Made by a program: the position numbers and the translations under genes
Source: an uncultured Candidatus Saccharibacteria bacterium
GTDB lineage: Bacteria > Patescibacteriota > Minisyncoccia > Phycocordibacterales > Phycocordibacteraceae
Length of the DNA stretch: 64,000 bases
NCBI GenBank assembly: GCA_964398815.1
Contig: CAYNNZ010000003.1
Location: 6,676 to 70,675, forward strand
Direction of reading: 5' to 3'
Notes under the pieces: model-generated
Database searches by the model: none
Told to the model about the DNA's origin: nothing
Seen by the model: the letters and a program-made list of their open reading frames with translations, nothing else
Part shown: piece after piece, positions 1 through 64,000 of the stretch
How positions within the stretch are numbered: position 1 is the first letter of the stretch
Layout: each line of letters opens with the position of its first letter

Positions 1-3
1 GAC

Positions 4-381
4 GTGGTGGGTATTGTCGCGCGAGCGGCATTCGGCGAACCGGTGGGCGCGTATGAGGTGTTCAACATCTGTCCTCCAGGCCCCGCAGTGCTGGCTCCTG
101 ATATGGCGCGAGCAGTAGGGAAGAAGCTCCTCCCGGTAGCTCCGTGGATGCTCCGCATTGGGTACTTCTTCGCGTGGCATCTTTCTCGCGGAAAGATTCC
201 TACCGCGCGCGGTGCATGGAAGGGGTATTCATACCCAATTGCGGTAGATGGGTCCAAAGTTACGAGACTGCTGGGCTACGAGTATCGCTACGGAAGCTTC
301 GACGCGTTCTACTACACCGACGGCGTCTATGAATACGCTGTCCCGCCGGCTGCTCGGCGTCCTAAGCCCCATGGTAATTAA
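4..381 (+). CDS. C-terminal fragment of an NAD-dependent epimerase/dehydratase-family protein (5' end outside window)
   Basis: Open frame from the window edge; C-terminal composition resembles the SDR/epimerase C-terminal subdomain. The stop overlaps the folD start by 11 nt. Confidence 0.35.
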   Translation: MVGIVARAAFGEPVGAYEVFNICPPGPAVLAPDMARAVGKKLLPVAPWMLRIGYFFAWHLSRGKIPTARGAWKGYSYPIAVDGSKVTRLLGYEYRYGSFDAFYYTDGVYEYAVPPAARRPKPHGN

Positions 382-1195
382 TGGACGTGAGGCAGCGAAA
401 GAGATACTCACCAAGGTCCGCGAAGATATCGCGGACCTTGGGCATGAGCCCATTGTGCGTGCCATCGTGCTACAACCGTCTGCTGCTACCGAATCCTATC
501 TTTCTATAAAGGAGCGCCGTGCTCGAGAAGCGGGTATGTACTTGGAACTCGTGCGACTTGAAGACGACGCGACGACGGAACAGGTACTCGAGAAAATTGC
601 GCTGCCTGGTGCTGACGCCATCATCGTCCAGTTGCCTCTGCCGAGCTCGGTGGATCAAGAACGCATCCTGAATGCTATTCCGCTTGCGTGCGATGCGGAC
701 GTGCTCTCGCATGAAGCACATGCACGGTTTGAGGCAGGAGAGGAGGGTGCGCTTCTTCCGCCCGTGGTGGCTGCGGTCAAAGAAGTACTGGAACGCTCGA
801 ATGTAATGCCCGCCGGCAAGACTGCGGTCGTGGTGGGGAAGGGGTGGCTTGTAGGCGAGCCGGTCGCTACCTGGCTCTCTGCACAGGGTGCGCAGGTCAC
901 GAGCATTACACGTGAGGCTGGGGACCTGTCCTCACTGCTTGGTGCCGACATTATCGTTTCTGGTGCAGGAAGTCCGGGGCTCATTCGCCCAGAGCACCTG
1001 TCCCCGGGCGTAACGCTCATTGATGCCGGTACCGCCGAATCAGGGGGCGCTATCGTCGGAGACGCAGATCCAGCCTGCGCGACAGTGGCCTCCGTATTCA
1101 CTCCAGTACCCGGTGGAGTAGGGCCCATGGCGGTTGCCTGCCTCTTCAGGAACGCCGCAATCCTTGCCAAACGGAACCGTTTGCAGGCACCCTAA
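371..1195 (+). CDS. folD: Bifunctional methylenetetrahydrofolate dehydrogenase/cyclohydrolase FolD
   Basis: The ORF 248-1195 contains the FolD signature ...TPVPGGVGPMAVACLFRN... and a Rossmann GKTAVVVG motif. The most plausible start is ATG 371 (MVINGREAAKEIL), overlapping the upstream stop. Confidence 0.85.
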   Translation: MVINGREAAKEILTKVREDIADLGHEPIVRAIVLQPSAATESYLSIKERRAREAGMYLELVRLEDDATTEQVLEKIALPGADAIIVQLPLPSSVDQERILNAIPLACDADVLSHEAHARFEAGEEGALLPPVVAAVKEVLERSNVMPAGKTAVVVGKGWLVGEPVATWLSAQGAQVTSITREAGDLSSLLGADIIVSGAGSPGLIRPEHLSPGVTLIDAGTAESGGAIVGDADPACATVASVFTPVPGGVGPMAVACLFRNAAILAKRNRLQAP

Positions 1196-1217
1196 AAAGC
1201 CGTATAGTAAGGCCACT

Positions 1218-2531
1218 ATGCGATTTATACCTGCGCTCGGCGTACTCATCATCGCCGGACTTATCGGCTGGTTCGTCCTCACTACTAACGGTGCTGACTC
1301 AAAGTTTGGCGTAAAGCTGGGTCTCGACCTCGCGGGAGGCACTGAACTTATCTACAAGGCAGATACTGCCGCAGTTGAAGGCGATAAGCAGGGCGCGCTC
1401 GCGTCACTCCGCGATGTCATCGAGCGCCGCGTGAACCTCTTCGGCGTGGCGGAACCGCTCGTGCAGCTTGAGAAATCGAGTGCCGTCGCCGGTGAGCAGG
1501 AAAACCGTCTCCTCGTCGAACTTCCGGGTGTCACGGACGTAAAGGCAGCAGTCGATGCTATCGGCAAGACGCCGACCCTCGAATTCAAATTGGTGGGGGA
1601 CGCAACCGGCTCAACGACCGAATACATTACCACCGGACTCACGGGCCGCTACATTAAGAATGCGGAATTGCAGTTCGGTTCTGGGCAGAGCGGTAGCACC
1701 GCGGCGGGTGCTCCTATCGTGGTCATCCACTTCAATGACGAAGGTACGAAACTGTTCGGAGAGATTACTGCACAGAACGTCGGAAAGCAGCTCGCCATTT
1801 TCCTCGATGGCGTATCCATCTCGGAGCCGGTCATCCAGGAAGCGATAACCGGTGGCACGGCTACTATCACGGGCAAGTTCACGCCGACCGAGGGACGCGA
1901 CCTGGTACGCAACCTCAACTTCGGCGCCCTCCCGGTGCCTATTGAGCTCGCGTCGAGCAATACGGCGGGACCATCCCTTGGAGCAAGTGCATTTACCTCA
2001 GGTCTTACGGCGAGCGCTATCGGCTTTCTGTTGGTCGCACTCTTCATGATTCTCTGGTACCGCCTCCCAGGCCTTCTTGCGACTGTTGCGCTCGTTATCT
2101 ATCTCATCATCACCATCGCACTCATTAAGGTCGTGCCCATCACGCTTACTGCGTCCGGCATTGCAGCACTCATCCTGTCTATCGGTATGGCAGTGGACGC
2201 GAACGTCCTTATCTTTGAGCGCATGAAGGAGGAGCTGCGTCACGGAAAGGATGCGCATGACGCGGTGAAAACCGGATTCGCTCGCGCATGGCCTGCTATC
2301 CGCGACGGTCACCTCACGATGATTATCTCGAGCATCATCCTGTTCTGGATGGGCACCTCTATCGTGCAAGGCTTCGCGCTCGTCTTCGGTTTCGGCGTTA
2401 TCGTGTCGCTCATCTCGGCAGTCTTCATTACTCGCGTGTTCCTGCTCGCGATAATTCCTGAAAAGGCAGCCGGGGGAGCATGGAACTTCCTGCTTTCGAC
2501 GGGACTTCGATTTAACGCAGTAAAGAAATAG
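1218..2531 (+). CDS. secD: Protein translocase subunit SecD
   Basis: N-terminal TM anchor MRFIPALGVLIIAGL, a periplasmic domain and a C-terminal 6-TM RND-like bundle. It is immediately followed by secF. Start chosen at internal ATG 1218 of ORF 1134-2531. Confidence 0.85.
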   Translation: MRFIPALGVLIIAGLIGWFVLTTNGADSKFGVKLGLDLAGGTELIYKADTAAVEGDKQGALASLRDVIERRVNLFGVAEPLVQLEKSSAVAGEQENRLLVELPGVTDVKAAVDAIGKTPTLEFKLVGDATGSTTEYITTGLTGRYIKNAELQFGSGQSGSTAAGAPIVVIHFNDEGTKLFGEITAQNVGKQLAIFLDGVSISEPVIQEAITGGTATITGKFTPTEGRDLVRNLNFGALPVPIELASSNTAGPSLGASAFTSGLTASAIGFLLVALFMILWYRLPGLLATVALVIYLIITIALIKVVPITLTASGIAALILSIGMAVDANVLIFERMKEELRHGKDAHDAVKTGFARAWPAIRDGHLTMIISSIILFWMGTSIVQGFALVFGFGVIVSLISAVFITRVFLLAIIPEKAAGGAWNFLLSTGLRFNAVKK

Positions 2532-2534
2532 CCT

Positions 2535-3443
2535 ATGTTCGTAGTCACACATCGCACATTCTTCTTCTGGCTCACGGGGCTACTCCTGGTCGCTTCTATC
2601 GCAGCGCTCGTCATCATTCCGCCCCAGCTTTCTATCGAGTTCACTGGTGGCTCCCTCATCGAGGTTGCCTACGATAATGGTCGCCCGTCGCATGACGAAT
2701 TGGTTGCGCGCGTCGCATCGCTCAATTATGGCGAGCCGTCCGTACGCGAAAGCGGCGAGAACGGCGTGACCGTCCGCACCAAGACGCTTACTCCGGAAGA
2801 GCATGTCGCGCTCACTGCTGCACTCTCAGCGAACGGCGCTGAAAAGATTACCGAGCTCCGCTCGAACTCCATCGGTCCGTCGCTCGGTAATGAGCTTGCA
2901 GTAAAGGCGCTTTACGCTATTGGCGCGGTCATCCTCGCCATCATGCTCTATATCGCGTTCGTATTCCGCAAGGTCGCGAAGCCGGTTCCGTCATGGGGCT
3001 ACGGCATCACCGCGGTCGCCATGCTCATCATCGACATCATCGTGCCGTCTGGCTTCTTCGCAGTGTATGCGTACTACACCGGAGCGCAGGTGGATACGCT
3101 CGTGATTCTTGCTCTGCTCACGCTTCTTGGATACTGCATCAATGACGTCATCGTTATTTTCGACCGTGTCCGCGAGCACCTTACGCGCAACGAGAAGACC
3201 GGCACCAAGCAGCCATTCGAAGAGGTTGTGGGTCGCTCCATCACTGAAACGCTCGGTCGTTCCATTAACACCGCGCTCACGGTTGCGCTCGCACTCATCG
3301 CACTCATTGTGGTCGGTAGCGAAACCACCCGCACCTTCGCTATCGTGATGTTGGTCGGTGTCGTCGCAGGTACGTTCTCCTCCATCTGCCGCTCTGCGCC
3401 GCTTCTCATCCCAATTGCGCAGCTCGCGCAGAAGAATAAATAG
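2535..3443 (+). CDS. secF: Protein translocase subunit SecF
   Basis: SecF-like TM topology (…IEFTGGSLIEV… then 6 TM). Starts 4 nt after the secD stop. Confidence 0.85.
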   Translation: MFVVTHRTFFFWLTGLLLVASIAALVIIPPQLSIEFTGGSLIEVAYDNGRPSHDELVARVASLNYGEPSVRESGENGVTVRTKTLTPEEHVALTAALSANGAEKITELRSNSIGPSLGNELAVKALYAIGAVILAIMLYIAFVFRKVAKPVPSWGYGITAVAMLIIDIIVPSGFFAVYAYYTGAQVDTLVILALLTLLGYCINDVIVIFDRVREHLTRNEKTGTKQPFEEVVGRSITETLGRSINTALTVALALIALIVVGSETTRTFAIVMLVGVVAGTFSSICRSAPLLIPIAQLAQKNK

Positions 3444-3445
3444 CC

Positions 3446-3991
3446 ATGCTGATAGGCATCACCGGAACCAACGGAGCAGGGAAGGGGGCGGTGGTGGAAT
3501 ATCTCGTCGCCTCGAAAGGATTCTCTCGCTATTCCGGACGCTCGATTATTCTGGAGGCTATGACTGCGCGCGGACTTCCGGCAAAGCGGGGTGCAATGCG
3601 CGACGTGGCGAATGAGCTGCGTAAGGAGCATGGACCTGCGTACATTATCGAGAAGCTTTATGAAATGGCGAAGGACGACACGAATGCCGTGCTCGAATCC
3701 GTACGAACCATCGGGGAAGCAGAATATCTGAAAGAAAAAGGCGCGCGCATCATTGCGGTTGATGCAGATAAGCAGACACGCTACGAGCGCGTTGCGTCGA
3801 TGAATCATGACGAGGAGCCGCTTTCATTCCAGGACTTCATGATTATGGAGGAGCGCGAGATGGCGTCGTCCGAACCGTGGGACATGAATGTCTTCGGTGT
3901 CATGCAGATGGCGGACGCTCGGGTGATGAATGATGGTACGCTCGAGGAACTGCATGCAAAAATCGACGAAGCGCTCGCGAGTTTTAAATAG
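3446..3991 (+). CDS. P-loop nucleoside/nucleotide kinase-family protein (paralog 1)
   Basis: Walker A GITGTNGAGKG (adenylate-kinase-like GxGKG), about 180 aa, kinase-like C-terminus NDGTLEELHAKIDEAL. Specificity cannot be assigned from sequence. Confidence 0.5.
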   Translation: MLIGITGTNGAGKGAVVEYLVASKGFSRYSGRSIILEAMTARGLPAKRGAMRDVANELRKEHGPAYIIEKLYEMAKDDTNAVLESVRTIGEAEYLKEKGARIIAVDADKQTRYERVASMNHDEEPLSFQDFMIMEEREMASSEPWDMNVFGVMQMADARVMNDGTLEELHAKIDEALASFK

Positions 3992-3993
3992 TC

Positions 3994-4542
3994 ATGATTA
4001 TTGGGTTAACAGGGTCCTTTGGGGCGGGGAAAGGGACAGTGGTTGAGTATTTACTCCAAAAAGGATTCAAGCATTACTCGGCCAGCGGTTTTATAACTGA
4101 AGAAATTGTCCGCCGTGGCATGCCGGTGGATCGCGACTCAATGATTATTGTCGCAAACGACTTACGTGCTCAACACAGCCCTTCATACATTATTGATTCG
4201 CTCTATGCGCGCGCCGTTGAGGAGGGTGGCGATGCGATTATTGAATCGCTACGCGCGGTCGCAGAAGTGCGTCGCATCAAAGAACTGGGCGGGACTGTGC
4301 TCGGGGTTGATGCTGACCCGCAGATACGATATGAGCGTGCGTTCGCTCGAGGAAGCGAAAAGGACAATGTGCCATTTGAAAAGTGGATTGAGCAAGAACA
4401 GAAGGAGTCGAATACAGAGGACCCGACTAAACAAAATATCTTTGGTGCACTGAGGGAATCAGATGCAATCGTGACCAATAATGGAACCCTCGAAGAGCTC
4501 CATCAGCAGGTAGACGCCGCTCTCGCGCAGGTTACGAAATAA
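3994..4542 (+). CDS. P-loop nucleoside/nucleotide kinase-family protein (paralog 2, tandem duplicate)
   Basis: IIGLTGSFGAGKGT Walker A; about 35-40% identical to the upstream paralog over the full length (…NNGTLEELHQQVDAAL). Confidence 0.5.
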   Translation: MIIGLTGSFGAGKGTVVEYLLQKGFKHYSASGFITEEIVRRGMPVDRDSMIIVANDLRAQHSPSYIIDSLYARAVEEGGDAIIESLRAVAEVRRIKELGGTVLGVDADPQIRYERAFARGSEKDNVPFEKWIEQEQKESNTEDPTKQNIFGALRESDAIVTNNGTLEELHQQVDAALAQVTK

Positions 4543-5227
4543 CGGTTCCGACGAACGGCTCACCGCTCACATACTTCTCGAATTCCTCGAGCTTTCCGCC
4601 ATTGATGATGGCGACCTCCATGTGATTTGCCTGTGCTTCGCGTGCAGCGACCGGGTCGAATGGGGAAGAGAGGCCAGGGTCCCATTCTTTCGGAATAAGC
4701 TCACGAAAATCAGTCCACCCTATCTGTTCAATCTTTGTCGCGTTCGGATCCTTCTTTGGATCGGCCGTATACACGTAGTCGATATTAGAAAGATTGACCA
4801 TTTTCTTTGCACCGAGATGCTTCGCGGCCATAGCGGCGCAGTAGTCAGTAGACCAGCCCGGCTTCCAGCCTGCGCCGATAATGATGGAGTCCTTGCCGCG
4901 CAAAGACCGGCCGTAATTCTTTACGATTCGAGCTTGCGCTTGCTCAATGAAAAGCGCGCGCATGAGATGCGCATTCAAACGAGTGGAATGTATGCCGAGC
5001 CAGTCGACATCTTCGCGGCTGAGACCGCCACGTACAGCCTCTGCCGACTGCTGATAACGGCGAGCGGTTTTGCCGCCGCCCGTGATGATGAAAAAGGAGA
5101 AGCCCTCGCCCACTTTGCGGAGAATGAGTTCGCGGAAGCGCTTCAGGAATTCGGTGTCTATTTGGTCGGGAACGATTAAAGACCCTCCCACGGACACGAC
5201 GATGTATTCTCGCTTACTGCGTAGCAT
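4532..5227 (-). CDS. pyrH: UMP kinase, archaeal-type (amino-acid-kinase fold)
   Basis: YIVVSVGGSLIV … FFIITGGGKTARRY … IHSTRLNAHLM motifs. ORF is 4532-5287; start placed at internal ATG 5227 (MLRSKREYIVV), but 5263 or 5287 are also possible. Confidence 0.65.
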   Translation of the reverse strand: MLRSKREYIVVSVGGSLIVPDQIDTEFLKRFRELILRKVGEGFSFFIITGGGKTARRYQQSAEAVRGGLSREDVDWLGIHSTRLNAHLMRALFIEQAQARIVKNYGRSLRGKDSIIIGAGWKPGWSTDYCAAMAAKHLGAKKMVNLSNIDYVYTADPKKDPNATKIEQIGWTDFRELIPKEWDPGLSSPFDPVAAREAQANHMEVAIINGGKLEEFEKYVSGEPFVGTVIS

Positions 5228-5467
5228 TGAAGTAGATAGCAAAGCTTGACGGCTATCATTCATTTTACGCGCTAGGGGAGGGAACACAACTTGTGGAAAG
5301 CTTTTTTCATCTCGTAATCCGCTCCTAACTTGAGGAGATTGACATTTAAGATTATATGTGTTAGTTTGTGTACGGAGCTCTAACTATCGCGCTTCGTACA
5401 CCCAACCCTGTTCACGAACAATCCTGATAATGAAGGACCTCGCTGAGCACTACGTTAGGAGATACCC

Positions 5468-6598
5468 ATGGCCGATGGCCAGCTTGAAATCGAAAAAACC
5501 AACAAAGCCCCTGCGGGCGAGTTCAGGGTGGTCACCCATGACCAAACCTCCTCGGCCGCGGAAGGCAACGACTGGTGGCATGACGGGGACTTCAACTCCT
5601 CCCAAGCCGCGCTCGCGCACCTGGAGGGCATGGAGCCCAGCAGCTTCGTGACCTGCGTCTACGACGACGCCGGCGAGATGCTCTTCCAGCGCTACGCGGA
5701 TGGCGATGTTACCGACATGCGCGCGCCGCAGTTCAATCTGCGTCGCCAACTGGAGGCCATCGCCGCGCGTCAGTCCATGATGCTGATGGGCGTGCATTTC
5801 GACGAAGAAACCTTCACGGTGACCTTCCCGGAAGAGCCCTGTTTCGCCATGAACAAAGCCGGCCGGCGGGCGCTCGAACGGGGTCAGACTCTCGACCCCA
5901 GTCTCTGGCGCTGGGCGGCGGGCGGCGGGCTGATGATTCTCGACTGCCTGGACGTCTCCGCCGCGCTGGTTCGCTACCGCGACAAGGGCGCTCCCTCTCA
6001 CGGGGACACCTATACGCCCGGCTCCGGCCTGGCCAGTTCGGTCGACGATATGGTGAATCTTCCCAAGCTCGCCCTGCGCGAGCTCGGCGAAGAAACGCCG
6101 TTCGCCGGTCCCAATGGCCTCATCGTTCCCGTGCTCGGCGACGCCGAACTCGATGCGGTGATGTTCTCGGCCATCGGCAGCGCGCGTTCGATCATCCGCG
6201 ACTATCAACTGGATGATCCGTTCCGCGACAAATTCGAAACGGCCCCGGCCGCGTTCATGCCGCTGTCTGACGAACGCGAAATCACCATCACGTCCGTGTA
6301 CTCGGACCTGGAGGTGAAGCATCGCGGCCTCATCGTCGTCGATCGGAATACGCGCGGCATCGACTTTCTGAAGGTGCTCCGCGTTCAGGTTTCGTACAAC
6401 CTCGATGAGCTGCAGGTGTTCGACGGCGAGGAAGCGGGCGGCAAGTCCCTGAACTCGATCGTCGGCGCCCTGCGTGTCGATGGCAATCGCCTCGTGCCCG
6501 AATTTGTCCAGGCGTGGCAGGGCGGCAAAACCGTCCCCGCCAGCTTCGACAAACGAGCGGCGCCGGTGCTGCAGGCTTTGTTCAACGCCCTCGATTAG
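5468..6598 (+). CDS. Hypothetical protein in a GC-rich (~65%) gene with atypical codon usage
   Basis: 376-aa ORF with GC3-rich codons (CTG/GCC/GGC), unlike its neighbours. Canonical SD AGGAGA lies 6 nt upstream. No recognisable domain. A terminator hairpin follows. Confidence 0.55.
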   Translation: MADGQLEIEKTNKAPAGEFRVVTHDQTSSAAEGNDWWHDGDFNSSQAALAHLEGMEPSSFVTCVYDDAGEMLFQRYADGDVTDMRAPQFNLRRQLEAIAARQSMMLMGVHFDEETFTVTFPEEPCFAMNKAGRRALERGQTLDPSLWRWAAGGGLMILDCLDVSAALVRYRDKGAPSHGDTYTPGSGLASSVDDMVNLPKLALRELGEETPFAGPNGLIVPVLGDAELDAVMFSAIGSARSIIRDYQLDDPFRDKFETAPAAFMPLSDEREITITSVYSDLEVKHRGLIVVDRNTRGIDFLKVLRVQVSYNLDELQVFDGEEAGGKSLNSIVGALRVDGNRLVPEFVQAWQGGKTVPASFDKRAAPVLQALFNALD

Positions 6599-6610
6599 GG
6601 CATCAGCTTA

Positions 6611-6650
6611 CGGGCCCCTTCGCGCTTGCGCGGAGGGGCCTGATCTTTTG
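6611..6650 (+). terminator. Rho-independent terminator after the GC-rich gene
   Basis: GGCCCCTTCGCGC-TT-GCGCGGAGGGGCC stem of 13 bp with one G-U, followed by TGATCTTTTG. Confidence 0.6.
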
Positions 6651-6672
6651 TATATAGGCCGTTTTACAGCGC

Positions 6673-6701
6673 TTGACCTTATTTTATGGCTCATATACTA
6701 T
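6673..6701 (+). promoter_or_regulatory. Candidate sigma70-type promoter of the 16S rRNA gene
   Basis: TTGACC (6673-6678) and TATACT/TACTAT (6694-6701) with 15-17 nt spacing, about 160 nt upstream of the 16S 5' end. A leader hairpin CTCCGCAAC-AAGGTG-TTGCGGAG lies at 6789-6811. Confidence 0.4.
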
Positions 6702-6858
6702 GTGCCTATCGCCCTTTTTTAAGGGCGGGCTAGTTTTTACGCTGTGTATTGAGCAGCGGAGACCCTTGAAATATGAATAGTTTGTCAACTCCGCAACAAG
6801 GTGTTGCGGAGGTAAGGTAGTGAACAAAGAAATCATTTCTTGTGTTCCGCCTATTCTT

Positions 6859-8320
<1,462 letters not shown>

Positions 8321-8356
8321 CGAGATCTTCGAAAGAAGACTCTTGTCGATCTGTTC

Positions 8357-8408
8357 GTGTGCGAGATGGTGAGTCGGTCCTCGGACAGACTCACCATCTC
8401 GCACACGA
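8357..8408 (+). ncRNA. Long perfect hairpin (24-bp stem) in the 16S 3' trailer, copy 1
   Basis: GTGTGCGAGATGGTGAGTCGGTCC-TC-GGACAGACTCACCATCTCGCACAC. Shares the core GGTGAGTC.GTCCTCGGAC.GACTCACC with copy 2. Confidence 0.6.
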
Positions 8409-8549
8409 CAGGGGAGATGACTGTCGTCCCTAAACGCAGTCCGAATGCCAGATAACGTTGCTGGTGACCAGTGTGGAGGCGCTCAATTGACGCCTTCACG
8501 GTCGAATAGGCGGAACACAAGAGCAGATTTCTTAAACCTTACATACAAA

Positions 8550-8612
8550 GAGCGCCCTGTGGTGAGTCAGTCCTCGGACGGACTCACCACAGGGCGCTTT
8601 TGCGTTATGCGA
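8550..8612 (+). terminator. Hairpin copy 2 plus U-tract, acting as a rho-independent terminator after 16S
   Basis: AGCGCCCTGTGGTGAGTCAGTCC-TC-GGACGGACTCACCACAGGGCGCT followed by TTTTGCGTTAT. The outer stem differs from copy 1 but pairing is preserved (covariation). Confidence 0.55.
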
Positions 8613-8942
8613 ATGTGGGCTCTGATGTGCCTATAAGTTCTTCCGCGAGCCTGCGCACGGCGCGGCGCCAGATGCGCGCCTTGCGGCGATGCCGCTTAAG
8701 TTTGTCTTCAATACTAGAGATGCGCTGCACGTACACTTTTCTTGATTCTCGGGTGGTACCCCGATGCGCACCATGGGTGTTTCTCATACGGCAAAAAAGA
8801 AAATAGCGGCCCGAAGCCGCATTCACGTTCTGCTATGTCGCTAGTAATGAGGTATCTCATCAACCCCTTCAGTATACCGACACAAAATGAAGGGAAATTG
8901 AAGTGGGTGGGGATTTCTGGTACTATCCGGGAGTTCGCAGAC

Positions 8943-9018
8943 GCATGCTTAGCTCAGTTGGTAGAGCACTCGACTGATACTCGAGCGGTCCTAGGTTCGA
9001 ATCCTAGAGCATGCACCA
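8943..9018 (+). tRNA. tRNA-Ile (anticodon GAU), CCA encoded
   Basis: Manual cloverleaf: acceptor GCATGCT/AGCATGC, D-arm GCTC-AGTTGGTA-GAGC, anticodon arm CTCGA-CTGATAC-TCGAG (U33, GAT, A37), variable loop CGGTC, T-arm CTAGG-TTCGAAT-CCTAG, discriminator A, CCA. Total 76 nt. Confidence 0.9.
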
Positions 9019-9394
9019 TGGGGATTGAAAGTCACGGATTTAAGCCTACGCACATCGATTTGGGTCCCGCTAAGCAGGAGACTACCCAGACGACGGGTGT
9101 ACTGACTGACTACAGCCCTGAAGAGATAACTCGACTTGAAAACGGAGCGCTGAATCTAGTGAATGGGGGATGGACTCACAATTTTGAGCACCCAGTCTTC
9201 AAAGATATGCCTGCACCGCTTGAAGCGGTAGTGCGCGCAGCAGCACTGCCAACAGCGACTACGACTGATAAACAGGCAGCAGCACGCGCGCTCGAGAAAC
9301 GTTGGGATGAGCTGTTTGATGCGGGCGTGGACGTCTAGCCGCTAATACCCAGTCGCTACGAGTATGGCCGCCCGAAGCGGCTATACTTATTTAT

Positions 9395-9919
9395 ATGAAG
9401 AACGCCCTCATTATCGGCGGACTATGCGTTGTCTTGCTTGCGCTCGGAGCCGCATTCTATTTCCATGCAACGATACCGTCTGAGAGCACTTCCGCGACGG
9501 CCAGCACAGAATCGCCCACAAAGGCAGAAGTGAAATTCAAAGTGCTAGGTGCAGGAGAGCACGCGAATACTGTCGTAGAACGAAAGAATTACGCCATCTA
9601 CGACCTTGCTGAGTACAACGAGATGTGGAAGCGCGCTCACAATGACGATGGCACGAAGGCTCCGTACGTTGATTTCAATACGAGTTATGTGATTGGGGTG
9701 TTCGCTGGGCGCCAACCTACCGCAGGGTATTCGATAGCAGTTACGCGCGTCACAGAAACTGGAGATGCGCGCACGGTTGCGGTGACCATCGCGGAGCCAG
9801 GTGATGGCTGCAATGTCATTGAAGAGGAAACGAGTCCATACCAATTCGTGGTGGTGCCATTCAGTGAAAGCATGGCGCTTGCGCATACAGACGTTCGTAG
9901 CAAGAAAGACTGCCGCTAG
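9395..9919 (+). CDS. Secreted/membrane-anchored protein with a PrcB_C-like domain
   Basis: N-terminal TM/signal anchor (LIIGGLCVVLLALGAAF). C-terminal segment YVIGVFAGRQPTAGYSIAVTRVTETGD…YQFVVVP fits the PrcB C-terminal (protease-complex) domain pattern. Confidence 0.5.
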   Translation: MKNALIIGGLCVVLLALGAAFYFHATIPSESTSATASTESPTKAEVKFKVLGAGEHANTVVERKNYAIYDLAEYNEMWKRAHNDDGTKAPYVDFNTSYVIGVFAGRQPTAGYSIAVTRVTETGDARTVAVTIAEPGDGCNVIEEETSPYQFVVVPFSESMALAHTDVRSKKDCR

Positions 9920-9952
9920 TGCCTTTTTCCATATCGTCAGCGATACGCTAGG

Positions 9953-11290
9953 ATGCGTTCTATGGATACGCGTGCGTACTTCGCCGGAAAGAAGATAACC
10001 GTCCTCGGACTCGGGCTTCTTGGGCGTGGGGTAGGGGATGCCAAATTCCTTGCCGAGCAGGGCGCAGAACTCATCATCACGGACCTCAAATCAGAGACTG
10101 AACTCGCTGATTCTCTCGCACAGTTAAGCGCATTTCCCTCCATAACCTATCGTCTTGGTGGACACGATGTGGAGGACTTTAAGGGGCGAGATTTCATACT
10201 GAAGGCTGCGGGCGTTCCAGACCCGTCACCGTTCTTGGATGCAGCACGCGCTGAGGGCACGCCTATAAAAATGAGCGCCTCGTGGTTTGCGGAACTCGCG
10301 GGTGTCATCTGCGTCGGCGTTACGGGTACGCGAGGGAAATCGACCACGACTCATCTCATTCACCACATACTCGAGACGGCAGGACACTCACCGCTTCTCG
10401 GAGGTAACGTGCGCGGGGTGTCTACGCTCGCGCTTCTTGCGGAAGCGAAGTCAGAGCATGTTGCCGTCCTCGAGCTTGATTCATGGCAATGCCAAGGATG
10501 GGGCGAAGCGAAGATGAGTCCGCACGTAGCTGTGTTCACCACCTTCTATCCGGACCACCTCAATTACTACAAGGGCGATCTCGACCGGTATCTCGCTGAT
10601 AAGGCCAACATATTCCTGCATCAGGAGCCTCAGGACACGCTTATCGTTGGCGCGCAGTGCAGCGAACTGATAGAGGAGAAATACAAAGACCGCATCCAGG
10701 CGTACGAGATTGTAGTTGGAGCGCACGATCTGCGCGCAGATTGGGAATTCCCGCTTCCTGGCGAACATAATCGATACGATGCGGCACTTGCGGTTGAGGC
10801 TGCACGGGCGCTCTTGGTTGATGACGCGGATATTGAGAAGGCGCTGGCAACATTTGCAGGCGTTCCGGGTCGTCTCGAATTCATCCGCGAGGTGAATGGC
10901 ATACGGGTCTACAACGACACGACCTCTACCACTCCGGACGCAACCATCGCGGCGCTCTCTGCGCTCGACCCGGAAGGGAAGAAGAACATCGTCATCATCA
11001 TGGGCGGCGCAGACAAGGACCTTGATATGTCTGCGCTTCTGCCGGAACTTACTGCGCATGCGAAACGCGTCATCATGCTCGCGGGAACTGGTACCTCGCG
11101 TATCGCACATCAGATTCCGGACGTATCTGTGTACGACTCGCTTCCGTCTGCAGTAGATGAAGCCATGCGCTCTGCGCTTTCGGGAGACACCGTTGTGCTC
11201 TCACCGGCCTTCGCTTCATTCGGCATGTTCAAGAACGAGTATGATAGGGGAGACCAGTTCAACGCACTCATACAGGCATATGCTGCTTAA
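9953..11290 (+). CDS. murD: UDP-N-acetylmuramoylalanine--D-glutamate ligase MurD
   Basis: N-terminal Rossmann KKITVLGLGLLGRGV and the Mur ligase P-loop GVTGTRGKSTTT; full Mur ligase length. Confidence 0.85.
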   Translation: MRSMDTRAYFAGKKITVLGLGLLGRGVGDAKFLAEQGAELIITDLKSETELADSLAQLSAFPSITYRLGGHDVEDFKGRDFILKAAGVPDPSPFLDAARAEGTPIKMSASWFAELAGVICVGVTGTRGKSTTTHLIHHILETAGHSPLLGGNVRGVSTLALLAEAKSEHVAVLELDSWQCQGWGEAKMSPHVAVFTTFYPDHLNYYKGDLDRYLADKANIFLHQEPQDTLIVGAQCSELIEEKYKDRIQAYEIVVGAHDLRADWEFPLPGEHNRYDAALAVEAARALLVDDADIEKALATFAGVPGRLEFIREVNGIRVYNDTTSTTPDATIAALSALDPEGKKNIVIIMGGADKDLDMSALLPELTAHAKRVIMLAGTGTSRIAHQIPDVSVYDSLPSAVDEAMRSALSGDTVVLSPAFASFGMFKNEYDRGDQFNALIQAYAA

Positions 11291-12569
11291 CGAAAAAGAA
11301 ATAACACGCGCGTACTTCATCGGCATCGGTGGTATCGGCATGTCTGCGCTTGCGCAGCTCATGAAAGACCATGGGGTGCGTGTCATGGGTTCCGACCGGG
11401 AGGAAAGTCCGGTGACCGAGCTTTTGCATGAGAAGGGTATCGCGGTCGCAATCGGTCAGCAGGAGGAGAATCTTCCGGCCGATATAGACGTCGTTATATA
11501 TAGCGAAGCGGTCTGGGATGATAATCCAGAGCGAATTGAGGCGCGCAGGCGCGGTATACCCCAGATGTCGTATTTCACGGCGCTCGGTGAGGTATCCAAA
11601 GGCAAGAAAACTATTGCGATATCGGGAACGCACGGGAAGACCACCACCACTGGTATGACGGCGCGCATACTGCGCGATGCTGGTGTCTCACCTTCGGCAG
11701 TCGTAGGCTCCCTCGTAAAGGATTTCGGAAGCAATTATCTTTCTGGTACCGGGGAATATTTGGTGGTGGAGGCCTGCGAATACAAGCGAGATTTCATGAC
11801 CCTGTCTCCATATATTCTCGTCGTAACAAACATCGAATTTGACCATACGGATTACTACAAAGACTTGGCCGACGTGCAGAGTGCCTTCCGTGCACTCATG
11901 GAGAAAGTGCCTGAGGATGGCGCCATTGTGACGGACGCGGAGAATCCAAACATCAAGCCTCTTTTATCAGGACTTTCGGCACGTATTATCGATTACACAA
12001 CCGAGCCCGCATATACGCTCACGCTTCCGGGTGAATTCAATCAGATGAATGCACGCGCGGCCTCGGCGGCTGCACGCGCAGCGAAGGACGATATCATTCC
12101 TGAAAACATTGCTGCTTCGTTAAAAGAGTTTGCAGGAACTTGGCGGAGATTCGAATACAAAGGAAAGACGGCAGCAGGCGCAGAAGTATACGACGACTAT
12201 GCGCATCACCCGACCGCCGTCGCTAAGACTCTTGCCGTCCTCAAAACAAAGACAAAAGGGAAGCTCTATGTCGCATTTCATCCGCATCTCTACAGCCGCA
12301 CGCGCGACCTGCTCGACGAGTTCGGAAAGGCGTTCAAGGATGCAGACGGAGTATTTATCGCGCCTATCTATGCTGCACGCGAAGTGGATGATGGCACCGT
12401 GTCGAGCGAAATACTCGCAAAACTTATAAAGAAGAACGGTACGCAGGCGGAGGCGCTCACCTTCGACCAGATACGCGAAGCGTTCATAACGTATCCCAAG
12501 AAGGGCGACGTCATAGTCACGATGGGTGCGGGAGATATATATAAGGTCGCGGACGCGCTTATCGCATAA
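11280..12569 (+). CDS. murC: UDP-N-acetylmuramate--L-alanine ligase MurC
   Basis: MLLNEKEITRAYFIGIGGIGMSALAQ… and AISGTHGKTTTT. Start taken at ATG 11280 inside ORF 11157-12569, overlapping the murD stop by 11 nt. Confidence 0.85.
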   Translation: MLLNEKEITRAYFIGIGGIGMSALAQLMKDHGVRVMGSDREESPVTELLHEKGIAVAIGQQEENLPADIDVVIYSEAVWDDNPERIEARRRGIPQMSYFTALGEVSKGKKTIAISGTHGKTTTTGMTARILRDAGVSPSAVVGSLVKDFGSNYLSGTGEYLVVEACEYKRDFMTLSPYILVVTNIEFDHTDYYKDLADVQSAFRALMEKVPEDGAIVTDAENPNIKPLLSGLSARIIDYTTEPAYTLTLPGEFNQMNARAASAAARAAKDDIIPENIAASLKEFAGTWRRFEYKGKTAAGAEVYDDYAHHPTAVAKTLAVLKTKTKGKLYVAFHPHLYSRTRDLLDEFGKAFKDADGVFIAPIYAAREVDDGTVSSEILAKLIKKNGTQAEALTFDQIREAFITYPKKGDVIVTMGAGDIYKVADALIA

Positions 12570-12571
12570 GT

Positions 12572-13252
12572 ATGGGAACACTTTCTGTAGTCGCGACTCC
12601 CATCGGCAACCTCGGGGATATCACATTCCGCGCCATCGAAACATTAAAGGATGCAGACGCTATTGCCTGCGAAGATACGCGCGTAACGAGTAAGCTCCTG
12701 TCGCGATTTGATATTAGTAAGCCGCTGCTTATTTATCACGCGCGAAGCGGGAAGCTGGCTGCAGACCGTATCCTAGCGCTTCTGGCAGAAGGGAAGCGTG
12801 TCGCGCTCGTGACCGATGCTGGAACTCCCGGCATATCGGACCCAGGCAGCGCGCTTGTAGCCGAAGTGAAGCTGAAGCTGGGGGATGAGGTGCGCATCGA
12901 GGCGATACCTGGTCCTGCAGCGCTCACGGCAGCGCTCTCCATCGCTGGCATCCCGACGCATGAGTTCGTATTCCTGGGGTTTCTGCCGCATAAGAAAGGC
13001 CGTAAGACGGCATTCGAGGAGATGGCGACAAGTGAGCGCACGGTCGCGTTCTATGAATCCCCGCATCGCATCGAGAAGGCACTCGCCTCACTTGCCGAAG
13101 TGCTACCAGAGACACGGAAGGTGGTGGTGCTGCGCGAACTCACGAAAATTCATGAGTCTGTCGTCGAGGGGAACGCAACTGAGGTTGCCGAATATTTCAA
13201 AACACATCCGGGGCAGGTCCGTGGCGAGTTCGTCGTCCTCGTCGCTGCATAG
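12572..13252 (+). CDS. rsmI: 16S rRNA (cytidine1402-2'-O)-methyltransferase RsmI (tetrapyrrole-methylase fold)
   Basis: GTLSVVATPIGNLGDITFRAIETLKDADAIACEDTR… is the typical RsmI N-terminus; about 226 aa. Confidence 0.8.
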   Translation: MGTLSVVATPIGNLGDITFRAIETLKDADAIACEDTRVTSKLLSRFDISKPLLIYHARSGKLAADRILALLAEGKRVALVTDAGTPGISDPGSALVAEVKLKLGDEVRIEAIPGPAALTAALSIAGIPTHEFVFLGFLPHKKGRKTAFEEMATSERTVAFYESPHRIEKALASLAEVLPETRKVVVLRELTKIHESVVEGNATEVAEYFKTHPGQVRGEFVVLVAA

Positions 13253-13276
13253 ATTTCCCCAGGTATTTCCGCACGC

Positions 13277-13483
13277 GTGCCGTACAATTCGGATATGTCA
13301 CGAAGCGGCATACTCATCGCACTCGGCGTTCTCGTCATGCTCGCGCCTTTTTCCGGCATACCGCTCGCATGGCAGGAATTCATTCTGCCGGCAATCGGTC
13401 TCGCTATCGCAGTCATTGGATATTCATCGCGTAAGCGACCGGCGGATAGTAAGGTTGATGAGCCGCTTACAGTCGCGGCATAG
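13277..13483 (+). CDS. Small hypothetical membrane protein (two predicted TM helices)
   Basis: 68-aa ORF, hydrophobic (ILIALGVLVMLAPF…ILPAIGLAIAVIG). Coding status uncertain. Confidence 0.3.
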   Translation: MPYNSDMSRSGILIALGVLVMLAPFSGIPLAWQEFILPAIGLAIAVIGYSSRKRPADSKVDEPLTVAA

Positions 13484-13509
13484 CGGGACGAAGCGTTATA
13501 CTACGGGTA

Positions 13510-15255
13510 ATGGATGAGAATCCGGAGCGCGTAACGTATTTCGCTGCGACTGACGCCCGCGGCAAGAAACAGCCCTTCGGCATCAAGGCGAAGGATAGGG
13601 CGCGCCATATGTATGTCATCGGGAAGACGGGCATGGGTAAATCGACCCTGCTCGAGAACATGGCCATACAGGATATCCGGAACGGGGAAGGTATGGCTTT
13701 CATCGACCCGCACGGGTCAGCCGTCGAGAAATTGCTCGATTACATTCCGGCAAATCGCGTAAACGACGTGGTGTATTTCGCCCCGTTCGATCTCGATAAG
13801 CCAATTGCGTTCAATGTGATGGAGGATGTGGGCTACGACAAGCGCCACCTCGTGGTGTCAGGCCTCATGGCGACCTTCAAGAAAATCTGGGTGGATGCAT
13901 GGTCCGCTCGTATGGAGTACATCCTCAGCAACACACTCCTCGCGCTTCTGGAATACCCAGGCGCGACCCTGCTCGGCGTGAATCGTATGTACACCGATAA
14001 GGGGTACCGCAAGAAGGTGATTGATAACGTGAAGGACCCGGTCGTGAAGGATTTCTGGATAAAGGAATTCAATACGTACACCGACCGCTACACGCAGGAG
14101 GCGACTCCGGCTATCCAGAACAAAATCGGCCAGTTCACCTCTAATCCGCTCATCCGCAACATCATCGGCCAGCCGAACTCTTCATTTGATATCCGCACCC
14201 TGATGGATACGAAGAAGATTCTTATCATCAATCTCTCAAAGGGGCTCGTGGGCGATACCAACATGAAGCTACTCGGCTCAATGATTACGACGCGCATCTT
14301 CCTCGGTGCCATGAGTCGCGCAGACCTACCTGCCTATGAGCTCGCTAAGCAGCCGAACTTCTATTTCTACGTAGACGAATTCCAGAACTTCGCGAACGAA
14401 ACATTTGCAGAGATTTTGTCTGAGGCGCGTAAATACAAACTGAACCTCATCATTGCGCATCAGTACGTGGAGCAGATGGAAGAGGAGGTGGCTGCCGCGG
14501 TGTTCGGCAACGTGGGTACCACTGTTGCGTTCCGTGTGGGTCCATTTGATGCAGAGAAACTAGAGGTGGTGTTCGCGCCAGAATTCACTCCAGAGGATTT
14601 AGTGAATCTAGGATTCGCGCAGATTTATCTGTCGCTCATGATTGATGGCATAGGCTCGCGCCCATTCTCTGCGGTTACCATTCCGCCCATCGAACCACCA
14701 CCCCGCAGCTATCGCACAGAAGTGATAGAGGCTTCGCGCGCGCAGTTCGCCAATACGCGTGCGGACATCGAGAATGTTATCTACGAGGAGCTGGCACAAG
14801 CATACGAAGCGCCGCCGGAGCCGCCTGCGAAGAAACAATATGGACCGCAGCGCACGAACACCTCAAGCGCACCGCGCGAGGACCGGCCAGCACCCCGCCG
14901 CGATGACAGGCCGCGCGACGACCGACCCCGTGAGGAACGTCCGCGAGACGACCGGCCAAGGAGGGAGGCGCCTCCCCAGAAGTCAGCTGAAGATCTGAAA
15001 GACATCATTCGCGCCACGATGGCGAAGCAGGGTCAGAAGAAGCAGGAGGTGGTCGAGCAGAAGCAGGGAAACTTGAAGAGCGCGCTCGCGGAAGTGATTA
15101 AGAAGGAAGAGCCAAAACAACGGGAGCCGCAGCGCGATAGGCAACAGCCACCCCGTCCGCAGAAACCGGACGTACCTCCACCCCCACAAGACGGTTCTGC
15201 ATTTGAGGTGCCGGAGCATGTCTTGAAAGAGCTATTCTCCAAGGGATTGGAATAA
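13510..15255 (+). CDS. HerA/FtsK/TraG(VirD4)-superfamily P-loop ATPase (DUF87-like) with an R/D/E/P-rich low-complexity C-terminal tail
   Basis: Walker A VIGKTGMGKST followed by the FIDPHG motif typical of HerA/DUF87/T4SS-coupling-like ATPases; Walker B YFYVDEFQNF. C-terminal about 170 aa are disordered (DRPRDDRPREERPRDDRPRRE…PQKPDVPPPPQ). Confidence 0.45.
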   Translation: MDENPERVTYFAATDARGKKQPFGIKAKDRARHMYVIGKTGMGKSTLLENMAIQDIRNGEGMAFIDPHGSAVEKLLDYIPANRVNDVVYFAPFDLDKPIAFNVMEDVGYDKRHLVVSGLMATFKKIWVDAWSARMEYILSNTLLALLEYPGATLLGVNRMYTDKGYRKKVIDNVKDPVVKDFWIKEFNTYTDRYTQEATPAIQNKIGQFTSNPLIRNIIGQPNSSFDIRTLMDTKKILIINLSKGLVGDTNMKLLGSMITTRIFLGAMSRADLPAYELAKQPNFYFYVDEFQNFANETFAEILSEARKYKLNLIIAHQYVEQMEEEVAAAVFGNVGTTVAFRVGPFDAEKLEVVFAPEFTPEDLVNLGFAQIYLSLMIDGIGSRPFSAVTIPPIEPPPRSYRTEVIEASRAQFANTRADIENVIYEELAQAYEAPPEPPAKKQYGPQRTNTSSAPREDRPAPRRDDRPRDDRPREERPRDDRPRREAPPQKSAEDLKDIIRATMAKQGQKKQEVVEQKQGNLKSALAEVIKKEEPKQREPQRDRQQPPRPQKPDVPPPPQDGSAFEVPEHVLKELFSKGLE

Positions 15256-15335
15256 GTGAAACTTTTTTGAGGTGTCGCGAGTAGTAAGGGGTATAGAGAA
15301 CCTTACGAGCGATAACCGACAAAAGCATGAAGATG

Positions 15336-15371
15336 GCATAGCTGGCCCGGGCGTTCCGCAGAAACGGAGCG
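15336..15371 (+). other. GC-rich 15-bp hairpin (possible terminator/attenuator without a U-tract)
   Basis: GGCCCGGGCGTTCCG-CAGAAA-CGGAGCGCCCGGGCC, located between the ATPase gene and the first sugar-locus gene. Confidence 0.35.
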
Positions 15372-15422
15372 CCCGGGCCGCCGTTGCGTCCTGCCCGGTC
15401 GTCTCGTATCGTTACCTACATT

Positions 15423-16268
15423 ATGGCCAAACTCATTCTTGTTACCGGAGGCGCTGGATTCGTGGGCAGTAATCTATGCCGGCGTCTCGTTGCTGACGGA
15501 CATCGCGTTATCTCCCTTGATAATGGATTCGTCGGTGAGGGGAATCAACTCGAAGGGGTCGAGTACCGCACAGGACACACGAAGGACATCGAATCGATCG
15601 TGCCGGAGACGCCTGACATGATTTACCACCTCGGGGAATATTCTCGTGTCGAACGCAGTCTTATCGAACCGGATGTGGTCTGGGATTTGAATGTGGCTGG
15701 TACATTCCGCGTTCTTGAATACTGGCGCTCACGGAAGTCAAAACTCATATACGCAGGGAGCTCAACGAAATTTGCCGATGGCGGTCTTGGTCGCGATCTT
15801 TCTCCCTATACCTGGACCAAGGCCACCAACACTGAACTCGTCCGGAATTACGGCGAGTGGTACGGTCTGCCGTACGCAATTACGTATTTCTATAACGTAT
15901 ACGGACCGGGGGAGCGTGCTGGTGCATACGGAACGGTCATCGAAATATTCAAACAGAAGCGACTCTCTGGAGAGCCGCTTACGGTGAACGCTCCCGGAAC
16001 CCAGAAGCGCAACTTCACGCACATCAACGATATCGTAGAGGGTCTTATCCTCGTTGGGGAACAGGGTGAGGGTGATGAATTCGGCCTCGGTAATCATGAG
16101 GCGTATTCCATCCTCGAAGTCGCTGAATTTTTCGGAGGAGAGATAGAAATGAAGCCAGAGGTTTCAGGTAACCGCATGAACTCAGACGTGGACACAAGCA
16201 AGTCGGAGCTGCTTGGATGGAAGGCGACGCATTCACTCCCGGATTACATCAAGAACTGCACGCAATAA
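15423..16268 (+). CDS. NAD-dependent epimerase/dehydratase (extended SDR) family protein
   Basis: MAKLILVTGGAGFVGSNL Rossmann motif; YxxxK active-site region (SPYTWTKAT). Start at ATG 15423 within ORF 15384-16268. Confidence 0.75.
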   Translation: MAKLILVTGGAGFVGSNLCRRLVADGHRVISLDNGFVGEGNQLEGVEYRTGHTKDIESIVPETPDMIYHLGEYSRVERSLIEPDVVWDLNVAGTFRVLEYWRSRKSKLIYAGSSTKFADGGLGRDLSPYTWTKATNTELVRNYGEWYGLPYAITYFYNVYGPGERAGAYGTVIEIFKQKRLSGEPLTVNAPGTQKRNFTHINDIVEGLILVGEQGEGDEFGLGNHEAYSILEVAEFFGGEIEMKPEVSGNRMNSDVDTSKSELLGWKATHSLPDYIKNCTQ

Positions 16269-17467
16269 TGAAGAAGGTTCTCATCTTCTCGCTCAACTAC
16301 TATCCCTTCGTTGGGGGAGCAGAAGTCGCAGTCAAAGAAATTACTGACCGCCTTCCGGCGGACGACTATGAGTTCCATATTCTCGTGCCGCACTACGATG
16401 CAAATCTTCCGAAGGAAGAAGTGATTGGTCGGGTTCACGTGCATCGGTTCGGCTTTAAGAAAGCGGGCGCGACCATCAGCGCCCAAAGCAGATATCCGCT
16501 CAAACTCAATAAGTACTACTACCAGATGCGGGCTGCTGCCGAAGCAGAGAAGCTGCACCGCACACATAAGTTCGATTTGATATGGGGCATGATGGCGCAT
16601 GCGACCGGCATCCCCGCAGGCATGTTCAAGGCGCGTCATCCTGAGATTCCATACCTGCTTACTCTTCAAGAGGGCGACCCGCTCGAATACATAGAACGGC
16701 TCATGAAGCCGGTGTGGCGACTGTTCAAGCAAGGATTTACCAAGGCGGATGGACTTCAGGCGATTTCGAATTTCCTCCTTGCGTGGGGAAAGCGTATGGG
16801 GTGTAGAGGAATTGCGGAAGTCATCCCCAACGGCGTCGATATTGCGCGATTCACTGCTCCAATCAGCGAGGCAGAAATCGGAAAGATGAAGCAGGAACTC
16901 GGAAAAGGGGAGCATGATGTGTACCTCGTGACTACCTCGCGGCTGGTGCACAAGAACGCGATAGACGACGTTATTCGCGCACTACCGCTTCTCGCTGAAA
17001 ATATTTCGTTCCTCGTGTATGGCATTGGTCCGGATGAGCCTATGCTCCGCGCTCTCGCAAAGGAACTTAAGGTGGAGGCGCGCGTACGCTTCATGGGACA
17101 GGCGTCTCACGAGAGTCTTCCACGCATACTCTCGGCCTGCGACATTTTTATACGACCCTCCCGCTCGGAAGGGATGGGTAATTCATTCATTGAGGCAATG
17201 GCTGCAGGTATCCCAGTCATCGCAACGCGTGAGGGTGGGATTCCGGACTTTTTGATAGATACGAAGCACTCCGAGCGTCCCGCTACCGGATTTGCCGTCT
17301 CGAAAGACTCTCCGCAGGAAATTGCCGTTACGGTAAATCACATCCTTTCTAATCAGGAGGAGGTGTCGAATACAATCGCCAACGCTCGTGCGCTCGTCAG
17401 CGAGCGATACGATTGGAACACCATTGCGAAACAGATGCAGGATTTGTTCGCACGTCTCCTTGCATAG
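16268..17467 (+). CDS. Glycosyltransferase family 4 (GT-B, retaining)
   Basis: MKKVLIFSLNYYPFVGGAEV N-terminus. C-terminal Glycos_transf_1 motif …RPSRSEGMGNSFIEAMAAGIPVIATREGG. The start overlaps the upstream stop (TAATG). Confidence 0.7.
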   Translation: MKKVLIFSLNYYPFVGGAEVAVKEITDRLPADDYEFHILVPHYDANLPKEEVIGRVHVHRFGFKKAGATISAQSRYPLKLNKYYYQMRAAAEAEKLHRTHKFDLIWGMMAHATGIPAGMFKARHPEIPYLLTLQEGDPLEYIERLMKPVWRLFKQGFTKADGLQAISNFLLAWGKRMGCRGIAEVIPNGVDIARFTAPISEAEIGKMKQELGKGEHDVYLVTTSRLVHKNAIDDVIRALPLLAENISFLVYGIGPDEPMLRALAKELKVEARVRFMGQASHESLPRILSACDIFIRPSRSEGMGNSFIEAMAAGIPVIATREGGIPDFLIDTKHSERPATGFAVSKDSPQEIAVTVNHILSNQEEVSNTIANARALVSERYDWNTIAKQMQDLFARLLA

Positions 17468-17507
17468 CGGCCTAGCGCCACGTCCTTGGCAGGGTACAAT
17501 ACCGCTC

Positions 17508-18515
17508 ATGCGCATCTTGCTCGGCTGCCCAGTGCCCGTTGATACGGTCGCCGGACCTGCCACTGTCGCTCGCGAATTTATTGCCTCCTTCCGCGGGAAG
17601 GGCGATAACGTGCGGGTAGCGACTTTCACTTCCTTCGAGCGGACACTCCCGCTCCCGCTTCGACACGTCGTTTTCTTCGTGCGCATCTTTCCTGAGGTCA
17701 TAAAATCTGATGCGGTACTTATGCTCGATCCTGCAAGCACAGGACCGGCACTCTCGCTTGCGGCGCGCATTACGCGCACTCGCTCGGTGCTGCGCATTGG
17801 CGGCGATTTCCTCTGGGAGTCCTATGTGGAGCGGACCGGTGAGCCAATCCTGCTTTCGCAGTTCAATCAAACGACGCACCCGCTGTCGCTTAAGGAGCGT
17901 TTTATACGAAGTGCGACTGCTATGACGCTCAAACTTTCAACCACGGTTATTTTCACCACCGAGTGGCAGCGCCATCTCTGGCAGGGCCACTATGGATTCG
18001 ACATGGATGCGGCGGAGGTCATACCGCCCGTGCTCCCATCTCGCGAGCCGTCACCGGCGACCGGTAAGGTCTTTCTTTCTGGTCACCGTTCCATGCGCAT
18101 TAAGAACGGGGCGGTGCTGCGCGCAGTGTGGAAGGAAGTCGAGGCGACCCATCCTGAGGCGGTGCTCGATATAGGAGAGCGTAGTCCTGCCGAATTCGCT
18201 GCTGCACTCAAAGACTGTTACGCCGTCATTGTTCCCTCAATAAGCGAAGTCTCGCCGAATGTGGTATTCGAGGCTATACGCTATGGAAAGCCGTTCATCG
18301 CTCCGCGTGATACGGGAATTTTCGATGAATTGTCGTCGCTCGGTAAGTTCGTCGATACGAGGAATCCTCAAGAGATTGCGCAGGCAGTCATTGAACTCCT
18401 GAATCCTTCTGAGTACAAAGCGTACGTAGAGCGCATACGAGATTTCGAGACTTCACGTAGCTGGGAAGAAGTCGCATTCGCGTACCGTCGTGCGCTACGA
18501 CCTTCAGGCATATGA
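17508..18515 (+). CDS. Glycosyltransferase (GT4-like)
   Basis: MRILLGCPVPVDTVAGPATV… N-terminus; C-terminal …VIVPSISEVSPNVVFEAIRYGKPFIAP (GT1-fold C-domain). Start at internal ATG 17508. Confidence 0.5.
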   Translation: MRILLGCPVPVDTVAGPATVAREFIASFRGKGDNVRVATFTSFERTLPLPLRHVVFFVRIFPEVIKSDAVLMLDPASTGPALSLAARITRTRSVLRIGGDFLWESYVERTGEPILLSQFNQTTHPLSLKERFIRSATAMTLKLSTTVIFTTEWQRHLWQGHYGFDMDAAEVIPPVLPSREPSPATGKVFLSGHRSMRIKNGAVLRAVWKEVEATHPEAVLDIGERSPAEFAAALKDCYAVIVPSISEVSPNVVFEAIRYGKPFIAPRDTGIFDELSSLGKFVDTRNPQEIAQAVIELLNPSEYKAYVERIRDFETSRSWEEVAFAYRRALRPSGI

Positions 18516-19699
18516 AAGCAATCTTTATAGGTTCAGACCCGTCCCTTTATAATCCGGAATCAAGCGCGTACGCGCGCATGAAGGAATACGCTGCTGCCAT
18601 CGGTACGCTGCGAATTATCATGCGTTCTGACGAAGCAGACTCCGTCCATGAGGATGGCGCACTCACCATTGAGGGAGTTCGTGCTGGCAGGCTCGAGAGC
18701 ATGCGCGTGCTTGCTGCACGAGCGAAGGAGCGCATTGGTACGGACGGCGTAGAGGTCGTGTCCGCACAGGATCCGTTCGAGCATGGCTGGGCTGCGATGA
18801 AGGCGGTCGAAGGAACGAATGCACGTCTCCATATACAGGTGCACACAGACTTCCTCTCACCTTGGTTCGTGCGTGGCGGCATCGCACGCTCGCCGCAGGT
18901 CCCTGTCCCGGTCAAGAATCGCGTACGCCAAGTAATCGCAGGTCGGGTGCTCCCGAAGGCGCATGGCATCCGCGTCGTTTCTGTGCGCATCAAGGACTCT
19001 CTCGTAAAGAAATACGGCACAAAAATCGTTGAACCCACCGTGCTCCCGATAGCGGTCGGTACTGTATTGCCCGGACCTGTCGAGCTACCCACGCATAATT
19101 TCCCCTTCGTGCTTGCAACGGTTGGGCGCCTCGAGCCAGAGAAACGCATCGAAGACATCATTGAAGCGCTCGCGAATGTAACCGAACGCTTCCCGGCAAT
19201 CGGCCTCATGATTATTGGAGAGGGGAGTGAGAAGGCGCGGCTCATGACGCTCGTCGTCGAGAAAGGACTGACGGGCAAAGTCATATTTACGGGAGACCGA
19301 CCGGATGCCTGGGGACTCATGCGAAGTGCTCAGGGCTACATCCAAGCAAGCGCCTATGAAGGGTATAGTCGTACGCTCGTGGAGGCTGCGCTCGCGCGTG
19401 TACCCATCATCACGAGCGACGTAGGAATTGTCGGCGAGGTATTTGCTGGCTATGAGGATGTTCTTGCGACGCCGCCCGGTGACCCGACGAATCTTGCGTA
19501 CCACATGATTGCGCTTCTAGAGGACCGTCCAGGAAATGAATTGCGCATTAGAAGCGCCGAGGCGAAAGCGCTTGCGCATACGAAGCAGTATGAAAACTTG
19601 CCGCAGCTGATTGCTGCAGACCTTGCGCGTCTGGTGTCCACACCTGAAATAAAAGAGGAGGGGCCCACGACAGCAAGTGCCGTGAGCCCCATGGGGTAG
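18512..19699 (+). CDS. Glycosyltransferase family 4
   Basis: …FVLATVGRLEPEKRIEDIIEA…YIQASAYEGYSRTLVEAALARVPIITSDVG (E-x7-E motif). Overlaps the upstream stop by 4 nt. Confidence 0.65.
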   Translation: MKAIFIGSDPSLYNPESSAYARMKEYAAAIGTLRIIMRSDEADSVHEDGALTIEGVRAGRLESMRVLAARAKERIGTDGVEVVSAQDPFEHGWAAMKAVEGTNARLHIQVHTDFLSPWFVRGGIARSPQVPVPVKNRVRQVIAGRVLPKAHGIRVVSVRIKDSLVKKYGTKIVEPTVLPIAVGTVLPGPVELPTHNFPFVLATVGRLEPEKRIEDIIEALANVTERFPAIGLMIIGEGSEKARLMTLVVEKGLTGKVIFTGDRPDAWGLMRSAQGYIQASAYEGYSRTLVEAALARVPIITSDVGIVGEVFAGYEDVLATPPGDPTNLAYHMIALLEDRPGNELRIRSAEAKALAHTKQYENLPQLIAADLARLVSTPEIKEEGPTTASAVSPMG

Positions 19700-19852
19700 G
19701 AAGGGCACATCAAGCCATATTTCAATCAAAGTCAAGTACGGCAACGTTTCTCGCAGAGAGCGAGTTATCACGAATATGGGGAGGCTTAACAGGGGCGTAT
19801 TTTGCGTGATACAGTCAACACATTCTTTATGGCAAGCACTGAAACAACGGCG

Positions 19853-20734
19853 ATGATAGATACCAAGTCTATTGCGGACGAACTCGTTATTGGGCTCATC
19901 GGGCAGGGGTATGTTGGGAAGAACTATGCAGATGACCTCGAAGATCGCGGCTATAGCATCGTCCGGTATGCGCTTGAAGAGCCGTACGCAGGCAACAAGG
20001 ATAAAATCGCAGACTGTGACATTGTCTTCATTGGCGTACCGACGCCAACCACCCCGGACGGGTTCGATGACTCGATTGTGCGCGCTGCTGTCGGGCTTGT
20101 CGGAGCAGGGAAAATTGCAGTAATCAAATCGACCGTTACTCCCGGAACCACGCTCTCTATTCAGGAACAGTATCCTGACCGCACCGTATTCTTCTCCCCG
20201 GAATTTCTTTCCGAGGCGACTGCGCGTCAGGATGTTTCTAATCCGTTCGTTTCGATTGTGGGAACGACAAAGCCGGGCGAACAGGAAAAGGAGGCGGAAC
20301 TCGTGCTCTCCGTGCTGCCGGAAGCTCCTTATAAGCGCATCATGACGTCTACTGAGGCGGAGATTTTCAAGTATGCGCATAACGTGAGCGGCTACGTGCA
20401 GATTATTTTCTTCAACATTCTCCATGACCTCGCGATATCGCTTGGTGCTTCTTGGGAGGAAATTGGAGCAGCAGTGAAAGCAGATCCTTTCATTAGCAGT
20501 CGATACTCTGACCCGATTCACAAGAGCGGTCGTGGCGCGGGCGGTCACTGCTTCATCAAGGATTTCGCTGCACTTCGCGAACTCTATTCGCGAACGGTTT
20601 CCGAGGACGCAGCCGGTATCGAATTTCTCGATGGTGCCGCTCGTAAGAATATTCACCTTCTGACTTCCACGAACAAGGACCTCGACCTGCTCGCAGGCGT
20701 GTATGGCGAGGACGTCATCAAAGCAAAGGCATGA
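19853..20734 (+). CDS. UDP-glucose/GDP-mannose dehydrogenase-family protein (short form), probable UDP-glucose 6-dehydrogenase
   Basis: N-terminal Rossmann LVIGLIGQGYVGKNYA, …IFIGVPTP…, and a catalytic Cys region GAGGHCFIKD. The start is ambiguous (ATGs at 19802/19829/19853). The gene sits immediately upstream of a UDP-glucuronate epimerase gene. Confidence 0.6.
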   Translation: MIDTKSIADELVIGLIGQGYVGKNYADDLEDRGYSIVRYALEEPYAGNKDKIADCDIVFIGVPTPTTPDGFDDSIVRAAVGLVGAGKIAVIKSTVTPGTTLSIQEQYPDRTVFFSPEFLSEATARQDVSNPFVSIVGTTKPGEQEKEAELVLSVLPEAPYKRIMTSTEAEIFKYAHNVSGYVQIIFFNILHDLAISLGASWEEIGAAVKADPFISSRYSDPIHKSGRGAGGHCFIKDFAALRELYSRTVSEDAAGIEFLDGAARKNIHLLTSTNKDLDLLAGVYGEDVIKAKA

Positions 20735-21720
20735 AAAAAGTACTCGTCACGGGCGTCGCAGGTTTCATAGGCTTTCATTTGGCTGAGCGACTCCTTGCTG
20801 ACGGATACACCGTCGTGGGCATCGATAACCTGAATGATTACTACGACGTACGCATCAAGGAGCGAAGACTCAAAATCCTAAAAGGATTTCCCAAGTTTTC
20901 GTTTAGGAAGCTCGACATTAGCGATTACGAAGCATTTGAGGAATTTTTGCGGAAGGAGAAGCCGAAGGACATAGTGCATCTCGCCGCACAGGCGGGTGTG
21001 CGCTATTCGCTCACGAACCCGTGGGCGTATGCGACCGCCAATTACGTCGGCACCTTGAACGTGTTTGAGGCCGCGAAGCGGCTTAAGTTTCCGCGCGTTA
21101 TTTACGCTTCTTCGAGCTCTGTCTACGGCACGAACAAGAAGAGTCCCTTCTCTGAGAGCGATCGCGTCGATACTCCTATGTCGCTCTATGCAGCTTCGAA
21201 GAAAGCAAATGAAGCGCTCGCGTACTCCTACCACCACCTCTACGGCATGGAGATGATTGGCCTCCGGTTCTTCACGGTCTATGGTCGGTGGGGAAGGCCC
21301 GACCTCGCGCTCTTCAAATTCGCGCGACGCATCCAGGCAGGAAAGCCCATCGATGTCTACAATCACGGGAAAATGAAACGCAGCTTCACGCACGTCAGCG
21401 ACATTACTGCGGCAATCGCGACCCTACTTACTCAAAAGCCGAGTGGCCGCTATAAGCTCTACAACCTCGGCGGTAGCGAAGTAGTATCTCTTCTCGGATT
21501 CGTTAAGTTGATTGAGAAGAATCTCGGTAAGAAGGCGAAGATTCGAATGCTTCCTATTCAGCCTGGCGATGTACCGGCTACGGTAGCGGACACGAGCGCC
21601 GCCAAGCGAGACCTCGGCTACGTTGCCAAGACGAAGGTGGAGGAGGGAATTGCCGACTTCATCGAATGGTTCCGTGAAGAACAGACATTCCTCGCTACGC
21701 TCGAGGAACCGAAGCAATAG
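20731..21720 (+). CDS. UDP-glucuronate 4-epimerase (NAD-dependent epimerase, Cap1J/WbnF-like)
   Basis: MKKVLVTGVAGFIGFHLAERLL…GIDNLNDYYD…YAASKKANE…FFTVYGRWGRPDLA is the typical UDP-GlcA epimerase signature. ATGA overlap with the upstream gene. Confidence 0.75.
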   Translation: MKKVLVTGVAGFIGFHLAERLLADGYTVVGIDNLNDYYDVRIKERRLKILKGFPKFSFRKLDISDYEAFEEFLRKEKPKDIVHLAAQAGVRYSLTNPWAYATANYVGTLNVFEAAKRLKFPRVIYASSSSVYGTNKKSPFSESDRVDTPMSLYAASKKANEALAYSYHHLYGMEMIGLRFFTVYGRWGRPDLALFKFARRIQAGKPIDVYNHGKMKRSFTHVSDITAAIATLLTQKPSGRYKLYNLGGSEVVSLLGFVKLIEKNLGKKAKIRMLPIQPGDVPATVADTSAAKRDLGYVAKTKVEEGIADFIEWFREEQTFLATLEEPKQ

Positions 21721-21722
21721 CC

Positions 21723-22115
21723 ATGCCTATTTTGCCTCCCGCTCTCGCGAAGGCAGTCCGGTACCTCATTTCCGGAGGGAGTGCTGCAGTCGTTAATCTC
21801 GGCTCGTTCGCAGTGATGACGAAAGTATTCGGCGTGTGGTACCTTGCCGCGTCAATCGCAGCATTTCTTCTTTCATTTGTGGTGAGCTTCGTCCTTCAGC
21901 GCTCATGGACATTCGAAGTACGCGGGACTACAGCACTCGTTGAGCACACCTCGCTCTATTTCATTGCAGCACTTGCGAATCTCGCGCTCAATACATTTAT
22001 TGTCTTCTTGCTCGTAGAATACGCAGGAAGCGGCTCATTGCTCGCGCAGTTCATTGCGGGAGTCATCGTGGCGTGCGAAAGCTTCTTCGTCTACCGCCTG
22101 ATTTTCAAAATATGA
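21723..22115 (+). CDS. GtrA-family polysaccharide synthesis membrane protein
   Basis: 130 aa with 4 TM; …YLISGGSAAVVNLGSFAVM…QRSWTFEV… matches the GtrA-like pattern. Confidence 0.7.
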   Translation: MPILPPALAKAVRYLISGGSAAVVNLGSFAVMTKVFGVWYLAASIAAFLLSFVVSFVLQRSWTFEVRGTTALVEHTSLYFIAALANLALNTFIVFLLVEYAGSGSLLAQFIAGVIVACESFFVYRLIFKI

Positions 22116-23137
22116 GACTACTGGTCGTCACCCAGGTGCTCGATGAGGAAGATCCGGTACTGGGATTCTTCTGCCGATGGGTGACGGAACTTGCGGACCG
22201 CGCGGAATCTATCGTCGTCGTCTGCCTGAAGGAAGGGAAGCATACGCTCCCGGAAAACGTAGCCGTGCACTCGTTAGGGAAGGAAGAAGGAGCGCAGCCC
22301 GCGTTCGTATACGCAGTCCGATTCAAGTATCTTGCCTGGAAATTACGCCGTCAGTACGATCGCGTGCTCGTTCACATGAATCAGGAGTATCTTCTTATCG
22401 CCGGACCTATGTGGAAGGTGCTCGGGAAGCCGGTGTATCTTTGGCGCAATCACTACGCGGGCTCGTTTCTCACCGATATCGCCGCCACGTTCGCGAAGAA
22501 TGTATTCTGTACCTCACGGCACTCCTACACCGCAAAATATCGTAAGACCATGCTGATGCCAGTCGGTGTTGATCTTGAGAATTTCCCGATAGGCACGAGT
22601 GAGCGACAGCCACGCTCTATTCTGTTCCTCGCTCGTATCGCTCCCTCAAAACGCGCAGATATGTTCATTGATGCGCTCGGTCGACTCATCGCACGAGGTA
22701 TCTCGTTTATTGCGTCGGTCTATGGGTCTCCGCTCCCTGAGGATGAGCGCTATTACGAAAGCATTAAGGCCCGTGCCGAAGATGCCGGGCTTCATTCTCG
22801 CGTCGCGTTCCATCCGGGCGTTACTCACCGCGAGGCCGCAGCGCTCTATCAGACACACGAGATATTCGTGAACTGTTCGCCCTCCGGAATGTTCGACAAG
22901 ACACTCTTCGAAGCAGCAGCGAGCGGCTGCCTCGTCATCGCCGCGAGCGATGACTTCCGCACGCTCGCAGGCCAGTCGGCGTACGCTGCCGATGATGAGA
23001 TGCTCGCTAAGGTGCTTGAAAAGAAGCTTGCGCTTTCCCCTGAGGAAAAAGAAATGCGCCGGAAGGAGTTGCGTGAACTCGCTGAGGACCATTCATTACC
23101 CGCGCTTGCAGACGCTCTTATAAGAGCGATACAGTAG
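22112..23137 (+). CDS. Glycosyltransferase family 4
   Basis: MRLLVVTQVLDEEDPVLGFF… N-terminus; C-terminal …NCSPSGMFDKTLFEAAASGCLVIAAS. ATGA overlap with gtrA. Confidence 0.6.
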   Translation: MRLLVVTQVLDEEDPVLGFFCRWVTELADRAESIVVVCLKEGKHTLPENVAVHSLGKEEGAQPAFVYAVRFKYLAWKLRRQYDRVLVHMNQEYLLIAGPMWKVLGKPVYLWRNHYAGSFLTDIAATFAKNVFCTSRHSYTAKYRKTMLMPVGVDLENFPIGTSERQPRSILFLARIAPSKRADMFIDALGRLIARGISFIASVYGSPLPEDERYYESIKARAEDAGLHSRVAFHPGVTHREAAALYQTHEIFVNCSPSGMFDKTLFEAAASGCLVIAASDDFRTLAGQSAYAADDEMLAKVLEKKLALSPEEKEMRRKELRELAEDHSLPALADALIRAIQ

Positions 23138-23141
23138 CCCT

Positions 23142-23921
23142 ATGCCTAAAGTCGTAGCAGTATCCGGCGGATTCGACCCCATTCATATCGGGCATGTTCG
23201 CCTTATGCAAGAAGCGAGCCAGCTGGGGGACGAGCTCGTAGTCATCATTAATAACGACAATTGGCTGCGTCACAAGAAAGGTTTCGTGTTCATGCCAGAG
23301 GCAGAGCGCGCAGAGCTTATTTCTCATTTTCCGTACGTTACGCGCGTTGTGCTCACTGATCATCCGGAGGTGATTACGGACCGGAGCGTGTGTAGCACGC
23401 TTCGCGAACTGCGCCCGGACGTGTTCGCCAACGGCGGCGATAGGGGTCCTGACGGTGACCCGGTGCCCGAGGTGCTTCTCTGTAACGAGCTTGGTATCGA
23501 GATGGTCTATAACGTCGGCTCAGGCGGCAAAGTACAGTCGTCTTCTTGGATGGTAGACAATTCCCTCGATAACAAGAGGACTTTCCAGAAGCCGTGGGGT
23601 AAATACATGAATCACGCGAGCGGTACCGGGTGGCACATGAAGACACTGCATCTCAATCCGGGTTCTCGTCTCTCGCTCCAGCGTCACCAGAAGCGAGAAG
23701 AACTCTGGGTACTGGTCGAAGGGGATGCAACCGCGTGTGTTGGGGAAGAAGTAGAAACCTGTGAGGACGTGCCACTCGTCCCAGGTGAACTCATGCGCAT
23801 TCCGAAGGGCCACATTCATCGCCTTTCCTCAGTCGGAGGCGCCACCGTAGTCGAGGTCATGCGGGGCGAATACGATGAGGAGGACATTGAACGCTTTGTA
23901 GACGACTATGGCCGAGCATAA
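23142..23921 (+). CDS. Fusion protein: HIGH-motif cytidylyl/adenylyltransferase-like domain plus a C-terminal type-II phosphomannose-isomerase-like cupin
   Basis: The N-terminus VVAVSGGFDPIHIGHVRLMQEA resembles RfaE-II/TagD-type nucleotidyltransferases. The C-terminus KPWGKYMNH…LHLNPGSRLSLQRHQKREELWVLVEGDA…IPKGHIHRL resembles the ManC C-terminal cupin. Confidence 0.5.
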   Translation: MPKVVAVSGGFDPIHIGHVRLMQEASQLGDELVVIINNDNWLRHKKGFVFMPEAERAELISHFPYVTRVVLTDHPEVITDRSVCSTLRELRPDVFANGGDRGPDGDPVPEVLLCNELGIEMVYNVGSGGKVQSSSWMVDNSLDNKRTFQKPWGKYMNHASGTGWHMKTLHLNPGSRLSLQRHQKREELWVLVEGDATACVGEEVETCEDVPLVPGELMRIPKGHIHRLSSVGGATVVEVMRGEYDEEDIERFVDDYGRA

Positions 23922-24549
23922 GAAAATCCCGCACACCAAGTCCATGCTCCGCCGCATTGAATATGCGACGCTCTCAGGCCTTTCTATAGATGGTTCCATA
24001 TTGGATGTGGGTGGCTCGACGAAATCTGGCTATCACGACCTCATCGGTGGGGAGCACACAATACTGACAGGGAATATTGATGAATCCTACGGATGCGACA
24101 TTCTCTTCGATGCGGAGGAAGCGTGGCCGGTCGAGAATGATACCTACTCAGCAGTGCTTCTCATAAATATTCTCGAACACCTCTATCGATACGAGCACGC
24201 GGTTGCAGAAACGCATCGTGTTCTCAAGAGTGGCGGGCGCGTTATCGGGGTGGTTCCATTCATGCTCAACATTCATGCCGCTCCGCGCGACTTCTTCCGT
24301 TACTCGCGCTACACGCTCGAACGCCTTCTTTCTGAGCAAGGATTCAGCGATATTAAAATAGTCGAGCTTGGCACCGGGCTTTTCTCGCTTTTGTATCAGA
24401 GCTCGATTACGCTCGTACCGCTTTTCCTCTCATCTCCGCTCATTGCGCTTGCGCGCACACTCGACGGCATGTTCGACAAGATAAAGCCAAACAGCGCACT
24501 CTCCCGCAAGTACATGCCGCTCGGCTACTACTTCGAGGCGACGAAATAA
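23908..24549 (+). CDS. Class I SAM-dependent methyltransferase
   Basis: Motif I ILDVGGSTKSGY; post-I acidic residue; …LKSGGRVIGVVPF… (Methyltransf_11-like). Confidence 0.55.
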   Translation: MAEHKKIPHTKSMLRRIEYATLSGLSIDGSILDVGGSTKSGYHDLIGGEHTILTGNIDESYGCDILFDAEEAWPVENDTYSAVLLINILEHLYRYEHAVAETHRVLKSGGRVIGVVPFMLNIHAAPRDFFRYSRYTLERLLSEQGFSDIKIVELGTGLFSLLYQSSITLVPLFLSSPLIALARTLDGMFDKIKPNSALSRKYMPLGYYFEATK

Positions 24550-24550
24550 C

Positions 24551-25639
24551 ATGACTCCGCTCAAGCTATATGTGTCGGAGGAGTATCGCGAACCGACGCT
24601 CTTTACCCATACCGAGCTCATGTTCCCGTTCTGGGGGGTTACCGCGAAGGAATCCATGCCGTATGTGCGAGCAGCGAACCAACAGTATCAATATTCGAAA
24701 GATGATTTTACGCTCGTGGACCGTATCGAAGACGCTGAGTACGTGCACGTCCCGTACAGCTACGAACGATTGAAGGCAGCAAACCCTGAGCGGCTCGCGC
24801 GGATTCTGGATGACGCTGCGCGGGCAGGGAAGATGCTCCTCATCGATGGCTCTGGTGATCTTGAATATCCCATCGATGTACCTAACTCTGTCGTGTTACG
24901 AGTGAGCCAATACCGATACCGTATCGCCGCGAATGATCTCACCGTCCCGTTTCCGGCCGAGGACCTGCTTGAAACGTACTATGGCGGCGAGTCGCAGCTT
25001 CGCGAAAAGCCTGAGGTTCCTTCTGTCGGTTTTACCGGCTGGGCTTCTATGACGCTCAAGAACCGCATCAAGACGGAACTCAAGGAACTTCCTATAACAT
25101 TCGCTGGGCTTGCGGACCCCAAGCGACGCGCTGAACGAAAGGGACTCTTTTATCGTGAACGTGCACTCAAGGCGCTTGGAGACACACGGGGAATCGAAAA
25201 TCACTTCACTGCACGCGCGACGTATTCCGGACACGTGAAGACAATTTCGGGCACGGTTGCTGACAATCGCCGTGAGTTCGTTGAGACGCTCGCAGCCTCC
25301 GATTATGCGCTCGCGGTGAAGGGCGACGCTAACTCCTCCGTCCGCTTTTATGAGGCACTCGCGATGGGACGCATCCCGCTCTTCCTTGATACTGCCTGTG
25401 TGCTGCCGCTTGAGCACATACTCAACTATCGCGACTTCTGCGTGTTCGTCGACTGGAGGGACACCGACCGAATAGGGGAGCGGCTGCTCGAATTCCATCG
25501 CGGGGTTTCCCCGGAACGGTTCAAAGAAATGCAGGTACAGGCACGTCAGGCATACCGCCAGTACCTGCGTATGGACTCATTCTCCTCGCAGCTGGCGGCC
25601 CAACTGCGTTCTCGGCTTCTGGGTGCGCAAGCAGGATAA
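24551..25639 (+). CDS. Exostosin-like (GT47-type) glycosyltransferase-family protein
   Basis: C-terminal …YALAVKGDANSSVRFYEALAMGRIPLFLDTACVLP matches the exostosin motif P-x-GD-x-SS-R-hF-EAL-GCIPV. Confidence 0.45.
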   Translation: MTPLKLYVSEEYREPTLFTHTELMFPFWGVTAKESMPYVRAANQQYQYSKDDFTLVDRIEDAEYVHVPYSYERLKAANPERLARILDDAARAGKMLLIDGSGDLEYPIDVPNSVVLRVSQYRYRIAANDLTVPFPAEDLLETYYGGESQLREKPEVPSVGFTGWASMTLKNRIKTELKELPITFAGLADPKRRAERKGLFYRERALKALGDTRGIENHFTARATYSGHVKTISGTVADNRREFVETLAASDYALAVKGDANSSVRFYEALAMGRIPLFLDTACVLPLEHILNYRDFCVFVDWRDTDRIGERLLEFHRGVSPERFKEMQVQARQAYRQYLRMDSFSSQLAAQLRSRLLGAQAG

Positions 25640-25659
25640 TCAAGATAGAATCTGCAGAT

Positions 25660-26937
25660 ATGGCTTCAATGAAAGATATCCAGCGGGAGGCGGTCGAGCC
25701 GCTGTGCCGGGCGCTCACCGAGTGCCGCATGTGCAAATCCAAGAATCTTGAGGAGTACCTCGACCTCGGCCAGACGCCGCCGGCTGATCAGTTTCGTACC
25801 CCTGAAGAACGTGATGTCCCGGAGATTTGGTATCCGCTCCGCGTTGCCGTATGCACCGATTGCGGGCTCTCGCAGCTTACCCATGTAGTAGATGCTCGCG
25901 TGCTCTACCAGTTCGATTATCCGTATGAGTCTTCGACCACCAAGACGGGGAAGCTGCATTGGGACGAATTTGCACAGGCGGTAGTCGCGCGACTTGGGCT
26001 CGCGAAAGAGTCGCTTGTCGTTGATATCGGCAGCAACGTAGGAACGTTACTTGAATCGTTTCGTGACACCGGCATGAACGTTGCGGGCATAGACCCGGCA
26101 CCGAATATTGTTGAAATCGCGAACGCGAACGGCGTCCCGACCATCTGCGATTTTTATGGAGCAGAGAGTGCCGGCGCCACGAAAGAAAGTCATGGGCCCG
26201 CTTCCGCAATCGTAGGGACCAATGTCTTTGCACATATAGACGACCTCGACGCCGTATTCACTGCTAATGAGGAGTTGCTTGCGGACGACGGTGTCTTTAT
26301 TTTCGAGTCTCCGTACTTCGGAAATCTCGTGAAGCATCTTGAGTACGACACGATTTATCACGAGCATCTTTCCTATCTATCGCTCGCTCCGGTCGCGAAG
26401 TTTGCAGAGCGGTTCGGGAGGGAGGTCTTCGCTGTCGAAGAGACGGATATACACGGAGGCTCGTTTCGCGTCTATATCGGGAAAAAAGGACAGCGTCCTG
26501 TAGATGAATCAGTCACACGCATGCTTGCTACCGAAGAGGAGACAGGCCTGAATCGCCTCGAGAACCTCAAAGAATTCGCAGGACGAGTTAGTGAAAACCG
26601 TCGTCAATTGATGGCACTTATCAGTAAGCTCGTAGCAGAGGGCAAGAAAATTGCCATCGTCTCGACCCCCGCAAAGGGCATGACCCTGCTGAACTACTGC
26701 GGCATCACGACCCAGCATGCCACCTTCGCAACCGAAAAGGCCCGCCTCAAGATTGGCCGGGTTACCCCTGGAGGGCGCATCCCTATCGTGCCTGATGAGG
26801 TTCTACTGACTGAGGCCCCGGATTACGCACTTCTCTTGGCGTGGAATTTTGCGAAGGAGATTATGGCGAACAATCAGGCATTCACTGACGCGGGAGGCAA
26901 ATTCATTATCCCTATCCCTGAACCCCGCATCGCATAA
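25660..26937 (+). CDS. NDP-hexose C-methyltransferase (TylCIII-like; Zn-ribbon plus Methyltransf_13/14)
   Basis: N-terminal C4 zinc ribbon (CRMCKSKNL…CTDCGLSQL); SAM motif VVDIGSNVGT; the C-terminal domain typical of sugar C3-methyltransferases. Confidence 0.6.
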   Translation: MASMKDIQREAVEPLCRALTECRMCKSKNLEEYLDLGQTPPADQFRTPEERDVPEIWYPLRVAVCTDCGLSQLTHVVDARVLYQFDYPYESSTTKTGKLHWDEFAQAVVARLGLAKESLVVDIGSNVGTLLESFRDTGMNVAGIDPAPNIVEIANANGVPTICDFYGAESAGATKESHGPASAIVGTNVFAHIDDLDAVFTANEELLADDGVFIFESPYFGNLVKHLEYDTIYHEHLSYLSLAPVAKFAERFGREVFAVEETDIHGGSFRVYIGKKGQRPVDESVTRMLATEEETGLNRLENLKEFAGRVSENRRQLMALISKLVAEGKKIAIVSTPAKGMTLLNYCGITTQHATFATEKARLKIGRVTPGGRIPIVPDEVLLTEAPDYALLLAWNFAKEIMANNQAFTDAGGKFIIPIPEPRIA

Positions 26938-26940
26938 CCT

Positions 26941-27327
26941 ATGGAAATAATCCACACAGAAGTTAATTTCGAGGACGGACGCGGAAAGATTCAAGACATT
27001 CTTACGCATGAGGTTCTGGATGCGGTGACGCTCATCACCTACACGAAGGGAGCAGTACGCGCGAACCATTACCATGAGCACAGCATTCAGTGGGATTACG
27101 TGATATCTGGCACGCTCGAATGTTATACGCAGGCAGGCCCAGACGGTGAAAAGGAGATGCAGATTATCGGCCCTGGCGACCTCGTGAAGCACCCAGTTAA
27201 CGAGCGTCATGCTCTCAAGGCGCTTGAAGACTGCGTCACGCTTTCGCTTACGCAGGGTCCTCGCCGCGGAAAAGACTATGAAAACGACGTTATTCGTCTC
27301 GGCGACGAAGAGAAGCTCGTAACCTAA
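26941..27327 (+). CDS. Cupin-fold NDP-4-keto-6-deoxyhexose 3,4-ketoisomerase-like protein (FdtA/QdtA/WxcM-like)
   Basis: 128-aa single cupin …ANHYHEHSIQWDYVISGTLE…; sits immediately upstream of a DegT aminotransferase. Confidence 0.5.
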   Translation: MEIIHTEVNFEDGRGKIQDILTHEVLDAVTLITYTKGAVRANHYHEHSIQWDYVISGTLECYTQAGPDGEKEMQIIGPGDLVKHPVNERHALKALEDCVTLSLTQGPRRGKDYENDVIRLGDEEKLVT

Positions 27328-27330
27328 GGT

Positions 27331-28455
27331 ATGCACGTACCTGTCGGTAAGCCCCTATTTGGCGACATCGAGAAAAAGCTCGTTAACGATGCACTCGATA
27401 AAGGAGAGATTTCCGGCTTCTTCGGTAATTACATTGGTGATTTCGAGCGGGCATTCGCGGAATTTTGCGGAACAAAAGATGCAGTAACGGTATCAAGTGG
27501 TACGACCGCCCTCCATCTTGCGCTCGATACGCTCGGAATCGGGGAGGGGGATGAGGTGCTGGTTTCTTCCTTCACTAATATGGCGACCTTCTTCGCCGTG
27601 CTGTATCAGGGTGCGGTACCTATCGCCATCGATTCGGAACCGAATACGCTCAACATGGACCCGGCACTACTTGAGGCGAAAATCACTCCTCGGACCAAGG
27701 CAATCATGGTCGTGCATATCTACGGCCAGCCGGCAGATATGGACCCGATTCTCGCTATCGCCAAGAAGCACAATCTGTATGTCATCGAGGATGCTGCAGA
27801 AGCGCATGGGGGAGAGTACAAGGGCCGCAAGACCGGCTCGATGGGCGATATCGGCTGCTTCAGCTTCTACGCGAACAAAATCATTACTACGGGAGAGGGA
27901 GGCATGCTCACCATGAATGACCCGGCGCTCGCAGAGCGCGCTCGCAATCTGAAGGCGCTTGCGTTCGGAAAAGAGAACAAGTTCATGCACGCGGATATTG
28001 GATATAACTACCGACTCACGAATATCCAGTCTGCAATAGGCTGCGCTCAAATGACGCGCATCGATGACATTCTTTCCCGCAAGGATGCGATGGCCGCCTA
28101 CTATAAGGAGCACTTGTCTGATATCGAAGGACTGCGTCTCCCGATTCAGTTACCCGAGACACGGAACGTGTGGTGGATGTATAACGTGCGTCTTGAGGGA
28201 CCACTCAAAGGCAGGCGCTCGGAATTCATGAGGGCGCTCAAGGAGAAGGGTGTTGAGAGCCGTGAGGATTTCATCCCGTTCAACGACCAGACCATTTTCA
28301 TCGAAAAAGGTCTCACGATGCCTGGCGAATGTCCGGTAGCGAGCGAGGCAGGTCGAGAAGGATTCTATATTCCAAGCGGCACGGATATCAGCGAGGAGGA
28401 GCAGGCGTATGTCTGTGAGGTAATGCACGAGGTCGCGGCCTCGTTCCGTGCGTAG
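27331..28455 (+). CDS. DegT/DnrJ/EryC1/StrS-family PLP-dependent sugar aminotransferase
   Basis: …VTVSSGTTALHLAL…DEVLVSSFTNMATF…SFYANKIITTGEGGML (the lysine in the YANK motif). Confidence 0.8.
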   Translation: MHVPVGKPLFGDIEKKLVNDALDKGEISGFFGNYIGDFERAFAEFCGTKDAVTVSSGTTALHLALDTLGIGEGDEVLVSSFTNMATFFAVLYQGAVPIAIDSEPNTLNMDPALLEAKITPRTKAIMVVHIYGQPADMDPILAIAKKHNLYVIEDAAEAHGGEYKGRKTGSMGDIGCFSFYANKIITTGEGGMLTMNDPALAERARNLKALAFGKENKFMHADIGYNYRLTNIQSAIGCAQMTRIDDILSRKDAMAAYYKEHLSDIEGLRLPIQLPETRNVWWMYNVRLEGPLKGRRSEFMRALKEKGVESREDFIPFNDQTIFIEKGLTMPGECPVASEAGREGFYIPSGTDISEEEQAYVCEVMHEVAASFRA

Positions 28456-28470
28456 TCGTATACTTTACCT

Positions 28471-29757
28471 ATGCGCATTCTCATAACCGGCACCACGGCA
28501 AATTCGATGCCGCCGCCCTATGCAGGCGTACCGAAGCTTATCCTTGCCACGGCGCGTCTCTGGCGCGAGGCCGGGCACGAAGTCGCCATTACGTGGCGGT
28601 ATAAGCCGAAAGGAGCAGACGATTTGGGTGCGAACGCCACCTACTATTTCGAGTACAGCAGTAACACTCAGCCGGGCAAGCTCGCAAAGCTCGGCTTCCT
28701 TATCAAGTATTTCTTAAAGAATCCGTCGCTCTACTTTTCTTTACTGAAGAGCTATCGGTCTATTTGTCCTCGCGCGCCGCGTGAGGTGTATCTCTATTCC
28801 GCATACGGGGTGCATATCGATGAGGTGATGGAGGACTTCAAGCCGGATGTCGTACTCGGGGAGGCAGCACTCATCAAGTCGTTCATGGCATGCGAAGTGG
28901 CCAATCGTCGTGGCGTGCCTATTGCACTTGATGTGTATTCCGAAGTACGCGACTTCTCTATGGGCGTGAATCGCTTCCTCTCCGACCTCGAGCGCAAGCA
29001 CTACTGGATGGCGCTTCTCGGCAGGGCCGATCTCGTGCTCGGCATGGACAACTGTTCAGTGGAACTTCGTGCCTACGCGCGAGAGGGCACCCTCAAGGAA
29101 TTCTGGGACACGGGCGACTGGGAGTTTTTCAGTCAGCCCATATCCGAGACGCGCGAAGAGCTTCGGGCTCATTTCAATCTTCCTCAGGATATGTTCCTGA
29201 CGTCAGCCGTCGGTTCGTTCGAGCTTCGTAAGGGGCACGACCACCTTATTACTGCAGTCGCACGGCTCGTGCGGGAGGGTATCAATGCAGGAGCAGTTAT
29301 CTGCGGGGGGCAGGGCAATCGTGCGAAATGGCGCGAAGTAGCCAAGGAGGCGGGACTTCCTGAAGACCGGCTCTTTTTCTTCAGCAACATCAGCGAAATC
29401 GAACTCGTGAAGCTGCATCACACGGTGGACGTCTATACGAATCTCTCGAATTCGCCGCGCATGTGCGGGTTCGACCTTGCACTTGCTGAAGCCATGGCCG
29501 CTGGGCTTCCGGTGGTGGTCTACGACAATGGTGCACTTTATAAAGTCATCCAAGGCGAAAGCACAAATGGGTTCGTGGTGCCCATGAATGATATTCCTGC
29601 GGTAGCGGAAGCCCTCAAAAAACTTCACGCGAAAACTCACGAAGAGCGGCAGGCGATGGGGAAGATAAGTTCCGCATTTGCGGAGACCATAGACCTGCGC
29701 AAGACAACTGCAATAAAGGTCGGGTGGCTCAAGGAGCTGGTCGACGCAAGAAAATAG
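28471..29757 (+). CDS. Glycosyltransferase family 4
   Basis: …NLSNSPRMCGFDLALAEAMAAGLPVVVYDNGALYKVI… (GT1-fold C-domain). Confidence 0.6.
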   Translation: MRILITGTTANSMPPPYAGVPKLILATARLWREAGHEVAITWRYKPKGADDLGANATYYFEYSSNTQPGKLAKLGFLIKYFLKNPSLYFSLLKSYRSICPRAPREVYLYSAYGVHIDEVMEDFKPDVVLGEAALIKSFMACEVANRRGVPIALDVYSEVRDFSMGVNRFLSDLERKHYWMALLGRADLVLGMDNCSVELRAYAREGTLKEFWDTGDWEFFSQPISETREELRAHFNLPQDMFLTSAVGSFELRKGHDHLITAVARLVREGINAGAVICGGQGNRAKWREVAKEAGLPEDRLFFFSNISEIELVKLHHTVDVYTNLSNSPRMCGFDLALAEAMAAGLPVVVYDNGALYKVIQGESTNGFVVPMNDIPAVAEALKKLHAKTHEERQAMGKISSAFAETIDLRKTTAIKVGWLKELVDARK

Positions 29758-29758
29758 T

Positions 29759-30559
29759 ATGCCAAAGGCGCTTCTTTTCGATACACCGGCCTCATTGCCG
29801 TTCCCGCTCACTATTTCTCACTACCATGTCTTTGCAAGTGGCAGAGCAAGGGAGGGGCTTAAAGACGAGGCGCTCGATTCGCCGGAATCGTGGGATGCCC
29901 TTCGTGAGAGCGACCCCATGTTTTCAATTGCGCAGACGCGGGACGAATGGGTGCGCGTAAACGAGGAAGCGATACGCAAAGACGGACAGGACGAGCGGCT
30001 ACGCGAACGCGGGAAGGACATTGCCTCGCTTCTTTCACAGAAAGGAATCACGACACTATTCTCGACTGGTTCGGGAGGTGCAGGTCTTGAATATCACATC
30101 CTGAAGAATCTTTCGGGGCTCAAAGTGGTGTGCTCTGAATACGCGCCAAAATCTGTCGAACTACTCCGGAATGTATTCACGGAAGCTGAAGTGATTCAGC
30201 TCGATATTACTTCGACCGACTGGTCTTCGATAACAGCGCGTGCGGATGCGAACACGACGGTCTGCCTCATGTATCGGCTCGACGCAGGCTTCACTGATCG
30301 GCAGTGGAAGGATATCTTTGCATCGCTCGCGCGTGCGGGGGTGAAGCAGGTTCTCTATATTCCCACAGGCTTCCTCACGCTTCGCAGCCTTGTCTCGCGC
30401 CTCCGCCTCCGCCTCTCTTGGATGCTGTCTGGAACCCCCATGGTCTACGCGGGACACCTGCGCACTAAGGCAACATTTGAGACCTATTGGCAACGTCACT
30501 TTACTGCCACCGAGCATGTTGTAGGAGGTATGACCGGTTTCTGGCTTACTCGTAACTAG
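29759..30559 (+). CDS. Hypothetical protein, possible Rossmann-fold methyltransferase
   Basis: LFSTGSGGAGLEYHIL resembles SAM motif I; otherwise no clear family. Confidence 0.3.
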   Translation: MPKALLFDTPASLPFPLTISHYHVFASGRAREGLKDEALDSPESWDALRESDPMFSIAQTRDEWVRVNEEAIRKDGQDERLRERGKDIASLLSQKGITTLFSTGSGGAGLEYHILKNLSGLKVVCSEYAPKSVELLRNVFTEAEVIQLDITSTDWSSITARADANTTVCLMYRLDAGFTDRQWKDIFASLARAGVKQVLYIPTGFLTLRSLVSRLRLRLSWMLSGTPMVYAGHLRTKATFETYWQRHFTATEHVVGGMTGFWLTRN

Positions 30560-30576
30560 GTGCTATTCTCAACGTC

Positions 30577-31578
30577 ATGGCTAAACGCGCATTCATAACA
30601 GGTATTACCGGGCAGGACGGTGCATATCTCGCAAAGTTCTTGGTGGGGAAGGGCTATAAGGTATTTGGTGGATATCGAAGGAGCTCGACGCGCAACTTCT
30701 GGCGCCTGCATTACCTCGATGTAAAGAAGGATGTCGAGCTCATTCCAATGGACCTCATCGACCAGACCTCCATCATGGCAGCGCTTCGCACCGCAGAACC
30801 GGACGAGGTCTACAACCTCGCCGCACAGAGTTTCGTCGGCGTTTCGTTCGATGAAGCAATTGCGACAGGAGAGACGAGCGGCCTCGGTGTCACGCGCATG
30901 CTCGACTCCATTCGCTTCATGGCGCCGAAGGCCCGTTTTTATCAGGCCTCCACGTCGGAAATGTACGGCATGACGCCGGGTCCTCAGGACGAGAAGACCG
31001 TGTTTGCTCCACAGAGTCCGTACGCGGCTGCAAAGCTCTACGGCCACTGGGTAACCCAGAACTATCGCACGGGATACGATATGCATGCGTCGACCGGCAT
31101 TCTCTTTAATCACGAGTCGCCGATACGCGGCATCGAGTTCGTGACGAAGAAAATCAGCGATGGCGTCGCACGTATCAAGATGGGCTACATCCCGGAAATC
31201 TATCTCGGAAATATGGATGCAAAGCGCGACTGGGGATTTGCGGGCGACTACGTGGAAGCGATGTGGATGATGCTTCAACAGGGGAAACCGGATGATTATG
31301 TGATTGCTACCGGAGAGACGCATTCCGTCCGCGAGTTCGCAGAAGCAGCATTTGCGCATGTCGGTCTCGATTACAAGAAGTACGTGAAGCAGAAGCAGGA
31401 GTTCATGCGTCCGCTTGATGTGCCGCACCTGGAGGGCAATCCCGCCAAGGCCAAAGAGAAGCTTGGGTGGACACCAAAAGTTTCATTCAAAGAGCTCGTA
31501 GCAATGATGGTTGATGCTGATTTGGAGAAGTATCAGAATCCGACCAAGCACGCTGAGCAGTTTTTGAAGCATATATAA
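30577..31578 (+). CDS. gmd: GDP-mannose 4,6-dehydratase
   Basis: MAKRAFITGITGQDGAYLAKFLVGKGYKV… and ..YAAAKLYGHW..; near-canonical Gmd N-terminus and catalytic YxxxK. Confidence 0.85.
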   Translation: MAKRAFITGITGQDGAYLAKFLVGKGYKVFGGYRRSSTRNFWRLHYLDVKKDVELIPMDLIDQTSIMAALRTAEPDEVYNLAAQSFVGVSFDEAIATGETSGLGVTRMLDSIRFMAPKARFYQASTSEMYGMTPGPQDEKTVFAPQSPYAAAKLYGHWVTQNYRTGYDMHASTGILFNHESPIRGIEFVTKKISDGVARIKMGYIPEIYLGNMDAKRDWGFAGDYVEAMWMMLQQGKPDDYVIATGETHSVREFAEAAFAHVGLDYKKYVKQKQEFMRPLDVPHLEGNPAKAKEKLGWTPKVSFKELVAMMVDADLEKYQNPTKHAEQFLKHI

Positions 31579-31585
31579 AAGGAAA

Positions 31586-31626
31586 GGGCGCGTGCCGACT
31601 GGTATGTCGACCCGCGCCCCTTTTCC
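31586..31626 (+). terminator. Rho-independent terminator downstream of gmd
   Basis: GGGCGCG…CGCGCCC stem followed by CTTTTCCGTT. Confidence 0.55.
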
Positions 31627-31639
31627 GTTCTGGTGACGT

Positions 31640-32374
31640 CTAGACTGACGCCGGTTCCCGGCGCATGGCCAGGAAGTCGGCGATGCCGGTCTTCACGTAG
31701 GGCTCCTCACAGTCTTTGATGAACTCCTGCAGTCGGTCGGCCAGGTCAGTGGCCCTGTCCTTCGCCTCGTCGAAGTGCATCCACCCATCCTCGGCCCACT
31801 CCAGGCAGCCGCGCAGGTCATCGAGGACCGATTGCGGCTTCGGGTAGGTGGAGGTGGGGTTGTTGTAGCGGACTCCGGGCGGATTCGCCCGACCGAGCCA
31901 CTGGGGCTCGACCGCCGCGATATGCGGGTGGAACTGGCCGGAGCGGATGACGACGGCCGCCTCCATGTTGGCCAGCTTGTCGCCGTCCATGAGAGCCTTC
32001 TGGACCCAGGAACGCGTCTCCACGTTCTTGTCCCTGAACTCCATGTGCCGGGCGACCGCCTCGAGGACCGTCGCTCGCTGGGTTTCGTTGAAGTTGGTGA
32101 GGTCGAGGTAGCGTTCGAGCGTCGCCTGCACCAGCTCCGGCTCGACCTTGCGGTCCGCGGAGTGGATGAGGCCGGCCACGAAGGCCAGGCTTTCGCTCGC
32201 GTCCAGCACGCGGCTGCGGCACAGGTTGGCGGCGTAGAGGGCCACGAGCACATCGTGGTCCCAGAACCCGTGGCCGGCGTGCGGCCGTATCGACTTCAGG
32301 TCGTCTTCCTCAACCGCCCTGAAGAGGCGAGTGAAGCGCGCGTAGTACTGTTCAAGCACTTGGGATTTGGACAC
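31640..32374 (-). CDS. Hypothetical protein (possible HD-type metal-dependent hydrolase) in a GC-rich insert
   Basis: About 62-65% GC; GTG start preceded by the strong SD GAGAGGGA; …HAGHGFWDHDVLVALYA… is suggestive of an HD motif. No confident family. Confidence 0.45.
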   Translation of the reverse strand: MSKSQVLEQYYARFTRLFRAVEEDDLKSIRPHAGHGFWDHDVLVALYAANLCRSRVLDASESLAFVAGLIHSADRKVEPELVQATLERYLDLTNFNETQRATVLEAVARHMEFRDKNVETRSWVQKALMDGDKLANMEAAVVIRSGQFHPHIAAVEPQWLGRANPPGVRYNNPTSTYPKPQSVLDDLRGCLEWAEDGWMHFDEAKDRATDLADRLQEFIKDCEEPYVKTGIADFLAMRREPASV

Positions 32375-32482
32375 AGAGTCCCTCTCTTTCTTCGTATTTC
32401 TAGGTTAAGTCACCAGAATGGCAACGATCAAGTGGTTCTTATGCATAATACACTATTTTCGCAGTATGTCAAATATGGAAAG

Positions 32483-32516
32483 GCCCCGCGAGCGTGTGAC
32501 TCGGGGGCCTTTTGCC
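32483..32516. terminator. Bidirectional-looking terminator hairpin between the two GC-rich genes
   Basis: AGGCCCCGCGAGCGTGTGACTCGGGGGCCT followed by TTTTGCC on the + strand and TTTCCATATTT on the - strand; lies directly downstream of the SDR gene stop. Confidence 0.45.
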
Positions 32517-32532
32517 GTCCTTTCTGGCGGCA

Positions 32533-33273
32533 TTAGGGTTTGGGCGGCTCTTGCACCGCCTGGATGCTGTAGCCGCCGTCGACGGGGACCACGGCGCCGT
32601 TCATGAACGCGTTGTCGTGCACCATCCAGATGGCCTTCGCGATCTCGTGTGGCGTCGCCATCCGTTTCATGGGATTGACGGCCGCACAGGCGCTCACGGC
32701 CTTCCGGTCGTTGCCGAACGCGGCATGAAGGAAGGGGGTGTCCGTCTGGCCGGGGCACACGCAGTTCGCGCGGAACCCATGGTCAGCTCCATAGAGCGCG
32801 AGCGCTTTGGTGAAGTTGACCACCCAGGCCTTTGACGCCGAATACAGGATGGCGTCCTTGTCGGGAAGAAGCGCGACGTCCGAGCCGATAGTGACGATGC
32901 TACCGTTCGACTCGATGAGGAGCGACATAGCCGCTTCGCACGTCAGCCAGACACCGCGCATGTTCACGTCCGATAGACGTTCGAATTCAGAGACACTCGT
33001 CTTTTCGATCGGAGTCGCCGAGTGGACGCCGGCGCATGTGACCAAGAGGTCGAGACGTCCGCGCTCTTTTCGCACCCACTCGAAGAGGTTGTCGATGTCG
33101 TCAGGCGAGCTGACGTCACAGACGAACCGGTTGGTGTTCGGCTCGAAGTCGTACACGTCCCCATTCTTGTCGGCTTGGATGACATTCCACCCCTTACGCG
33201 CGAGCAGGCGAGTGATAGCGAGTCCGATGCCCGAGGCACCGCCAGTGATGACGGCTACTTTCTGAACTTTCAT
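32533..33273 (-). CDS. Short-chain dehydrogenase/reductase (SDR) family oxidoreductase, GC-rich
   Basis: MKVQKVAVITGGASGIGLAI…; catalytic YSASKAW; SD GGAG 8 nt upstream. Start at internal ATG 33273 of ORF 32533-33441. Confidence 0.75.
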   Translation of the reverse strand: MKVQKVAVITGGASGIGLAITRLLARKGWNVIQADKNGDVYDFEPNTNRFVCDVSSPDDIDNLFEWVRKERGRLDLLVTCAGVHSATPIEKTSVSEFERLSDVNMRGVWLTCEAAMSLLIESNGSIVTIGSDVALLPDKDAILYSASKAWVVNFTKALALYGADHGFRANCVCPGQTDTPFLHAAFGNDRKAVSACAAVNPMKRMATPHEIAKAIWMVHDNAFMNGAVVPVDGGYSIQAVQEPPKP

Positions 33274-33381
33274 GATTGAGCTCCAAAAAACTTTCAATAT
33301 ACGATACCATGGTAATATATAAATGTCAAACACTGACCCGCAACCTTTTACGTCTAATGTTGGTATGATGAGGGACAACCC

Positions 33382-34518
33382 ATGAAGCTCGTCTACCTGA
33401 CCGCCACCCGCATTCCGGATGACTGGGCGCATGTCCTCCAAATTCTCCAGATGTGCGAGGCCTTCTCGCTTGCGGGGGCAGAGGTTGAGCTCCTTGCGCC
33501 TCGCCGGAAGGCAATGATTGATGCGAACCCGTATGACTACGCGGGAGTCGTAAAGAATTTCAAAATAACGAAACTCCCATGTCTCGAGCTCTTTCCAGGG
33601 AGCGAGAGTAAATTCCTGTTCTATCTTCGGACCTTCTCATTCTTCGTCGCCGCAAAGCTCTATCTCGCATTCCAGAAGTACGATGTTCTCTACACGCGTG
33701 AGCATCTTGCGGGACTTTTCTTCAATAAATTCATATATGAAGTGCACTCGAAGCCGGATGCCGGGAAGGGAGTCTACGAGCGTCTCTGGAAACGCGCGAG
33801 AGGATTCGTCGTGCTCACCTCGTTCATGAAAGACACCTACGTAAAGTCGGGTCTTCCGGAAGAGCGCATCACGGTCGCACCTGATGGCGTGAAGCTCGAC
33901 GAATTCACGGTGAATGAGGCGCGCGATGAGGTGCGCAATCGCCTTTCGCTGCCAAAGGATAAATACCTCGTTGGGTACGTCGGAACGCTAAAGACCATGC
34001 AGATGGAGAAGGGTGTTGGACCAACCATTGAGGCGCTTGCCGCGCTTCCGGACGACGTGGAGTTTTACGTGGTAGGCGGCGAGCCGGCACATATTGAGGA
34101 ATATAAGCAACTCGCTGCGGTGAAGGGGGTGGGGAATCGCACGCACCTTATCGGAAAAGTCGCACATGACCTTGTGCCTCAGTACCTCGCAGCATTTGAT
34201 ATCGTGGTCGCGCCATTCCCAGACTTCGAGCACTACCGATACTTCATGTCGCCGCTCAAGATTTTCGAGTACATGGCCGCAGGGGTGCCGATGATCGTTA
34301 CGAATCTACCGTCGCTTCGGGAGGTTCTTACTGATGAAACAGCAAAGTTCATCCCTCCGGATGACGTGCCTGCGCTTGCGCAGGCAATCAAAGAACTTAA
34401 GGACCACCCTGAAGAGGCGCGTGCGCTTCGCCTCTCTGCTCGTCGTGATGCTGAAGAGCGCTTCAGCTGGGAGGCACGGGCGCGCGGTATACTCTCCTTC
34501 ATACAGGCCCGTGACTGA
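33382..34518 (+). CDS. Glycosyltransferase family 4
   Basis: …YLVGYVGTLKTMQMEKGV…FMSPLKIFEYMAAGVPMIVTNLPSLREVL (E-x7-E). GAGGG lies 8 nt upstream. Confidence 0.65.
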   Translation: MKLVYLTATRIPDDWAHVLQILQMCEAFSLAGAEVELLAPRRKAMIDANPYDYAGVVKNFKITKLPCLELFPGSESKFLFYLRTFSFFVAAKLYLAFQKYDVLYTREHLAGLFFNKFIYEVHSKPDAGKGVYERLWKRARGFVVLTSFMKDTYVKSGLPEERITVAPDGVKLDEFTVNEARDEVRNRLSLPKDKYLVGYVGTLKTMQMEKGVGPTIEALAALPDDVEFYVVGGEPAHIEEYKQLAAVKGVGNRTHLIGKVAHDLVPQYLAAFDIVVAPFPDFEHYRYFMSPLKIFEYMAAGVPMIVTNLPSLREVLTDETAKFIPPDDVPALAQAIKELKDHPEEARALRLSARRDAEERFSWEARARGILSFIQARD

Positions 34519-35212
34519 GATACTCATACCGACCTATAACGAAGCCGGCAATATCGCGAGCATCATCGCTCGCGTGCGCGAGGTCGTGCCTGAGGCCCGC
34601 ATTCGGGTCATCGACGATAACTCTCCGGACGGGACGGGAGATATCGTACGGGAATTCGCCGCAAAAGACTCGCAGGTGATGTTGCTTTCCCGGAGCGGAA
34701 AGGAAGGCCTCGGAAAGGCGTACCTTCATGGGTTTGCCGAAGCACTCAAGGACCCCAGCGTTACGCACATACTGATGATGGATGCAGATTTCTCTCATGA
34801 CCCTGAGTACATCCCGCAGTTGCTCGCAAAGTCAGCGGACCACGAACTGGTCACGGGCTCGCGCTATATTCCGGGAGGAGCGACCGAGGGATGGGAAGGG
34901 TGGCGTCGGTATCTCTCCACGGGAGGTAATGCCTACGTACGCGCGATTCTCGGCATTCCCGTGCACGACGTGACGGCAGGATTCAACCTGATTGCGACTG
35001 ATGCGCTGCGCCGGATTGATTTCGCGCGCCTCGATGCGTCTGGCTATGCGTTCCAGATTGAACTCAAGTATCTCCTGTGGAAGGCAGGAGCTCGTCCTGC
35101 AGAAGTGCCTATCCTTTTCAAAAATCGCAGGGAAGGAGAATCGAAGATTTCGAATCACATTATTGCCGAGGGACTCATCGCACCATGGAAACTTCTCTTC
35201 AAGAACCGATAG
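34511..35212 (+). CDS. GT2 polyprenyl-phosphate sugar synthase (Dpm1/ArnC/GtrB-like)
   Basis: …ILIPTYNEAGNIASII…RVIDDNSPDGTGDIV…MDADFSHDP (the DxD motif). Start uncertain: in-frame GTG 34511 overlaps the upstream stop; the ORF track frame begins at 34334. Confidence 0.7.
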   Translation: MTEILIPTYNEAGNIASIIARVREVVPEARIRVIDDNSPDGTGDIVREFAAKDSQVMLLSRSGKEGLGKAYLHGFAEALKDPSVTHILMMDADFSHDPEYIPQLLAKSADHELVTGSRYIPGGATEGWEGWRRYLSTGGNAYVRAILGIPVHDVTAGFNLIATDALRRIDFARLDASGYAFQIELKYLLWKAGARPAEVPILFKNRREGESKISNHIIAEGLIAPWKLLFKNR

Positions 35213-36054
35213 CCTGTCCAGTATGCGCGGCTGACGTCTCGCGGATATATCAGCGCAAGAACGGGTATGAGATAGTCGTGTGCGATGTCTGTCACGTGCG
35301 ATACGTGCACCCCATGCCTACTGCTCTTGAGGACCTCTACGCGGAGAACTACTTTGCGGGGGCGGATGAAGGATTCGGATATGTTGACTATGACGCCGAC
35401 AAAGAACCGATGGTGGGTGCGTTCAAGAAATACCTTCAGCACGTCCGCAAACTCTCACCCCAGGCAAAATCCTTGCTGGATGTCGGCGCTGCAACTGGAT
35501 TCTTCCTTGATATTGCACGCACAGACGGCTTTACGGTCGCGGGTGTCGAGATATCCGAGTTTGCTGCCCAGAAGGGGAGAGACAAGGGTATCGAGATGAC
35601 CACCGGCACGCTCGATCAAGTGTCCGGAACGTATGATGTTATCTCGATGCTCGACCTCATCGAGCATGTGACCGACCCTCGTGCGGAACTTAAGAAGGCG
35701 CACGCACTCTTGGCCGAACATGGCCTTCTCGTCATTAATACTCCTGATGCCGGGAGTCCGTATGCAAAACTGATGGGGCCGAAATGGCATTTGATTGTCC
35801 CGCCCGAGCACCTCTTTTACTTCGACAGGAAAAACATCGCGAACCTTCTTGCGCAGGAGGGGTTCAAGGTCGAGCTAACGACCACTATAGGCAAGAACTT
35901 CACGCTTCCGTATATATTCCGCACAGTACACGGCTGGCTCGGGTGGAGTGTCCTCTCGTGGTTCGCGAAGGTGGCGGGGTTGCCAGTCCTGCGCGATATC
36001 GCGCTCCCTATTAATCTGGGAGACAACATGTTCGTTATCGCGAGAAAGGTATGA
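35185..36054 (+). CDS. Class I SAM-dependent methyltransferase with an N-terminal Zn-ribbon (Methyltransf_23-like)
   Basis: CPVCAAD…CDVCHVRYV; motif I LLDVGAATGFFL; …VISMLDLIEHV. ATG 35185 overlaps the GT2 gene by 28 nt. Confidence 0.6.
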   Translation: METSLQEPIACPVCAADVSRIYQRKNGYEIVVCDVCHVRYVHPMPTALEDLYAENYFAGADEGFGYVDYDADKEPMVGAFKKYLQHVRKLSPQAKSLLDVGAATGFFLDIARTDGFTVAGVEISEFAAQKGRDKGIEMTTGTLDQVSGTYDVISMLDLIEHVTDPRAELKKAHALLAEHGLLVINTPDAGSPYAKLMGPKWHLIVPPEHLFYFDRKNIANLLAQEGFKVELTTTIGKNFTLPYIFRTVHGWLGWSVLSWFAKVAGLPVLRDIALPINLGDNMFVIARKV

Positions 36055-37724
36055 AGTCCAAGGTGACGAGTATCTTTATCGGCATTTGCGTCCTTCTTAT
36101 GGTCGCCCCGTGGGGTGTGTTGGCGGTGGTGAATCACGGATCGTTCACGGTCCCGCCTGAGCTTATGGACGATAGCGGGTACTACTACGCTCGCATGCAG
36201 GCAGTAGCAGATGGCCACCCCTTCATCGGTAACCCGTACTTCAAAGAGCACGCAGATGCGATGGCCTCTGCCTTCTTCGGTGCCGACTGGATTGCCAGCA
36301 TTCCACTCTTCCTGCATCTCCCGCTTGTTCCTGCGGCGCTTTTGAACCTTGCGCTTTCGACAGCGCTGTTCGTGGCGCTGTCACTGATGCTCCTGAGGCT
36401 TCTTGGGCTCTCGTCCAAATGGCAGATGGCAGGTGTGCTCGCGCTCCTCCTGACAGCGTACTGGTTCCTTCTGCGTCCAGTTGCGATGCAAGTAGTGTTC
36501 CCGTCCTTCCTTTTTTTCTTGCTCGGATATCTCACGTGGCTGCAGAACCCGGCGAGCAAGAAGCGGCTCGCACTCCTCGTCGTCTCAAGCGCGCTTACGT
36601 TCTATCTGTATACCTATCTGTGGCAGATAGTCACGATAGTCATCGGACTTACGCACGTAATGTTCCTCACACCCGCACGCAAACGGTATCTATCATTAGC
36701 TGTCGCTGACTTCGTAATAGCTTTCCTCATCGCACCAATAATTTGGTATACCTATCTACAACTTCAGAATCCCGACTACTGGGAGACGGTAACTCGTATC
36801 GGGTATATCGCGACCCACACGTTTGGCGCTGCAGCAGTACTGAATCTTGGACTTACTGTCATTGCTTTTCTTCTCGTACTGATTGCTGGTCGCAAGGTGC
36901 TTACGCGACCGAACAGTATGTTCTTCACGTTCACTGGTGCGGCGCTTGTTATCGCATCATTCAGCAATGTCATTACGGGCAAAGATCTCGAAACTGCCGT
37001 GCATATGGGTCGATTCGTTGAGTTATGGGGAGCACTCGCCGTATCTTGCGCTGCGTTCTATTTCGTTTCCGAAAAGGGCACTGACAGAAATGGCTCGATC
37101 GCACTTGTTGTTTCCGGCGCCCTGATGCTCCTGCTTCTGGGGAATCTCGTGAGTGTGCAGAATCGTTCGGATGAATATCTACGAGGCGAGTCATATCAGG
37201 AGGTGCTGACCTGGCTGAATGAAAACACTCCTCCTGGTTCTGTCGTGCTCGCTGACGATAAGTTGTCGTACTACATACCGGTCGCAACCCGCGACTTCGT
37301 TTTGTTCCAGCCCGATGGAGGTCTCTACCTCGTTCCCGATAGGGAAGTAGAGGACCGGTACCTCGCATCACGGATATTCTCGAATCTCACCAAAGACCAG
37401 CTGAAAGCGGACTTCAGGCTGTATGCGGGGGTAGGGAATGCCGTGCATCACTTCAAGGTCCATAATCGCGAGGTCGCACTATGTCGCGCGCTCCATCTTC
37501 CTCACTGTGGCGACATCATTCCTGATGCCGTCACGGACCGCGGCGAGGCCTATTTCGATGAGCTGTATATGAGGTACCAACTCATGAGTGCAGCAAAGAC
37601 AAGCACTCTCAAAGACTATGGGGTAGAGTACATTGTCAGCGCGACACCACTGATGGACCTCTCGCAGTTCACGCTCGTAAAAGTTAGCGGATTCTATATC
37701 TACCTCCTTACTCAGCCCACATGA
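36051..37724 (+). CDS. Polytopic membrane protein (about 12 TM plus a C-terminal soluble domain), candidate GT-C-type lipid-linked sugar transferase
   Basis: 557 aa. TM helices through about residue 370, then a hydrophilic about 180-aa domain. The ATGA overlap with the upstream methyltransferase and co-orientation with the GT2 gene suggest a Dpm1-like/ArnT-like pair. No motif-level proof. Confidence 0.4.
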   Translation: MKSKVTSIFIGICVLLMVAPWGVLAVVNHGSFTVPPELMDDSGYYYARMQAVADGHPFIGNPYFKEHADAMASAFFGADWIASIPLFLHLPLVPAALLNLALSTALFVALSLMLLRLLGLSSKWQMAGVLALLLTAYWFLLRPVAMQVVFPSFLFFLLGYLTWLQNPASKKRLALLVVSSALTFYLYTYLWQIVTIVIGLTHVMFLTPARKRYLSLAVADFVIAFLIAPIIWYTYLQLQNPDYWETVTRIGYIATHTFGAAAVLNLGLTVIAFLLVLIAGRKVLTRPNSMFFTFTGAALVIASFSNVITGKDLETAVHMGRFVELWGALAVSCAAFYFVSEKGTDRNGSIALVVSGALMLLLLGNLVSVQNRSDEYLRGESYQEVLTWLNENTPPGSVVLADDKLSYYIPVATRDFVLFQPDGGLYLVPDREVEDRYLASRIFSNLTKDQLKADFRLYAGVGNAVHHFKVHNREVALCRALHLPHCGDIIPDAVTDRGEAYFDELYMRYQLMSAAKTSTLKDYGVEYIVSATPLMDLSQFTLVKVSGFYIYLLTQPT

Positions 37725-38626
37725 TACGTACACTCCTCCGTAATATTCGTTACCTTCTCACGGAGGACCTGCGTAGCACTACGTGGCGATTGTTTATGAT
37801 GGAGAAGTCCATTCGTGGGGTAAGTACGCTCGCGCTCCGTACGTCGCATCCGGGACTACCTCTGTATGCGCCGGTCGCCCACAGTGAAATCAACGAGCAC
37901 GAGCAGCGCATTTATTCTCAAAATGGCGAGGACGGTATCCTCATGTGGCTTTTTTCGAAAATAGGAACCAGTACCAAAACATTTATAGAATTTGGTGCAG
38001 GAAGCGGCCGCGAGTGCCTCGCAGCTAATCTCGTTCTCAACTTTGGATGGGCAGGATTGCTTATGGATGGTTCAGGAGAAAATATCTCATCCGCTCGTCT
38101 CTTCTTTAAGTACTTACTCCCGTGGTCACAGTACGAGCAGCTGGAGATTAGGCAGGAGTTCGTAACGCGAGAAAATATCGAAACGCTCCTTGCGGGCCGT
38201 CGACATCAGGGAGAAGTCGACCTTCTGTCCATAGATATAGACGGTAACGATTATTGGGTGTGGGAAGCCATTGAGTCTATTACGCCGCGGGTGGCCGTTA
38301 TCGAATACAACGCAACGTTTGGACCGACCGCATCAATCACAGTGCCGTATCGTGCGGACTTCAACGCCTATGCAGAACATCCACTCGGTCTCTACCACGG
38401 CGTCTCGGTACAAGCACTCAAGAAACTGGGAGAGCGAAAGGGGTACACTTTCCTCGGGTGTGATTCGAATGGCGCGAATACCTTCTTCGTGCGGAATAAC
38501 CTTGTTGGGAGTCTGGCTCCTGCCGACCCCGTCCAGGCATTTTATGACAATGAGCATAAACTTAAGCGCGGCTCCCAGCTCGCCCAAGCAGAGCTTATTG
38601 CTGGGAAGGAGCTAGTTGAGGTGTAG
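37721..38626 (+). CDS. FkbM-family methyltransferase-like protein
   Basis: …IYSQNGEDGILMWLFSKIG…FIEFGAGSGRECL… (the Q-x-GED motif typical of the FkbM family). ATGA overlap. Confidence 0.4.
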   Translation: MIRTLLRNIRYLLTEDLRSTTWRLFMMEKSIRGVSTLALRTSHPGLPLYAPVAHSEINEHEQRIYSQNGEDGILMWLFSKIGTSTKTFIEFGAGSGRECLAANLVLNFGWAGLLMDGSGENISSARLFFKYLLPWSQYEQLEIRQEFVTRENIETLLAGRRHQGEVDLLSIDIDGNDYWVWEAIESITPRVAVIEYNATFGPTASITVPYRADFNAYAEHPLGLYHGVSVQALKKLGERKGYTFLGCDSNGANTFFVRNNLVGSLAPADPVQAFYDNEHKLKRGSQLAQAELIAGKELVEV

Positions 38627-39872
38627 TACGCACCGAGTGATACTTCACCAGCGCGCTCAGCAATATGAGGTTAAATACACGGCCAATTATGCGCGCGACA
38701 ATTACGCCGAGCAGGCCATAGAAAATGGTACACGCCACTAACGTTCCAATGAGCACAATGGGGGATGCAATGTTGAAGATATAGAGCTCTCGTTTAGCGG
38801 CCTGTGCCTGCAGAACAGTGAGTGGAATCGTATTTGAGACAAACATAAGAGAGAGTGCGAACAGCTGCGAATACCATATCGCGTCTGTATAGGCCGGTAG
38901 GAAAAGTTGGAAAAAAAGCGGTGCCAGTGCAACATAAAATATCGTTGCTAGTGCCAGAAATCCTGTGTAATACGCCAAACGATGCCACAAGTTTGCCTCA
39001 ATTTCTTGTGGAGTACGTTGCGAGAACTTTGGAAATGCGAGGGTCGCAATATTGTTAAGCAGTCCCTTGATCTGTTCCGGGAAGGCGAGGGCAAATGTAT
39101 ACACCGCAAGCTGGGCAGCACCAAGGAAGTGGAATACTAGGAGCTTATCTATCTGCTGCGAGATAGTCGCCAATACGTTCATGGCACTGAAATGACTTCC
39201 GTTACGGAAGAAATCAGGAGCTTCCTTAGTATTGGGCTTGAACCGCTTATAGACCCACAATCCAAATAGGAGTCCAATAATAACGTTGCCGAGCAAGTAG
39301 ATTCCGAAGAAGACCAAAGGGTCCTGCGACACGAACATGGTTCCCAGAAGAAGGAGTGCGGGGAATAGGTTCAGAATTATTCCGAAGAGTGAATAGAGGC
39401 GGAATTCCCGCTTGGCTTCGAGGTATATGCCAAACAGGAAGCTGGCCTGCATGAATGGACCGACGAGCGCGATCAAAAGGAGTCCGAATCCGAGTGTCTG
39501 GTTATGCTGAATGAAATAATAGGCCGATGCAGGCACCGAGATAAGAGAGATGGGAAGACTGCCGAGCACCGTGAGCTTAAACGACCGTTTGTAGACTCCC
39601 TCGTCTCCGCGTGCGATTGCTTGAGTTGCTGCAGTCGAGAGGCCGGTTAAGGAAAACGCAGATAGGGTCCAAAAGACCGACAATAGGAAGCGATAGGTGC
39701 CGTATGTCTCCTTTGAAACGAAGTGAGCAAACGCGATCGAGGAACCGAAAGCCACGAGTGCAATGCCAATCTGGCTTATAGTCAGCCAACCTATACCTTT
39801 TATGGCATAGGTCATGTCGGTCTTAAAATAGCGCTCGCTCCATCGGAGGAGACGCTCGAGGCGGGCATGCAT
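38595..39872 (-). CDS. Wzx-like oligosaccharide flippase (MOP superfamily polysaccharide biosynthesis protein)
   Basis: 425 aa, at least 12 TM helices, with the typical N-terminal region of polysaccharide-biosynthesis/MOP exporters. Confidence 0.65.
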   Translation of the reverse strand: MHARLERLLRWSERYFKTDMTYAIKGIGWLTISQIGIALVAFGSSIAFAHFVSKETYGTYRFLLSVFWTLSAFSLTGLSTAATQAIARGDEGVYKRSFKLTVLGSLPISLISVPASAYYFIQHNQTLGFGLLLIALVGPFMQASFLFGIYLEAKREFRLYSLFGIILNLFPALLLLGTMFVSQDPLVFFGIYLLGNVIIGLLFGLWVYKRFKPNTKEAPDFFRNGSHFSAMNVLATISQQIDKLLVFHFLGAAQLAVYTFALAFPEQIKGLLNNIATLAFPKFSQRTPQEIEANLWHRLAYYTGFLALATIFYVALAPLFFQLFLPAYTDAIWYSQLFALSLMFVSNTIPLTVLQAQAAKRELYIFNIASPIVLIGTLVACTIFYGLLGVIVARIIGRVFNLILLSALVKYHSVRTTPQLAPSQQ

Positions 39873-39941
39873 ATTCCTTATATAGTAGCCCCGCCTCCCT
39901 TGGGAGGCGAGTACCTAGCCTGTAACCGCCTGGCATAGGGG

Positions 39942-42116
39942 ATGGTGGCAGGGGTGGTATCATCTGCCCATATGACCATGAAGGACTTAGCCCGCTGGGC
40001 CGTGTATGTGCCGCTGTTTATCATCCCGTTCATTCCGCTCTATGTCGCGAACGACCTATTTTTCCCTTTCATAACCGGAAAGGGATTTGCGTTCCGCATA
40101 CTCGCTGAAATAGCGCTCGCTGGCTACGTAGTCCTCGCGATGGCCGATGCACGGTACCGTCCGCGATTCTCATGGGTCTTCGTCCTCTATGGCGCGTTTA
40201 TCCTCTGGATGCTTATTGCGGACCTCGCTGGCATGAATCCGCATAAGGCGCTCTGGAGCAACTTCGAGCGCATGGAGGGCTGGGTCACGCTCATACACGT
40301 CTTCATGTTCTTCCTCGTGTCAGGCGCGGTCTTCTCGACCGATAAGCTTTGGCGCAAGTGGTGGCTCACCTTCATCGGCGCTTCCGCGCTCCTGTGCTGC
40401 TACTGCCTCCTCCAGCTTTCAGGCGCAATCACCATCCATCAGGGAGGGGTGCGCGTCGACGGTACATTTGGAAACGCGGCATATCTCGCGGCATATCTTC
40501 TCTTCGCTGCGGCAGTGACCATCTGGCAGGCGCTTGAATCTAAGGAGTGGATGCGTTACTCACTTCTCGTCCTTGCCGCATTCCAAATCATCATTATCTT
40601 CTTCACTGCAACGCGCGGTGCCGTACTCGGCCTTGTCGGAGCAGGCCTCGTGGGCGGCATTCTCTGGGCGGTAGAAGCAGGAGGGAAATCCCGCAAGATA
40701 GCGGCCGGCATCGTGGGAATCATCATCCTCATGGCGGGAGGATTCTACCTCATAAAGGACAGTCAGTTCGTAAAGTCTGAGCCTACACTCGACCGCATCT
40801 CCTCCATCTCGCTCAAGGACCTCTCGGTGCGCTCGACCCTCTGGGGCATGGCCCTTAAGGGAGTCGCAGAGCGTCCGGTATTCGGTTGGGGTCAGGAAGG
40901 ATTCAATTACATATTCAATAAGTACTACGAGCCATCCCTCTATGCGCAGGAGCCGTGGTTCGATCGTGCCCACGATGTGTTCATCGACTGGCTCGTCGCA
41001 GGCGGCATCCCCGGATTCCTCCTCTTCCTCGGGGCATTCGCAACTGCCATCTGGGCCCTCTATCGGGGCGGGGCATCGCGTGAGGAGCGCATCCTGCTCA
41101 TCTCTGCACTCGTAGCCTATGGCATTCAGGGCATTGTGGTGTTCGATAACCTCTTTACCTATGTGCCGCTCGCAGCCATACTCGCGACTGCGCACACCGC
41201 GCGCAGCAAACCATGGAAGAAACTCGAGGCCATGCCGAACGCCGGCGAACCGACGCTTCAGATGGCGCTTCCGGTCGCAGCGGTCCTTGGCATTGCGCTC
41301 ATCTGGGTGGTAAACGTTCCGAACATTGCGGCAGCATACTCACTCGTTCGCGCTATTAGCATCACCAGCAATGACCTCGGCCCGAACGTCGCCTACTTCC
41401 AGAAGGCACTCGCTGAGCCGACTTTCGCCAAGCAGGAGGTCCGTGAGCAGTTGGTTATCTTCTCGAGTAATATCGCAGCAGCGCTCGCGAGCGCGCCGAC
41501 GAAGGAACTCGCTCAGGTGACCGGACTCGCACTTGATGAGATGGGTAAGGAGATTGAGTCTCAACCGAATGACGCGCGCCTGCGCCTCGAGTACGCACTT
41601 GGCTATCGTGTGACGGGTGACTATACGAGCGCGCTCAAGCAGATTGCCATTGCGCATCAGCTCTCTCCTCGCAAACAGTCCATCCTCATCGAGCAAGGCA
41701 TTGAGTACTGGCAGGTAGGCGAATTCGCGAAGGCGAAGGAAGCCTTTGACCTCGCATACTCAGTAGACCCATCGTTCGAAGCGCTCGCGGCATACGCTGC
41801 TGCCGGTACGATTGCGGCAGGGGACCTCGAGGGCGGTCGTGCCCAGCTGCTTGAGCGTACGGGCACCACTACCATCGATAACGAAGCGCTCGTCCTCGCG
41901 TACTATCAGGCGAAGGATTACACCGACCTCATCCTCGTGCTACAGGAACAGGTCCGTAAGCAGAATGGCTCGCCAGAATCCCGGTTCCGACTCGCCGCAG
42001 CGCTCGCTGCCGCAGGACGCACCGCCGAGGCGCGCCTGGAGGTATCGAAAGCAGTCGCCGAGCATCCTGAAATGGCGGCGCAGGCAGCCGAGTTCGTAAA
42101 GCATCTACCGAACTAA
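39942..42116 (+). CDS. O-antigen ligase/polymerase (Wzy_C)-family membrane protein with C-terminal TPR repeats
   Basis: About 10 TM with a large periplasmic loop (…FFTATRGAVLGLVGAGL… Wzy_C-like). C-terminal about 250 aa are TPR-like Ala-rich repeats. The start could be ATG 39972/39978. Confidence 0.6.
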   Translation: MVAGVVSSAHMTMKDLARWAVYVPLFIIPFIPLYVANDLFFPFITGKGFAFRILAEIALAGYVVLAMADARYRPRFSWVFVLYGAFILWMLIADLAGMNPHKALWSNFERMEGWVTLIHVFMFFLVSGAVFSTDKLWRKWWLTFIGASALLCCYCLLQLSGAITIHQGGVRVDGTFGNAAYLAAYLLFAAAVTIWQALESKEWMRYSLLVLAAFQIIIIFFTATRGAVLGLVGAGLVGGILWAVEAGGKSRKIAAGIVGIIILMAGGFYLIKDSQFVKSEPTLDRISSISLKDLSVRSTLWGMALKGVAERPVFGWGQEGFNYIFNKYYEPSLYAQEPWFDRAHDVFIDWLVAGGIPGFLLFLGAFATAIWALYRGGASREERILLISALVAYGIQGIVVFDNLFTYVPLAAILATAHTARSKPWKKLEAMPNAGEPTLQMALPVAAVLGIALIWVVNVPNIAAAYSLVRAISITSNDLGPNVAYFQKALAEPTFAKQEVREQLVIFSSNIAAALASAPTKELAQVTGLALDEMGKEIESQPNDARLRLEYALGYRVTGDYTSALKQIAIAHQLSPRKQSILIEQGIEYWQVGEFAKAKEAFDLAYSVDPSFEALAAYAAAGTIAAGDLEGGRAQLLERTGTTTIDNEALVLAYYQAKDYTDLILVLQEQVRKQNGSPESRFRLAAALAAAGRTAEARLEVSKAVAEHPEMAAQAAEFVKHLPN

Positions 42117-43165
42117 TGAAGGTGCGGGAGAACGTAGCGCTGTCCACTCTCACGACGCTTAAGGTCGGCGCAGTGGCGCGCTACGTTCTCTCCATCGATA
42201 GCGAAGCAGATATAGAGACCGCGCTCGCGTTTGTACGCGAGCGCGGTCTTGCGTATGTCGTTCTCGGGGAAGGGAGCAATGTGCTCGCAGAAGATGCTGC
42301 CTATGACGGAGCGATTCTCCTCATGCGCATTTCCGGGCTCTCCTTCCGTGCTGAAGGCGCAACCGCGCTTGTCACCGCTGGCGCTGGCGTGTCGTGGGAC
42401 CTACTGGTGAGTGAGTGCGCTGATAGAGCACTTTGGGGGATTGAGAATCTCGCAGGGATTCCAGGAACGGTCGGCGCAGCGCCTGTCCAGAACATCGGCG
42501 CATACGGAGCAGAAATGCGCGCGGCGCTCGAAGAGGTCACTGCGTATGATGTGCGAGAGCGAACCTATAAGACATTCACGAATGCTGAATGCGGATTCTC
42601 ATACCGAGATAGCCGATTCAAGCATGAGCCGGAACTTGTCATCACCTCCGTGACGCTGCGGCTTGCGACGGCCGGCGTACCGCACGTCGAATATGCTGAC
42701 CTGGTCGCGCTCCGCGAGAAGGGCACCGACCTCTCAACCCCGAGCGCTATCGGCCGTGCCGTGCGAGAAGTGCGTGGTCGCAAATTTCCGGACCTCCGCG
42801 AATACGGTACGGCCGGCTCCTTCTTTAAAAACCCAATCGTATCTGAGGAAAAATATCAGGAGCTCGCGAAGAAGTATGAGCGCGAAGCGGCACCGTACGG
42901 GGGCATCCCGCGCTATCCGGTGCCTGGACAAGTAAAGATTCCACTTGCGTTCATTCTCGATAAATTCTTGGGTCTACGCGGGTATCAACTTGGTCCAGCA
43001 TTTCTGTTCGGCAATCAGCCACTCGTGCTTGTGGCAGGGAAGGGTGCGCATGCATCTGACGTAGATGCGCTTGCGTGCGATATCGAAGCGCGCGTCGAGC
43101 GCGCAACGGGTATTCGCATTGAACGGGAAGTCAGATTCTTGCGTGCACACGAAGCGCGTTTGTAA
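42116..43165 (+). CDS. murB: UDP-N-acetylenolpyruvoylglucosamine reductase MurB
   Basis: FAD-binding N-terminus and the motif …IENLAGIPGTVGAAPVQNIGAYG…; the C-terminal MurB domain. Confidence 0.8.
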   Translation: MKVRENVALSTLTTLKVGAVARYVLSIDSEADIETALAFVRERGLAYVVLGEGSNVLAEDAAYDGAILLMRISGLSFRAEGATALVTAGAGVSWDLLVSECADRALWGIENLAGIPGTVGAAPVQNIGAYGAEMRAALEEVTAYDVRERTYKTFTNAECGFSYRDSRFKHEPELVITSVTLRLATAGVPHVEYADLVALREKGTDLSTPSAIGRAVREVRGRKFPDLREYGTAGSFFKNPIVSEEKYQELAKKYEREAAPYGGIPRYPVPGQVKIPLAFILDKFLGLRGYQLGPAFLFGNQPLVLVAGKGAHASDVDALACDIEARVERATGIRIEREVRFLRAHEARL

Positions 43166-43380
43166 TTTTTTACGAAACGTAATGCAAGAAGCACTCACAA
43201 ATATTTTTTATAAAAACTTTTTTGAAAATAAATTTTGCAAAGTTATCCACACATTAAAAAAAATTCACACAAAAATAATTACAAAGCGTAATAATAAACA
43301 ACAGAACACATTCGCGCGAAATTTATTTAGCTTTGCGCGGGTGGGTCGACAATATCAGTCGTAGAAAACTATCTATACCT
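43166..43380 (+). promoter_or_regulatory. Extremely AT-rich (about 25% GC) intergenic island, putative strong promoter/UP-element region
   Basis: A/T-tract runs (aatattttttataaaaacttttttgaaaataaattttgcaaag…ttaaaaaaaattcacacaaaaataattacaaagcgtaataataaacaac) in an otherwise 55-58% GC window. Confidence 0.45.
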
Positions 43381-43494
43381 ATGGCAGCAAAGAAGAAGGC
43401 CGCAAAGAAGTCAACCAAGCGCAAGAGCGCAAAGAAGACGACCAAGAAGGCCGCAAAGAAGACCACCAAGCGCAAGTCCGCAAAGCGCAAATAG
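43381..43494 (+). CDS. 37-aa lysine/alanine-rich basic protein (histone H1/Hc1-like AKK repeats); not in the ORF track
   Basis: Translation: MAAKKKAAKKSTKRKSAKKTTKKAAKKTTKRKSAKRK*. Clean ATG to TAG, preceded by the AT-rich region and followed 20 nt later by a strong terminator. Confidence 0.6.
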   Translation: MAAKKKAAKKSTKRKSAKKTTKKAAKKTTKRKSAKRK

Positions 43495-43516
43495 TCTTCA
43501 ACAGACGAATGAAAAG

Positions 43517-43538
43517 ACTCCCGCAAGGGAGTTTTTTC
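43517..43538 (+). terminator. Rho-independent terminator of the small basic protein gene
   Basis: ACTCCC-GCAA-GGGAGT followed by TTTTTTC. Confidence 0.7.
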
Positions 43539-43610
43539 ATTGGCCCACACAGAAGATATCGTGGCTCCGTGCCTTCCAGAGGCCGTAAATAAGGGGTATA
43601 GTGCCTATCT

Positions 43611-46133
43611 ATGGCCCTCCTCGGGAAGATGTTCGCCCAGAATCAATCTGCGGCCTTCGTAAAGGCCGCAAAACCGGTTATAGACCGGGCAGCTTCGTTA
43701 TCTGACGAGTTGGAGAAGCTCTCCCAGGATGAGCTGACACAGCGCCTTGAGTCCGTCCGTACCCGCACGGAAGGGCTTCCGACCAAGGATGAGGATGTCG
43801 GCGAAGTCTTCGCCATCGTGCGCGAAGCGGCACGTCGTACGCTTAAGGAACGCCACTATGATGTGCAGCTTATTGGTGGTCTCGCACTGGCGAAAGGAAA
43901 GATTGCCGAGATGCGTACCGGAGAAGGAAAGACGCTTGTTGCAACACTCGCGGTAACGTTGCGGGCGCTCGCGGGGAAAGGTGTGCACGTCGTGACGGTG
44001 AATGATTACCTCGCGCGACGTGACGGTGCGTGGATGGGACAAATCTACGGCTATCTCGGACTTACCGTCGGCATCGTCACTTCGGGCGGCTCCTATATAT
44101 ATGATCCGTCGCACGTGCCGCAGTCAGAAGACGATGCGCGTGATGAGACCGGCTCCTTCCGTGTCTTCTACGATTTCCTTCGTCCGGTCCCAAAACAGGA
44201 GGCCTATGCTGCGCATATTACGTACGCGACGAATAACGAGCTTGGCTTCGATTATCTCCGCGACAACACGGCGTACGACCCGGGACAGATGGTGCAACGC
44301 GGACATCATTACGCAATCGTGGACGAAATCGACTCCATCCTTATCGATGAGGCGCGTACACCGCTCATTATCTCTGGTCCTGCAGAGGATGCCGAACAGC
44401 TCTATGCGAAGTTTGCAGACATCGCACGCACGATGAACGAGGAAGAGGACTATTCCGTCGACGAAAAGCAGAAGGCGATACAGCTGACACCGGAAGGCAT
44501 TGAGAAGGCGGAGAAGGCGCTCGGCATTGAGAACCTCTACACCGAGGGCGGCATGAAGATGGCTCATCACCTCGAGACGGCGGTCCGTGCTAAGGCCCTG
44601 TTCCATAAAGATAAGGAGTATGTCGTAAAGGATAAGGAGATACTTATCGTCGACGAATTCACGGGCCGCATGCAGCCGGGTCGTCGCTGGAGCGAAGGAC
44701 TTCACCAGGCCATAGAGGCGAAGGAGGGCGTGCCCATCCAGAAGGAGACTCGCACCTATGCGTCCGTGACGTTCCAGAACTACTTCCGCATGTACGAGGC
44801 ACTCGGCGGCATGACCGGTACGGGCCTCTCCTCAGAAGAGGAGTTTTATACCGTCTACAAACTCGACGTTGTTGTCGTACCGACCAATCGCCCGGTGGCC
44901 CGTATAGACCACGATGACCTCATCTTCCAAACCAACGAGGGCAAGTACACTGCGCTCACACGTGCAGTCAAAGCCCTTCAGGAGAAGGGACAGCCAGTGC
45001 TCGTCGGTACGGTATCTATCGAGGATAACGACGTGGTAGCCGATTACTTCACCCGAGCAGGAGTGCCTCACGAGGTGCTGAACGCGAAGAACCACGAGCG
45101 CGAAGGAGAAATCATCGCACAGGCCGGGCGCGCCGGTCGCGTGACCGTCGCAACCAACCTCGCCGGCCGCGGCGTGGACATCAAGCTCGGAGGCGCTCCC
45201 GTCTCTAAAGATGAGTACGAGCGCGTGAAGAGTCTGGGCGGACTTGCCGTTATCGGCACCGAGCGTCATGAGGCGCGCCGCATCGACAACCAGCTGCGCG
45301 GACGTTCCGGACGCCAGGGCGACCCAGGCGAGACGCAGTTCTATGTGTCCCTCGAGGACAAATTGATGCGCGTCTTTGCGTCAGATGTACTCAAGAACGT
45401 TATGGGAACGTTCAAAATTGCCACCGACGAGCCTATTGCAAGCGGCATGATAACCAAATCGCTCGAGACCGCGCAGAAGCGTATTGAGGGATTCAATTTC
45501 GACTCTCGCAAGCAGGTGCTCGCGTACGATGATGTGCTTAATACCCAGCGTCTCGCGGTCTACCATGAGCGTCGCACCGCGCTCCTCGGCTCGCTCGAAG
45601 ACATCGAGGGTCGCCTCGTTGAGATTATCGGAGGCGATGAGACGGCGCTCGCGGCATTCCATGAGAAGCAGAAGACCTTCGGTCGTGAGCAATTTGGTGC
45701 AATAATCCGCCGCATCATGCTCCAGGTCACGGATGCCTTCTGGCTCGAGCACCTCGAATCAATGGAGTACCTGCGTCGCTCCGTGTCGCTACGGGCGTAT
45801 GGACAGCGCGACCCACTCATCGAATATCGCCGTGAAGGTCTCCTCATGTTTAATACGATGCAGGAAAATATAGCTCAGGCTATCCGTGAAGCGCTTCCAC
45901 GGATCATGCCTGCCGATGATTCGCGCATTCGTGCAGAAGAGGAACGCGTGCGTCGCTCCATGGTCGCTGCAAGCGAGGGAGGCGAAGCTGCTCCGCAGGC
46001 TCCTGTAGTAAAGGTGGGTAAGGAGTACGGACGCAACGACGAGGTCACCATCAGGATGGGGGAAGAAACGCAGACACTCAAATACAAAAAAGCGGAACCC
46101 TTGCTCGCGCAGGGTTGGAGCATCGTCGAGTAA
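43611..46133 (+). CDS. secA: Preprotein translocase ATPase SecA
   Basis: …MRTGEGKTLVATL…VHVVTVNDYLARRD…GTERHE(A)RRIDNQLRGRSGRQGDPG…; 840 aa. Confidence 0.9.
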   Translation: MALLGKMFAQNQSAAFVKAAKPVIDRAASLSDELEKLSQDELTQRLESVRTRTEGLPTKDEDVGEVFAIVREAARRTLKERHYDVQLIGGLALAKGKIAEMRTGEGKTLVATLAVTLRALAGKGVHVVTVNDYLARRDGAWMGQIYGYLGLTVGIVTSGGSYIYDPSHVPQSEDDARDETGSFRVFYDFLRPVPKQEAYAAHITYATNNELGFDYLRDNTAYDPGQMVQRGHHYAIVDEIDSILIDEARTPLIISGPAEDAEQLYAKFADIARTMNEEEDYSVDEKQKAIQLTPEGIEKAEKALGIENLYTEGGMKMAHHLETAVRAKALFHKDKEYVVKDKEILIVDEFTGRMQPGRRWSEGLHQAIEAKEGVPIQKETRTYASVTFQNYFRMYEALGGMTGTGLSSEEEFYTVYKLDVVVVPTNRPVARIDHDDLIFQTNEGKYTALTRAVKALQEKGQPVLVGTVSIEDNDVVADYFTRAGVPHEVLNAKNHEREGEIIAQAGRAGRVTVATNLAGRGVDIKLGGAPVSKDEYERVKSLGGLAVIGTERHEARRIDNQLRGRSGRQGDPGETQFYVSLEDKLMRVFASDVLKNVMGTFKIATDEPIASGMITKSLETAQKRIEGFNFDSRKQVLAYDDVLNTQRLAVYHERRTALLGSLEDIEGRLVEIIGGDETALAAFHEKQKTFGREQFGAIIRRIMLQVTDAFWLEHLESMEYLRRSVSLRAYGQRDPLIEYRREGLLMFNTMQENIAQAIREALPRIMPADDSRIRAEEERVRRSMVAASEGGEAAPQAPVVKVGKEYGRNDEVTIRMGEETQTLKYKKAEPLLAQGWSIVE

Positions 46134-46134
46134 C

Positions 46135-46164
46135 CCTTCCACCCGGAAGGGTTCGTCATTTAGC
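46135..46164 (+). terminator. Possible terminator/attenuator hairpin between secA and obg
   Basis: CCCTTCC-ACCC-GGAAGGG followed by TTCGTCATTT. Confidence 0.35.
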
Positions 46165-46186
46165 GTCCTGTGATAGGGTGAGAGCA

Positions 46187-47161
46187 ATGGCACTCATAGA
46201 CCACGTAATCCTCCATGCAACCGCCGGCCGCGGTGGCGACGGCGTCGTTCGCTGGATGCATACCAAGGAGAAGGCGAAAGCTGGACCGGGCGGTGGCGAT
46301 GGCGGCCGCGGTGGCGATGTCGTACTCGTGGGAGTGCGCGACCTTGCTGCACTCGCCCAGTATCGATTCACAAAAAAGTTCCGCGCCGAGAAAGGAGGCA
46401 ACGGCGAGAACAACGAGCGGCACGGTGCCGATGGGGAAGACGTGATACTCAAGGTCCCGGTAGGGACTGTTGCGCGCGTGCCCCAGACGAACGAGTCCTA
46501 CGAGATTCTCTCCGAAGGACAGCGAGAGGTGGTATTCAAGGGAGGTGTGGGAGGGTTCGGTAATGCTCACTTCAAGAGCTCGGTGAACCAGAATCCATTC
46601 CAGTCTCGCGAGGGTAAGCCGGGTCAGGCTGGGGATATCGAAATAAGCCTCAAGCTCATCGCAGACGTGGGCTTCATCGGCTTCCCGAACGCAGGGAAGT
46701 CCTCTCTCCTGAACGAGCTCACGAACGCCCGTTCGAAGGTGGCGAACTATGCCTTCACCACTCTCGACCCTAACCTCGGGGACTTTTACGGGTACATCCT
46801 CGCTGACATTCCAGGACTCATAGAGGGAGCCTCGTCGGGCAAAGGCCTCGGTTCTCGCTTCCTCAAGCATATAGAACGCAACCGATTCCTTGTGCATCTC
46901 GTCTCGGCTGAACAAGAAGACCTAGTTTCAGCGTATAGGGCCATACGAAACGAGCTCACTACCTTTGGACGAGGTCTCGCCGAGAAGCGCGAGCTTGTGG
47001 TGCTCTCGAAGGTGGATGTCCTCGCAGAAGGGGAGCAGGAAAAGGCCCTCAAGGCCCTTTCGGAAGCCGCAGGTACAGACGTGATTCCGCTTTCCATACT
47101 TGATTCCGACCTCGTGAAGAAGCTCTCGGACCGGCTTACGGAAGAGTTGCGGAAGGAGTAG
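46187..47161 (+). CDS. obg: GTPase Obg (short form, no TGS domain)
   Basis: Gly-rich Obg fold (…GGRGGDVVL…AEKGGNGENNERHGADGEDVILKVPVGTV) and G-domain GFIGFPNAGKSSLLN…DIPGLIEGAS. Start at ATG 46187 inside ORF 46115-47161. Confidence 0.85.
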   Translation: MALIDHVILHATAGRGGDGVVRWMHTKEKAKAGPGGGDGGRGGDVVLVGVRDLAALAQYRFTKKFRAEKGGNGENNERHGADGEDVILKVPVGTVARVPQTNESYEILSEGQREVVFKGGVGGFGNAHFKSSVNQNPFQSREGKPGQAGDIEISLKLIADVGFIGFPNAGKSSLLNELTNARSKVANYAFTTLDPNLGDFYGYILADIPGLIEGASSGKGLGSRFLKHIERNRFLVHLVSAEQEDLVSAYRAIRNELTTFGRGLAEKRELVVLSKVDVLAEGEQEKALKALSEAAGTDVIPLSILDSDLVKKLSDRLTEELRKE

Positions 47162-47204
47162 GGCCGCTTGCGGCAATGGGGTGCCCCGGTGCAAGATGGG
47201 GGCA

Positions 47205-48596
47205 ATGAGCGACTATCGGCCCACTATAGGCCTCGAGGTACATGCGGAACTCGATACCCGCACCAAGATGTTCTGCGACTCGGCAAATGACCCCGAGGAA
47301 ACACGTCCGAACGTGAACGTGTGTCCGGTGTGCATGGCGCACCCAGGTACGATTCCGACCATCAACAAGCGAGCCGTCGAGCATGTGCTGCGAGTCGGCA
47401 CTGCACTCGGCTCAACGCTCGCGGACTACACCGAGTTTGATCGCAAAAGTTATTTCTATCCCGACATTCCGAAGGGGTATCAGATTAGCCAGTACGAATA
47501 TCCGCTCGTCGCCGGAGGAAGTCTGAACGGCGTCGACATCACTCGCGTGCATCTTGAGGAAGACACCGCACGCTCGTCGCACGAGGGAGGTGTATCCGTC
47601 GTCGACTTCAATCGCGCTGGCGTGCCGCTCATGGAGCTCGTCACCGAGCCAGTCATCCACGACGCGAAGACGGCAGGAGATTTCGCGCGCCAGCTACAGC
47701 TGCTGCTGCGAACACTCGGTGCGTCGCATGCGAATCTCGAGAAGGGCGAGATGCGCGTTGAGGCCAATATCTCCGTCTCGAAAGATGATACGTTCGGCAC
47801 GAAGGTCGAAGTAAAAAATCTAAACTCATTCCGTTCCGTTGAGCGTGCTATTGCATACGAAGTCGAACGGCAGATACGTCTGCTCGAAGAGGGAGGGAAG
47901 GTGATCCAGGAGACGCGAGGGTGGGATGAGAATAAGCAGGAGACGTTCAGTCAGCGCGTGAAGGAGGGTAGTGCTGATTACCGCTATTTCCCGGAGCCTG
48001 ACCTCCCGAAGCTCGTGCTCTCCGATATGACTGACTGGAGTGCAGAGGCGCTGCGAGCGTCGCTTCCTGAGTTGCCACGAGAGCGCCGTGCACGCTACGA
48101 AGGTCTCGGTCTCAAAGAGGAAGACGCTGCTACGCTCGCGCTATCACTCGAACGCAGTGCGTACTTCGATATGCTCGCAGCGCATGTCGGTGGCAATCCC
48201 GAGCAGATTCGCATTGCAGCAAACTACCTCGTGAATGACGTGGGCGAGTCGGCACCTCCGTCCCCAGCAGCGTTCGCAGAACTCGTACGCATGATTGCAG
48301 ACGGTACGCTGTCTTCTCGTGCTGCGAAGGATGTCCTCGCGGTCCTGGTAAGCGAGGGTGGTGATTCTGCGCTCGCTATCGCCGAGGCCAAGGGGCTCAT
48401 GCAGGAGAGCAATCCAGAAGCCCTTCGGGGTATCGTGCAGAGTGTGCTTGTGGACCATGCTGGGGTGGCGCAGGAGTACCGGGAGGGTAAGACGAGCGTG
48501 CTCCAGTTCCTGGTGGGGCAGGGCATGAAGGCATCCAAGGGCGCGGGAAATCCAGCCCTCATTCGAGACCTCTTCGTTGAAGAGTTGGAGAAGTAA
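47205..48596 (+). CDS. gatB: Asp-tRNA(Asn)/Glu-tRNA(Gln) amidotransferase subunit B
   Basis: MSDYRPTIGLEVHAEL…CPVCMAHPGT…; the C-terminal GatB/YqeY domain. Start ambiguous (47196 or 47205; the ORF track GTG at 47181). Confidence 0.85.
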   Translation: MSDYRPTIGLEVHAELDTRTKMFCDSANDPEETRPNVNVCPVCMAHPGTIPTINKRAVEHVLRVGTALGSTLADYTEFDRKSYFYPDIPKGYQISQYEYPLVAGGSLNGVDITRVHLEEDTARSSHEGGVSVVDFNRAGVPLMELVTEPVIHDAKTAGDFARQLQLLLRTLGASHANLEKGEMRVEANISVSKDDTFGTKVEVKNLNSFRSVERAIAYEVERQIRLLEEGGKVIQETRGWDENKQETFSQRVKEGSADYRYFPEPDLPKLVLSDMTDWSAEALRASLPELPRERRARYEGLGLKEEDAATLALSLERSAYFDMLAAHVGGNPEQIRIAANYLVNDVGESAPPSPAAFAELVRMIADGTLSSRAAKDVLAVLVSEGGDSALAIAEAKGLMQESNPEALRGIVQSVLVDHAGVAQEYREGKTSVLQFLVGQGMKASKGAGNPALIRDLFVEELEK

Positions 48597-48679
48597 TATG
48601 CAGCTTAGTTACGCACCATTTTTTTGCCCACTGTTCACAACCTATTTAAAACGAGACAAGATAGCCTTATACTCTCTTT

Positions 48680-49570
48680 ATGGATGAGCTAACCCTAGAC
48701 AACAAGAAGTATCTCTCGTCGAAGCAAGCGGCTAAGGTAACCGGCTACGCGAAGGATTATGTGGGTCAGCTCTGTCGCGAAGGGCGCATCGATGCCCGCC
48801 TTGTGGGACGCAATTGGTATGTCCTCGAATCATCAATACTCGAGCATCGATTCGGGGCGGAAGATAAGAAAGATCAGGAAGTAAAGGCTGAAATTAAGCC
48901 GCAGACTGCGTGGGAGACGCCTCGCTACATCGCAGAGCCGGCACAGACCGTACCTGAACTTTCGCCTAAACCTGCTGAATTCACCTCCGCGCCGCCAACT
49001 TCTACAGCATCCGTGACCCCAGAGGTACGCTCTACGCTTACTGATATGCAGTCAGCGTGGCAGGAATGGTTCCAAACCCAAGGAAATAAGGAGGAAAAAG
49101 CGCTTCCCGATGCCAGCGAAATGCTCCTTGAGGACCATGAGGAGCCTTCCTTTACCCAAGATGACGTACTAGAAACGTCTGAGGTGGCTGACCATTTCGT
49201 AGAAACAGAGGTAGAAGAGGAAGCTGAACCCATACATATAGCCCGCATTCGCCCGGAACCGCCCGTGATGAGGCGAGAAGCCTCGTACACGATGGGAGAG
49301 CCGCTACGCCTACAACGACGCGAGGAGGACTATCAGGAGGTCATTGAAGAGCGTCCTCAAAGACGTTCGGCAAGGCAGATTGCTTCAGTCGAACGCCCGC
49401 AGAAACGGAATTTGATACTGAACGCACTCCTTATATCTGCTGCAGGACTGGCAATAGTAATAGCCACCCTAGGCTCAGGAGCAATCGACGCATGGGTAGG
49501 TAGCGGGGGATGGGCAAATCCAGTGACTAACTTCCTCACAGGCACTAACGTCGTAGATATCAACAGGTAG
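48680..49570 (+). CDS. Single-pass membrane protein with an N-terminal excisionase/MerR-like HTH (HTH_17-like), an acidic disordered linker and a C-terminal TM
   Basis: N-terminus SSKQAAKVTGYAKDYVGQLCREGRIDARLVGRNWYV; Glu/Asp/Pro-rich middle; TM LILNALLISAAGLAIVIATLG near the C-terminus. The N-terminal module recurs at the start of the giant gene downstream. Confidence 0.5.
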   Translation: MDELTLDNKKYLSSKQAAKVTGYAKDYVGQLCREGRIDARLVGRNWYVLESSILEHRFGAEDKKDQEVKAEIKPQTAWETPRYIAEPAQTVPELSPKPAEFTSAPPTSTASVTPEVRSTLTDMQSAWQEWFQTQGNKEEKALPDASEMLLEDHEEPSFTQDDVLETSEVADHFVETEVEEEAEPIHIARIRPEPPVMRREASYTMGEPLRLQRREEDYQEVIEERPQRRSARQIASVERPQKRNLILNALLISAAGLAIVIATLGSGAIDAWVGSGGWANPVTNFLTGTNVVDINR

Positions 49571-50182
49571 GCTCTATCTCATCTCGTAGAGACGAGATAG
49601 AATAAATACCAGAGGGAGAAGGTGATTTGAAAACCATACAAAAAAGGCGCTGCAAGAATCATGCGGGGCTCTTATAGCTTGGTAGGGCAGTACGCTCTAT
49701 AAGGCGTTATAAGGCCTCTGGTGGAGTTTGGGTGTAGGAACTAAGAATTGTGCGGCACGGATTTCTACTCAGAGTCGATCAACGAACTCATACGGTAATG
49801 AAAGTTACCGCGATGAGGACCCGAACGCTCTGAATAACCCTCAGTGTTACTCGCAACAGAGGAAATAAAGTTCGCACAATATTCTTTACTGCATGAATGT
49901 ACGCACTTCGTTGTAATTCCTCATTTCTGCACACAATAAGCTGATTGCGGCCGCAGATGACAGCCACAGTAGCCCTGTAAAGGTCTTATACGCCATCAAA
50001 ATCGCATTACTGTACGTTGAGATGGGCGTAAGTGAACGTAGATGTGTCGATGAGCGAACGCACGTGAGTTTCGCTCTCGCGGTAGCTCTTAGAAAGATGA
50101 ATTGCAGATGAAAGTTATACCCAGCGAAATGCTTCGAAGCATCCGATATCTCTACTAAAATATAGAGAAGTCGGAACTTTAC

Positions 50183-53100
50183 ATGCCTCCCTCGCTCGAT
50201 ACAAACTTCATCCCAAATAGGGAAGCATCGGAGACATCCGGATACCATCAGGACTATCTCGCGCGCCTCTGCCGCGAAGGAAAGGTCGAAGGAGTTCAGG
50301 TCGGTCGCGCGTGGCACATCAATCGCCACTCGCTTCTCAAGTTCATCCGCGAGCAGGAGGTGCGCAAGCACGAGTTGGCTGAGCAGCTCTCTCGCACACG
50401 CAAGCAAACACTTGCTCAGGCTGCGCCGGTATTCACGGCGCCACTGGTCACGGTCGAAGCGCCTGCTCCTGCAACTCCTGTCGTCCCGTCGCCCTACTCT
50501 CCTACGCCCTCAGGTATTTGGTTCTACCGGAGTGCTACAGGAGTGGCGGTTTTACTGCTTATTTTGACGAACCTGCATCCGATAAGCACTCAATTTGCAC
50601 TCGATGGGGCGCTCAATCGCGAAGCTGCTCGGCTCGGAGGAGCGTTCGGCTTCGGTCATGACCTCGCGCTTGTGCCTGCCACTTCGACCGCGCAGATGTC
50701 GCCCCGAACAATGGCGTACGGCAACACGTCGCAGGCAATCTACCAGCAGTTCTATGTAAACGGCGCTTCGACTGAATACGTAAATGCGTACGTTGCGGCC
50801 TACGTTTCTTCCGCACTGAAAGACATCGTAGCGAAGGTTGGCGCGCAGGTGCTTGATGGTCGCGGCGTATCGCATGCAACGTCCGGCTCAACTAATTCGG
50901 TTGCGGTTGATCTCACGAACATCAGTGGTTCGACGATTACGAACTCGACGTTCAGTGGTTCGGTAAACGCGACGACCGTGAATGTTGCAACGCTTACGGT
51001 ATCTGGCACTGCTACATTTGCAACGACTTCGACCTCGGGTCCGGCAACCTTCACCGGAACGACCACTATCTCTGGTCCGCTGGTCATAGGCGGATTGAAT
51101 GGAGTCACCGAATGTCTGCATGTTGATGCGAATGGCGTTGTGTCCGGAACCGGAATCGATTGTGGAAGTGGCGGCGGCGGACTCACCGGACTTAAGGGGC
51201 AGTACTCATCGCTTCAGACCGGAGCGATTCAGACGTTTGCCACCTCGAGCGACACGAACATCGGACTCACTATCACGTCGGCCGGCGACGTGCATACCTT
51301 CACGCCGACCTGGATAGGAACGCTCGGCGTCAATCGGGGCGGTACTGGTCTTGCAACGCCGCCGACGTATGGCCAGTTATTACTCGGGAATGGCGGAGGC
51401 GGGTATGCACTCGCCGCAACATCAACGCTCGGCATTTCGTCCTCGGATATCACCGAGGGCTCGAAACTTTTTTATACTGACGGTCGCGTCGCTACGTACC
51501 TCAACACCGTCGCGAAGGAATACTTCTTTGCAACCACATCTGCCGATTTCTGGCAGAGTCAGCGTGACCTCTTCTCTACCTCTAGTGCGGCCTATTTCCT
51601 AGCTCAAAACCAGGGTAACGCGTTCTCCTCCACCTCCGCGTCTTACTTCCTCACGCAGAACCAAGGTGCCGCATTCTCAACCACGTCAGCGAATCACTGG
51701 CTGACTACCAAGTCGACTTCGAACCTCGCAGAGGGTTCGAATCTCTACTTCACCGACGCACGCGTGCAAACGTACCTCGATACGATTTCAAAGGGATACT
51801 TCTACTCCACCACCTCGAGCGACCACTGGCTGACTACCAAAACGACCGACAATCTTGCGCAGGGCTCGACGAACAAGTACTACAACGACTCGCTCGTAAA
51901 TACATTTGTTGGTGCATCCAGCACCATTGCGAAAACATTTACCACGAACGTCTTCACCGCACTCAACTCGTTCACGGGTGGTCTCGCAATCGGTGCTCTC
52001 AACGGTCCGCTTCAGGTAAACAATGGCGTCGTGTCGGCAACGACATCGATCGGAGTTCTCTACGGGGGTACGGGCTCGACGACACTCACTGGACTCCTAA
52101 AGGGTAACGGTACGAGCCAGGTACTCACTGCAGTTGCAGGTACTGACTATCAGGCCCCTATTACGCTCACCACGACAGGTACTTCTGGTGCGGCTACCTT
52201 TATAGGTAATACACTCAACATCCCGCAGTACTCGGGTACGACCTACACGGGTACCTACCCGGTACAGGTATCGGGCTCCGTCATCTCGCTTGCGTTCGGC
52301 ACCTCAACGAGTAACACCTGGGGTGGCACGCAGACCTTCACGAATACTCCGGTACTCGGAACGCTTTCGGGTCTTGTCGGCGCGAACAACGGCGCGCTTT
52401 ATCAGGTCGCAACGACGACGCTCTACGGTACTGGGGCAGGCGGCCAGGTTCTCACCTGGAATAACGGGGCACCGCAGTGGGTCGCGACGACTACTTATTC
52501 CGCTGGTTCCGGCATCTCAACGTCGTTCGCAGCAGGGAACCTGACTATTTCAAACACTGGCGTCCTCGCCATTGGCCCTACTGGACAGACACAGACTGGA
52601 ACCGTCACCGTCGCTTCCTCGACTGCAGGTACTGACTTCACAGTCACTGCATCCGCTGGAACCATTACGTTCAACCTCCCGACTGCCTCCGCATCGAATC
52701 GCGGTCTGCTTTCCTCAACGGACTGGACCACCTTCACCAATAAGCAGGCAGCACTCACGTTTACGTATCCGCTCGTGAATTCAGCGAACACCGTCTCGCT
52801 CGCGTTCGGTACGACCACCACAAATGCGTGGTCGTCGCTCCAGACGTTTAATGGTGGATTCATTGCGCAAGGCTCGACCACGATTGCGGGTGATCTCACA
52901 GTCTCGGGCAATGCAACTACCACGAACGCAACGACGACGAACCTCTATGTCTCAACGTCGATACGCGGCGGCGGTCTAACCTCCTGTTCGTTCTCGAGCG
53001 ATAAGCTGCTCTACAACTCGACCACCGGACAGTTCTCCTGCGGTGCTGACGCAGGTGCCGGTGGCGGCATTACCGCACTTAAGGGGCAGTATTCAAGCGC

Positions 53101-56100
53101 GCAGACGGGAAGCACACAGACGTTTGCAACATCATCTGACACCAACCTCGGTCTCACCATCACGAGCGCAGGCGACACGCATACCTTCACGCCGGTATGG
53201 ATTGGTACGCTCGCGGTAAACAGGGGAGGTACGGGCCAGAGCTCATTTACTTCCGGACAGCTTATCTATGGAAACGGGACGAACGCACTCACGAGCGTCG
53301 GCACCACCAGCGAAACACTCTCAGCAGAATTTGCGTTTAGCGGCACGCTCGGAGCGCTCGTCGGCGGCACTTCCGGCACACTCTCACTCGCAACCAACGG
53401 CGTAGCGTACAGCAAGCTCGCACAGGCAGCAGCGAATACAATTCTGGGGAATCCGACTGGCGCAACCGGAAACATCGTTGCGTTCGCCACCTCCTCGCTT
53501 GGCATCGCGCTTGCTGATACGACTGGCACGCTCACGGTCGCGCGCGGTGGCACGGGCACCACTACCGCGCCGGCAGGACAAATCATCTATGGCGGTGGGG
53601 CAGGCGTGTATCAGTCAGCTGCGACCGGTACCGTTGCTGCAGGCAGTGGTGTAAGCGTCACGGCGGGGCAGTCGGTCATCGGCGCTGGTCTCACTATCAC
53701 GAACACTGGCGTCCTCGCAGTCGGTCCAGTGGGCCAGACGACTAGCGGAACCGCGCTTTTCGCTACCTCAACTGCAGGCACCGATTTCACCATCACTGGC
53801 GCGGGCTCGACCATCACCTTCAATCTGCCGACCGCGTCAGGATCTGCACGTGGCCTCCTCTCATCTTCCGACTGGACCACCTTCAACAACAAGCAGGCAG
53901 CACTCACGTTTACGTATCCGCTCGTAAACACCGGTAATACGGTCAGCATCGCCTTCGGCACTACCACCTCGAACACGTGGGCAGGTACGCAAACCTTTAC
54001 GAACGCACCAGTACTCAGCTCGCTCTCGGGAGTCATCTATGGAAATAACGGAACGCTCGCAACGGCAGCAACCTCATCAATTGCAGTCTCTGGCGCGTTC
54101 AATTACTCAGGCACGCTCGGTACGTTTGTCGGCGGTACTAATGGCACGCTCTCGCTCGCAACCAACGGTGTCGCACTCACGAATCTCGCACAGATTGCCG
54201 CGAACTCAGTACTCGTAAACAACACTAGTGCAACGGGTAACGTAACGACAATCGCAACGAGTACATTCTTCGGTCTGGGGAATGGCGGCCAGGTCCTCAC
54301 CTGGAATAACGGGGTGCCGCAGTGGGTAGCAACGACAACGTACGCTGCAGGTACGGGTATCTCTACCTCATTCGCTGCTGGTCAGCTCACCATCACCAAC
54401 ACTGGCATTACGTCGCTTCAGCAGACAGGAGGCGGCTCCGCACAGACGGGTGCCATCACGTTCGCCACTTCGTCAGTTACGAATAATGGCGTGACGATTG
54501 GTCTCAACGTCACGAACGTCGGCGGCGCATTCACTTTCACACCCACGCGTTCTGGTACGCTCACTGCAGCAGGAGGCGGCACCGGCTTCGCATCCTACAC
54601 ACCGGGTGACATCCTCTATGCAGACACGGCAACGACATTCGCTCGCGCAGCGTCTTCGACGGACGGCTTCGTACTCGCGCTCGCAAATGGCAAGCCAACC
54701 TGGGTCGCGACCACAACGCTCTCCACCATCAGCGGCACGCTCGGTGTCACTAAGGGCGGCACGGGCCTTACCTCCATCGCTTCCTCCTCGCTCCTTATCG
54801 GTGGACCGGGTAATACTTTCATCGGTTACGCGACCTCATCGCTCGGCATCGCGCTCTCTGACACGACCGGAACACTCACGATTGTTCGTGGCGGTACCGG
54901 CACTACCACTGCTCCAGTGGGCCAGCTTATCTACGGAGGGGCAACCTCATACCAGAGCGTTGCAACCGGCACAGTCGCTTCAGGCTCAGGCATAAGCGTC
55001 ACAGCAGGGCAGGCAATCATCGGCTCTGGCCTCACCATCACCAACACCGGCCTCCTCTCACTTCAGCAGCTTGGTGGCGGTTCTGCACAGACGGGTGCAG
55101 TCACGTTCGCAACGTCGTCGCAGACGACTAACGGCCAGACAATCGGTCTCAACATCACCAACACCGCAGGTGCCTTCACTTTCGCACCTACCATCGGCGG
55201 CACCCTCACGGTCGCCGGTGGGGGAACCGGCCAGACCTCCTTCACCGCAGGGCAAATTCTCTATGGAAACGGCACGAACGGTCTCACTTCAGTGGGTACC
55301 ACATCCGAGACTCTTTCGTCTGAATTCTCATACTCAGGTACTCTCGGCGCACTCGTTGGCGGCTCTTCCGGAACGCTCTCCCTTGCCACCAACGGCGTTG
55401 CGCTTAACAAACTGGTTCAGGTTGGAGCAAACACTATCCTGGGCAACAACACGGGCGCGACCGGAAACGTCGTCGCATTCGCAACCTCGACGCTCTTTGG
55501 TACCGGCACGAACGGATTTGTTCTCGCTGTCGTAAACGGTATTCCGACCTGGACCGCCACCTCGTCCATCAATAACGGTGTCTCGTCGATTCAGCAGACC
55601 GGTGGTGGCACCGCACAGACCGGTGCGATTACATTCGCAACATCATCTGTCACGAACAACGGCGTCACTATCGGCCTCAACATCACGAACACCGGTAGCG
55701 CATTCACGTTCGCTCCGACACGCTCGGGTACGCTCACGGTGGCAGGTGGCGGCACCGGAGTCGGTTCCTTCACTGCAGGCCAGCTCATCTATGGAAACGG
55801 AACGAATAACCTCACTTCAGTAGCGACCACCACCATTGCGGTCTCGGGTGCCTTCAACTACTCAGGAACGCTTGGAGCGCTTGTGGGAGGCACAGGGGGC
55901 ACTCTCTCGCTTGCCACCAACGGCGTTGCACTCACGAACATCGCGCAGATTGCAGCCAACTCGATTCTTGCGAACGGTACCGGCGCGACTGGAAACGTCA
56001 CCGCGCTCGCAACCTCCTCCCTCGGTATCGCTCTTAGTGACACCACCGGCACCCTCCTAGCCGCTCGTGGCGGCACCGGCTTCGCCTCATACACTCCAGG

Positions 56101-59100
56101 CGACATTCTCTACGCAGACACCGCCGCATCACTTGCACGCGTTGCATCCTCAACTGACGGATTCATCCTCGGTCTCGCAAACGGCAAGCCAACCTGGGTC
56201 GCCACTACCACGCTTTCCTCAATCACCGGCACGCTCGTAATCGCGAAGGGAGGTACCGGCACCACCACGGCACCTTCTGGCCAAATCCTCTATGGCGGTG
56301 GGGCAGGCGTGTATCAGTCAGCTGCGACCGGTACCGTTGCTGCAGGCAGTGGTGTAAGCGTCACGGCGGGGCAGTCGATTATCGGTTCCGGTCTCACCAT
56401 CACGAACACGGGCGTCACTTCGATTCAGCAATCATCCGGTTCCGCGCAGACCGGTGCCATCACGCTTGCGACCTCATCAGCGGTCTCGTTCAACGGACTT
56501 ACGTTCACCAACTCCATCACTAACTCTTCGGGAACCTTCACCTTCACCCCGGCACTTTCTGGCACCCTCACGGTTGCAGGAGGCGGCACGGGTGTCTCGT
56601 CCTTCACCGCAGGTCAGCTCGTATATGGAAATGGCACGAACAACCTGACTTCAGTCGCAACCAGCTCACAGACTCTTTCTGCAGAATTCTCTGATACCGG
56701 CACCTTCGGTGCACTCGTTGGCGGCACCTCTGGAACCCTCTCGCTTGCCACCAACGGCGTTGCATACAGCAAACTCGCTCAGGCAGCCGCAAACACCATC
56801 CTCGGCAATCCGACTGGCGCGACCGGAAACCTCCAGGCATTCGCAACCTCATCGCTTGGTATCGCGCTTGCTGACACTACTGGAACGCTCTCGGTCGCTC
56901 GTGGCGGCACCGGTTCCACCACGCTCTCCGGCATCCTCCGTGGCAACGGCACTGGCCAAGTCAGTACCCTCATCGTCGGCTCCGGCCTCACCTTCGATGG
57001 CACCACGCTCGCAACCAGCGGCTCCGGCATCACCTCCATCGGTGCAGCAGGGCAGCTCCAGTCAGGGGGTACTCAGACCTTCGCAACCTCAACCGGCTCA
57101 TTCAACGGCCTCACGCTCGGCATGACGGTGGTCTCCTCTGCAAACACCCACACCTTCACGCCTTCCATCACCGGCACCCTCGGTGTTGCGGGAGGTGGCA
57201 CGGGCGCAGCATCCTTTACCGCAGGAGCTCTCGTGTATGGTGCAGGCACGGGTGCACTTCAGACAGTCGGCACCTCAACCGAAACCCTCTCCTCTGAATT
57301 TGCATACTCGGGAACACTCGGCGCGCTCGTGGGTGGTTCTTCCGGAACACTCTCACTCGCAACCAATGGTGTCGCACTCAACAAGCTCGTACAGGTTGGT
57401 GCAAACACCATCCTTGGCAACAACACTGGTGCGACCGGAAACGTCGTGGCGTTTGCAACCTCAACACTCTTTGGTACGGGAGTGGGTGGGCAGGTGCTGA
57501 CGTGGAGCAATGGGGTGCCGCGTTTTGTCGCGACGACGACCTTCTCTGCACCGCTCGCGTTCGCAAACGGCAATGTAACCATTACGCAGGCAGGTACGGG
57601 AGCAGACGGATACCTCTCGTCTACCGACTTCGCAACATTCAATAATAAAGTTTCTTCCACCTCGCTCTCCGCAACCTATCCGCTCGCATACAACAGCGCG
57701 ACCGGAGTCTTCACGACCGCGTTCGGCACCACGACCAGCAACACATGGGCTGGCACGCAGACGTTCACGAATACCATCAAGGTCGGCAGTCTCACCGGGT
57801 TCATTGCGGGTAATGCAGGTACGCTCTACCAGATCGCAAGCTCGTCTCTGAATCTCCCCACAAGCGCGCTCGCGAGCCAGAACGTAAGCCAGTTCACGAA
57901 CGATGCTGGGTATCTCACGCCGACATGGACCACGACTATTGATGCGGCGAACAACACCCTGAACAACGTAAACATGCTGACGTTCTACAACGGCGCTACA
58001 CGGCTCCTTAACGTCACCGACGTCTACAACAAGCAAGGACTCCGTATCGCAGATGGGTTCAGTCCAACCAATCGCGCCGACCTCTTCCCGTACTACCGCG
58101 ATGGGGGAGCGGCATTCCAGGCGGGCGATATCCTCGTCGCAAGCTCAAGCGGCGCCTACTATGCAGCAGCTACCTCAACACTTGGCTTTGAATCGGCGCT
58201 GACTTTCTCCTCGCCGCTTACACGAACCGGGAACACGGTAGGTATTCAGGTCGCAAACGGTTCACAGAACGGCTATCTCTCCTCGAGCGACTGGACGACC
58301 TTCAGTAGCAAGCTCTCTGCCTATGACGCATGGAGTCATCCGAGCGCAGGAGTTTCGGCGACAACAAGCGGCCTCATAATCACCGCGTCTTCGACTATCG
58401 GTAACGGTAGTCCAGCGGGCGGACTCACCATTGCCGGAAACTCGACTACGACCGGCATCGCAATCGCATCAGCCTTCGCTGGAAATGGAACGAATAATTC
58501 GCTCCTTACCCAGAACGGCATCGAGGTAGCGGTCATAGATACCAGTGCCACTACTATTGCGCTCGGTCTCTATAACAACTCATCAAGCGGGGCGAACAGT
58601 TCAGCGGTCGGTCTCAATAACAATGCTTCAGGCGGGTCATACAATAGCGCGTTCGGATTCGGTAATACTTCGTCTGGGTATCTTTCGTCCGCATTCGGCT
58701 CGCAGAACGTTGCCTCGAACAATACCTCCGGAGCATTCGGAGCAAGTAACAACGTCTCCGGAGTACAGGCATACGCGTTCGGCTATGCGATCACAAACGC
58801 CATCGACAACACGGTGATGATTGGTCCAAGCGATGCAGCGAAGGTAACTATTCGCAACACTGGAAAGGTCGGTATCGGAACCACCACACCGACCGCACAG
58901 CTGGAAGTCGAGAACGACACCAATGCTCTCGCACTCCTGCTGACCGTCCGCAACAATTACGGAACGACCGGATCTGCCGGCTCCCGTATCGGATTCGGCG
59001 TACACCGCGACATAGACCCAACAGCACTCGGCGCATCCATCGATGCCATCAACAAGGCTGGAGTTAATAATGGCGATATCGCACAGGGAGCAGACCTTGT

Positions 59101-62100
59101 ATTCAACACGAGCCCTGACGCGACGCTCGGTCTAGCGGAGCGCCTACGCATTACAAATGTGGGGGATGTGGGCGTAGGCACAAACACTCCAAGTGCGCGC
59201 CTCTCTGTGCAGGGTAATGGTCTCTTCTCAGGCAATCTTGCTGCCGCAGGACTCACGGCTACTGGCACCGTCGCTTTCACGAATCTCTCCTCGGGCCTCG
59301 TAGGCTCAAACAACGGAACGCTCTACTCGCTTGCCACCTCGACCAGTTTCGTAACGAGCGTTGTTGCTGGAACCGGCATTAATGTCTCGGGTGCGACTGG
59401 CGCAGTCACTATTTCAAATAGCGGACTACTTTCACTCCAGCAGTTGGGTGGCGGTTCTGCTCAGACCGGAGCAATCACGTTTGCCACTTCGTCTGTCACG
59501 AACAACGGCGTCACCATCGGCCTCAACATCACCAATTCCGCTGGTGCCTTCACGTTCACCCCAACGCGCTCGGGTACGCTCACGGTTGCAGGAGGGGGCA
59601 CGGGTGCAGCGTCATTCACTGCCGGACAAATTCTCTATGGTAATGGCACCAATGCACTCTCCTCAGTTGGCACAACGACGGAAACCCTCTCCTCTGAATT
59701 TGCATACTCCGGAACCCTCGGTGCACTCGTGGGTGGTTCTTCTGGCACACTCTCACTTGCCACCAACGGCGTCGCACTCAACAAGCTCGTTCAGGTAGGA
59801 GCAAACACCATTCTGGGCAACAACACTGGTGCGACCGGAAACGTCGTGGCGTTTGCAACCTCAACACTCTTTGGTACGGGAGTGGGTGGGCAGGTGCTCG
59901 CTATCGTCAACGGGGTACCGAACTGGGTTGCCACCTCCTCAATCAACAATGGGGTATCAAGCATCCAGCAGCTTGGTGGTGGCTCTGCTCAGACTGGTGC
60001 CATCACCTTCGCTACTTCGTCTGTCACGAACAACGGCGTGACGATTGGTCTCAACATCACGAACTCGGGCGGTGCCTTCACCTTCACTCCAACGCGCTCG
60101 GGTACGCTCACGGTCGCCGGTGGCGGTACTGGATTCGCTTCCTACACGCCTGGCGACATCCTCTACGCCGACACCGCAACCTCATTCGCAAAGGTCTCTT
60201 CAACCACTGATGGGTTTGTCCTCGCGCTCGCAAATGGCAAACCGACCTGGGTCGCATCCACGACGCTCTCGACCATCACCGGTACGCTCGGTGTCACCAA
60301 GGGCGGTACAGGCCTTACTTCAATCGCATCGTCCTCGCTCCTCATCGGTGGACCAGGTAATACCTTCATCGGTTATGCGACCTCATCGCTCGGCATCGCG
60401 CTTACCGACACCACTGGTACGCTCTCAATTGCTCGTGGCGGCACCGGCACCACTACTGCACCAGCAGGCCAAATCCTCTACGGCGGTGGGGCAGGTGTGT
60501 ATCAATCGGTCGCAACCGGCACAGTCGCAGGCGGTACGAACATCAGTGTGACCGCAGGGCAGTCGGTCATTGGTTCTGGACTCACCATCGGTATCACGGG
60601 GCAGATAGGAGTGGGGAATGGAGGCACCGGTGTTGGCAGTTTCACTGCTGGACAGATTCTCTACGGTAATGGTACGAACGCACTCACGTCTGTCGCGACG
60701 ACTTCCATCGCTGTCTCCGGCGCATTCAACTATTCAGGAACGCTTGGGGCTCTCGTAGGCGGCACAGGCGGCACCCTCTCCCTCGCAACTAACGGTGTCG
60801 CACTCACCAACATCGCGCAGATTGCAGCCAACTCGATTCTCGCGAATGGTACTGGCGCAACCGGCAACGTCACTGCACTCGCAACCTCTTCTCTCGGCAT
60901 CGCACTCACTGACACCACGGGCACTCTTGCCGTAAACCGTGGCGGCACTGGATTCGCCTCGTACACGCCGGGTGACCTGCTCTACGCAAATTCCGGAACG
61001 ACCTTCGCCAAGGTTTCTTCTTCCACTGATGGCTTCGTGCTTGGCCTCGCAAATGGCAAGCCGACCTGGGTCGCAACCTCTACTCTCGCCACCATCAGCG
61101 GCTCCCTTAATCTCGGTTCACAAGTAACGGGCACCCTTGGCGTTACTAACGGCGGCACCGGTTCCACCACGCTCTCCGGCATCCTCCGTGGCAACGGCAC
61201 TGGCCAAGTCAGTACCCTCATCGTCGGCTCCGGCCTCACCTTCGATGGCACCACGCTCGCAACCAGCGGCTCCGGCATCACCTCCATCGGTGCAGCAGGG
61301 CAGCTCCAGTCAGGGGGTACTCAGACCTTCGCAACCTCAACTGGCTCATTCAATGGACTCACGCTCGGCATGACCATCGTATCGAACTCGAATACGCACA
61401 CGTTTACTCCATCCATCTCCGGCACGCTCGGGGTCGCGGGCGGAGGAACCGGGGTAGGTACCTTCACTGGTGGTCAGCTTATTTATGGAAATGGCACAAA
61501 CGCTCTCACGTCTGTCGCAACCTCATCTCTCGCAGTCTCAGGCGCCTTCTCGTACTCAGGCACGCTCGGCGCTCTCGTTGGAGGAGCAGGTGGCACCCTC
61601 TCACTCGCCACCAACGGTGTTGCGCTCACGAACCTCGCTCAGATTGCAGCAAACACCATCCTCGCGAATCCGACGGGTGCAACTGGTAACGTGCAGGCAG
61701 TTGCAACCTCAACCCTCTACGGCACTGGGGCAGGCGGACAGGTGCTCACCTGGAATAACGGCGCACCGCAGTGGGTCGCAACCACCACATACTCGGGAGG
61801 AAGTGGTATCAGCACATCGTTTGCAGCAGGGAACCTGACCATCACGAACACTGGTCTCCTCTCACTCCAGCAGTTGGGTGGCGGTTCTGCACAGACCGGT
61901 GCAATCACGTTCGCAACGTCGTCGCAGACCACGAACGGTCAGACGATTGGGCTTAATATCACGAACACTGGCGGTGCCTTCACCTTCAGTCCAACCATCT
62001 CTGGTGTGCAGACCGTCGCAGGCGGCGGCACCGGCGTTGGTTCCTTCACCGCCGGACAGCTCATATACGGAAACGGAACGAACAATCTGACTTCAGTCGG

Positions 62101-64000
62101 CACCACGACGGAGACCCTCTCCTCTGAGTTCTCATACTCTGGCACCCTCGGTGCACTGGTCGGTGGTTCTTCCGGCACACTCTCACTCGCAACCAACGGT
62201 GTCGCACTCAACAAGCTCGTACAGGTCGGAGCAAACACCATTCTGGGCAACAACACGGGTGCAACTGGAAACGTGGTTGCCTTCGCAACTTCAACACTCT
62301 TCGGTACCGGCACTGGAGGACAGGTCCTCGCTATCTCAAACGGTGTTCCGACTTGGATTGCATCCACCACCTACGCAAACGGCTCAGGCATCTCGACCTC
62401 GTTCGCGGCAGGACAGCTCACGATTACAAACACTGGTGTCACTGCAGTAGGTCCGACCGGTCAATCAATTACTGGAGGTGTGGTGGTCGCATCCTCCACC
62501 TCAACGACTAACGGCATCACGTCGGCAATCACGGTTGTTGGCTCTGGCCAAAATCTGACCTTCACACCTTCGCAGTCCGGCACGCTCACAGTCGGAGGTG
62601 GGGGAACGGGACAGACGTCGCTTGCTTCAGGTCAGCTTATCTATGGTGCAGGCACCGCGGGTGTTCAGTCAGTTGCAACCTCATCTCTCGCAGTCTCAGG
62701 CGCCTTCTCGTACTCAGGCACGCTCGGTGCACTCGTCGGAGGAGCTGGCGGCACCCTCTCGCTTGCCACCAACGGTGTTGCGCTCACCAACATCGCGCAG
62801 ATTGCGGCGAACTCAGTCCTCGTGAACAACACCTCTGCTACGGGCAACGTGACTGCAATCGCCACCTCCACCTTCTTCGGAGTCGGCACCGGCGGTCAGG
62901 TACTCGCTATCGTCAACGGCGTACCGAACTGGGTTGCTACCTCCTCAATCAACAATGGGGTATCAAGCATCCAGCAGCTTGGTGGTGGCTCTGCTCAGAC
63001 GGGTGCCATCACGTTTGCCACTTCGTCCGCAACTCTGAACGGCCAAACTCATGGCCTCAACATCACGAACTCTGGCGCAGCCTTCACCTTCACACCGACG
63101 CTCTCCGGCACGCTTACGGTCGGAGGTGGCGGTACTGGATTCGCTTCATACACCCCAGGCGACATTCTTTACGCCGACACCGCAACCTCATTCGCAAAGG
63201 TCTCCTCAACGACCGACGGTTTCGTACTCGCTCTCGCAAATGGCAAACCAACCTGGGTCGCTTCCACGACACTCTCGACCATCACCGGCACGCTCGGCGT
63301 AACGAAGGGTGGTACGGGTCTCACTTCAATCGCATCTTCCTCACTCCTTATTGGTGGACCAGGCAACACGATCATCGGCTACGCGACCTCATCGCTCGGC
63401 ATCGCCCTTACCGACACCACTGGGACACTCGGTGCAACTCGCGGAGGCACCGGTCTTACGACCATTGCATCCTCCTCCATCCTCATTGGAGGAGCAGGGA
63501 ACACATGGCTCCAGTACGCAACGTCCTCCCTCGGTATTAATCTCTCTGACACGGTCGGAACACTCACGGTTGGTCGTGGCGGCACCGGCGTCGGTTCCTT
63601 CACCGCCGGCCAGCTCATCTATGGCAACGGCACCAACAACCTGACATCGGTCAGTACTTCATCTCTCGCCGTCTCTGGCGCCTTCTCGTACTCAGGCACC
63701 CTTGGCGCTCTCGTCGGAGGTTCTGGTGGCACCCTCTCCCTCGCCACCAACGGTGTTGCGCTCACGAATATCGCGCAAATCGCAGCGAATTCGGTACTTG
63801 TGAACAACACCAGCGGTACGGGCAACGTGACCGCAATCGCTACCTCCACATTCTTCGGCGCAGGAACCGGTGGCCAGGTGCTCACCTGGAACAACGGCGT
63901 ACCGCAATGGGTCGCAACCACCACCTACGCAAACGGCTCCGGCATCTCGACCGCGTTTGCTGCAGGGCAGTTGACCATCACCAACACCGGCCTCCTCTCA
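50183..64000 (+). CDS. 5' part (at least 4,606 codons, no stop in the window) of a giant repetitive Gly/Thr/Ser-rich surface protein gene: HTH-like N-terminus, one TM, modular repeats, central tail-fibre/YadA-head-like region
   Basis: Manual translation from ATG 50183 (in-frame TAA at 50156-50158 upstream) to base 64000 is open throughout. It is not in the ORF track because it lacks a stop inside the window. Recurrent modules include GTLTVAGGGTG..SFTAGQLIYGNGTN.LTSV, GTLGALVGGSSGTLSLATNGVALNKLVQVGANTILGNNTGATGNVVAFATS, GQVLTWNNG.PQWVATTTY and FASYTPGDILYADTAT…GKPTWVA. Confidence 0.8.
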   Translation, partial: MPPSLDTNFIPNREASETSGYHQDYLARLCREGKVEGVQVGRAWHINRHSLLKFIREQEVRKHELAEQLSRTRKQTLAQAAPVFTAPLVTVEAPAPATPVVPSPYSPTPSGIWFYRSATGVAVLLLILTNLHPISTQFALDGALNREAARLGGAFGFGHDLALVPATSTAQMSPRTMAYGNTSQAIYQQFYVNGASTEYVNAYVAAYVSSALKDIVAKVGAQVLDGRGVSHATSGSTNSVAVDLTNISGSTITNSTFSGSVNATTVNVATLTVSGTATFATTSTSGPATFTGTTTISGPLVIGGLNGVTECLHVDANGVVSGTGIDCGSGGGGLTGLKGQYSSLQTGAIQTFATSSDTNIGLTITSAGDVHTFTPTWIGTLGVNRGGTGLATPPTYGQLLLGNGGGGYALAATSTLGISSSDITEGSKLFYTDGRVATYLNTVAKEYFFATTSADFWQSQRDLFSTSSAAYFLAQNQGNAFSSTSASYFLTQNQGAAFSTTSANHWLTTKSTSNLAEGSNLYFTDARVQTYLDTISKGYFYSTTSSDHWLTTKTTDNLAQGSTNKYYNDSLVNTFVGASSTIAKTFTTNVFTALNSFTGGLAIGALNGPLQVNNGVVSATTSIGVLYGGTGSTTLTGLLKGNGTSQVLTAVAGTDYQAPITLTTTGTSGAATFIGNTLNIPQYSGTTYTGTYPVQVSGSVISLAFGTSTSNTWGGTQTFTNTPVLGTLSGLVGANNGALYQVATTTLYGTGAGGQVLTWNNGAPQWVATTTYSAGSGISTSFAAGNLTISNTGVLAIGPTGQTQTGTVTVASSTAGTDFTVTASAGTITFNLPTASASNRGLLSSTDWTTFTNKQAALTFTYPLVNSANTVSLAFGTTTTNAWSSLQTFNGGFIAQGSTTIAGDLTVSGNATTTNATTTNLYVSTSIRGGGLTSCSFSSDKLLYNSTTGQFSCGADAGAGGGITALKGQYSSAQTGSTQTFATSSDTNLGLTITSAGDTHTFTPVWIGTLAVNRGGTGQSSFTSGQLIYGNGTNALTSVGTTSETLSAEFAFSGTLGALVGGTSGTLSLATNGVAYSKLAQAAANTILGNPTGATGNIVAFATSSLGIALADTTGTLTVARGGTGTTTAPAGQIIYGGGAGVYQSAATGTVAAGSGVSVTAGQSVIGAGLTITNTGVLAVGPVGQTTSGTALFATSTAGTDFTITGAGSTITFNLPTASGSARGLLSSSDWTTFNNKQAALTFTYPLVNTGNTVSIAFGTTTSNTWAGTQTFTNAPVLSSLSGVIYGNNGTLATAATSSIAVSGAFNYSGTLGTFVGGTNGTLSLATNGVALTNLAQIAANSVLVNNTSATGNVTTIATSTFFGLGNGGQVLTWNNGVPQWVATTTYAAGTGISTSFAAGQLTITNTGITSLQQTGGGSAQTGAITFATSSVTNNGVTIGLNVTNVGGAFTFTPTRSGTLTAAGGGTGFASYTPGDILYADTATTFARAASSTDGFVLALANGKPTWVATTTLSTISGTLGVTKGGTGLTSIASSSLLIGGPGNTFIGYATSSLGIALSDTTGTLTIVRGGTGTTTAPVGQLIYGGATSYQSVATGTVASGSGISVTAGQAIIGSGLTITNTGLLSLQQLGGGSAQTGAVTFATSSQTTNGQTIGLNITNTAGAFTFAPTIGGTLTVAGGGTGQTSFTAGQILYGNGTNGLTSVGTTSETLSSEFSYSGTLGALVGGSSGTLSLATNGVALNKLVQVGANTILGNNTGATGNVVAFATSTLFGTGTNGFVLAVVNGIPTWTATSSINNGVSSIQQTGGGTAQTGAITFATSSVTNNGVTIGLNITNTGSAFTFAPTRSGTLTVAGGGTGVGSFTAGQLIYGNGTNNLTSVATTTIAVSGAFNYSGTLGALVGGTGGTLSLATNGVALTNIAQIAANSILANGTGATGNVTALATSSLGIALSDTTGTLLAARGGTGFASYTPGDILYADTAASLARVASSTDGFILGLANGKPTWVATTTLSSITGTLVIAKGGTGTTTAPSGQILYGGGAGVYQSAATGTVAAGSGVSVTAGQSIIGSGLTITNTGVTSIQQSSGSAQTGAITLATSSAVSFNGLTFTNSITNSSGTFTFTPALSGTLTVAGGGTGVSSFTAGQLVYGNGTNNLTSVATSSQTLSAEFSDTGTFGALVGGTSGTLSLATNGVAYSKLAQAAANTILGNPTGATGNLQAFATSSLGIALADTTGTLSVARGGTGSTTLSGILRGNGTGQVSTLIVGSGLTFDGTTLATSGSGITSIGAAGQLQSGGTQTFATSTGSFNGLTLGMTVVSSANTHTFTPSITGTLGVAGGGTGAASFTAGALVYGAGTGALQTVGTSTETLSSEFAYSGTLGALVGGSSGTLSLATNGVALNKLVQVGANTILGNNTGATGNVVAFATSTLFGTGVGGQVLTWSNGVPRFVATTTFSAPLAFANGNVTITQAGTGADGYLSSTDFATFNNKVSSTSLSATYPLAYNSATGVFTTAFGTTTSNTWAGTQTFTNTIKVGSLTGFIAGNAGTLYQIASSSLNLPTSALASQNVSQFTNDAGYLTPTWTTTIDAANNTLNNVNMLTFYNGATRLLNVTDVYNKQGLRIADGFSPTNRADLFPYYRDGGAAFQAGDILVASSSGAYYAAATSTLGFESALTFSSPLTRTGNTVGIQVANGSQNGYLSSSDWTTFSSKLSAYDAWSHPSAGVSATTSGLIITASSTIGNGSPAGGLTIAGNSTTTGIAIASAFAGNGTNNSLLTQNGIEVAVIDTSATTIALGLYNNSSSGANSSAVGLNNNASGGSYNSAFGFGNTSSGYLSSAFGSQNVASNNTSGAFGASNNVSGVQAYAFGYAITNAIDNTVMIGPSDAAKVTIRNTGKVGIGTTTPTAQLEVENDTNALALLLTVRNNYGTTGSAGSRIGFGVHRDIDPTALGASIDAINKAGVNNGDIAQGADLVFNTSPDATLGLAERLRITNVGDVGVGTNTPSARLSVQGNGLFSGNLAAAGLTATGTVAFTNLSSGLVGSNNGTLYSLATSTSFVTSVVAGTGINVSGATGAVTISNSGLLSLQQLGGGSAQTGAITFATSSVTNNGVTIGLNITNSAGAFTFTPTRSGTLTVAGGGTGAASFTAGQILYGNGTNALSSVGTTTETLSSEFAYSGTLGALVGGSSGTLSLATNGVALNKLVQVGANTILGNNTGATGNVVAFATSTLFGTGVGGQVLAIVNGVPNWVATSSINNGVSSIQQLGGGSAQTGAITFATSSVTNNGVTIGLNITNSGGAFTFTPTRSGTLTVAGGGTGFASYTPGDILYADTATSFAKVSSTTDGFVLALANGKPTWVASTTLSTITGTLGVTKGGTGLTSIASSSLLIGGPGNTFIGYATSSLGIALTDTTGTLSIARGGTGTTTAPAGQILYGGGAGVYQSVATGTVAGGTNISVTAGQSVIGSGLTIGITGQIGVGNGGTGVGSFTAGQILYGNGTNALTSVATTSIAVSGAFNYSGTLGALVGGTGGTLSLATNGVALTNIAQIAANSILANGTGATGNVTALATSSLGIALTDTTGTLAVNRGGTGFASYTPGDLLYANSGTTFAKVSSSTDGFVLGLANGKPTWVATSTLATISGSLNLGSQVTGTLGVTNGGTGSTTLSGILRGNGTGQVSTLIVGSGLTFDGTTLATSGSGITSIGAAGQLQSGGTQTFATSTGSFNGLTLGMTIVSNSNTHTFTPSISGTLGVAGGGTGVGTFTGGQLIYGNGTNALTSVATSSLAVSGAFSYSGTLGALVGGAGGTLSLATNGVALTNLAQIAANTILANPTGATGNVQAVATSTLYGTGAGGQVLTWNNGAPQWVATTTYSGGSGISTSFAAGNLTITNTGLLSLQQLGGGSAQTGAITFATSSQTTNGQTIGLNITNTGGAFTFSPTISGVQTVAGGGTGVGSFTAGQLIYGNGTNNLTSVGTTTETLSSEFSYSGTLGALVGGSSGTLSLATNGVALNKLVQVGANTILGNNTGATGNVVAFATSTLFGTGTGGQVLAISNGVPTWIASTTYANGSGISTSFAAGQLTITNTGVTAVGPTGQSITGGVVVASSTSTTNGITSAITVVGSGQNLTFTPSQSGTLTVGGGGTGQTSLASGQLIYGAGTAGVQSVATSSLAVSGAFSYSGTLGALVGGAGGTLSLATNGVALTNIAQIAANSVLVNNTSATGNVTAIATSTFFGVGTGGQVLAIVNGVPNWVATSSINNGVSSIQQLGGGSAQTGAITFATSSATLNGQTHGLNITNSGAAFTFTPTLSGTLTVGGGGTGFASYTPGDILYADTATSFAKVSSTTDGFVLALANGKPTWVASTTLSTITGTLGVTKGGTGLTSIASSSLLIGGPGNTIIGYATSSLGIALTDTTGTLGATRGGTGLTTIASSSILIGGAGNTWLQYATSSLGINLSDTVGTLTVGRGGTGVGSFTAGQLIYGNGTNNLTSVSTSSLAVSGAFSYSGTLGALVGGSGGTLSLATNGVALTNIAQIAANSVLVNNTSGTGNVTAIATSTFFGAGTGGQVLTWNNGVPQWVATTTYANGSGISTAFAAGQLTITNTGLLS
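53586..53674 (+). repeat. 89-nt perfect repeat (copy 2 at 56289-56377)
   Basis: tctatggcggtggggcaggcgtgtatcagtcagctgcgaccggtaccgttgctgcaggcagtggtgtaagcgtcacggcggggcagtcg is identical in both copies. Confidence 0.8.
56903..57093 (+). repeat. 191-nt perfect intragenic direct repeat, copy 1 (copy 2 at 61151-61341)
   Basis: Base-for-base identical stretch ggcggcaccggttccaccacgctctccggc…ttcgcaacctcaac at offset 4,248 nt; it encodes an identical about 63-aa module (GGTGSTTLSGILRGNGTGQVSTLIVGSGLTFDGTTLATSGSGITSIGAAGQLQSGGTQTFATST). Confidence 0.85.
57416..57498 (+). repeat. 83-nt perfect repeat (copy 2 at 59816-59898) embedded in about 220 nt of about 90% identity
   Basis: ggcaacaacactggtgcgaccggaaacgtcgtggcgtttgcaacctcaacactctttggtacgggagtgggtgggcaggtgct is identical at an offset of exactly 2,400 nt. 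Confidence 0.85.
61151..61341 (+). repeat. 191-nt perfect intragenic direct repeat, copy 2
   Basis: See copy 1 (56903-57093). Confidence 0.85.

Follow-up and report, generated by a model that had tools for sequence, protein, structure and literature searches.

A 27-kb surface-glycan assembly locus upstream of murB in an uncultured Candidatus Saccharibacteria bacterium, and its relation to a neighbouring giant gene

Introduction

What does a 27-kb run of sugar-related genes assemble in a tiny uncultured bacterium, and does it act on the giant surface protein encoded nearby? The initial annotation of the window (the whole stretch of 64,000 nucleotides analysed here) proposed an unusual, heavily methylated glycan that may decorate this protein. 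The genes were annotated by Pfam and NCBIfam profile searches and fold comparison, and the region was compared with 80 GatB-anchored loci, all from Paceibacteria, Parcubacteria or Kaiserbacteria-type MAGs. Named homologs come from the same groups, which places the organism in the Paceibacteria (CPR).

Gene content of the block

The block at 15384-42116 is a real surface-sugar assembly locus. Of its 26 genes, 22 match a domain, family or fold at threshold: 21 fall in glycan or sugar-methylation families and one is a generic reductase, in agreement with the earlier description of nearly all genes between 15.4 and 42.1 kb as glycan-related. The sugar-nucleotide enzymes are as follows.

15384..16268, +, SDR-type nucleotide-sugar epimerase/dehydratase, the block's first gene (Pfam Epimerase 1.5e-41; NCBIfam matches generic only, below cut-off)
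19802..20734, +, short UDP-glucose/GDP-mannose dehydrogenase-like protein, 310 aa (UDPG_MGDP_dh_N and central domain only)
20731..21720, +, SDR nucleotide-sugar epimerase/dehydratase (GDP_Man_Dehyd and Epimerase ~1e-58)
23142..23921, +, nucleotidyltransferase (RfaE-domain-II/TagD-like)-cupin fusion (CTP_transf_like; MannoseP_isomer C-terminal domain; NCBIfam)
25660..26937, +, NDP-sugar C-methyltransferase type, zinc-binding N-terminal domain (Methyltransf_14 1.6e-51, Methyltransf_13 2.1e-23)
26941..27327, +, small cupin, 128 aa, possible sugar isomerase/epimerase (Cupin_2 31.3 bits; no specific NCBIfam family match)
27331..28455, +, DegT/DnrJ/EryC1-type sugar aminotransferase (PF01041 1.9e-116; best NCBIfam matches LegC and PseC, both below cut-off)
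30577..31578, +, GDP-mannose 4,6-dehydratase, Gmd (GDP_Man_Dehyd 1.3e-121; TIGR01472 393.8 bits, cut-off 415)

None of these enzymes reaches an equivalog or specific family cut-off in NCBIfam, so they do not specify the sugars of the glycan. The names UDP-GlcA 4-epimerase (20731) and FdtA-like (the small cupin) are not supported, as neither protein reaches the equivalog cut-off. The supposed UDP-Glc dehydrogenase is present as a dehydrogenase-like protein, but in a short form that lacks the C-terminal domain, keeps a GGHCFIKD motif and scores 114 bits against TIGR03026 (cut-off 189.8); this short form also occurs in related locus L009.

The remaining genes, apart from the module and final enzyme described below, comprise glycosyltransferases, a flippase, methyltransferase candidates and two genes on the opposite strand.

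16217..17467, +, GT4 glycosyltransferase (Glycos_transf_1 8e-35, Glyco_transf_4)
17388..18515, +, GT4-like glycosyltransferase, weak match (Glycos_transf_1 34.3 bits, cut-off 26.4)
18512..19699, +, GT4 glycosyltransferase (Glycos_transf_1 2.5e-27)
22073..23137, +, GT4 glycosyltransferase (Glyco_trans_1_4 1.9e-11)
28471..29757, +, GT4 glycosyltransferase (Glycos_transf_1 6.7e-25)
33382..34518, +, GT4 glycosyltransferase, first gene of a conserved core cassette (Glyco_trans_1_4 6e-24)
24551..25639, +, exostosin/GT47-like glycosyltransferase (Exostosin_GT47 42.9 bits, cut-off 33.4)
38595..39872, -, Wzx-type (MOP family) flippase (Polysacc_synt 2.4e-19)
23908..24549, +, SAM methyltransferase (Methyltransf_11 28.8 bits, cut-off 21.2)
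29759..30559, +, 266-aa protein, methyltransferase-like only below threshold (Methyltransf_25 E 0.065; no PDB sequence match)
37721..38626, +, 301-aa protein, FkbM-like only below threshold (Methyltransf_21 E 0.027, 15 bits, cut-off 22.7)
31640..32374, -, 244-aa protein (HDOD below threshold only), also predicted as a gene in public contigs
32533..33276, -, classical short-chain dehydrogenase/reductase (adh_short_C2 1.6e-46; generic NCBIfam SDR matches)

Profile searches give six GT4 genes, not the seven first counted, and of four additional methyltransferases two (23908 and 35185) are solid, with 29759 and 37721 matching below threshold only. Domain searches assign no glycan role to the two minus-strand genes at 31640-33276. 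Homologs of the GT47-like enzyme occur in L009 (72% identity) and L093, and a Wzx homolog is found in 19 related loci (at least 50% query coverage). The window and the related loci examined yielded neither an initiating phosphoglycosyltransferase nor a chain-length regulator. The domain content supports the earlier proposal that the product is an elaborate, probably methylated cell-surface glycan.

A fixed site with exchangeable glycan genes

The position of the locus just upstream of murB is fixed in the Paceibacteria (CPR) species sampled, where the order Wzy_C-TPR, murB, secA, obg, gatB, HTH gene and giant gene is conserved. Gene order is colinear in every one of the 54 loci with five or more of the six genes that make up this conserved housekeeping block. 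The last gene of the glycan locus and three conserved genes to its right are listed here.

39942..42116, +, Wzy_C-TPR protein (Wzy_C 63.5 bits, TPR matches)
42116..43165, +, murB, conserved right-hand neighbour, outside the glycan pathway itself (FAD_binding_4, MurB_C; synteny)
48680..49570, +, 296-aa protein, HTH_17-like domain at its N-terminus; adjacency to the giant gene conserved
50183..64000, +, giant ORF, 4605 aa or more, running off the end of the window (ORF and domain analysis)

A Wzy_C-TPR gene was found in 46 of 52 loci; in the window, its stop overlaps the murB start (TAATG junction). The approximately 3 kb upstream of it, surveyed in 46 species, carries Wzx, Gmd/epimerases, methyltransferases, GT4, NeuB, ABC transporter, GtrA, FkbM and PMT_2 genes. 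The upstream glycan genes differ completely from one species to another, and the closest species have sets quite unlike that of the window. This locus type is routine among these very small uncultured bacteria, and the amount of glycan chemistry and methylation is not borne out as unusual for a compact genome, since related species have glycan genes rich in methyltransferases at this position.

A conserved, putative final enzyme

The AF2 model of Wzy_C-TPR (pLDDT 89) has a membrane domain of 13 helices with the WaaL fold (7tpg_B: E 2.4e-5, TMt 0.64) and additional TPR superhelix matches. The helix number, together with a loop rich in K and R that precedes the final helix, indicates that the TPR domain faces outward. 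Homologs form at least 2997 clusters, all similar in length (706-752 aa, one 593-aa entry excepted), and median identity across related loci is 48% for Wzy_C-TPR, 46% for MurB and 34% for Wzx. Wzy polymerases, WaaL-type ligases and PglL-type O-oligosaccharyltransferases are inseparable by sequence or fold (PMC3643930). Wzy_C-TPR stays 64-74% identical while the upstream glycan genes are wholly replaced, which favours a ligase-type enzyme over a repeat-specific polymerase. Candidates for its acceptor are wall polymers, peptidoglycan, lipid anchors and proteins; a non-protein envelope acceptor is favoured. The usual ligands of TPR domains are proteins or peptides, and on this point a protein acceptor would fit no less well than a polysaccharide.

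A coupled GT2 and GT-C module

Four further genes appear to form a separate module.

21723..22115, +, GtrA-family small membrane protein (GtrA_DPMS_TM 2.8e-21)
34511..35212, +, GT2 of Dpm1/GtrB/AglJ type, 233 aa from the start in public gene calls, soluble (Glycos_transf_2 2e-26)
35185..36054, +, SAM methyltransferase, Methyltransf_23, N-terminal CxxC...CxxC zinc ribbon (Pfam 2.8e-28)
36051..37724, +, 557-aa multi-pass GT-C-fold membrane glycosyltransferase (AF2 model and Foldseek)

The GT2 enzyme, whose NCBIfam scores for AglJ and dolichyl-P-hexose transferase fall short of the cut-off, is a putative polyprenyl-phosphate sugar synthase. The 557-aa protein has no Pfam or NCBIfam match; the suspected GT-C fold is borne out by its AF2 model (pLDDT 91), for which the top 35 Foldseek matches in the PDB are all GT-C enzymes (PglB, STT3, AftA, DPY19, ArnT, Emb, ALG9 and PMT). 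Its first outside loop carries a DD40-41 motif, of which D41 is invariant, an outside domain lies at the C-terminus, and the family has 1700 representatives.

Relatives of this protein carry N-terminal fusions to GT2 (n=3; P0153, P0222, P0228), GtrA (n=5) or Methyltransf_23 (n=1; P0172). The 33382-type GT4 adjoins GT2 in L007-L010, and GT4, GT2, (Methyltransf_23), GT-C, Wzx and Wzy_C-TPR are kept together in L007-L010 and L091. This conserved adjacency, together with the fusions in other organisms, supports a functional tie between the predicted GT-C and GT2 enzymes, to which GtrA may be the partner. The pair had been taken for protein-glycosylation machinery; the coupling stands, but the fusions point to a GtrABC-like module for extracellular sugar addition, and those to GtrA and GT2 suggest a polyprenyl-phosphate-monosaccharide donor. 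Resemblance to oligosaccharyl and mannosyl transferases extends to the fold (PglB, STT3, PMT) but not to the WWDxG oligosaccharyltransferase motif or an STT3 or PMT family match, both absent.

Does the locus glycosylate the giant protein?

The giant ORF begins 8.07 kb downstream of the block, as first reported (8 kb), and encodes an N-terminal HTH-like domain, one membrane helix and a Thr/Gly/Ala/Ser-rich region; it matches the adhesin CbpF weakly. Its N-terminus is related to the 296-aa HTH protein (30% identity, E 6e-11), whose gene is found in 61 related loci, and its orthologs come after gatB in 56-57 of 59 loci.

Glycosylation of this protein by the locus is possible but unsupported. There is precedent for GtrB and GT-C pairs that O-glycosylate Ser/Thr-rich surface proteins (bioRxiv 10.1101/2024.05.05.592596), but the features of the GT-C protein described above are not those of an oligosaccharyltransferase, and the N-x-S/T sequons once called abundant are explained by composition (83 against 85.1 +/- 7.5 in 2000 shuffles, z = -0.28), with no D/E-x-N-x-S/T (bacterial PglB-type) sequon in the protein. 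The Wzy_C-TPR-to-giant order is indeed conserved, but the glycan genes upstream are swapped between species; moreover, this synteny proves little because both genes belong to the colinear housekeeping block around murB, secA, obg and gatB, and the giant gene is kept in six loci without Wzy_C-TPR beside murB. The two closest species checked lack the GT2-methyltransferase-GT-C module within 10 kb upstream of Wzy_C-TPR, yet one has a 4937-aa giant; in the other, the contig stops 2.1 kb into the giant-gene position.

Proposed mechanism and comparison with known systems

To summarize, we consider it reasonably probable that the block is one species' own version of a hypervariable surface-glycan locus, O-antigen-like in type, whose last step falls to a conserved ligase-type enzyme. 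Judging from domain families, nucleotide sugars would be tailored in the cytoplasm by Gmd, two SDR epimerase/dehydratases, DegT, the C-methyltransferase, cupins, the nucleotidyltransferase-cupin and the short UDP-glucose-dehydrogenase-like protein. The six GT4 enzymes and the GT47-like enzyme would then build a lipid-linked oligosaccharide, which O-methyltransferases may modify, Wzx would flip across the membrane and Wzy_C-TPR would move onto a conserved envelope acceptor.

With its GT-C fold and functional coupling established, we infer that the separate module (34511, 21723, 35185 and 36051) would make a polyprenyl-phosphate sugar, possibly methylated, for attachment to the glycan or its acceptor outside the cell. 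Polyprenyl-phosphate-monosaccharide systems also decorate O-antigens and teichoic acids, and decoration of wall polymers by GT2, GtrA and GT-C has precedent (PMC8035078). In its composition the module resembles GtrA/GtrB/GtrC or GtcA/CsbB/YfhO.

Gene content of the glycan locus

Judged by its gene families and by their arrangement in relatives, the glycan block is best explained as a surface-glycan locus that is O-antigen-like and depends on Wzx. When every gene was scanned against Pfam and NCBIfam, a dense glycan locus of 26 genes emerged, and the features on which the argument turns are listed here.

Principal features of the window (position, strand where recorded, description)
15384-42116, glycan block of 26 genes
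19802-20734, short UDP-glucose-dehydrogenase-like protein
21723, GtrA gene
34511, GT2 glycosyltransferase gene
35185, Methyltransf_23 methyltransferase gene
36051-37724 (+), 557-aa membrane protein, hereafter the GT-C protein
38595-39872 (-), Wzx flippase
39942-42116 (+), Wzy_C-TPR, a Wzy_C membrane domain with a TPR domain
42116, start of murB
48680-49570 (+), 296-aa HTH protein
50183-64000 (+), giant gene, open at the window end

The bacterial window is of even composition, with a GC fraction of about 0.55 throughout. To the left of the block are folD, secD, secF, a 16S rRNA gene with tRNA-Ile, murD, murC and a T4SS-coupling-protein-like ATPase, and to its right murB, secA, obg and gatB are followed by the HTH protein and then by the giant ORF, which opens at 50183, has no stop by 64000 and so encodes at least 4605 aa. 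An identical 557-aa protein and the same gene order occur on 14 public metagenome contigs, and the named homologs of the block proteins come from Paceibacteria, Parcubacteria or Kaiserbacteria-type MAGs. The window lacks LPS genes, and a search for promoters and terminators between 41.5 and 50.7 kb gave no more than chance would. A horizontally acquired island was rejected, as GC is even across the block and the site holds glycan genes in sampled relatives.

Some observations concern the left flank only. The 16S rRNA gene is complete (6856-8314) and is followed by tRNA-Ile(GAT) at 8943-9018 and then by protein-coding genes, with no adjacent 23S, an unlinked rRNA arrangement. The T4SS coupling-protein-like or HerA-like ATPase (13510-15255) borders the glycan block on its left, and a 210-aa ORF without a family match (12885-13517) overlaps the methylase gene before it at that gene's end.

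Among the enzymes named in the initial annotation, the GT47-like, GT2, GtrA, Wzx and Wzy_C plus TPR genes were all recovered by Pfam and NCBIfam, and GT4 glycosyltransferases were found in a number of six, one of them weak, rather than seven. The families of Gmd, the DegT aminotransferase, the C-methyltransferase (Methyltransf_13 plus Methyltransf_14), the small cupin, the nucleotidyltransferase-cupin fusion and the epimerases (two SDR epimerase/dehydratases) are present, but none reaches an NCBIfam equivalog cut-off, and for this reason the names 'UDP-GlcA 4-epimerase' and 'FdtA-like' remain guesses. Four additional methyltransferases had been proposed; two are solid, but the 266-aa protein and the FkbM-like 301-aa protein fall below threshold, with sub-threshold methyltransferase hints only (Pfam at E<=10) and empty PDB sequence searches. 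For two minus-strand genes (31640-33276) Pfam and NCBIfam gave no demonstrable glycan role. The proposed UDP-Glc dehydrogenase is matched by a similar protein, but in a short form of 310 aa that lacks the C-terminal UDP-binding domain and keeps the GGHCFIKD cysteine motif. The gene is probably not a pseudogene, since a short form (288 aa) recurs in L009, one of the related genomic loci (L007-L010 and L091-L094) compared with the window.

A hypervariable site in related genomes

Eighty species-level loci were retrieved by a GatB anchor with 10-kb flanks, all of them from Paceibacteria, Parcubacteria or Kaiserbacteria-type MAGs. Wherever a locus holds at least five of the genes Wzy_C-TPR, murB, secA, obg, gatB and the HTH gene, they are colinear in this order (54/54), and Wzy_C-TPR is present in 46 of the 52 loci with enough upstream sequence. 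Median identity to the window was 74% for SecA, 66% for GatB, 63% for Obg, 48% for Wzy_C-TPR, 46% for MurB, 36% for the HTH protein and 34% for Wzx. In the approximately 3 kb upstream of Wzy_C-TPR, a census of 46 species turned up genes for Wzx, Gmd/epimerases, methyltransferases, GT4, NeuB, ABC transporters, GtrA, FkbM and PMT_2.

The two closest species examined (L093 and L094; GatB 77-79% identical) have glycan gene sets quite unlike that of the window, one with a 2,3-dehydratase, RmlC and FkbM and the other with a sulfotransferase, HAD and NeuB, and in neither is a GT2-methyltransferase-GT-C module found in the 10 kb upstream of Wzy_C-TPR. The locus is evidently what this species has at a glycan site that is hypervariable across the clade. 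The richness in methyltransferases, initially thought unusual, is typical of the lineage, whose members hold glycan genes at the same site; within that lineage the locus, though real, is ordinary.

Wzx and the Wzy_C-TPR protein

Wzx matches Polysacc_synt with 70.3 bits (cut-off 28.2), and Wzy_C-TPR matches Wzy_C with 63.5 bits (cut-off 31.7). The structural model of Wzy_C-TPR (pLDDT 89) superposes on WaaL (7tpg_B; E 2.4e-5, TMt 0.64, 455 aligned columns), and its C-terminal 260 aa form, in the model, a TPR superhelix like the TPRs of OGT and SPY. Thirteen membrane helices are predicted, and the K/R-rich loop before the last of them places the TPR domain, in this topology, outside the cell. The family comprises at least 2997 clusters, the top 120 all being at least 50% identical and 119 of these 706-752 aa long. 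Residues R225, R285/R297 and H344 are invariant in 30 Wzy_C-TPR sequences, although an invariant Arg/Arg/His set is common to WaaL and PglL and so does not discriminate between them (PMC3643930); indeed, Wzy, WaaL and PglL functions are inseparable by sequence and fold (PMC3643930).

At 42114-42118 the stop codon of Wzy_C-TPR and the start of murB overlap (TAATG), and this suggests a protein that would be co-translated with a peptidoglycan precursor enzyme. The two genes also abut or nearly abut in L093, L094 and L009.

Wzx and Wzy_C adjoin at the end of a glycosyltransferase-rich cluster, as they would in a classical Wzx/Wzy capsule or exopolysaccharide locus, where Wzy_C-TPR would be the repeat-unit polymerase and the polymer would be released or loosely attached. 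A weak match to TIGR04370, 'oligosaccharide repeat unit polymerase' (18.5 bits, cut-off 40), points the same way. In O-antigen loci, repeat-specific polymerases normally co-vary with the repeat unit, whereas Wzy_C-TPR is as conserved as MurB across species with entirely different glycan genes. Moreover, no Wzz/PCP-type gene is present, and the best solved-structure match of the membrane domain is the ligase WaaL, the top 50 structure matches including no Wzy structure and hence no Wzy comparison. A capsule of this kind is therefore thought improbable. Because Wzy_C-TPR stays 64-74% identical while the upstream glycan genes entirely differ, we infer that it is ligase-like and not a repeat-specific polymerase.

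The GT-C protein and its partners

The GT-C protein has no Pfam, NCBIfam or PDB sequence match, YfhO and PMT_2 included, and its family profile (A1) found nothing meaningful in the PDB by sequence. An AlphaFold2 model from an alignment of 22 homologs (pLDDT 91) was searched by Foldseek against the PDB, where the top 35 matches were all GT-C enzymes (PglB, STT3, AftA, DPY19, ArnT, Emb, ALG9 and PMT), with TM-scores of about 0.45-0.51 and no subfamily standing out. In the same alignment Asp41 of the DD40-41 motif is invariant; it lies in the first outside loop, the usual place of the GT-C catalytic acid. No WWDxG motif (no WWD or WxDxG pattern) occurs in the protein, and Pfam gave no match to the STT3 family even at E<=10. 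Likewise, no Pfam match to PMT/PMT_2 (GT39) was obtained, and hhalign of profile A1 against a PMT_2 protein of L010 returned a probability of 1%; against a second, unannotated 557-aa membrane protein of L010 it showed no relationship. Since the WWDxG motif is absent and the PMT_2 profile comparison empty, the protein is predicted to have a GT-C fold and to be neither an STT3-type oligosaccharyltransferase nor a PMT.

An exhaustive profile search recovered 1700 representative sequences of this GT-C family, 369 of them at E<=1e-30. Its longer members carry N-terminal fusions to GT2 (n=3), to a GtrA/DPMS transmembrane domain (n=5) or to Methyltransf_23 (n=1), and of these three partners the window has GT2 and Methyltransf_23 genes directly upstream of the GT-C gene and GtrA elsewhere in the locus. 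The run GT4, GT2, (Methyltransf_23), GT-C, Wzx, Wzy_C-TPR is found again, at 35-52% identity, in four further genomic contexts, with GT2 adjoining GT-C in L007/L008, L009 and L010 and fused to it in L091/L092. The GtrA gene matches GtrA_DPMS_TM with 76.3 bits (cut-off 26.1); the GT2 domain is clear in Pfam, and its best NCBIfam matches (AglJ, dolichyl-P-hexose transferase, PgfS, PpgS and ArnC) are all far below cut-off.

Together, the fusions and the recurrent gene run are strong evidence for a GtrA/GtrB/GtrC-like module that would add sugars outside the cell and of which the methyltransferase would be an integral part. Modules of the GtrA/GtrB/GtrC type decorate O-antigens, teichoic acids and wall polysaccharides (PMC8035078), and in streptococci GtrB and GT-C pairs attach O-linked sugars to membrane proteins at Ser/Thr-rich regions (bioRxiv 10.1101/2024.05.05.592596). 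As such modules serve glycans and proteins alike, the design alone does not identify the acceptor.

Further large membrane proteins stand beside homologs of the GT-C protein (L010:1-4692 and L091:10357-12258). They include PMT_2-type GT-C proteins as well as 557-aa and 633-aa proteins without a Pfam match, and the lineage may commonly have several extracytoplasmic transferases in one locus.

The giant protein as a possible acceptor

Under the initial annotation, GT2 and the GT-C protein would form an oligosaccharyltransferase-type machine by which the giant fibre is N-glycosylated at N-x-S/T, in the manner of an S-layer. The best GT-C fold matches do include PglB and STT3, the best NCBIfam match of GT2 is AglJ, an archaeal S-layer N-glycosylation enzyme (though at 56 bits against a cut-off of 325), and the giant gene is 8 kb off in a conserved placement. 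However, AftA, DPY19 and ArnT give equally good fold scores, the motif and family match of STT3 are missing from the GT-C protein, and the GtrA and GT2 fusions imply a monosaccharide-phosphate-polyprenol donor, not a lipid-linked oligosaccharide. In addition, the 10 kb that precede Wzy_C-TPR do not hold the module in either of the two closest species checked, in one of which the giant gene is called at 4937 aa, while the contig of the other ends 2.1 kb into that position. The sequons described as abundant are purely compositional, 83 N-x-S/T being counted where composition-preserving shuffles give 85.1 +/- 7.5 (z = -0.28), and D/E-x-N-x-S/T does not occur in the giant protein at all. N-glycosylation of the fibre by this pair is consequently very improbable.

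The giant protein itself is 28% Ser+Thr, rich in Gly, Ala, Leu and Val and poor in Pro. Its sole PDB sequence match, at aa 2800-2869 (58580-58790), is a weak one (E 1.8e-5) to CbpF, a trimeric-autotransporter adhesin of Fusobacterium nucleatum, a hint that the fibre is adhesin-like. Apart from the HTH, Pfam and PHROGs gave no domain, the PHROGs search being empty, and the gene has no tandem DNA repeats. Its N-terminal HTH_17/excisionase-like domain is common to the 296-aa protein (30% identity, E 6e-11) and is followed by a single hydrophobic helix (aa ~117-130). In nearly all of the sampled relatives this pair, a small HTH protein and an HTH-anchored giant, comes after gatB. For a giant surface protein to bear a DNA-binding-type domain at its cytoplasmic end is odd.

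Conservation of the locus together with the giant gene, proposed as a check on their connection, gave a divided answer. Wzy_C-TPR and the giant are both near-universal in the clade and fixed in position, 56-57 of 59 loci having a very long open frame that starts within 4 kb downstream of gatB, with a window-type HTH-like N-terminus on 56 of 57 such frames; the variable genes, the GT-C module included, are not conserved alongside the giant in the sequence covered. Between Wzy_C-TPR and the giant gene stand murB, secA, obg, gatB and the HTH gene, and because four functionally unrelated housekeeping genes and the HTH gene thus intervene in a clade-wide colinear block, synteny with the giant carries little functional information.

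A broader possibility is general O-linked protein glycosylation, in which Wzy_C-TPR would be a PglL/WsaB-type O-oligosaccharyltransferase that transfers glycan en bloc to Ser/Thr of surface proteins recognised by its TPR domain, the giant being one substrate, and in which the GT-C module would also or instead act on Ser/Thr-rich regions. The shared near-universality of Wzy_C-TPR and the giant would fit such a role, as would the retention of Wzy_C-TPR while the glycan genes change, which is expected of a donor-promiscuous transferase. Furthermore, the Wzy_C family includes O-oligosaccharyltransferases indistinguishable from WaaL by homology (PMC3643930), a periplasmic TPR domain is likewise known from the pilin-glycosylating enzyme TfpW (bioRxiv 10.1101/2020.04.19.049825), and streptococcal GtrB and GT-C pairs act on Ser/Thr-rich regions (bioRxiv 10.1101/2024.05.05.592596). 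In all, the points in favour of a protein acceptor are the outside TPR with its resemblance to the protein-binding TPRs of OGT and SPY, a window without LPS genes in a Candidate Phyla Radiation (CPR) bacterium, and the PglL/WsaB, TfpW and streptococcal GtrB/PgtC2 precedents.

On the other side, Wzy_C-TPR has no match to PglL_A (PF15864; Pfam at E<=0.01), and five unrelated genes and a 612-nt gap before the giant gene separate the two. The giant gene is kept in 6 loci without Wzy_C-TPR beside murB, and in L007 the whole glycan cassette lies elsewhere, with no murB or giant gene following. The composition of the giant and its adhesin-like match speak for a fibre that is folded and against a disordered region of mucin-like type. 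Literature searches found nothing relevant on protein glycosylation or giant surface proteins in CPR/Parcubacteria, and no match joining Candidate Phyla Radiation, protein glycosylation and S-layer. We regard this O-linked reading as unlikely, and similarly unlikely that the locus glycosylates any protein; that it glycosylates the giant in particular is more doubtful. Equally doubtful is the fullest version, in which Wzy_C-TPR would be a general O-oligosaccharyltransferase placing a species-specific methylated oligosaccharide on Ser/Thr-rich envelope proteins, the HTH-anchored giant among them, with the GT-C module adding further sugar outside.

Proposed model and significance

In the O-antigen-like model preferred here, cytoplasmic enzymes would make unusual sugars, likely including amino, C-methyl and O-methyl sugars, and the GT4 and GT47-like enzymes would build them into a lipid-linked oligosaccharide. 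This would be flipped by Wzx and moved by the conserved WaaL-fold Wzy_C-TPR to a conserved acceptor, and the GT2/GtrA/methyltransferase/GT-C module would put further sugar on it outside the cell. Two gaps in the model are an absent initiating transferase and an absent chain-length regulator. No Bac_transf or Glycos_transf_4 match to an initiating phosphoglycosyltransferase (WbaP or WecA type) was obtained in the scanned window genes, nor was one of the WbaP/Bac_transf or WecA/MraY type found in L007-L010, L091, L093 and L094; it may be encoded elsewhere in the genome. A Wzz/PCP chain-length regulator had no family match in the scanned window genes or in the related loci examined.

A life attached to host cells is assumed for CPR/Patescibacteria, and because of this mode of life their surface is probably central to their biology; to our knowledge it is almost unstudied. 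An O-antigen-like hypervariable glycan site retained beside murB in the lineage suggests strong diversifying selection on surface sugars. This site, the highly conserved WaaL-fold enzyme with its outward TPR and the GT-C family offer three testable handles. If the general O-oligosaccharyltransferase reading were true, CPR bacteria would gain their first described system for glycosylating proteins. The main value of the analysis is corrective, as the link to the giant protein had rested on chance-level sequon counts and generic colinear housekeeping synteny. Its most useful by-products are the conserved Wzy_C-TPR/murB pairing and a GT-C family of about 1700 representatives without a Pfam or NCBIfam match, whose partners (GT2, GtrA and methyltransferase) are defined by gene fusions.

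Comparison with known systems

The window shares a Dpm1/GtrB-type GT2, a GtrA and a GT-C protein with the GtrA/GtrB/GtrC systems of enterobacterial O-antigens and the GtcA/CsbB (GtlA)/YfhO (GtlB) systems of Bacillus and Listeria teichoic acids (PMC8035078). It differs from them in a GT-C protein that belongs to no Pfam or NCBIfam family, YfhO and PMT_2 included, in a GT2 that is a 233-aa soluble protein with the GtrA gene 12 kb away, and in a Methyltransf_23 enzyme integral to the module and sometimes fused.

In the streptococcal GtrB/PgtC2 and Pgf systems (bioRxiv 10.1101/2024.05.05.592596), a GT2-made polyprenyl-phosphate sugar is used by a GT-C enzyme on protein Ser/Thr outside the cell; the likeness lies in the design. 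The streptococcal targets are Ser/Thr-rich disordered regions, and the giant protein does not resemble a mucin-type region of that disordered kind. Pseudomonas TfpW (bioRxiv 10.1101/2020.04.19.049825) has a periplasm-facing TPR on a membrane glycosyltransferase, whereas in the window the TPR is on the Wzy_C protein and not the GT-C protein.

As in PglL, PilO and WsaB systems and Gram-positive S-layer glycan (slg) clusters (PMC3643930, PMC2943079), a Wzy_C enzyme ends the glycan cluster of a bacterium without LPS, and a Ser/Thr-rich surface protein is in the neighbourhood. In contrast to these systems, the window has no PglL_A motif, its candidate substrate gene is not adjacent, and no S-layer protein was recognised.

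Compared with O-antigen clusters, the host is a CPR bacterium and the window has no LPS genes; unlike WaaL, the Wzy_C protein has an extra 13th helix, an outward TPR domain of ~260 aa and a stop overlapping the murB start; and unlike in Wzx/Wzy clusters, neither an initiating transferase nor Wzz turned up locally. The locus nevertheless resembles O-antigen clusters with WaaL in pairing Wzx with a WaaL-fold Wzy_C protein that keeps the invariant Arg/Arg/His, and, like O-antigen and capsule Wzx/Wzy clusters, it has variable sugar-nucleotide and glycosyltransferase genes at a fixed site between conserved genes.

Follow-up and report, generated by a model that had tools for sequence, protein, structure and literature searches.

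Does the run of overlapping glycosyltransferase and methyltransferase genes in this glycan island encode a system that loads a sugar onto a lipid carrier and transfers it outside the membrane, and is the sugar methylated on the way? Within the 64,000-nt stretch of DNA analysed (the window), the reading we favoured, with a probability of roughly 0.7, was that the operon at 33382-38626, together with the GtrA gene at 21723, represents a multi-component system for transmembrane glycosylation, similar to GtrABC, in a CPR/Patescibacteria bacterium. The initial annotation had proposed a module of four genes coupled by start-stop overlaps: a Dpm1-like GT2, a Zn-ribbon methyltransferase, a polytopic membrane protein and an FkbM-like methyltransferase. 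All four ORFs were present on the + strand at the same coordinates, with independent gene callers in agreement (Table 1), and the overlaps were confirmed. The GT2 start (GTG, 34511) was situated within cccGTGACTGAg and thus overlapped the TGA (34516-34518) of the upstream GT4 gene. The methyltransferase ATG (35185) and the GT2 stop (35212) gave a 28-nt overlap, and the two junctions after it (36051/36054 and 37721/37724) were each 4-nt ATGA overlaps. The extent of the module did need correction: the four genes are real, but the conserved module begins one gene earlier, with the GT4, which was translationally coupled to the GT2 in the same way as the downstream genes, and the FkbM-like gene lies outside the conserved set. 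In other assemblies of the same organism, the genes called by ENA and Logan gave products of 233, 289, 557 and 301 aa, and JGI gene calls placed later starts in two genes (246 and 276 aa). We favoured the longer starts because an N-terminal CxxC...CxxC was invariant in 11 methyltransferase orthologues and because homologues covered 100% of the 301-aa and 233-aa products. A scan of 33100-40100 for promoters and terminators returned counts that were not above shuffled expectation.

Table 1. The overlapping operon and associated genes of the glycan island. Coordinates are those of the whole 64,000-nt window, on the + strand unless marked.
Feature	Coordinates	Strand	Evidence
GtrA-family membrane protein, four-helix, 130 aa	21723..22115	+	PF04138 E 4e-21
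GT4 glycosyltransferase, 378 aa	33382..34518	+	Pfam Glyco_trans_1_4 E 6e-24; Glycos_transf_1 E 3e-19
DPM1/Ppm1-type GT2 (predicted), 233 aa, GTG start	34511..35212	+	PF00535 E 1e-26
Class I SAM methyltransferase (Methyltransf_23), 289 aa, N-terminal zinc ribbon	35185..36054	+	PF13489 E 2e-28
Membrane glycosyltransferase of predicted GT-C fold, 557 aa	36051..37724	+	AF2 model + Foldseek
Divergent, putative FkbM-superfamily methyltransferase, 301 aa	37721..38626	+	Relatives passing PF05050
Wzx-type (Polysacc_synt) flippase	38595..39872	-	PF01943 E 2e-19
Wzy_C (O-antigen ligase/PglL-type) membrane protein with C-terminal TPR repeats, 724 aa	39942..42116	+	PF04932 E 2e-17 + TPR matches

The GT2 possessed all three motifs expected of it (PTYNE, DDNSPDGT and DADFSHD), with the DxD motif present as DAD within MMDADFSHD. 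Among PDB sequences its best relative was the Dol-P-Man synthase of P. furiosus (5mlz, E 3.5e-26, 95 bits over residues 3-225), and ArnC (30-33 bits) and chondroitin synthase (25 bits) scored far lower, so the earlier description of the protein as Dpm1-like held. The alternative of a processive synthase was rejected, given a protein of 233 aa with no TM segment that matched DPMS so much better than chondroitin synthase. Close relatives are named 'polyprenol monophosphomannose synthase' by NCBI, a name that is itself homology-based, and against NCBIfam equivalogs the protein fell far under every cut-off, the best being AglJ (57 bits vs 325). Its prediction as a TM-less DPM1/Ppm1-type polyprenyl-phosphate monosaccharide synthase is thus largely supported, with mannose as our best guess for the sugar. 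The island also carried a GDP-mannose 4,6-dehydratase (E 1e-121) and a cytidylyltransferase/mannose-6-P isomerase-type protein; these GDP-mannose pathway genes are only suggestive of mannose specificity.

The 557-aa protein had no Pfam or NCBIfam match at E 0.01 or better, and a phmmer search of PDB sequences gave nothing usable. A Pfam scan of 22 family members likewise matched none of the named GT-C families (ArnT/PMT PF02366, PMT_2 PF13231, STT3 PF02516, YfhO PF09586 and others) with an E-value of 1 or lower; the few matches that did appear, none stronger than E 0.016, were to unrelated families. DUF6057 was matched below threshold by one distant relative (P0225). The AF2 model was of high confidence (pLDDT 91, pTM 0.90), and its best 35 Foldseek matches in the PDB were all GT-C enzymes, among them PglB, STT3, AftA, DPY19 and ArnT, with probability 1.0 and TM-scores of 0.4-0.5 (PglB, E 1.6e-6; ArnT, TM-score 0.49/0.51). 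At the level of the model, this established a GT-C fold and upheld the earlier suggestion of a GT-C enzyme. A 12-TM protein with an extracytoplasmic domain had been described; the model had such a domain at its C-terminus (residues 372-557) but 11 TM helices rather than 12, plus two short helices within the first outer loop (residues 28-91). Eleven helices imply an N-in, C-out topology, which obeyed the positive-inside rule. Residues D41, Y45, R142, R249, K311, H318, R321 and R436 were conserved in the family, placing an acidic motif in the first outer loop and basic residues facing outside. The acidic motif, D40-D41-S, opens the first-loop helix; D41 was invariant in the 22 sequences and present in 114 of 137 (83%) in the broad-family alignment, a shortfall that may be alignment noise. 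An invariant E-x-x-x-R436-Y motif was located in the C-terminal outer domain.

This family comprises at least 1,700 clusters at 50% identity, with 369 of these reaching an E-value of 1e-30 or lower. All 15 genome loci that we found came from uncultured MAGs, and 11 of the 15 were labelled as CPR/Patescibacteria lineages; our literature search found no paper joining GT-C enzymes to Patescibacteria. Gene order recurred in 16 further loci identified through the GT-C protein (window excluded) and in 80 metagenome loci identified through the methyltransferase. The arrangement GT4-GT2-methyltransferase-GT-C was colinear in the window and six independent genome loci and permuted in others. A GT2 orthologue (>230 bits) was found within the flanks of 11 of the 16 other loci, and a weaker GT2 was situated beside the GT-C gene in 2 more. 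Fusions of the GT-C protein to its neighbours included GT2::GT-C in three 50%-identity clusters (P0153, P0222 and P0228), GtrA::GT-C in five, and methyltransferase::GT-C in one (P0172/L024), with P0153 and P0172 each carried by two contigs. As the methyltransferase and GT-C genes normally overlap by ATGA, the last of these fusions could be imitated by a frameshift error. These fusions, together with the YfhO-type GT-C enzymes that can occupy the same slot, support a link between a putative donor synthase and a GT-C user. From the GT2 and GtrA fusions, the gene linkage and the outward-facing basic residues, we infer that the 557-aa protein would use a polyprenyl-phosphate sugar donor outside the membrane.

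In the Zn-ribbon methyltransferase, the zinc-ribbon cysteines C11, C14, C33 and C36 and the SAM motif D99-G101-A102-A103-G105 were invariant across 11 orthologues. Its PDB relatives were generic class I methyltransferases and UbiG, and the PDB sequence search returned no characterised sugar methyltransferase. Directly upstream, a GT2 orthologue was encoded in 40 of 56 metagenome loci; directly downstream, the 557-aa GT-C family was found in 19 of 39, and a different protein with 8-11 TM helices occupied that position in 7 more. Two of those seven were above the threshold for YfhO, a known GT-C, a third was just below it, and one had a weak PMT_2 match. The pairing of GT2 and methyltransferase was retained whichever GT-C family came after it, indicating that the two act as a donor cassette and that the slot downstream is a GT-C slot. 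The methyltransferase is thus a conserved member of the module. A tentative extension of our reading is that it acts on the polyprenyl-P monosaccharide at the inner face, so that the donor of the orphan or YfhO-type GT-C would be O-methylated, in an envelope step widespread in and specific to CPR/Patescibacteria. The literature searched held no description of O-methylated lipid-linked sugars as a class of GT-C donor.

It is also possible, if doubtful, that the GT2 and GT-C act as we propose but the methyltransferases spare the lipid-linked donor, their substrate being a nucleotide sugar, the acceptor once transfer is complete, or the main glycan, where methylation could for instance cap the chain and end its growth. 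One related locus (L003) had GT4-GT2-GT-C with no methyltransferase, and the island of the window encoded further methyltransferases (23908-24549, and a C-methyltransferase at 25660-26937), which suggests that there are additional routes to methylated sugars. Nor did the literature search turn up a GT-C system in which a methyltransferase modifies a polyprenyl-P-monosaccharide, which is absence of evidence. Against this stand the adjacency of GT2 and methyltransferase regardless of GT-C family, the methyltransferase::GT-C fusion, which would tether the methyltransferase to the inner membrane face, and the precedent for methylated lipid-linked glycans provided by Haloferax AglP (PMC3871713). 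The FkbM-like protein had no Pfam match of its own at E 0.01 or better, and it is FkbM-like only by way of its relatives: among 3,867 homologues, several at 45-53% identity passed PF05050 (27-31 bits vs a cut-off of 22.7), and those at 62-76% identity remained under it at 17-18 bits. Among the GT-C loci, homologues were found only in the window and L018, with a PF05050 gene also called in L022, and the gene was present in 1 of 23 methyltransferase loci with full flanks. It is therefore an occasional accessory that is missing from most related loci.

The genes around the cassette bear on the acceptor. The GT4 is a conserved partner and the first gene of the coupled operon, predicted to be a nucleotide-sugar-dependent GT-B enzyme; an orthologue (>170 bits) was encoded beside or near the GT-C gene in most related loci. 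The GtrA gene was located ~12 kb upstream of the module in the same glycan island, and adjoined the module in three other loci (L004, L015 and L016); its product may flip the lipid-linked sugar or serve the TM-less GT2 as a membrane partner. The Wzx gene was convergent on the operon, their 3' ends overlapping by 32 nt, and the Wzy_C/TPR gene co-occurred in L001, L003, L011 and several metagenome loci. The Wzy_C/TPR protein probably handles the main glycan, which the module may decorate. An unlikely alternative is that the same enzymes build a lipomannan-like lipoglycan instead of decorating a glycan handled by Wzx and Wzy_C: as in the PimA/PimB-Ppm1-PimE/MptB scheme of Actinobacteria, the GT4 would prime a membrane glycolipid at the inner face, which the GT-C would extend outside from polyprenyl-P-(methyl)hexose. 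Consistent with this, no other neighbour of the GT-C was as constant as the GT4, PimA and PimB' are among the solved relatives of the GT4, some loci (e.g. L006-L008 and L010) had no detected Wzx or Wzy_C within the flanks fetched, and a scan of all but a few short ORFs of the window revealed no initiating phosphoglycosyl transferase. Yet the best PDB relatives of the GT4 were generic (Tll1590, MshA, PimB' and PimA), with PimA and PimB' matching at a weak 25-27 bits; the convergent Wzx was repeated in several distant loci (L001/L005, L024 and L022), and no feature points to a lipid acceptor.

PglB and STT3 headed the Foldseek list, which raises the question of whether the 557-aa protein, as they do, transfers a whole undecaprenyl-PP-linked oligosaccharide to protein and so acts as an oligosaccharyltransferase or ligase. 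A giant protein rich in Thr and Ser (at least 4,614 aa), encoded 12 kb downstream, is in keeping with this reading. We consider this improbable, as the WWDxG motif of oligosaccharyltransferases was absent, with no WWD string anywhere in the 557-aa sequence, and an hmmsearch of all PDB sequences with the family profile recovered no GT-C enzyme, STT3 and PglB included. Modelled alone (pLDDT 88.7), the C-terminal outer domain had no significant match in the PDB (best E 0.5), the C-terminal regions of STT3 and PglB matching it weakly at a TM-score of about 0.3, and the domain thus gives no hint of the acceptor. A monophosphate monosaccharide donor is favoured by the linkage of the protein to, and its fusion with, a DPM1-type synthase and GtrA, and a Wzy_C/PglL-type protein is already there for en-bloc transfer. 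The initial annotation had named a match to a transporter or other non-GT family as the counter-case. The reading of the 557-aa protein as a transporter, a flippase or a polymerase without GT-C chemistry, in a merely mixed glycan locus, would suit its lack of a sequence-level family assignment but was rejected on fold evidence as highly implausible, MFS transporters and aquaporins reaching a probability of 0.33 or below and a TM-score of about 0.1 compared to the GT-C values above, with the fusions and the YfhO slot equivalence also against it.

For the GtrABC-like system that we favour, we propose the following mechanism. At the cytoplasmic face, the TM-less GT2 would move a hexose from a nucleotide sugar onto polyprenyl phosphate, the enzyme class being assigned by homology and the sugar presumed. 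The Zn-ribbon methyltransferase may O-methylate the lipid-linked sugar before flipping, a step suggested by gene order, fusion and cassette behaviour; the transfer of a methylated sugar, as the initial annotation had it, is a conjecture. GtrA, or possibly the neighbouring Wzx, would bring the lipid-linked sugar to the outer face. There the GT-C would bind the polyprenyl-phosphate donor at the outer-leaflet face, with R142, R249, K311, H318 and R321 as candidates for holding the phosphate and the first-outer-loop residue D41 as the putative catalytic acid/base, and would pass the sugar to an acceptor that may be held by the C-terminal outer domain, where the E-x-x-x-R436-Y motif is situated. 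The acceptor is probably the glycan of the surrounding island, handled by the adjacent Wzx and Wzy_C/TPR proteins, and the GT4 probably makes or primes it. As a strain-level accessory, the FkbM-like enzyme could place an additional methyl group at some position of the glycan.

The initial annotation regarded the system as possibly novel. It is less so than that, since it follows the known logic of three- and multi-component systems such as GtrA-GtrB-GtrC of Shigella and Salmonella phages and CsbB-GtcA-YfhO and GtlA-GtcA-GtlB of Bacillus and Listeria (PMC8035078, PMC11127046); what remains of the claim is the unannotated GT-C family and the embedded methyltransferase. Like the GtrABC-type systems, the module combines a polyprenyl-phosphate sugar synthase of GT-A fold with a GtrA-family protein and a GT-C transferase, all encoded together, the last with an acidic motif in an outer loop, and sister loci have a YfhO-type enzyme in the GT-C slot. 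It differs in that its synthase is TM-less, GtrB and CsbB being anchored in the membrane, its GT-C lies outside all sequence families used by GtrABC-type systems, the Zn-ribbon methyltransferase is inserted and conserved between synthase and GT-C, the GT4 is also a conserved member, and the host lineage is CPR/Patescibacteria. In Haloferax volcanii, a DPM1-like enzyme loads mannose onto a separate lipid-phosphate carrier, a Wzx-like protein helps to flip it, and a multi-TM transferase adds the mannose to the already-transferred glycan (PMC3871713). With AglP, the AglD/AglR/AglS set thus resembles the proposed module in combining a DPM1-like synthase, Wzx-like flipping, a multi-TM transferase and a SAM methyltransferase, and AglJ was the best NCBIfam match of the window GT2. 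However, that system is archaeal and uses a dolichol phosphate carrier, and the substrate of AglP is not the mannose on its separate carrier but a hexuronic acid in the main lipid-linked oligosaccharide (PMC3871713).

The soluble Ppm1 catalytic domain of Actinobacteria is of the same type as the window GT2 and shares the NCBI name of its relatives, and the GT4 enzymes PimA and PimB' prime an acceptor on the inner face that GT-C enzymes finish outside, an arrangement to which the window can be likened (PMC5882110). The actinobacterial GT-C enzymes (Pmt, PimE and MptB) differ in belonging to GT39 and PimE families as opposed to the orphan family here (PMC5882110). Unlike the window, Ppm1 pathways have no embedded methyltransferase, and in most Actinobacteria the genes are dispersed, whereas here they form one overlapping operon. 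The ArnC/ArnT pair also couples a GT2 synthase to a GT-C transferase, and ArnT, of similar size, was the solved structure with the most symmetrical TM-scores to the 557-aa protein. The window GT2 scored far lower against ArnC than against DPMS, however, and the lipid-linked sugar of the Arn pathway (undecaprenyl-P-L-Ara4N) is deformylated, not methylated, with lipid A as acceptor.

CPR/Patescibacteria are tiny episymbionts that depend on surface contact with their hosts, and to our knowledge the chemistry of their cell envelopes is almost unstudied. That one enzyme loads a lipid carrier and a many-helix GT-C transfers the sugar onto a surface glycan outside is known already; new here are an outer enzyme from a large unannotated family and a conserved methyltransferase between the two enzymes. 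A large family known in databases only as hypothetical proteins is now given a fold and a probable role, and the compact GT2-methyltransferase pair is amenable to an in vitro test for a methylated lipid-linked sugar donor. If confirmed, the system would extend glycosyltransferase classification by a new GT-C sequence family, and three-component glycosylation by a new type of donor modification.

The 557-aa membrane protein of the module matched nothing in Pfam, NCBIfam or PDB sequences, and neither a 22-member profile of its family nor a member-by-member scan found anything. An AF2 model built from a 22-sequence alignment was confident (pLDDT 91.1, pTM 0.90), and the top 35 Foldseek matches in the PDB were all GT-C glycosyltransferases, bearing out the suggestion of the initial annotation that this is a GT-C enzyme. 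Matches included PglB (E 1.6e-6, TM-score 0.50), ArnT (TM-scores 0.49/0.51), human and yeast STT3, AftA, DPY19, EmbA/B/C, ALG9, Pmt4 and AftB. A transporter fold was rejected, as the first matches outside GT-C, MFS transporters and aquaporins, had probabilities of ≤0.33 and TM-scores of ~0.1. Model and hydropathy gave 11 transmembrane helices rather than the 12 initially counted, with the N-terminus inside, K and R enriched in the inner loops and the C-terminal 186 residues outside; modelled alone, this C-terminal domain had no significant structural match. The first outer loop (residues 28-91, 64 long) contained two short helices and seven acidic versus two basic residues. Conserved residues clustered on the outer face, among them D41 in a D-D-S-x-Y-Y-Y motif where the first loop helix begins, Y45, N61-P62-Y63, R142-P143, Y185/Y187, R249, K311, H318 and R321, with E432 and R436 in the C-terminal domain. 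In GT-C enzymes, catalysis relies on an acidic residue of the first outer loop, and basic residues at the outer leaflet bind the lipid phosphate. We infer that the conserved acidic and basic residues may serve these roles, with which their placement is consistent.

The genes of the module formed a run overlapping at starts and stops, as previously described, which ORF coordinates, junction sequence and ENA and Logan gene calls confirmed. The GTG of the GT2 gene (start sequence cccGTGACTGAg) overlapped the TGA of GT4, and coordinates placed one 28-nt and two ATGA overlaps at the remaining junctions. For further assemblies of this organism, ENA and Logan calls gave products of 233, 289, 557 and 301 aa, whereas JGI calls set later starts for two module genes. 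The longer starts are better supported, because four N-terminal cysteines of the methyltransferase were invariant in 11 orthologues and the 233-aa and 301-aa products were 100% covered by homologues. The operon was bordered upstream by a divergent SDR gene and downstream by a convergent Wzx gene, whose 3' end overlapped it by 32 nt. Gene callers on sister contigs gave the SDR gene 246 aa, leaving a divergent gap of ~100 bp before GT4 that is likely the operon promoter region; a scan of the operon region for consensus promoters and terminators was uninformative.

The GT2 protein matched PF00535 (E 1e-26), and its best solved relative by far was the dolichol-phosphate mannose synthase of Pyrococcus furiosus (5mlz; E 3.5e-26, 95 bits, residues 3-225), against 30-33 bits for ArnC and 25 bits for chondroitin synthase, in agreement with its earlier reading as Dpm1-like. 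The Pyrococcus enzyme has a GtrA-like transmembrane domain, which the GT2 lacks. Over 8,000 relatives were found, ~233 aa long, those named being from Patescibacteria lineages, under database names such as 'polyprenol monophosphomannose synthase' (NCBI) and 'dolichol-phosphate mannosyltransferase' (JGI). Against NCBIfam equivalogs all scores were far under cut-off (best AglJ, 57 versus 325 bits). The 289-aa protein is a conserved module member, a Methyltransf_23 class I enzyme (E 2e-28) with an invariant CxxC...CxxC zinc ribbon and a SAM motif, whose solved relatives were generic. The 301-aa protein had 3,867 homologues, and its likeness to FkbM was only transitive, through relatives at 45-53% identity that pass PF05050. 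Among loci found through the GT-C protein, homologues occurred only in the window and L018, with a PF05050 gene called in fusion locus L022, and such a gene was present in just 1 of the 23 methyltransferase loci with full flanks; because homologues occur in so few related loci, we consider this protein accessory.

Gene order tied the remaining components together. The colinear arrangement GT4-GT2-methyltransferase-GT-C was shared by the window and six loci (L005, L006, L007, L008, L010, L014). Variants were GT4-GtrA-GT2-GT-C (L004), GT4-GT2-GT-C (L003) and GT2-methyltransferase-GtrA followed at a distance by GT4 and GT-C (L015, L016). Among the best 150 of at least 1,700 family representatives, counted as clusters at 50% identity, the GT-C was fused to GtrA in five clusters, to GT2 in three and to the methyltransferase in one, the last type seen in L024 as GT4-GT2-[methyltransferase::GT-C]. 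The fused GT2 and methyltransferase domains were orthologues of the window genes (251 and 185 bits). Both fusions that were looked up, P0153 (GT2::GT-C) and P0172 (methyltransferase::GT-C), occurred on two contigs apiece, and those of P0153 came from separate samples (JGI and Logan). Fusion orientation fits the topology, since the first GT-C helix starts inside and the partner ahead of it is cytoplasmic or N-in/C-in. In the reciprocal test from the methyltransferase, covering 80 metagenome loci, 40 of the 56 loci with sufficient flank had a GT2 orthologue directly upstream, and the orphan GT-C family lay directly downstream in 19 of 39. In seven more loci the downstream slot held a different protein with 8-11 transmembrane helices, of which two passed the YfhO (PF09586) threshold, one fell just under it and one weakly matched PMT_2. 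YfhO is an established GT-C in LTA/WTA glycosylation systems (PMC8035078). Such swapping suggests that GT2 and the methyltransferase act as a donor unit and the next gene as an exchangeable GT-C; judged by gene order, the pair looks like a portable donor cassette.

A word-indexed search returned just 22 relatives of the 557-aa protein; searching 1.84 billion representatives with a full profile returned at least 1,700 at E ≤0.001, 369 of them at E ≤1e-30. The 15 species-level genome loci found were all from uncultured MAGs, 11 titled as CPR/Patescibacteria (Paceibacterota, Magasanikbacteria, Saccharibacteria, Lloydbacteria, Peribacteria, 'Patescibacteria group'), three only as 'bacterium' and one as Gammaproteobacteria. 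The family members of L009, L012 and L018 come from MAGs of Saccharibacteria. Four loci carried the orphan GT-C doubled or beside a distant paralogue, and L022 had a second large membrane protein without annotation. Side-by-side copies suggest that a single genome has several specificities for acceptor or linkage.

Coordinates of features in the window and in related loci (L001-L024 found through the GT-C protein or its fusions; L047, L058, L084 and L103, metagenome loci found through the methyltransferase)
Feature	Sequence	Position	Strand	Remarks
TrwB/TraG-like type IV coupling-protein ATPase	window	13510-15255	+	PF10412, PF12696
GtrA-family gene	window	21723-22115		PF04138, E 4e-21; inside the module's glycan island
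GT47-like protein	window	24551-25639	+	362 aa; exostosin/GT47 PF03016, E 5e-11; weak RXYLT1 C-terminal match
Sugar C-methyltransferase with zinc-binding domain (PF08421, PF08484), DegT-type aminotransferase, GDP-mannose 4,6-dehydratase	window	25660-28455 and 30577-31578	+	
266-aa protein	window	29759-30559	+	in island; no Pfam or NCBIfam match
SDR ORF, mechanical call	window	32533-33441	-	302 aa; extends into GT4 start
GT4	window	33382-34518	+	first gene of overlapping run
GT2	window	34511-35212	+	233 aa
Methyltransferase	window	35185-36054	+	289 aa
Membrane protein (GT-C)	window	36051-37724	+	557 aa
FkbM-like protein	window	37721-38626	+	301 aa
Wzx	window	38595-39872		convergent
Giant ORF	window	50159-64000	+	past window end; one stop-free frame, at least 4,614 codons
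YfhO-type (PF09586) or weakly PMT_2-like protein in the slot after GT2-methyltransferase	L047	6846-9251		
same	L058	6825-9245		
same	L103	947-3214		
same	L084	6871-8307		
Orphan GT-C, doubled or with distant paralogue	L013	1394-3052 + 3802-5565		
same	L011	6044-7885 + 7884-9560		
same	L014	7887-9653 + 15523-17373		
same	L022	8357-10258		
Unannotated protein	L001	4451-5272		273 aa; just before GT4

The module lay inside a ~23-kb glycan island (19.8-43 kb) with a UDP-glucose dehydrogenase-like gene, epimerases, several GT4 genes, GDP-mannose 4,6-dehydratase, Wzx and a Wzy_C/TPR protein. The island was followed by MurB, and housekeeping genes surrounded it (FolD, SecDF, MurD, MurC, SecA, Obg, GatB). 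Among the window ORFs covered by the scans, none encoded an initiating phosphoglycosyl transferase. The C-methyltransferase, DegT and dehydratase genes point to a main glycan with a branched or aminated 6-deoxyhexose. In L001 a C-methyltransferase and DegT pair likewise preceded the module, and L003 had genes of both types near it. An exostosin/GT47-domain protein was encoded within this bacterial island; the fold is mostly tied to eukaryotic glycan synthesis. By eye, the 266-aa island protein contained the string GSGGAG, possibly a loop for binding a nucleotide or SAM, and the unannotated protein in L001 occupied a comparable place. The TrwB/TraG-like ATPase gene was situated between housekeeping genes (MurC, RsmI-like) and the island start. 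Downstream, the giant ORF, with a probable start near 50183, accounted for the strongly negative GC skew at 50-64 kb. Its product began with an HTH-like-looking segment and one hydrophobic helix, the rest being Thr/Ser/Gly-rich with repeats such as GGTGLTSIASSSLLIGG...YATSSLGI; Pfam gave no match for the 1,200 aa at either end. The product could be a giant protein of the cell surface, and possibly an acceptor for glycosylation.

The four-gene observation was thus confirmed, and its interpretation as lipid-linked sugar transfer is supported, with corrections. In the mechanism we propose, the GT2 would load a hexose onto polyprenyl phosphate, mannose being the best guess given the family of this enzyme and the GDP-mannose genes. 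At the inner face the zinc-ribbon methyltransferase would modify this lipid-linked sugar, and GtrA (or Wzx) would flip it. Outside, the GT-C would hand the sugar to an acceptor, be it glycan, glycolipid or protein, which the GT4 may make or prime. Enzyme classes, fold, topology, gene linkage and fusions are observed; the sugar, the acceptor, the flippase, the residue roles and the methyltransferase substrate are inferred. A literature search returned no paper on this GT-C family or on a methylated polyprenyl-P-monosaccharide donor, an absence that applies to the library searched and is not proof of novelty. The logic is that of three- or multi-component transmembrane glycosylation systems (PMC8035078, PMC11127046), and also matches Haloferax AglD/AglR/AglS with AglP (PMC3871713) and actinobacterial Ppm1 with PPM-dependent GT-C enzymes (PMC5882110). 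Unlike in these known systems, the GT-C belongs to a family for which no sequence relation to a named family could be detected, the synthase has no transmembrane helices, and a conserved methyltransferase, sometimes fused, stands between synthase and transferase; the conserved GT4 and the CPR host also set it apart.

Follow-up and report, generated by a model that had tools for sequence, protein, structure and literature searches.

The analyzed window, a stretch of DNA of 64,000 nucleotides from a bacterium of the Paceibacteria (CPR), contains two genes on the plus strand whose products start with the same small domain. The first-pass annotation had located both open reading frames (ORFs) correctly, and its description of the genes as consecutive holds with the correction that a spacer of 612 bp lies between them.

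48680..49570, plus strand: small gene, 296 aa; helix-turn-helix (HTH) module, long acidic linker, C-terminal transmembrane (TM) helix; conserved Paceibacteria family
49571..50182, unstranded: AT-rich spacer between the small and the giant gene; no Rfam match
50183..64000, plus strand: giant gene, ATG at 50183; more than 4606 aa, ORF still open at the window end (64000)
48686..48853, plus strand: winged HTH of the small protein (residues 3-58), from Pfam HTH_17, AF2 (pLDDT 91-97) and Foldseek
50198..50356, plus strand: winged HTH module of the giant protein (residues 6-58), from BLASTP, Pfam, hhalign, AF2 and Foldseek

The proposed likeness of the two N-termini was confirmed by pairwise BLASTP (E 2e-13, 31% identity, 62 aa), by an hhalign comparison of the small and giant family alignments (probability 97.8%, E 8e-13, 50 columns), and by phmmer searches with each N-terminus through the ORFs of all six frames of the window, in which the other partner was the sole match (E 9e-9 and 2.4e-10; next E >1). 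The pattern [ST]-G-Y-x-x-D-Y-[LV]-x-x-L-C-R-E-G-[KR]-[IV]-x4-V-G-R-x-W-[HY]-[IV], as previously quoted, is found in both proteins, and by these sequence comparisons their N-terminal modules of about 50 residues are homologous.

The assignment of the module to the winged helices of the HTH_17/Xis-MerR type was likewise substantiated. Pfam HTH_17 (PF12728) matches residues 11-55 of the small protein with 26.8 bits and residues 14-58 of the giant with 22.1 bits (cut-off 27), giant orthologs score above this cut-off (L060, 31.4; L061, 30.2; L042, 27.5; L055, 27.3 bits), and PF12728 matches were already precomputed for many small-family members. TIGR01764 reaches 17.8 bits for the small protein and 18.8 bits for the giant (cut-off 28.8). 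In the AF2 models, both modules have a pLDDT of >90 and a winged-helix topology (strand, helix-turn-helix, two-strand wing, C-terminal helix), listed for the small protein as strand-strand-helix-turn-helix-strand-strand-helix. The best Foldseek matches are Pukovnik Xis (TM-score to target 0.67-0.73; rmsd 1.6-1.7 Å in three of the four chain alignments and 4.2 Å for 4j2n_C versus the giant model), BldC-DNA (0.64-0.76), TraN, Tn916 Xis, RdfS, and the RacA-DNA complex (0.52-0.58); the long, largely disordered queries account for the weak E-values (0.01-0.6). The best match of a PDB sequence search was the dsDNA-binding protein TraN (E 6e-4), and the full small-family profile retrieved only a low-complexity match to a designed coiled coil. 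According to the models and these matches, both modules are winged HTH domains of the excisionase/BldC/MerR type, lying at the Pfam HTH_17 threshold and marked by the signature [ST]GYxxDY[LIV]xxLxRxG[KR]...GRxW.

Fold and sequence family are thus shared with the excisionase/BldC/TraN group (HTH_17, TIGR01764), of which TraN has two tandem modules, like many members of the family described here. The known representatives of that group are soluble and small and belong to phages, ICEs, plasmids, or developmental regulons, whereas the modules of this study form the N-terminus of membrane proteins, have their own signature (GYxxDY...LCRxGK), and in the giant carry a surface fiber of >4600 aa. MerR-family regulators combine the winged HTH with a long dimerization helix and a C-terminal effector region, and their operator lies in a -35/-10 spacer of 19 to 20 bp. 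The giant has a long helix (residues 48-80) but no effector domain, the promoter spacer of the small gene measures 17 nt, and neither MerR nor MerR_1 has a Pfam match in the small protein or the giant. Among 106 small-family members, the recognition helix and wing show no variation at T21, G22, Y23, D26, Y27, G29, Q30, R33, G35, V42, G43, R44, W46, and Y47. The recognition-helix positions differ by type (VGQL in the small protein, LARL in the giant), which would fit two different target sites.

In both proteins, the first ~60 residues are the folded HTH, so that a hydrophobic signal sequence is missing from the N-terminus; the module sits at the extreme N-terminus without a signal peptide, as had been noted. 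Topology was derived from hydropathy, the charge of the TM-flanking residues, and the AF2 helices.

49019..49096, plus strand: conserved cytoplasmic helix of the small protein (residues 114-139) with the invariant motif DMQSAWxEWF
49412..49474, plus strand: TM helix of the small protein (residues 245-265), from AF2 and hydropathy; K/R-rich N-flank; predicted N-in, C-out
50324..50422, plus strand: long conserved helix right after the giant HTH (residues 48-80), pLDDT 95-98; QxxRKxExAxxLSxxRExEY in orthologs
50513..50596, plus strand: TM helix (signal anchor) of the giant (residues 111-138), from hydropathy, orthologs and AF2

A K/R-rich N-flank of the TM helix was found in 70 members of the small family and about 65 of the giant family. 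Within flanks of 15 residues, the small family typically has 4-6 K/R on the N-side versus 0-2 on the C-side, and the giants 1-4 versus 0-2. By the positive-inside rule, both proteins are predicted to be single-pass with the N-terminus inside, and the HTH would be located in the cytoplasm, the side already claimed for it. The TM helix of the giant is only moderately hydrophobic in the window (Kyte-Doolittle means of 1.54 over 19 residues and 1.96 over 15); it is clear in the orthologs and modeled as a helix by AF2. A single TM segment after the module, as described before, is present in both proteins; its adjacency to the module does not apply to the small protein, in which the TM helix follows ~190 residues after the HTH and only ~30 residues remain for the outside of the cell.

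The small protein has 1498 homologs, with full-length coverage among the 120 listed and almost invariant residues 1-59, and is retained in at least 228 species genomes, where housekeeping genes adjoin. Its former label "anti-sigma-like" is not supported: besides the short outer part, the protein contains no anti-sigma domain (zf-HC2, RsgI_N, RskA-type) and no other Pfam or NCBIfam family, and no sigma-factor gene is found among the called neighbors. In the giant, the helix directly behind the HTH is possibly, judging from the model, a MerR/RacA-like extension with a role in oligomerization. The giant ectodomain is rich in T/G/A/S (57%), almost uncharged, and without a Pfam or PHROG match; searches of Pfam and PHROGs that included seven orthologs yielded only HTH_17 plus one spurious subthreshold match in one ortholog. 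DNA tandem repeats with a period of ≤500 are absent from the giant gene. Giant surface proteins of CPR, Omnitrophota, and other bacteria are, as here, very long, repetitive, and low in charge, and their genes break assemblies. The giants described in a preprint on Omnitrophota and other predatory bacteria bear signal peptides at the N-terminus, peptidase domains of the C39 or S8 type, or architectures of the dockerin type, and a cytoplasmic HTH is not reported there.

The scope of the module had been underestimated; it is not confined to one genome but characterizes a lineage-wide, syntenic superfamily. A word-indexed search with the giant N-terminus found a single relative, so an exhaustive search was needed, which recovered about 3165 representative proteins (50% identity clustering, E ≤1e-3). 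In the best 150 of these, the module is always N-terminal, occurs in one to three copies, and is followed by a TM helix in 128; the ectodomains of the superfamily range from ~30 to ~7000 aa. Of 81 Paceibacteria loci, 73 have, downstream of the small gene, an AT-rich spacer of 260-1000 bp (median, 547 bp) and then a large ORF with the same module; in seven of the other eight, the contig breaks off prematurely. The GC content of the spacer is 33-45%, versus 49-57% for the whole locus (ten loci shown). The order gatB, small gene, long AT-rich spacer, giant gene is also kept in lineages with a double HTH. The elements by which we propose to recognize the Paceibacteria HTH-TM pair, i.e., an N-terminal [ST]GYxxDY...R.G[KR]...GRxW, a downstream TM helix, and the synteny of gatB, small gene, spacer, and large gene, are all present. 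As far as sequence comparison can tell, the small and giant proteins are an ancient syntenic pair of Paceibacteria within a large, Patescibacteria-specific superfamily, whose outer part is either a stub of ~30-80 aa or a fiber of up to ~7000 aa. The pairing was suspected to be undescribed, and no description of an HTH-TM surface-protein pair or of this architecture was found in the literature searched.

HTH_17 is a typical domain of excisionases from prophages and ICEs, and the scores in the window are just under the Pfam cut-off, as would be seen if a functionless excisionase fragment had been fused to these proteins by misannotation or recent insertion. Such a chance resemblance or mobile-element relic is hardly credible and is already refuted by the conservation data, because 73 loci and 3165 representative proteins have the module in an unchanged position, it is almost invariant over 106 small-protein sequences, and no integrase or other mobile-element gene was called in the neighborhoods inspected. 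Conservation extends to the DNA around the two gene starts.

48645..48673, plus strand: small-gene promoter from a promoter scan; -35 TTTAAA (48645-48650), 17-nt spacer, -10 TATACT (48668-48673)
48653..48664, plus strand: motif A copy GAGACAAGATAG within the -35/-10 spacer of the small-gene promoter; candidate operator
49574..49600, unstranded: motif A palindrome of two inverted copies (CTATCTCATCTC gta GAGACGAGATAG), beginning 4 nt past the small-gene stop
50115..50123, plus strand: TTATACCCA, lineage variant of the upstream box TTATCC[A/C]CA, ~68 nt before the giant start codon
50142..50175, unstranded: motif B inverted repeat TCCGATATCTCTA / TAGAGAAGTCGGA, 11/13 complementary; candidate operator

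The promoter layout of the small gene is kept in ~70 loci, and its mRNA is probably leaderless, since the ATG lies 7 nt past the -10 box. Motif A (GAGAC[GA]AGA[TA]A) has 92 copies in the 1.17 Mb of loci, and 80 of these flank the small gene, 26 in the -35/-10 spacer of its promoter and 54 just past its stop. The palindrome behind the stop, common to the window and locus L087, may be either an operator or an RNA hairpin; its arms vary independently at the R/Y position (15 C/A versus 11 C/G, from a regular expression that missed half the loci). Motif A is absent from the double-HTH lineages. Motif B encloses the -10-like TAAAAT (50156-50161) of the giant gene, and 39 of 40 occurrences of ATTCGGnTATCCGA are located at giant starts. 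With half-sites ~29 bp apart, it does not have the spacing of a compact dimer operator. The ~85 nt 5' of the giant ATG are almost identical in the window and L087, although the small proteins are only 68-71% identical. Both motifs are palindromic and overlap core promoter elements.

These gene-specific, conserved promoter palindromes favor a regulatory role of the modules, as the putative binding proteins, over docking to a protein. As a cytoplasmic docking domain, the HTH would link the fiber and its small partner to a conserved cytoplasmic protein (cytoskeletal, division, SecA, or a chaperone) or to each other, and the conserved DNA elements would be ordinary promoter and terminator signals read by other factors. 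Other factors do act on these promoters, as the box TTATCC[AC]CA is also present at the promoter of an unrelated small basic-protein gene. The near-invariance of the small-protein module would suit an interface with a conserved partner, secA adjoins the operon, the net charge of both modules, counted from the sequences, is only about +2, the protein-binding MerR-like folds CbpM (3ucs) and DafA (9dvi) are also among the Foldseek matches, and the best NCBIfam match, albeit weak, is MamR. RodZ consists of a cytoplasmic N-terminal HTH, a juxtamembrane segment, a TM helix at about residues 110-130, and a long extracytoplasmic part, an order mirrored by the HTH, juxtamembrane helix, and TM helix at about residues 110-140. 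RodZ, which binds MreB, is a precedent for an HTH that contacts a protein, and CbpM-CbpA is likewise cited for protein-protein contact by this fold. However, RodZ has an XRE-type HTH (HTH_25) and DUF4115, neither of which was found in the small protein and giant N-terminus at E ≤10 or in the rest of the giant at E ≤0.1, and the pair resembles it in overall layout only. The PDB titles of the nearest relatives in structure and sequence (Xis, BldC, TraN, RdfS, and RacA) name complexes with DNA, a dsDNA-binding protein, or excisionases. Palindromes over the -10 boxes of particular genes are difficult to explain without a dedicated DNA-binding factor, the locus encodes no HTH protein other than those with these modules, and no co-varying partner candidate is seen in the neighborhood. 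Docking is, in our estimation, rather unlikely.

RacA of Bacillus subtilis, a structural match of the modules, tethers DNA to the envelope with a MerR-like winged HTH and a long helix, but it is soluble, reaches the membrane via DivIVA without a TM helix of its own, and has no match to the modules at the sequence level. By analogy, the modules could chiefly anchor the chromosome to the envelope for segregation or organization in very small cells instead of controlling their own genes. The RacA-DNA complex among the matches, the long helix after the giant HTH, a ~190-residue linker of the small protein that could extend into the nucleoid, the wide retention of this protein beside housekeeping genes, and the tandem modules of many members would agree with this function. 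It is nevertheless unlikely, since the only conserved candidate sites found in a scan of the loci are the two genes' own promoters, an extracellular fiber of this size has no evident need for a chromosome anchor, and the orthologous giant of L023 entirely lacks the module, which is therefore dispensable at least there.

Taking together homology and synteny, the fold class, topology signals that agree with one another, and conserved cis-elements specific to the locus, we infer, tentatively and as an explanation close to an even call, that the small and giant proteins are membrane-tethered DNA-binding proteins acting on their own locus. DNA binding is predicted from the conserved recognition-helix and wing residues together with the gene-specific palindromes. 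The low net charge of the modules, the protein-binding examples of the fold, the wide half-site spacing of motif B, the lack of motif A in the double-HTH lineages, and the module-less giant of L023 count against this reading. Binding would take place in the membrane-tethered state; the HTH of the small protein, which is nearly invariant, would recognize motif A (GAGACGAGATAG) in its own promoter spacer and in the palindrome past its own stop, and the giant-type HTH would recognize motif B (TCCGA...TCGGA), which brackets the giant -10 box. The membrane population of both proteins could then feed back on the transcription of the locus, which would be held at the membrane, where the enormous, signal-peptide-less giant is inserted. 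The lineage-wide pairing suggests that the production of surface fibers is wired directly to DNA. In a more specific and quite doubtful version, the HTH of the nascent giant, the first part to leave the ribosome, would bind the palindrome around its own -10 box, pin the gene to the membrane as a built-in transertion anchor, and stop further initiation, with the small paralog setting or relieving this feedback. If so, a surface protein would be a cis-acting, membrane-tethered repressor of its own gene.

Membrane-bound regulators such as ToxR, CadC, TcpP, and BcrR have an N-terminal cytoplasmic DNA-binding domain, a single TM helix, and an extracytoplasmic part, and by prediction the N-in single-pass layout of the ToxR/CadC type is also that of the proteins studied here, for which DNA binding is presumed to take place in the tethered state. 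The regulators differ in their OmpR/PhoB- or XRE-type domains and ordinary-sized sensor ectodomains, in place of which the pair has a 30-residue stub or a giant fiber; neither Trans_reg_C nor XRE has a match in the small protein or the giant. Paceibacteria and other CPR bacteria represent a huge uncultured diversity of tiny cells with few recognizable regulators and mostly unannotated envelope proteins. The superfamily defined here joins a DNA-binding-type domain to surface proteins at their cytoplasmic end, among them giants of 5000-7000 aa. One gene pair of the superfamily occupies a fixed chromosomal position, and conserved palindromes of its own lie at its promoters. Binding of these palindromes by the modules, if it occurs, would provide a direct physical link from envelope fibers to gene control or nucleoid position in organisms that seemingly lack conventional signaling; if the modules dock proteins, they point to a cytoplasmic partner of the CPR cell surface. 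The domains and candidate sites are small, defined fragments.

With respect to the spacer, a noncoding RNA was rejected, because no Rfam match at the gathering score or E ≤1 and no tRNA or tmRNA was detected. The GGATAT in the giant leader is unlikely to be a Shine-Dalgarno-like element (compared with the 16S tail AUAUCC), and similar motifs were not seen at other genes of the window. The AT richness of the spacer and the upstream box, which is identical to the DnaA-box consensus (TTATCCACA in many orthologous spacers), made a replication origin a candidate, which was rejected as well: each promoter has a single box, always ~68 nt from the giant start, another is located at the promoter of the small basic-protein gene, and the window's own spacer has no DnaA box within one mismatch. 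The GC skew turns at 50 kb, just where the giant gene with its Thr/Gly/Ala/Ser-rich ectodomain starts.

The small 296-aa membrane protein and the giant surface protein encoded by the next gene share an N-terminal winged helix-turn-helix (HTH) module of about 50 residues, of the excisionase/BldC/MerR type. This shared module is real, conserved and more widespread than the first-pass annotation had seen. The two genes and the parts of their products are the following.

48680-49570, + strand: small gene, 296 aa
Small protein, residues 3-58: HTH domain (strand-strand-helix-turn-helix-wing-helix; model pLDDT 91-97)
Small protein, W78/Y83/P92: conserved patch
Small protein, residues 114-139: conserved helix, DMQSAWxEWF
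Small protein, residues 245-265: transmembrane (TM) helix, then a tail of ~30 residues with one invariant Gly
50159 (frame open; ATG at 50183), + strand: giant gene, leaving the window after 4606 codons
Giant, residues 9-47: same HTH fold as in the small protein, passing straight into a long helix
Giant, residues 48-80: long helix (pLDDT 95-98)
Giant, residues 111-138: TM helix, modelled as a helix

The ATG at 50183 is the sole start codon within the first 40 codons of the giant's open frame. The N-terminal pattern that the first-pass annotation had read in both proteins was found in each of them, and the similarity of the two N-termini is significant, since three measures agree: pairwise BLASTP (E 2e-13), a search of the window's six-frame ORFs, in which each N-terminus matches only the other (E ~1e-9 to 1e-10), and hhalign comparison of the family alignments (probability 97.8%, E 8e-13, 50 columns). 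The Pfam HTH_17 scores of 26.8 bits (small protein) and 22.1 bits (giant) both lie slightly under the cut-off of 27, which is surpassed by orthologues of the giant. A TM helix had also been placed behind the HTH in both proteins; the small protein indeed has a single one, but its position at residues 245-265 is distant from the HTH, and the description is corrected in this respect. The conserved helix at 114-139 is followed by an acidic, variable stretch of low model confidence.

Hydropathy and K/R counts in the 15-residue TM flanks (typically 4-6 N-side versus 0-2 C-side in the small family, and 1-4 versus 0-2 in the giants) give a predicted N-in topology for both families. The TM helix of the window's giant is only moderately hydrophobic, and its ectodomain, composed of 57% T/G/A/S with ~4% charged residues, had no match in Pfam and PHROG searches. 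The sign of the GC skew flips exactly at the giant gene (50000-64000), from positive to clearly negative (-0.07 to -0.16), on an unchanged coding strand; the flip is tentatively put down to the Thr/Gly/Ala/Ser-rich ectodomain rather than to a replication landmark.

At E<=1e-3 there are 1498 homologues of the small protein, and the 120 listed ones align with it over the full length; a scan with one genome per species located relatives in at least 228 genomes. Homologues with a taxon label come almost exclusively from Parcubacteria, Paceibacterota or Patescibacteria, and almost every homologue bears the name "hypothetical" (one is called "helix-turn-helix domain-containing protein"). Distant relatives keep the gene order Wzy_C, MurB, SecA, Obg, GatB, small gene, spacer, giant gene. 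When a module HMM was run against all six-frame ORFs of 81 distinct Paceibacteria loci, a large downstream ORF with the N-terminal module was present in 73; contigs generally stop within this large gene, and in seven of the eight remaining loci the contig extends <1.1 kb downstream. The eighth, L023, is the only sufficiently long locus whose large ORF lacks the module; this ORF (L023:10850-13006, "Parcubacteria group bacterium 21-54-25") has a TM helix and an ectodomain. Variations on the arrangement are tandem HTH modules in large proteins (L001:12682-13110; L070:11169-11540), a third consecutive module-bearing gene (L028:19980-20819; L061:13576-14598), and a short double-module protein in the gatB-adjacent slot before a module-bearing protein of 2770 aa. 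At L086:10001-11671, 52 bp separate the gene of a 310-aa double-HTH/TM protein from a downstream fibre-like ORF that has neither HTH nor TM helix; this may be a giant split into anchor and fibre, or else an artefact of assembly or a frameshift.

Residues 1-80 of the giant, searched exhaustively with phmmer against 1.84 billion representatives, had 3165 matches at E<=1e-3 (530 at E<=1e-10). In all of the best 150 the module begins at residue 3-35, in one (47 proteins), two (102) or three copies (1), and in 128 a hydrophobic helix comes after it; beyond the TM, 62 have <80 residues and 66 a long ectodomain of up to 7275 aa. Module proteins are named "hypothetical", "helix-turn-helix domain-containing protein" or "excisionase family DNA binding protein" in the sources, the named ones originating from Parcubacteria, Paceibacterota and Kaiserbacteria.

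Two gene-specific elements, which go beyond the first-pass annotation, accompany the pair. Motif A (GAGAC[GA]AGA[TA]A), a candidate operator of the small gene, occurs 92 times in 1.17 Mb of loci: 26 occurrences lie inside the 17-nt -35/-10 spacer of the small-gene promoter (48653-48664 in the window), and 54 are inverted within ~80 nt past the small-gene stop, where a palindrome is formed (49574-49600). Around the -10-like box of the giant lies motif B, an inverted repeat whose core is TCCGA...TCGGA, followed in many lineages by TATCCGAC touching the giant ATG; 39 of 40 occurrences of the composite ATTCGGnTATCCGA are at giant starts. The spacer between the genes (median 547 bp) is AT-rich in all 10 loci checked (33-45% GC versus 49-57% for the locus). 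Comparison with L087, whose small protein is 68-71% identical, revealed 85 nearly identical nucleotides upstream of the giant ATG, unlike most of the spacer; a mid-spacer block at 49870-49905 (TTCGCACAATATT...ATGAATGTRCGCA) is also kept. At first look, and confounded by ancestry, the motif B variants TCGGATATCCGAC versus CGTTCATCCGAC seemed associated with the recognition-helix residues RLCREGK versus RL[AVT]R[AS]GK of the giants.

The best structural match of both models is mycobacteriophage Pukovnik Xis (Foldseek, TM-score to target 0.67-0.73), followed by BldC-DNA, TraN, Tn916 Xis, RdfS, RacA-DNA and MerR-family regulators; probabilities of 0.9-1.0 come with weak E-values because the queries include long disordered parts. 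TraN was the sole meaningful match of a PDB sequence search with the module profile (E 6e-4). The homology and synteny, the fold class, the topology signals and the specificity of the elements are tool results, from which we infer that the modules bind DNA, and specifically the motif A and B elements. Four points lead to this: the nearest solved relatives are, by their PDB titles, excisionases, DNA-bound complexes or a dsDNA-binding protein; the positions of the recognition helix and the wing do not vary; there are two module types with distinct recognition helices and also two gene-specific palindromes; and the locus has no other HTH gene. CbpM and DafA are likewise among the structural matches, and MamR gave a weak hit, so this fold can also bind proteins; a role of the modules in protein docking seems rather unlikely. 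ToxR/CadC, BcrR and RodZ are known membrane-anchored HTH proteins, and the MerR-like domain of RacA tethers DNA to the envelope. A module that mainly anchors the nucleoid would resemble the latter, and we consider this a little less likely than docking; the family lies outside the sequence criteria of RacA and of each of the other three. A membrane-tethered, locus-directed DNA-binding role is what we tentatively favor, at slightly less than an even chance. By fold and near-threshold sequence scores the family falls into the excisionase/BldC group, of which only small, soluble proteins are described. A search of literature outside subscription journals turned up no report in which a HTH of the excisionase type is joined to a TM helix and a giant surface protein, and none on the two genes as a pair.

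A further box, TTATCC[A/C]CA, is located ~68 nt ahead of the giant start and again at the promoter of a Lys/Ala-rich small ORF that precedes secA (window 43243 and, as a variant, 50115-50123; loci L003-L084), and in double-HTH lineages also ahead of the small HTH gene (L085, L086). It equals the DnaA-box consensus, and its 100 occurrences in 1.17 Mb fall almost only at the promoters of the giant gene and of the small basic-protein gene. The Lys/Ala-rich ORF has the following features.

43243-43251: promoter box, TTATCCACA
43381-43494, + strand: ORF of a 37-aa basic protein (MAAKKKAAKKSTKRKSAKKTTKKAAKKTTKRKSAKRK)
43516-43540: terminator-like GC-rich hairpin, then a T-run

Situated between MurB and SecA and shorter than the 60- and 150-aa ORF-listing cut-offs, it is conserved in ~50 loci together with a leader hairpin (GAACACATTCGCGCG...CGCGGGTGGGTCGAC); its product is possibly histone H1-like.

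The 16S rRNA (6856-8314) has the 3' tail ...GGAAGCTGGTCGTGGAACATATCCAATCGGAATCG (8290-8330), without the canonical CCUCC anti-Shine-Dalgarno, and the start regions of ~27 + strand genes (e.g., 9395, 13510, 28471, 43611, 48680) are devoid of Shine-Dalgarno motifs. In their place, a -10-like box (TATACT, TAGAAT, TATAGT) lies 6-12 nt upstream of the ATG in several of them (e.g., 9395, 13510, 28471, 48680), which suggests that this organism makes frequent use of leaderless mRNAs.
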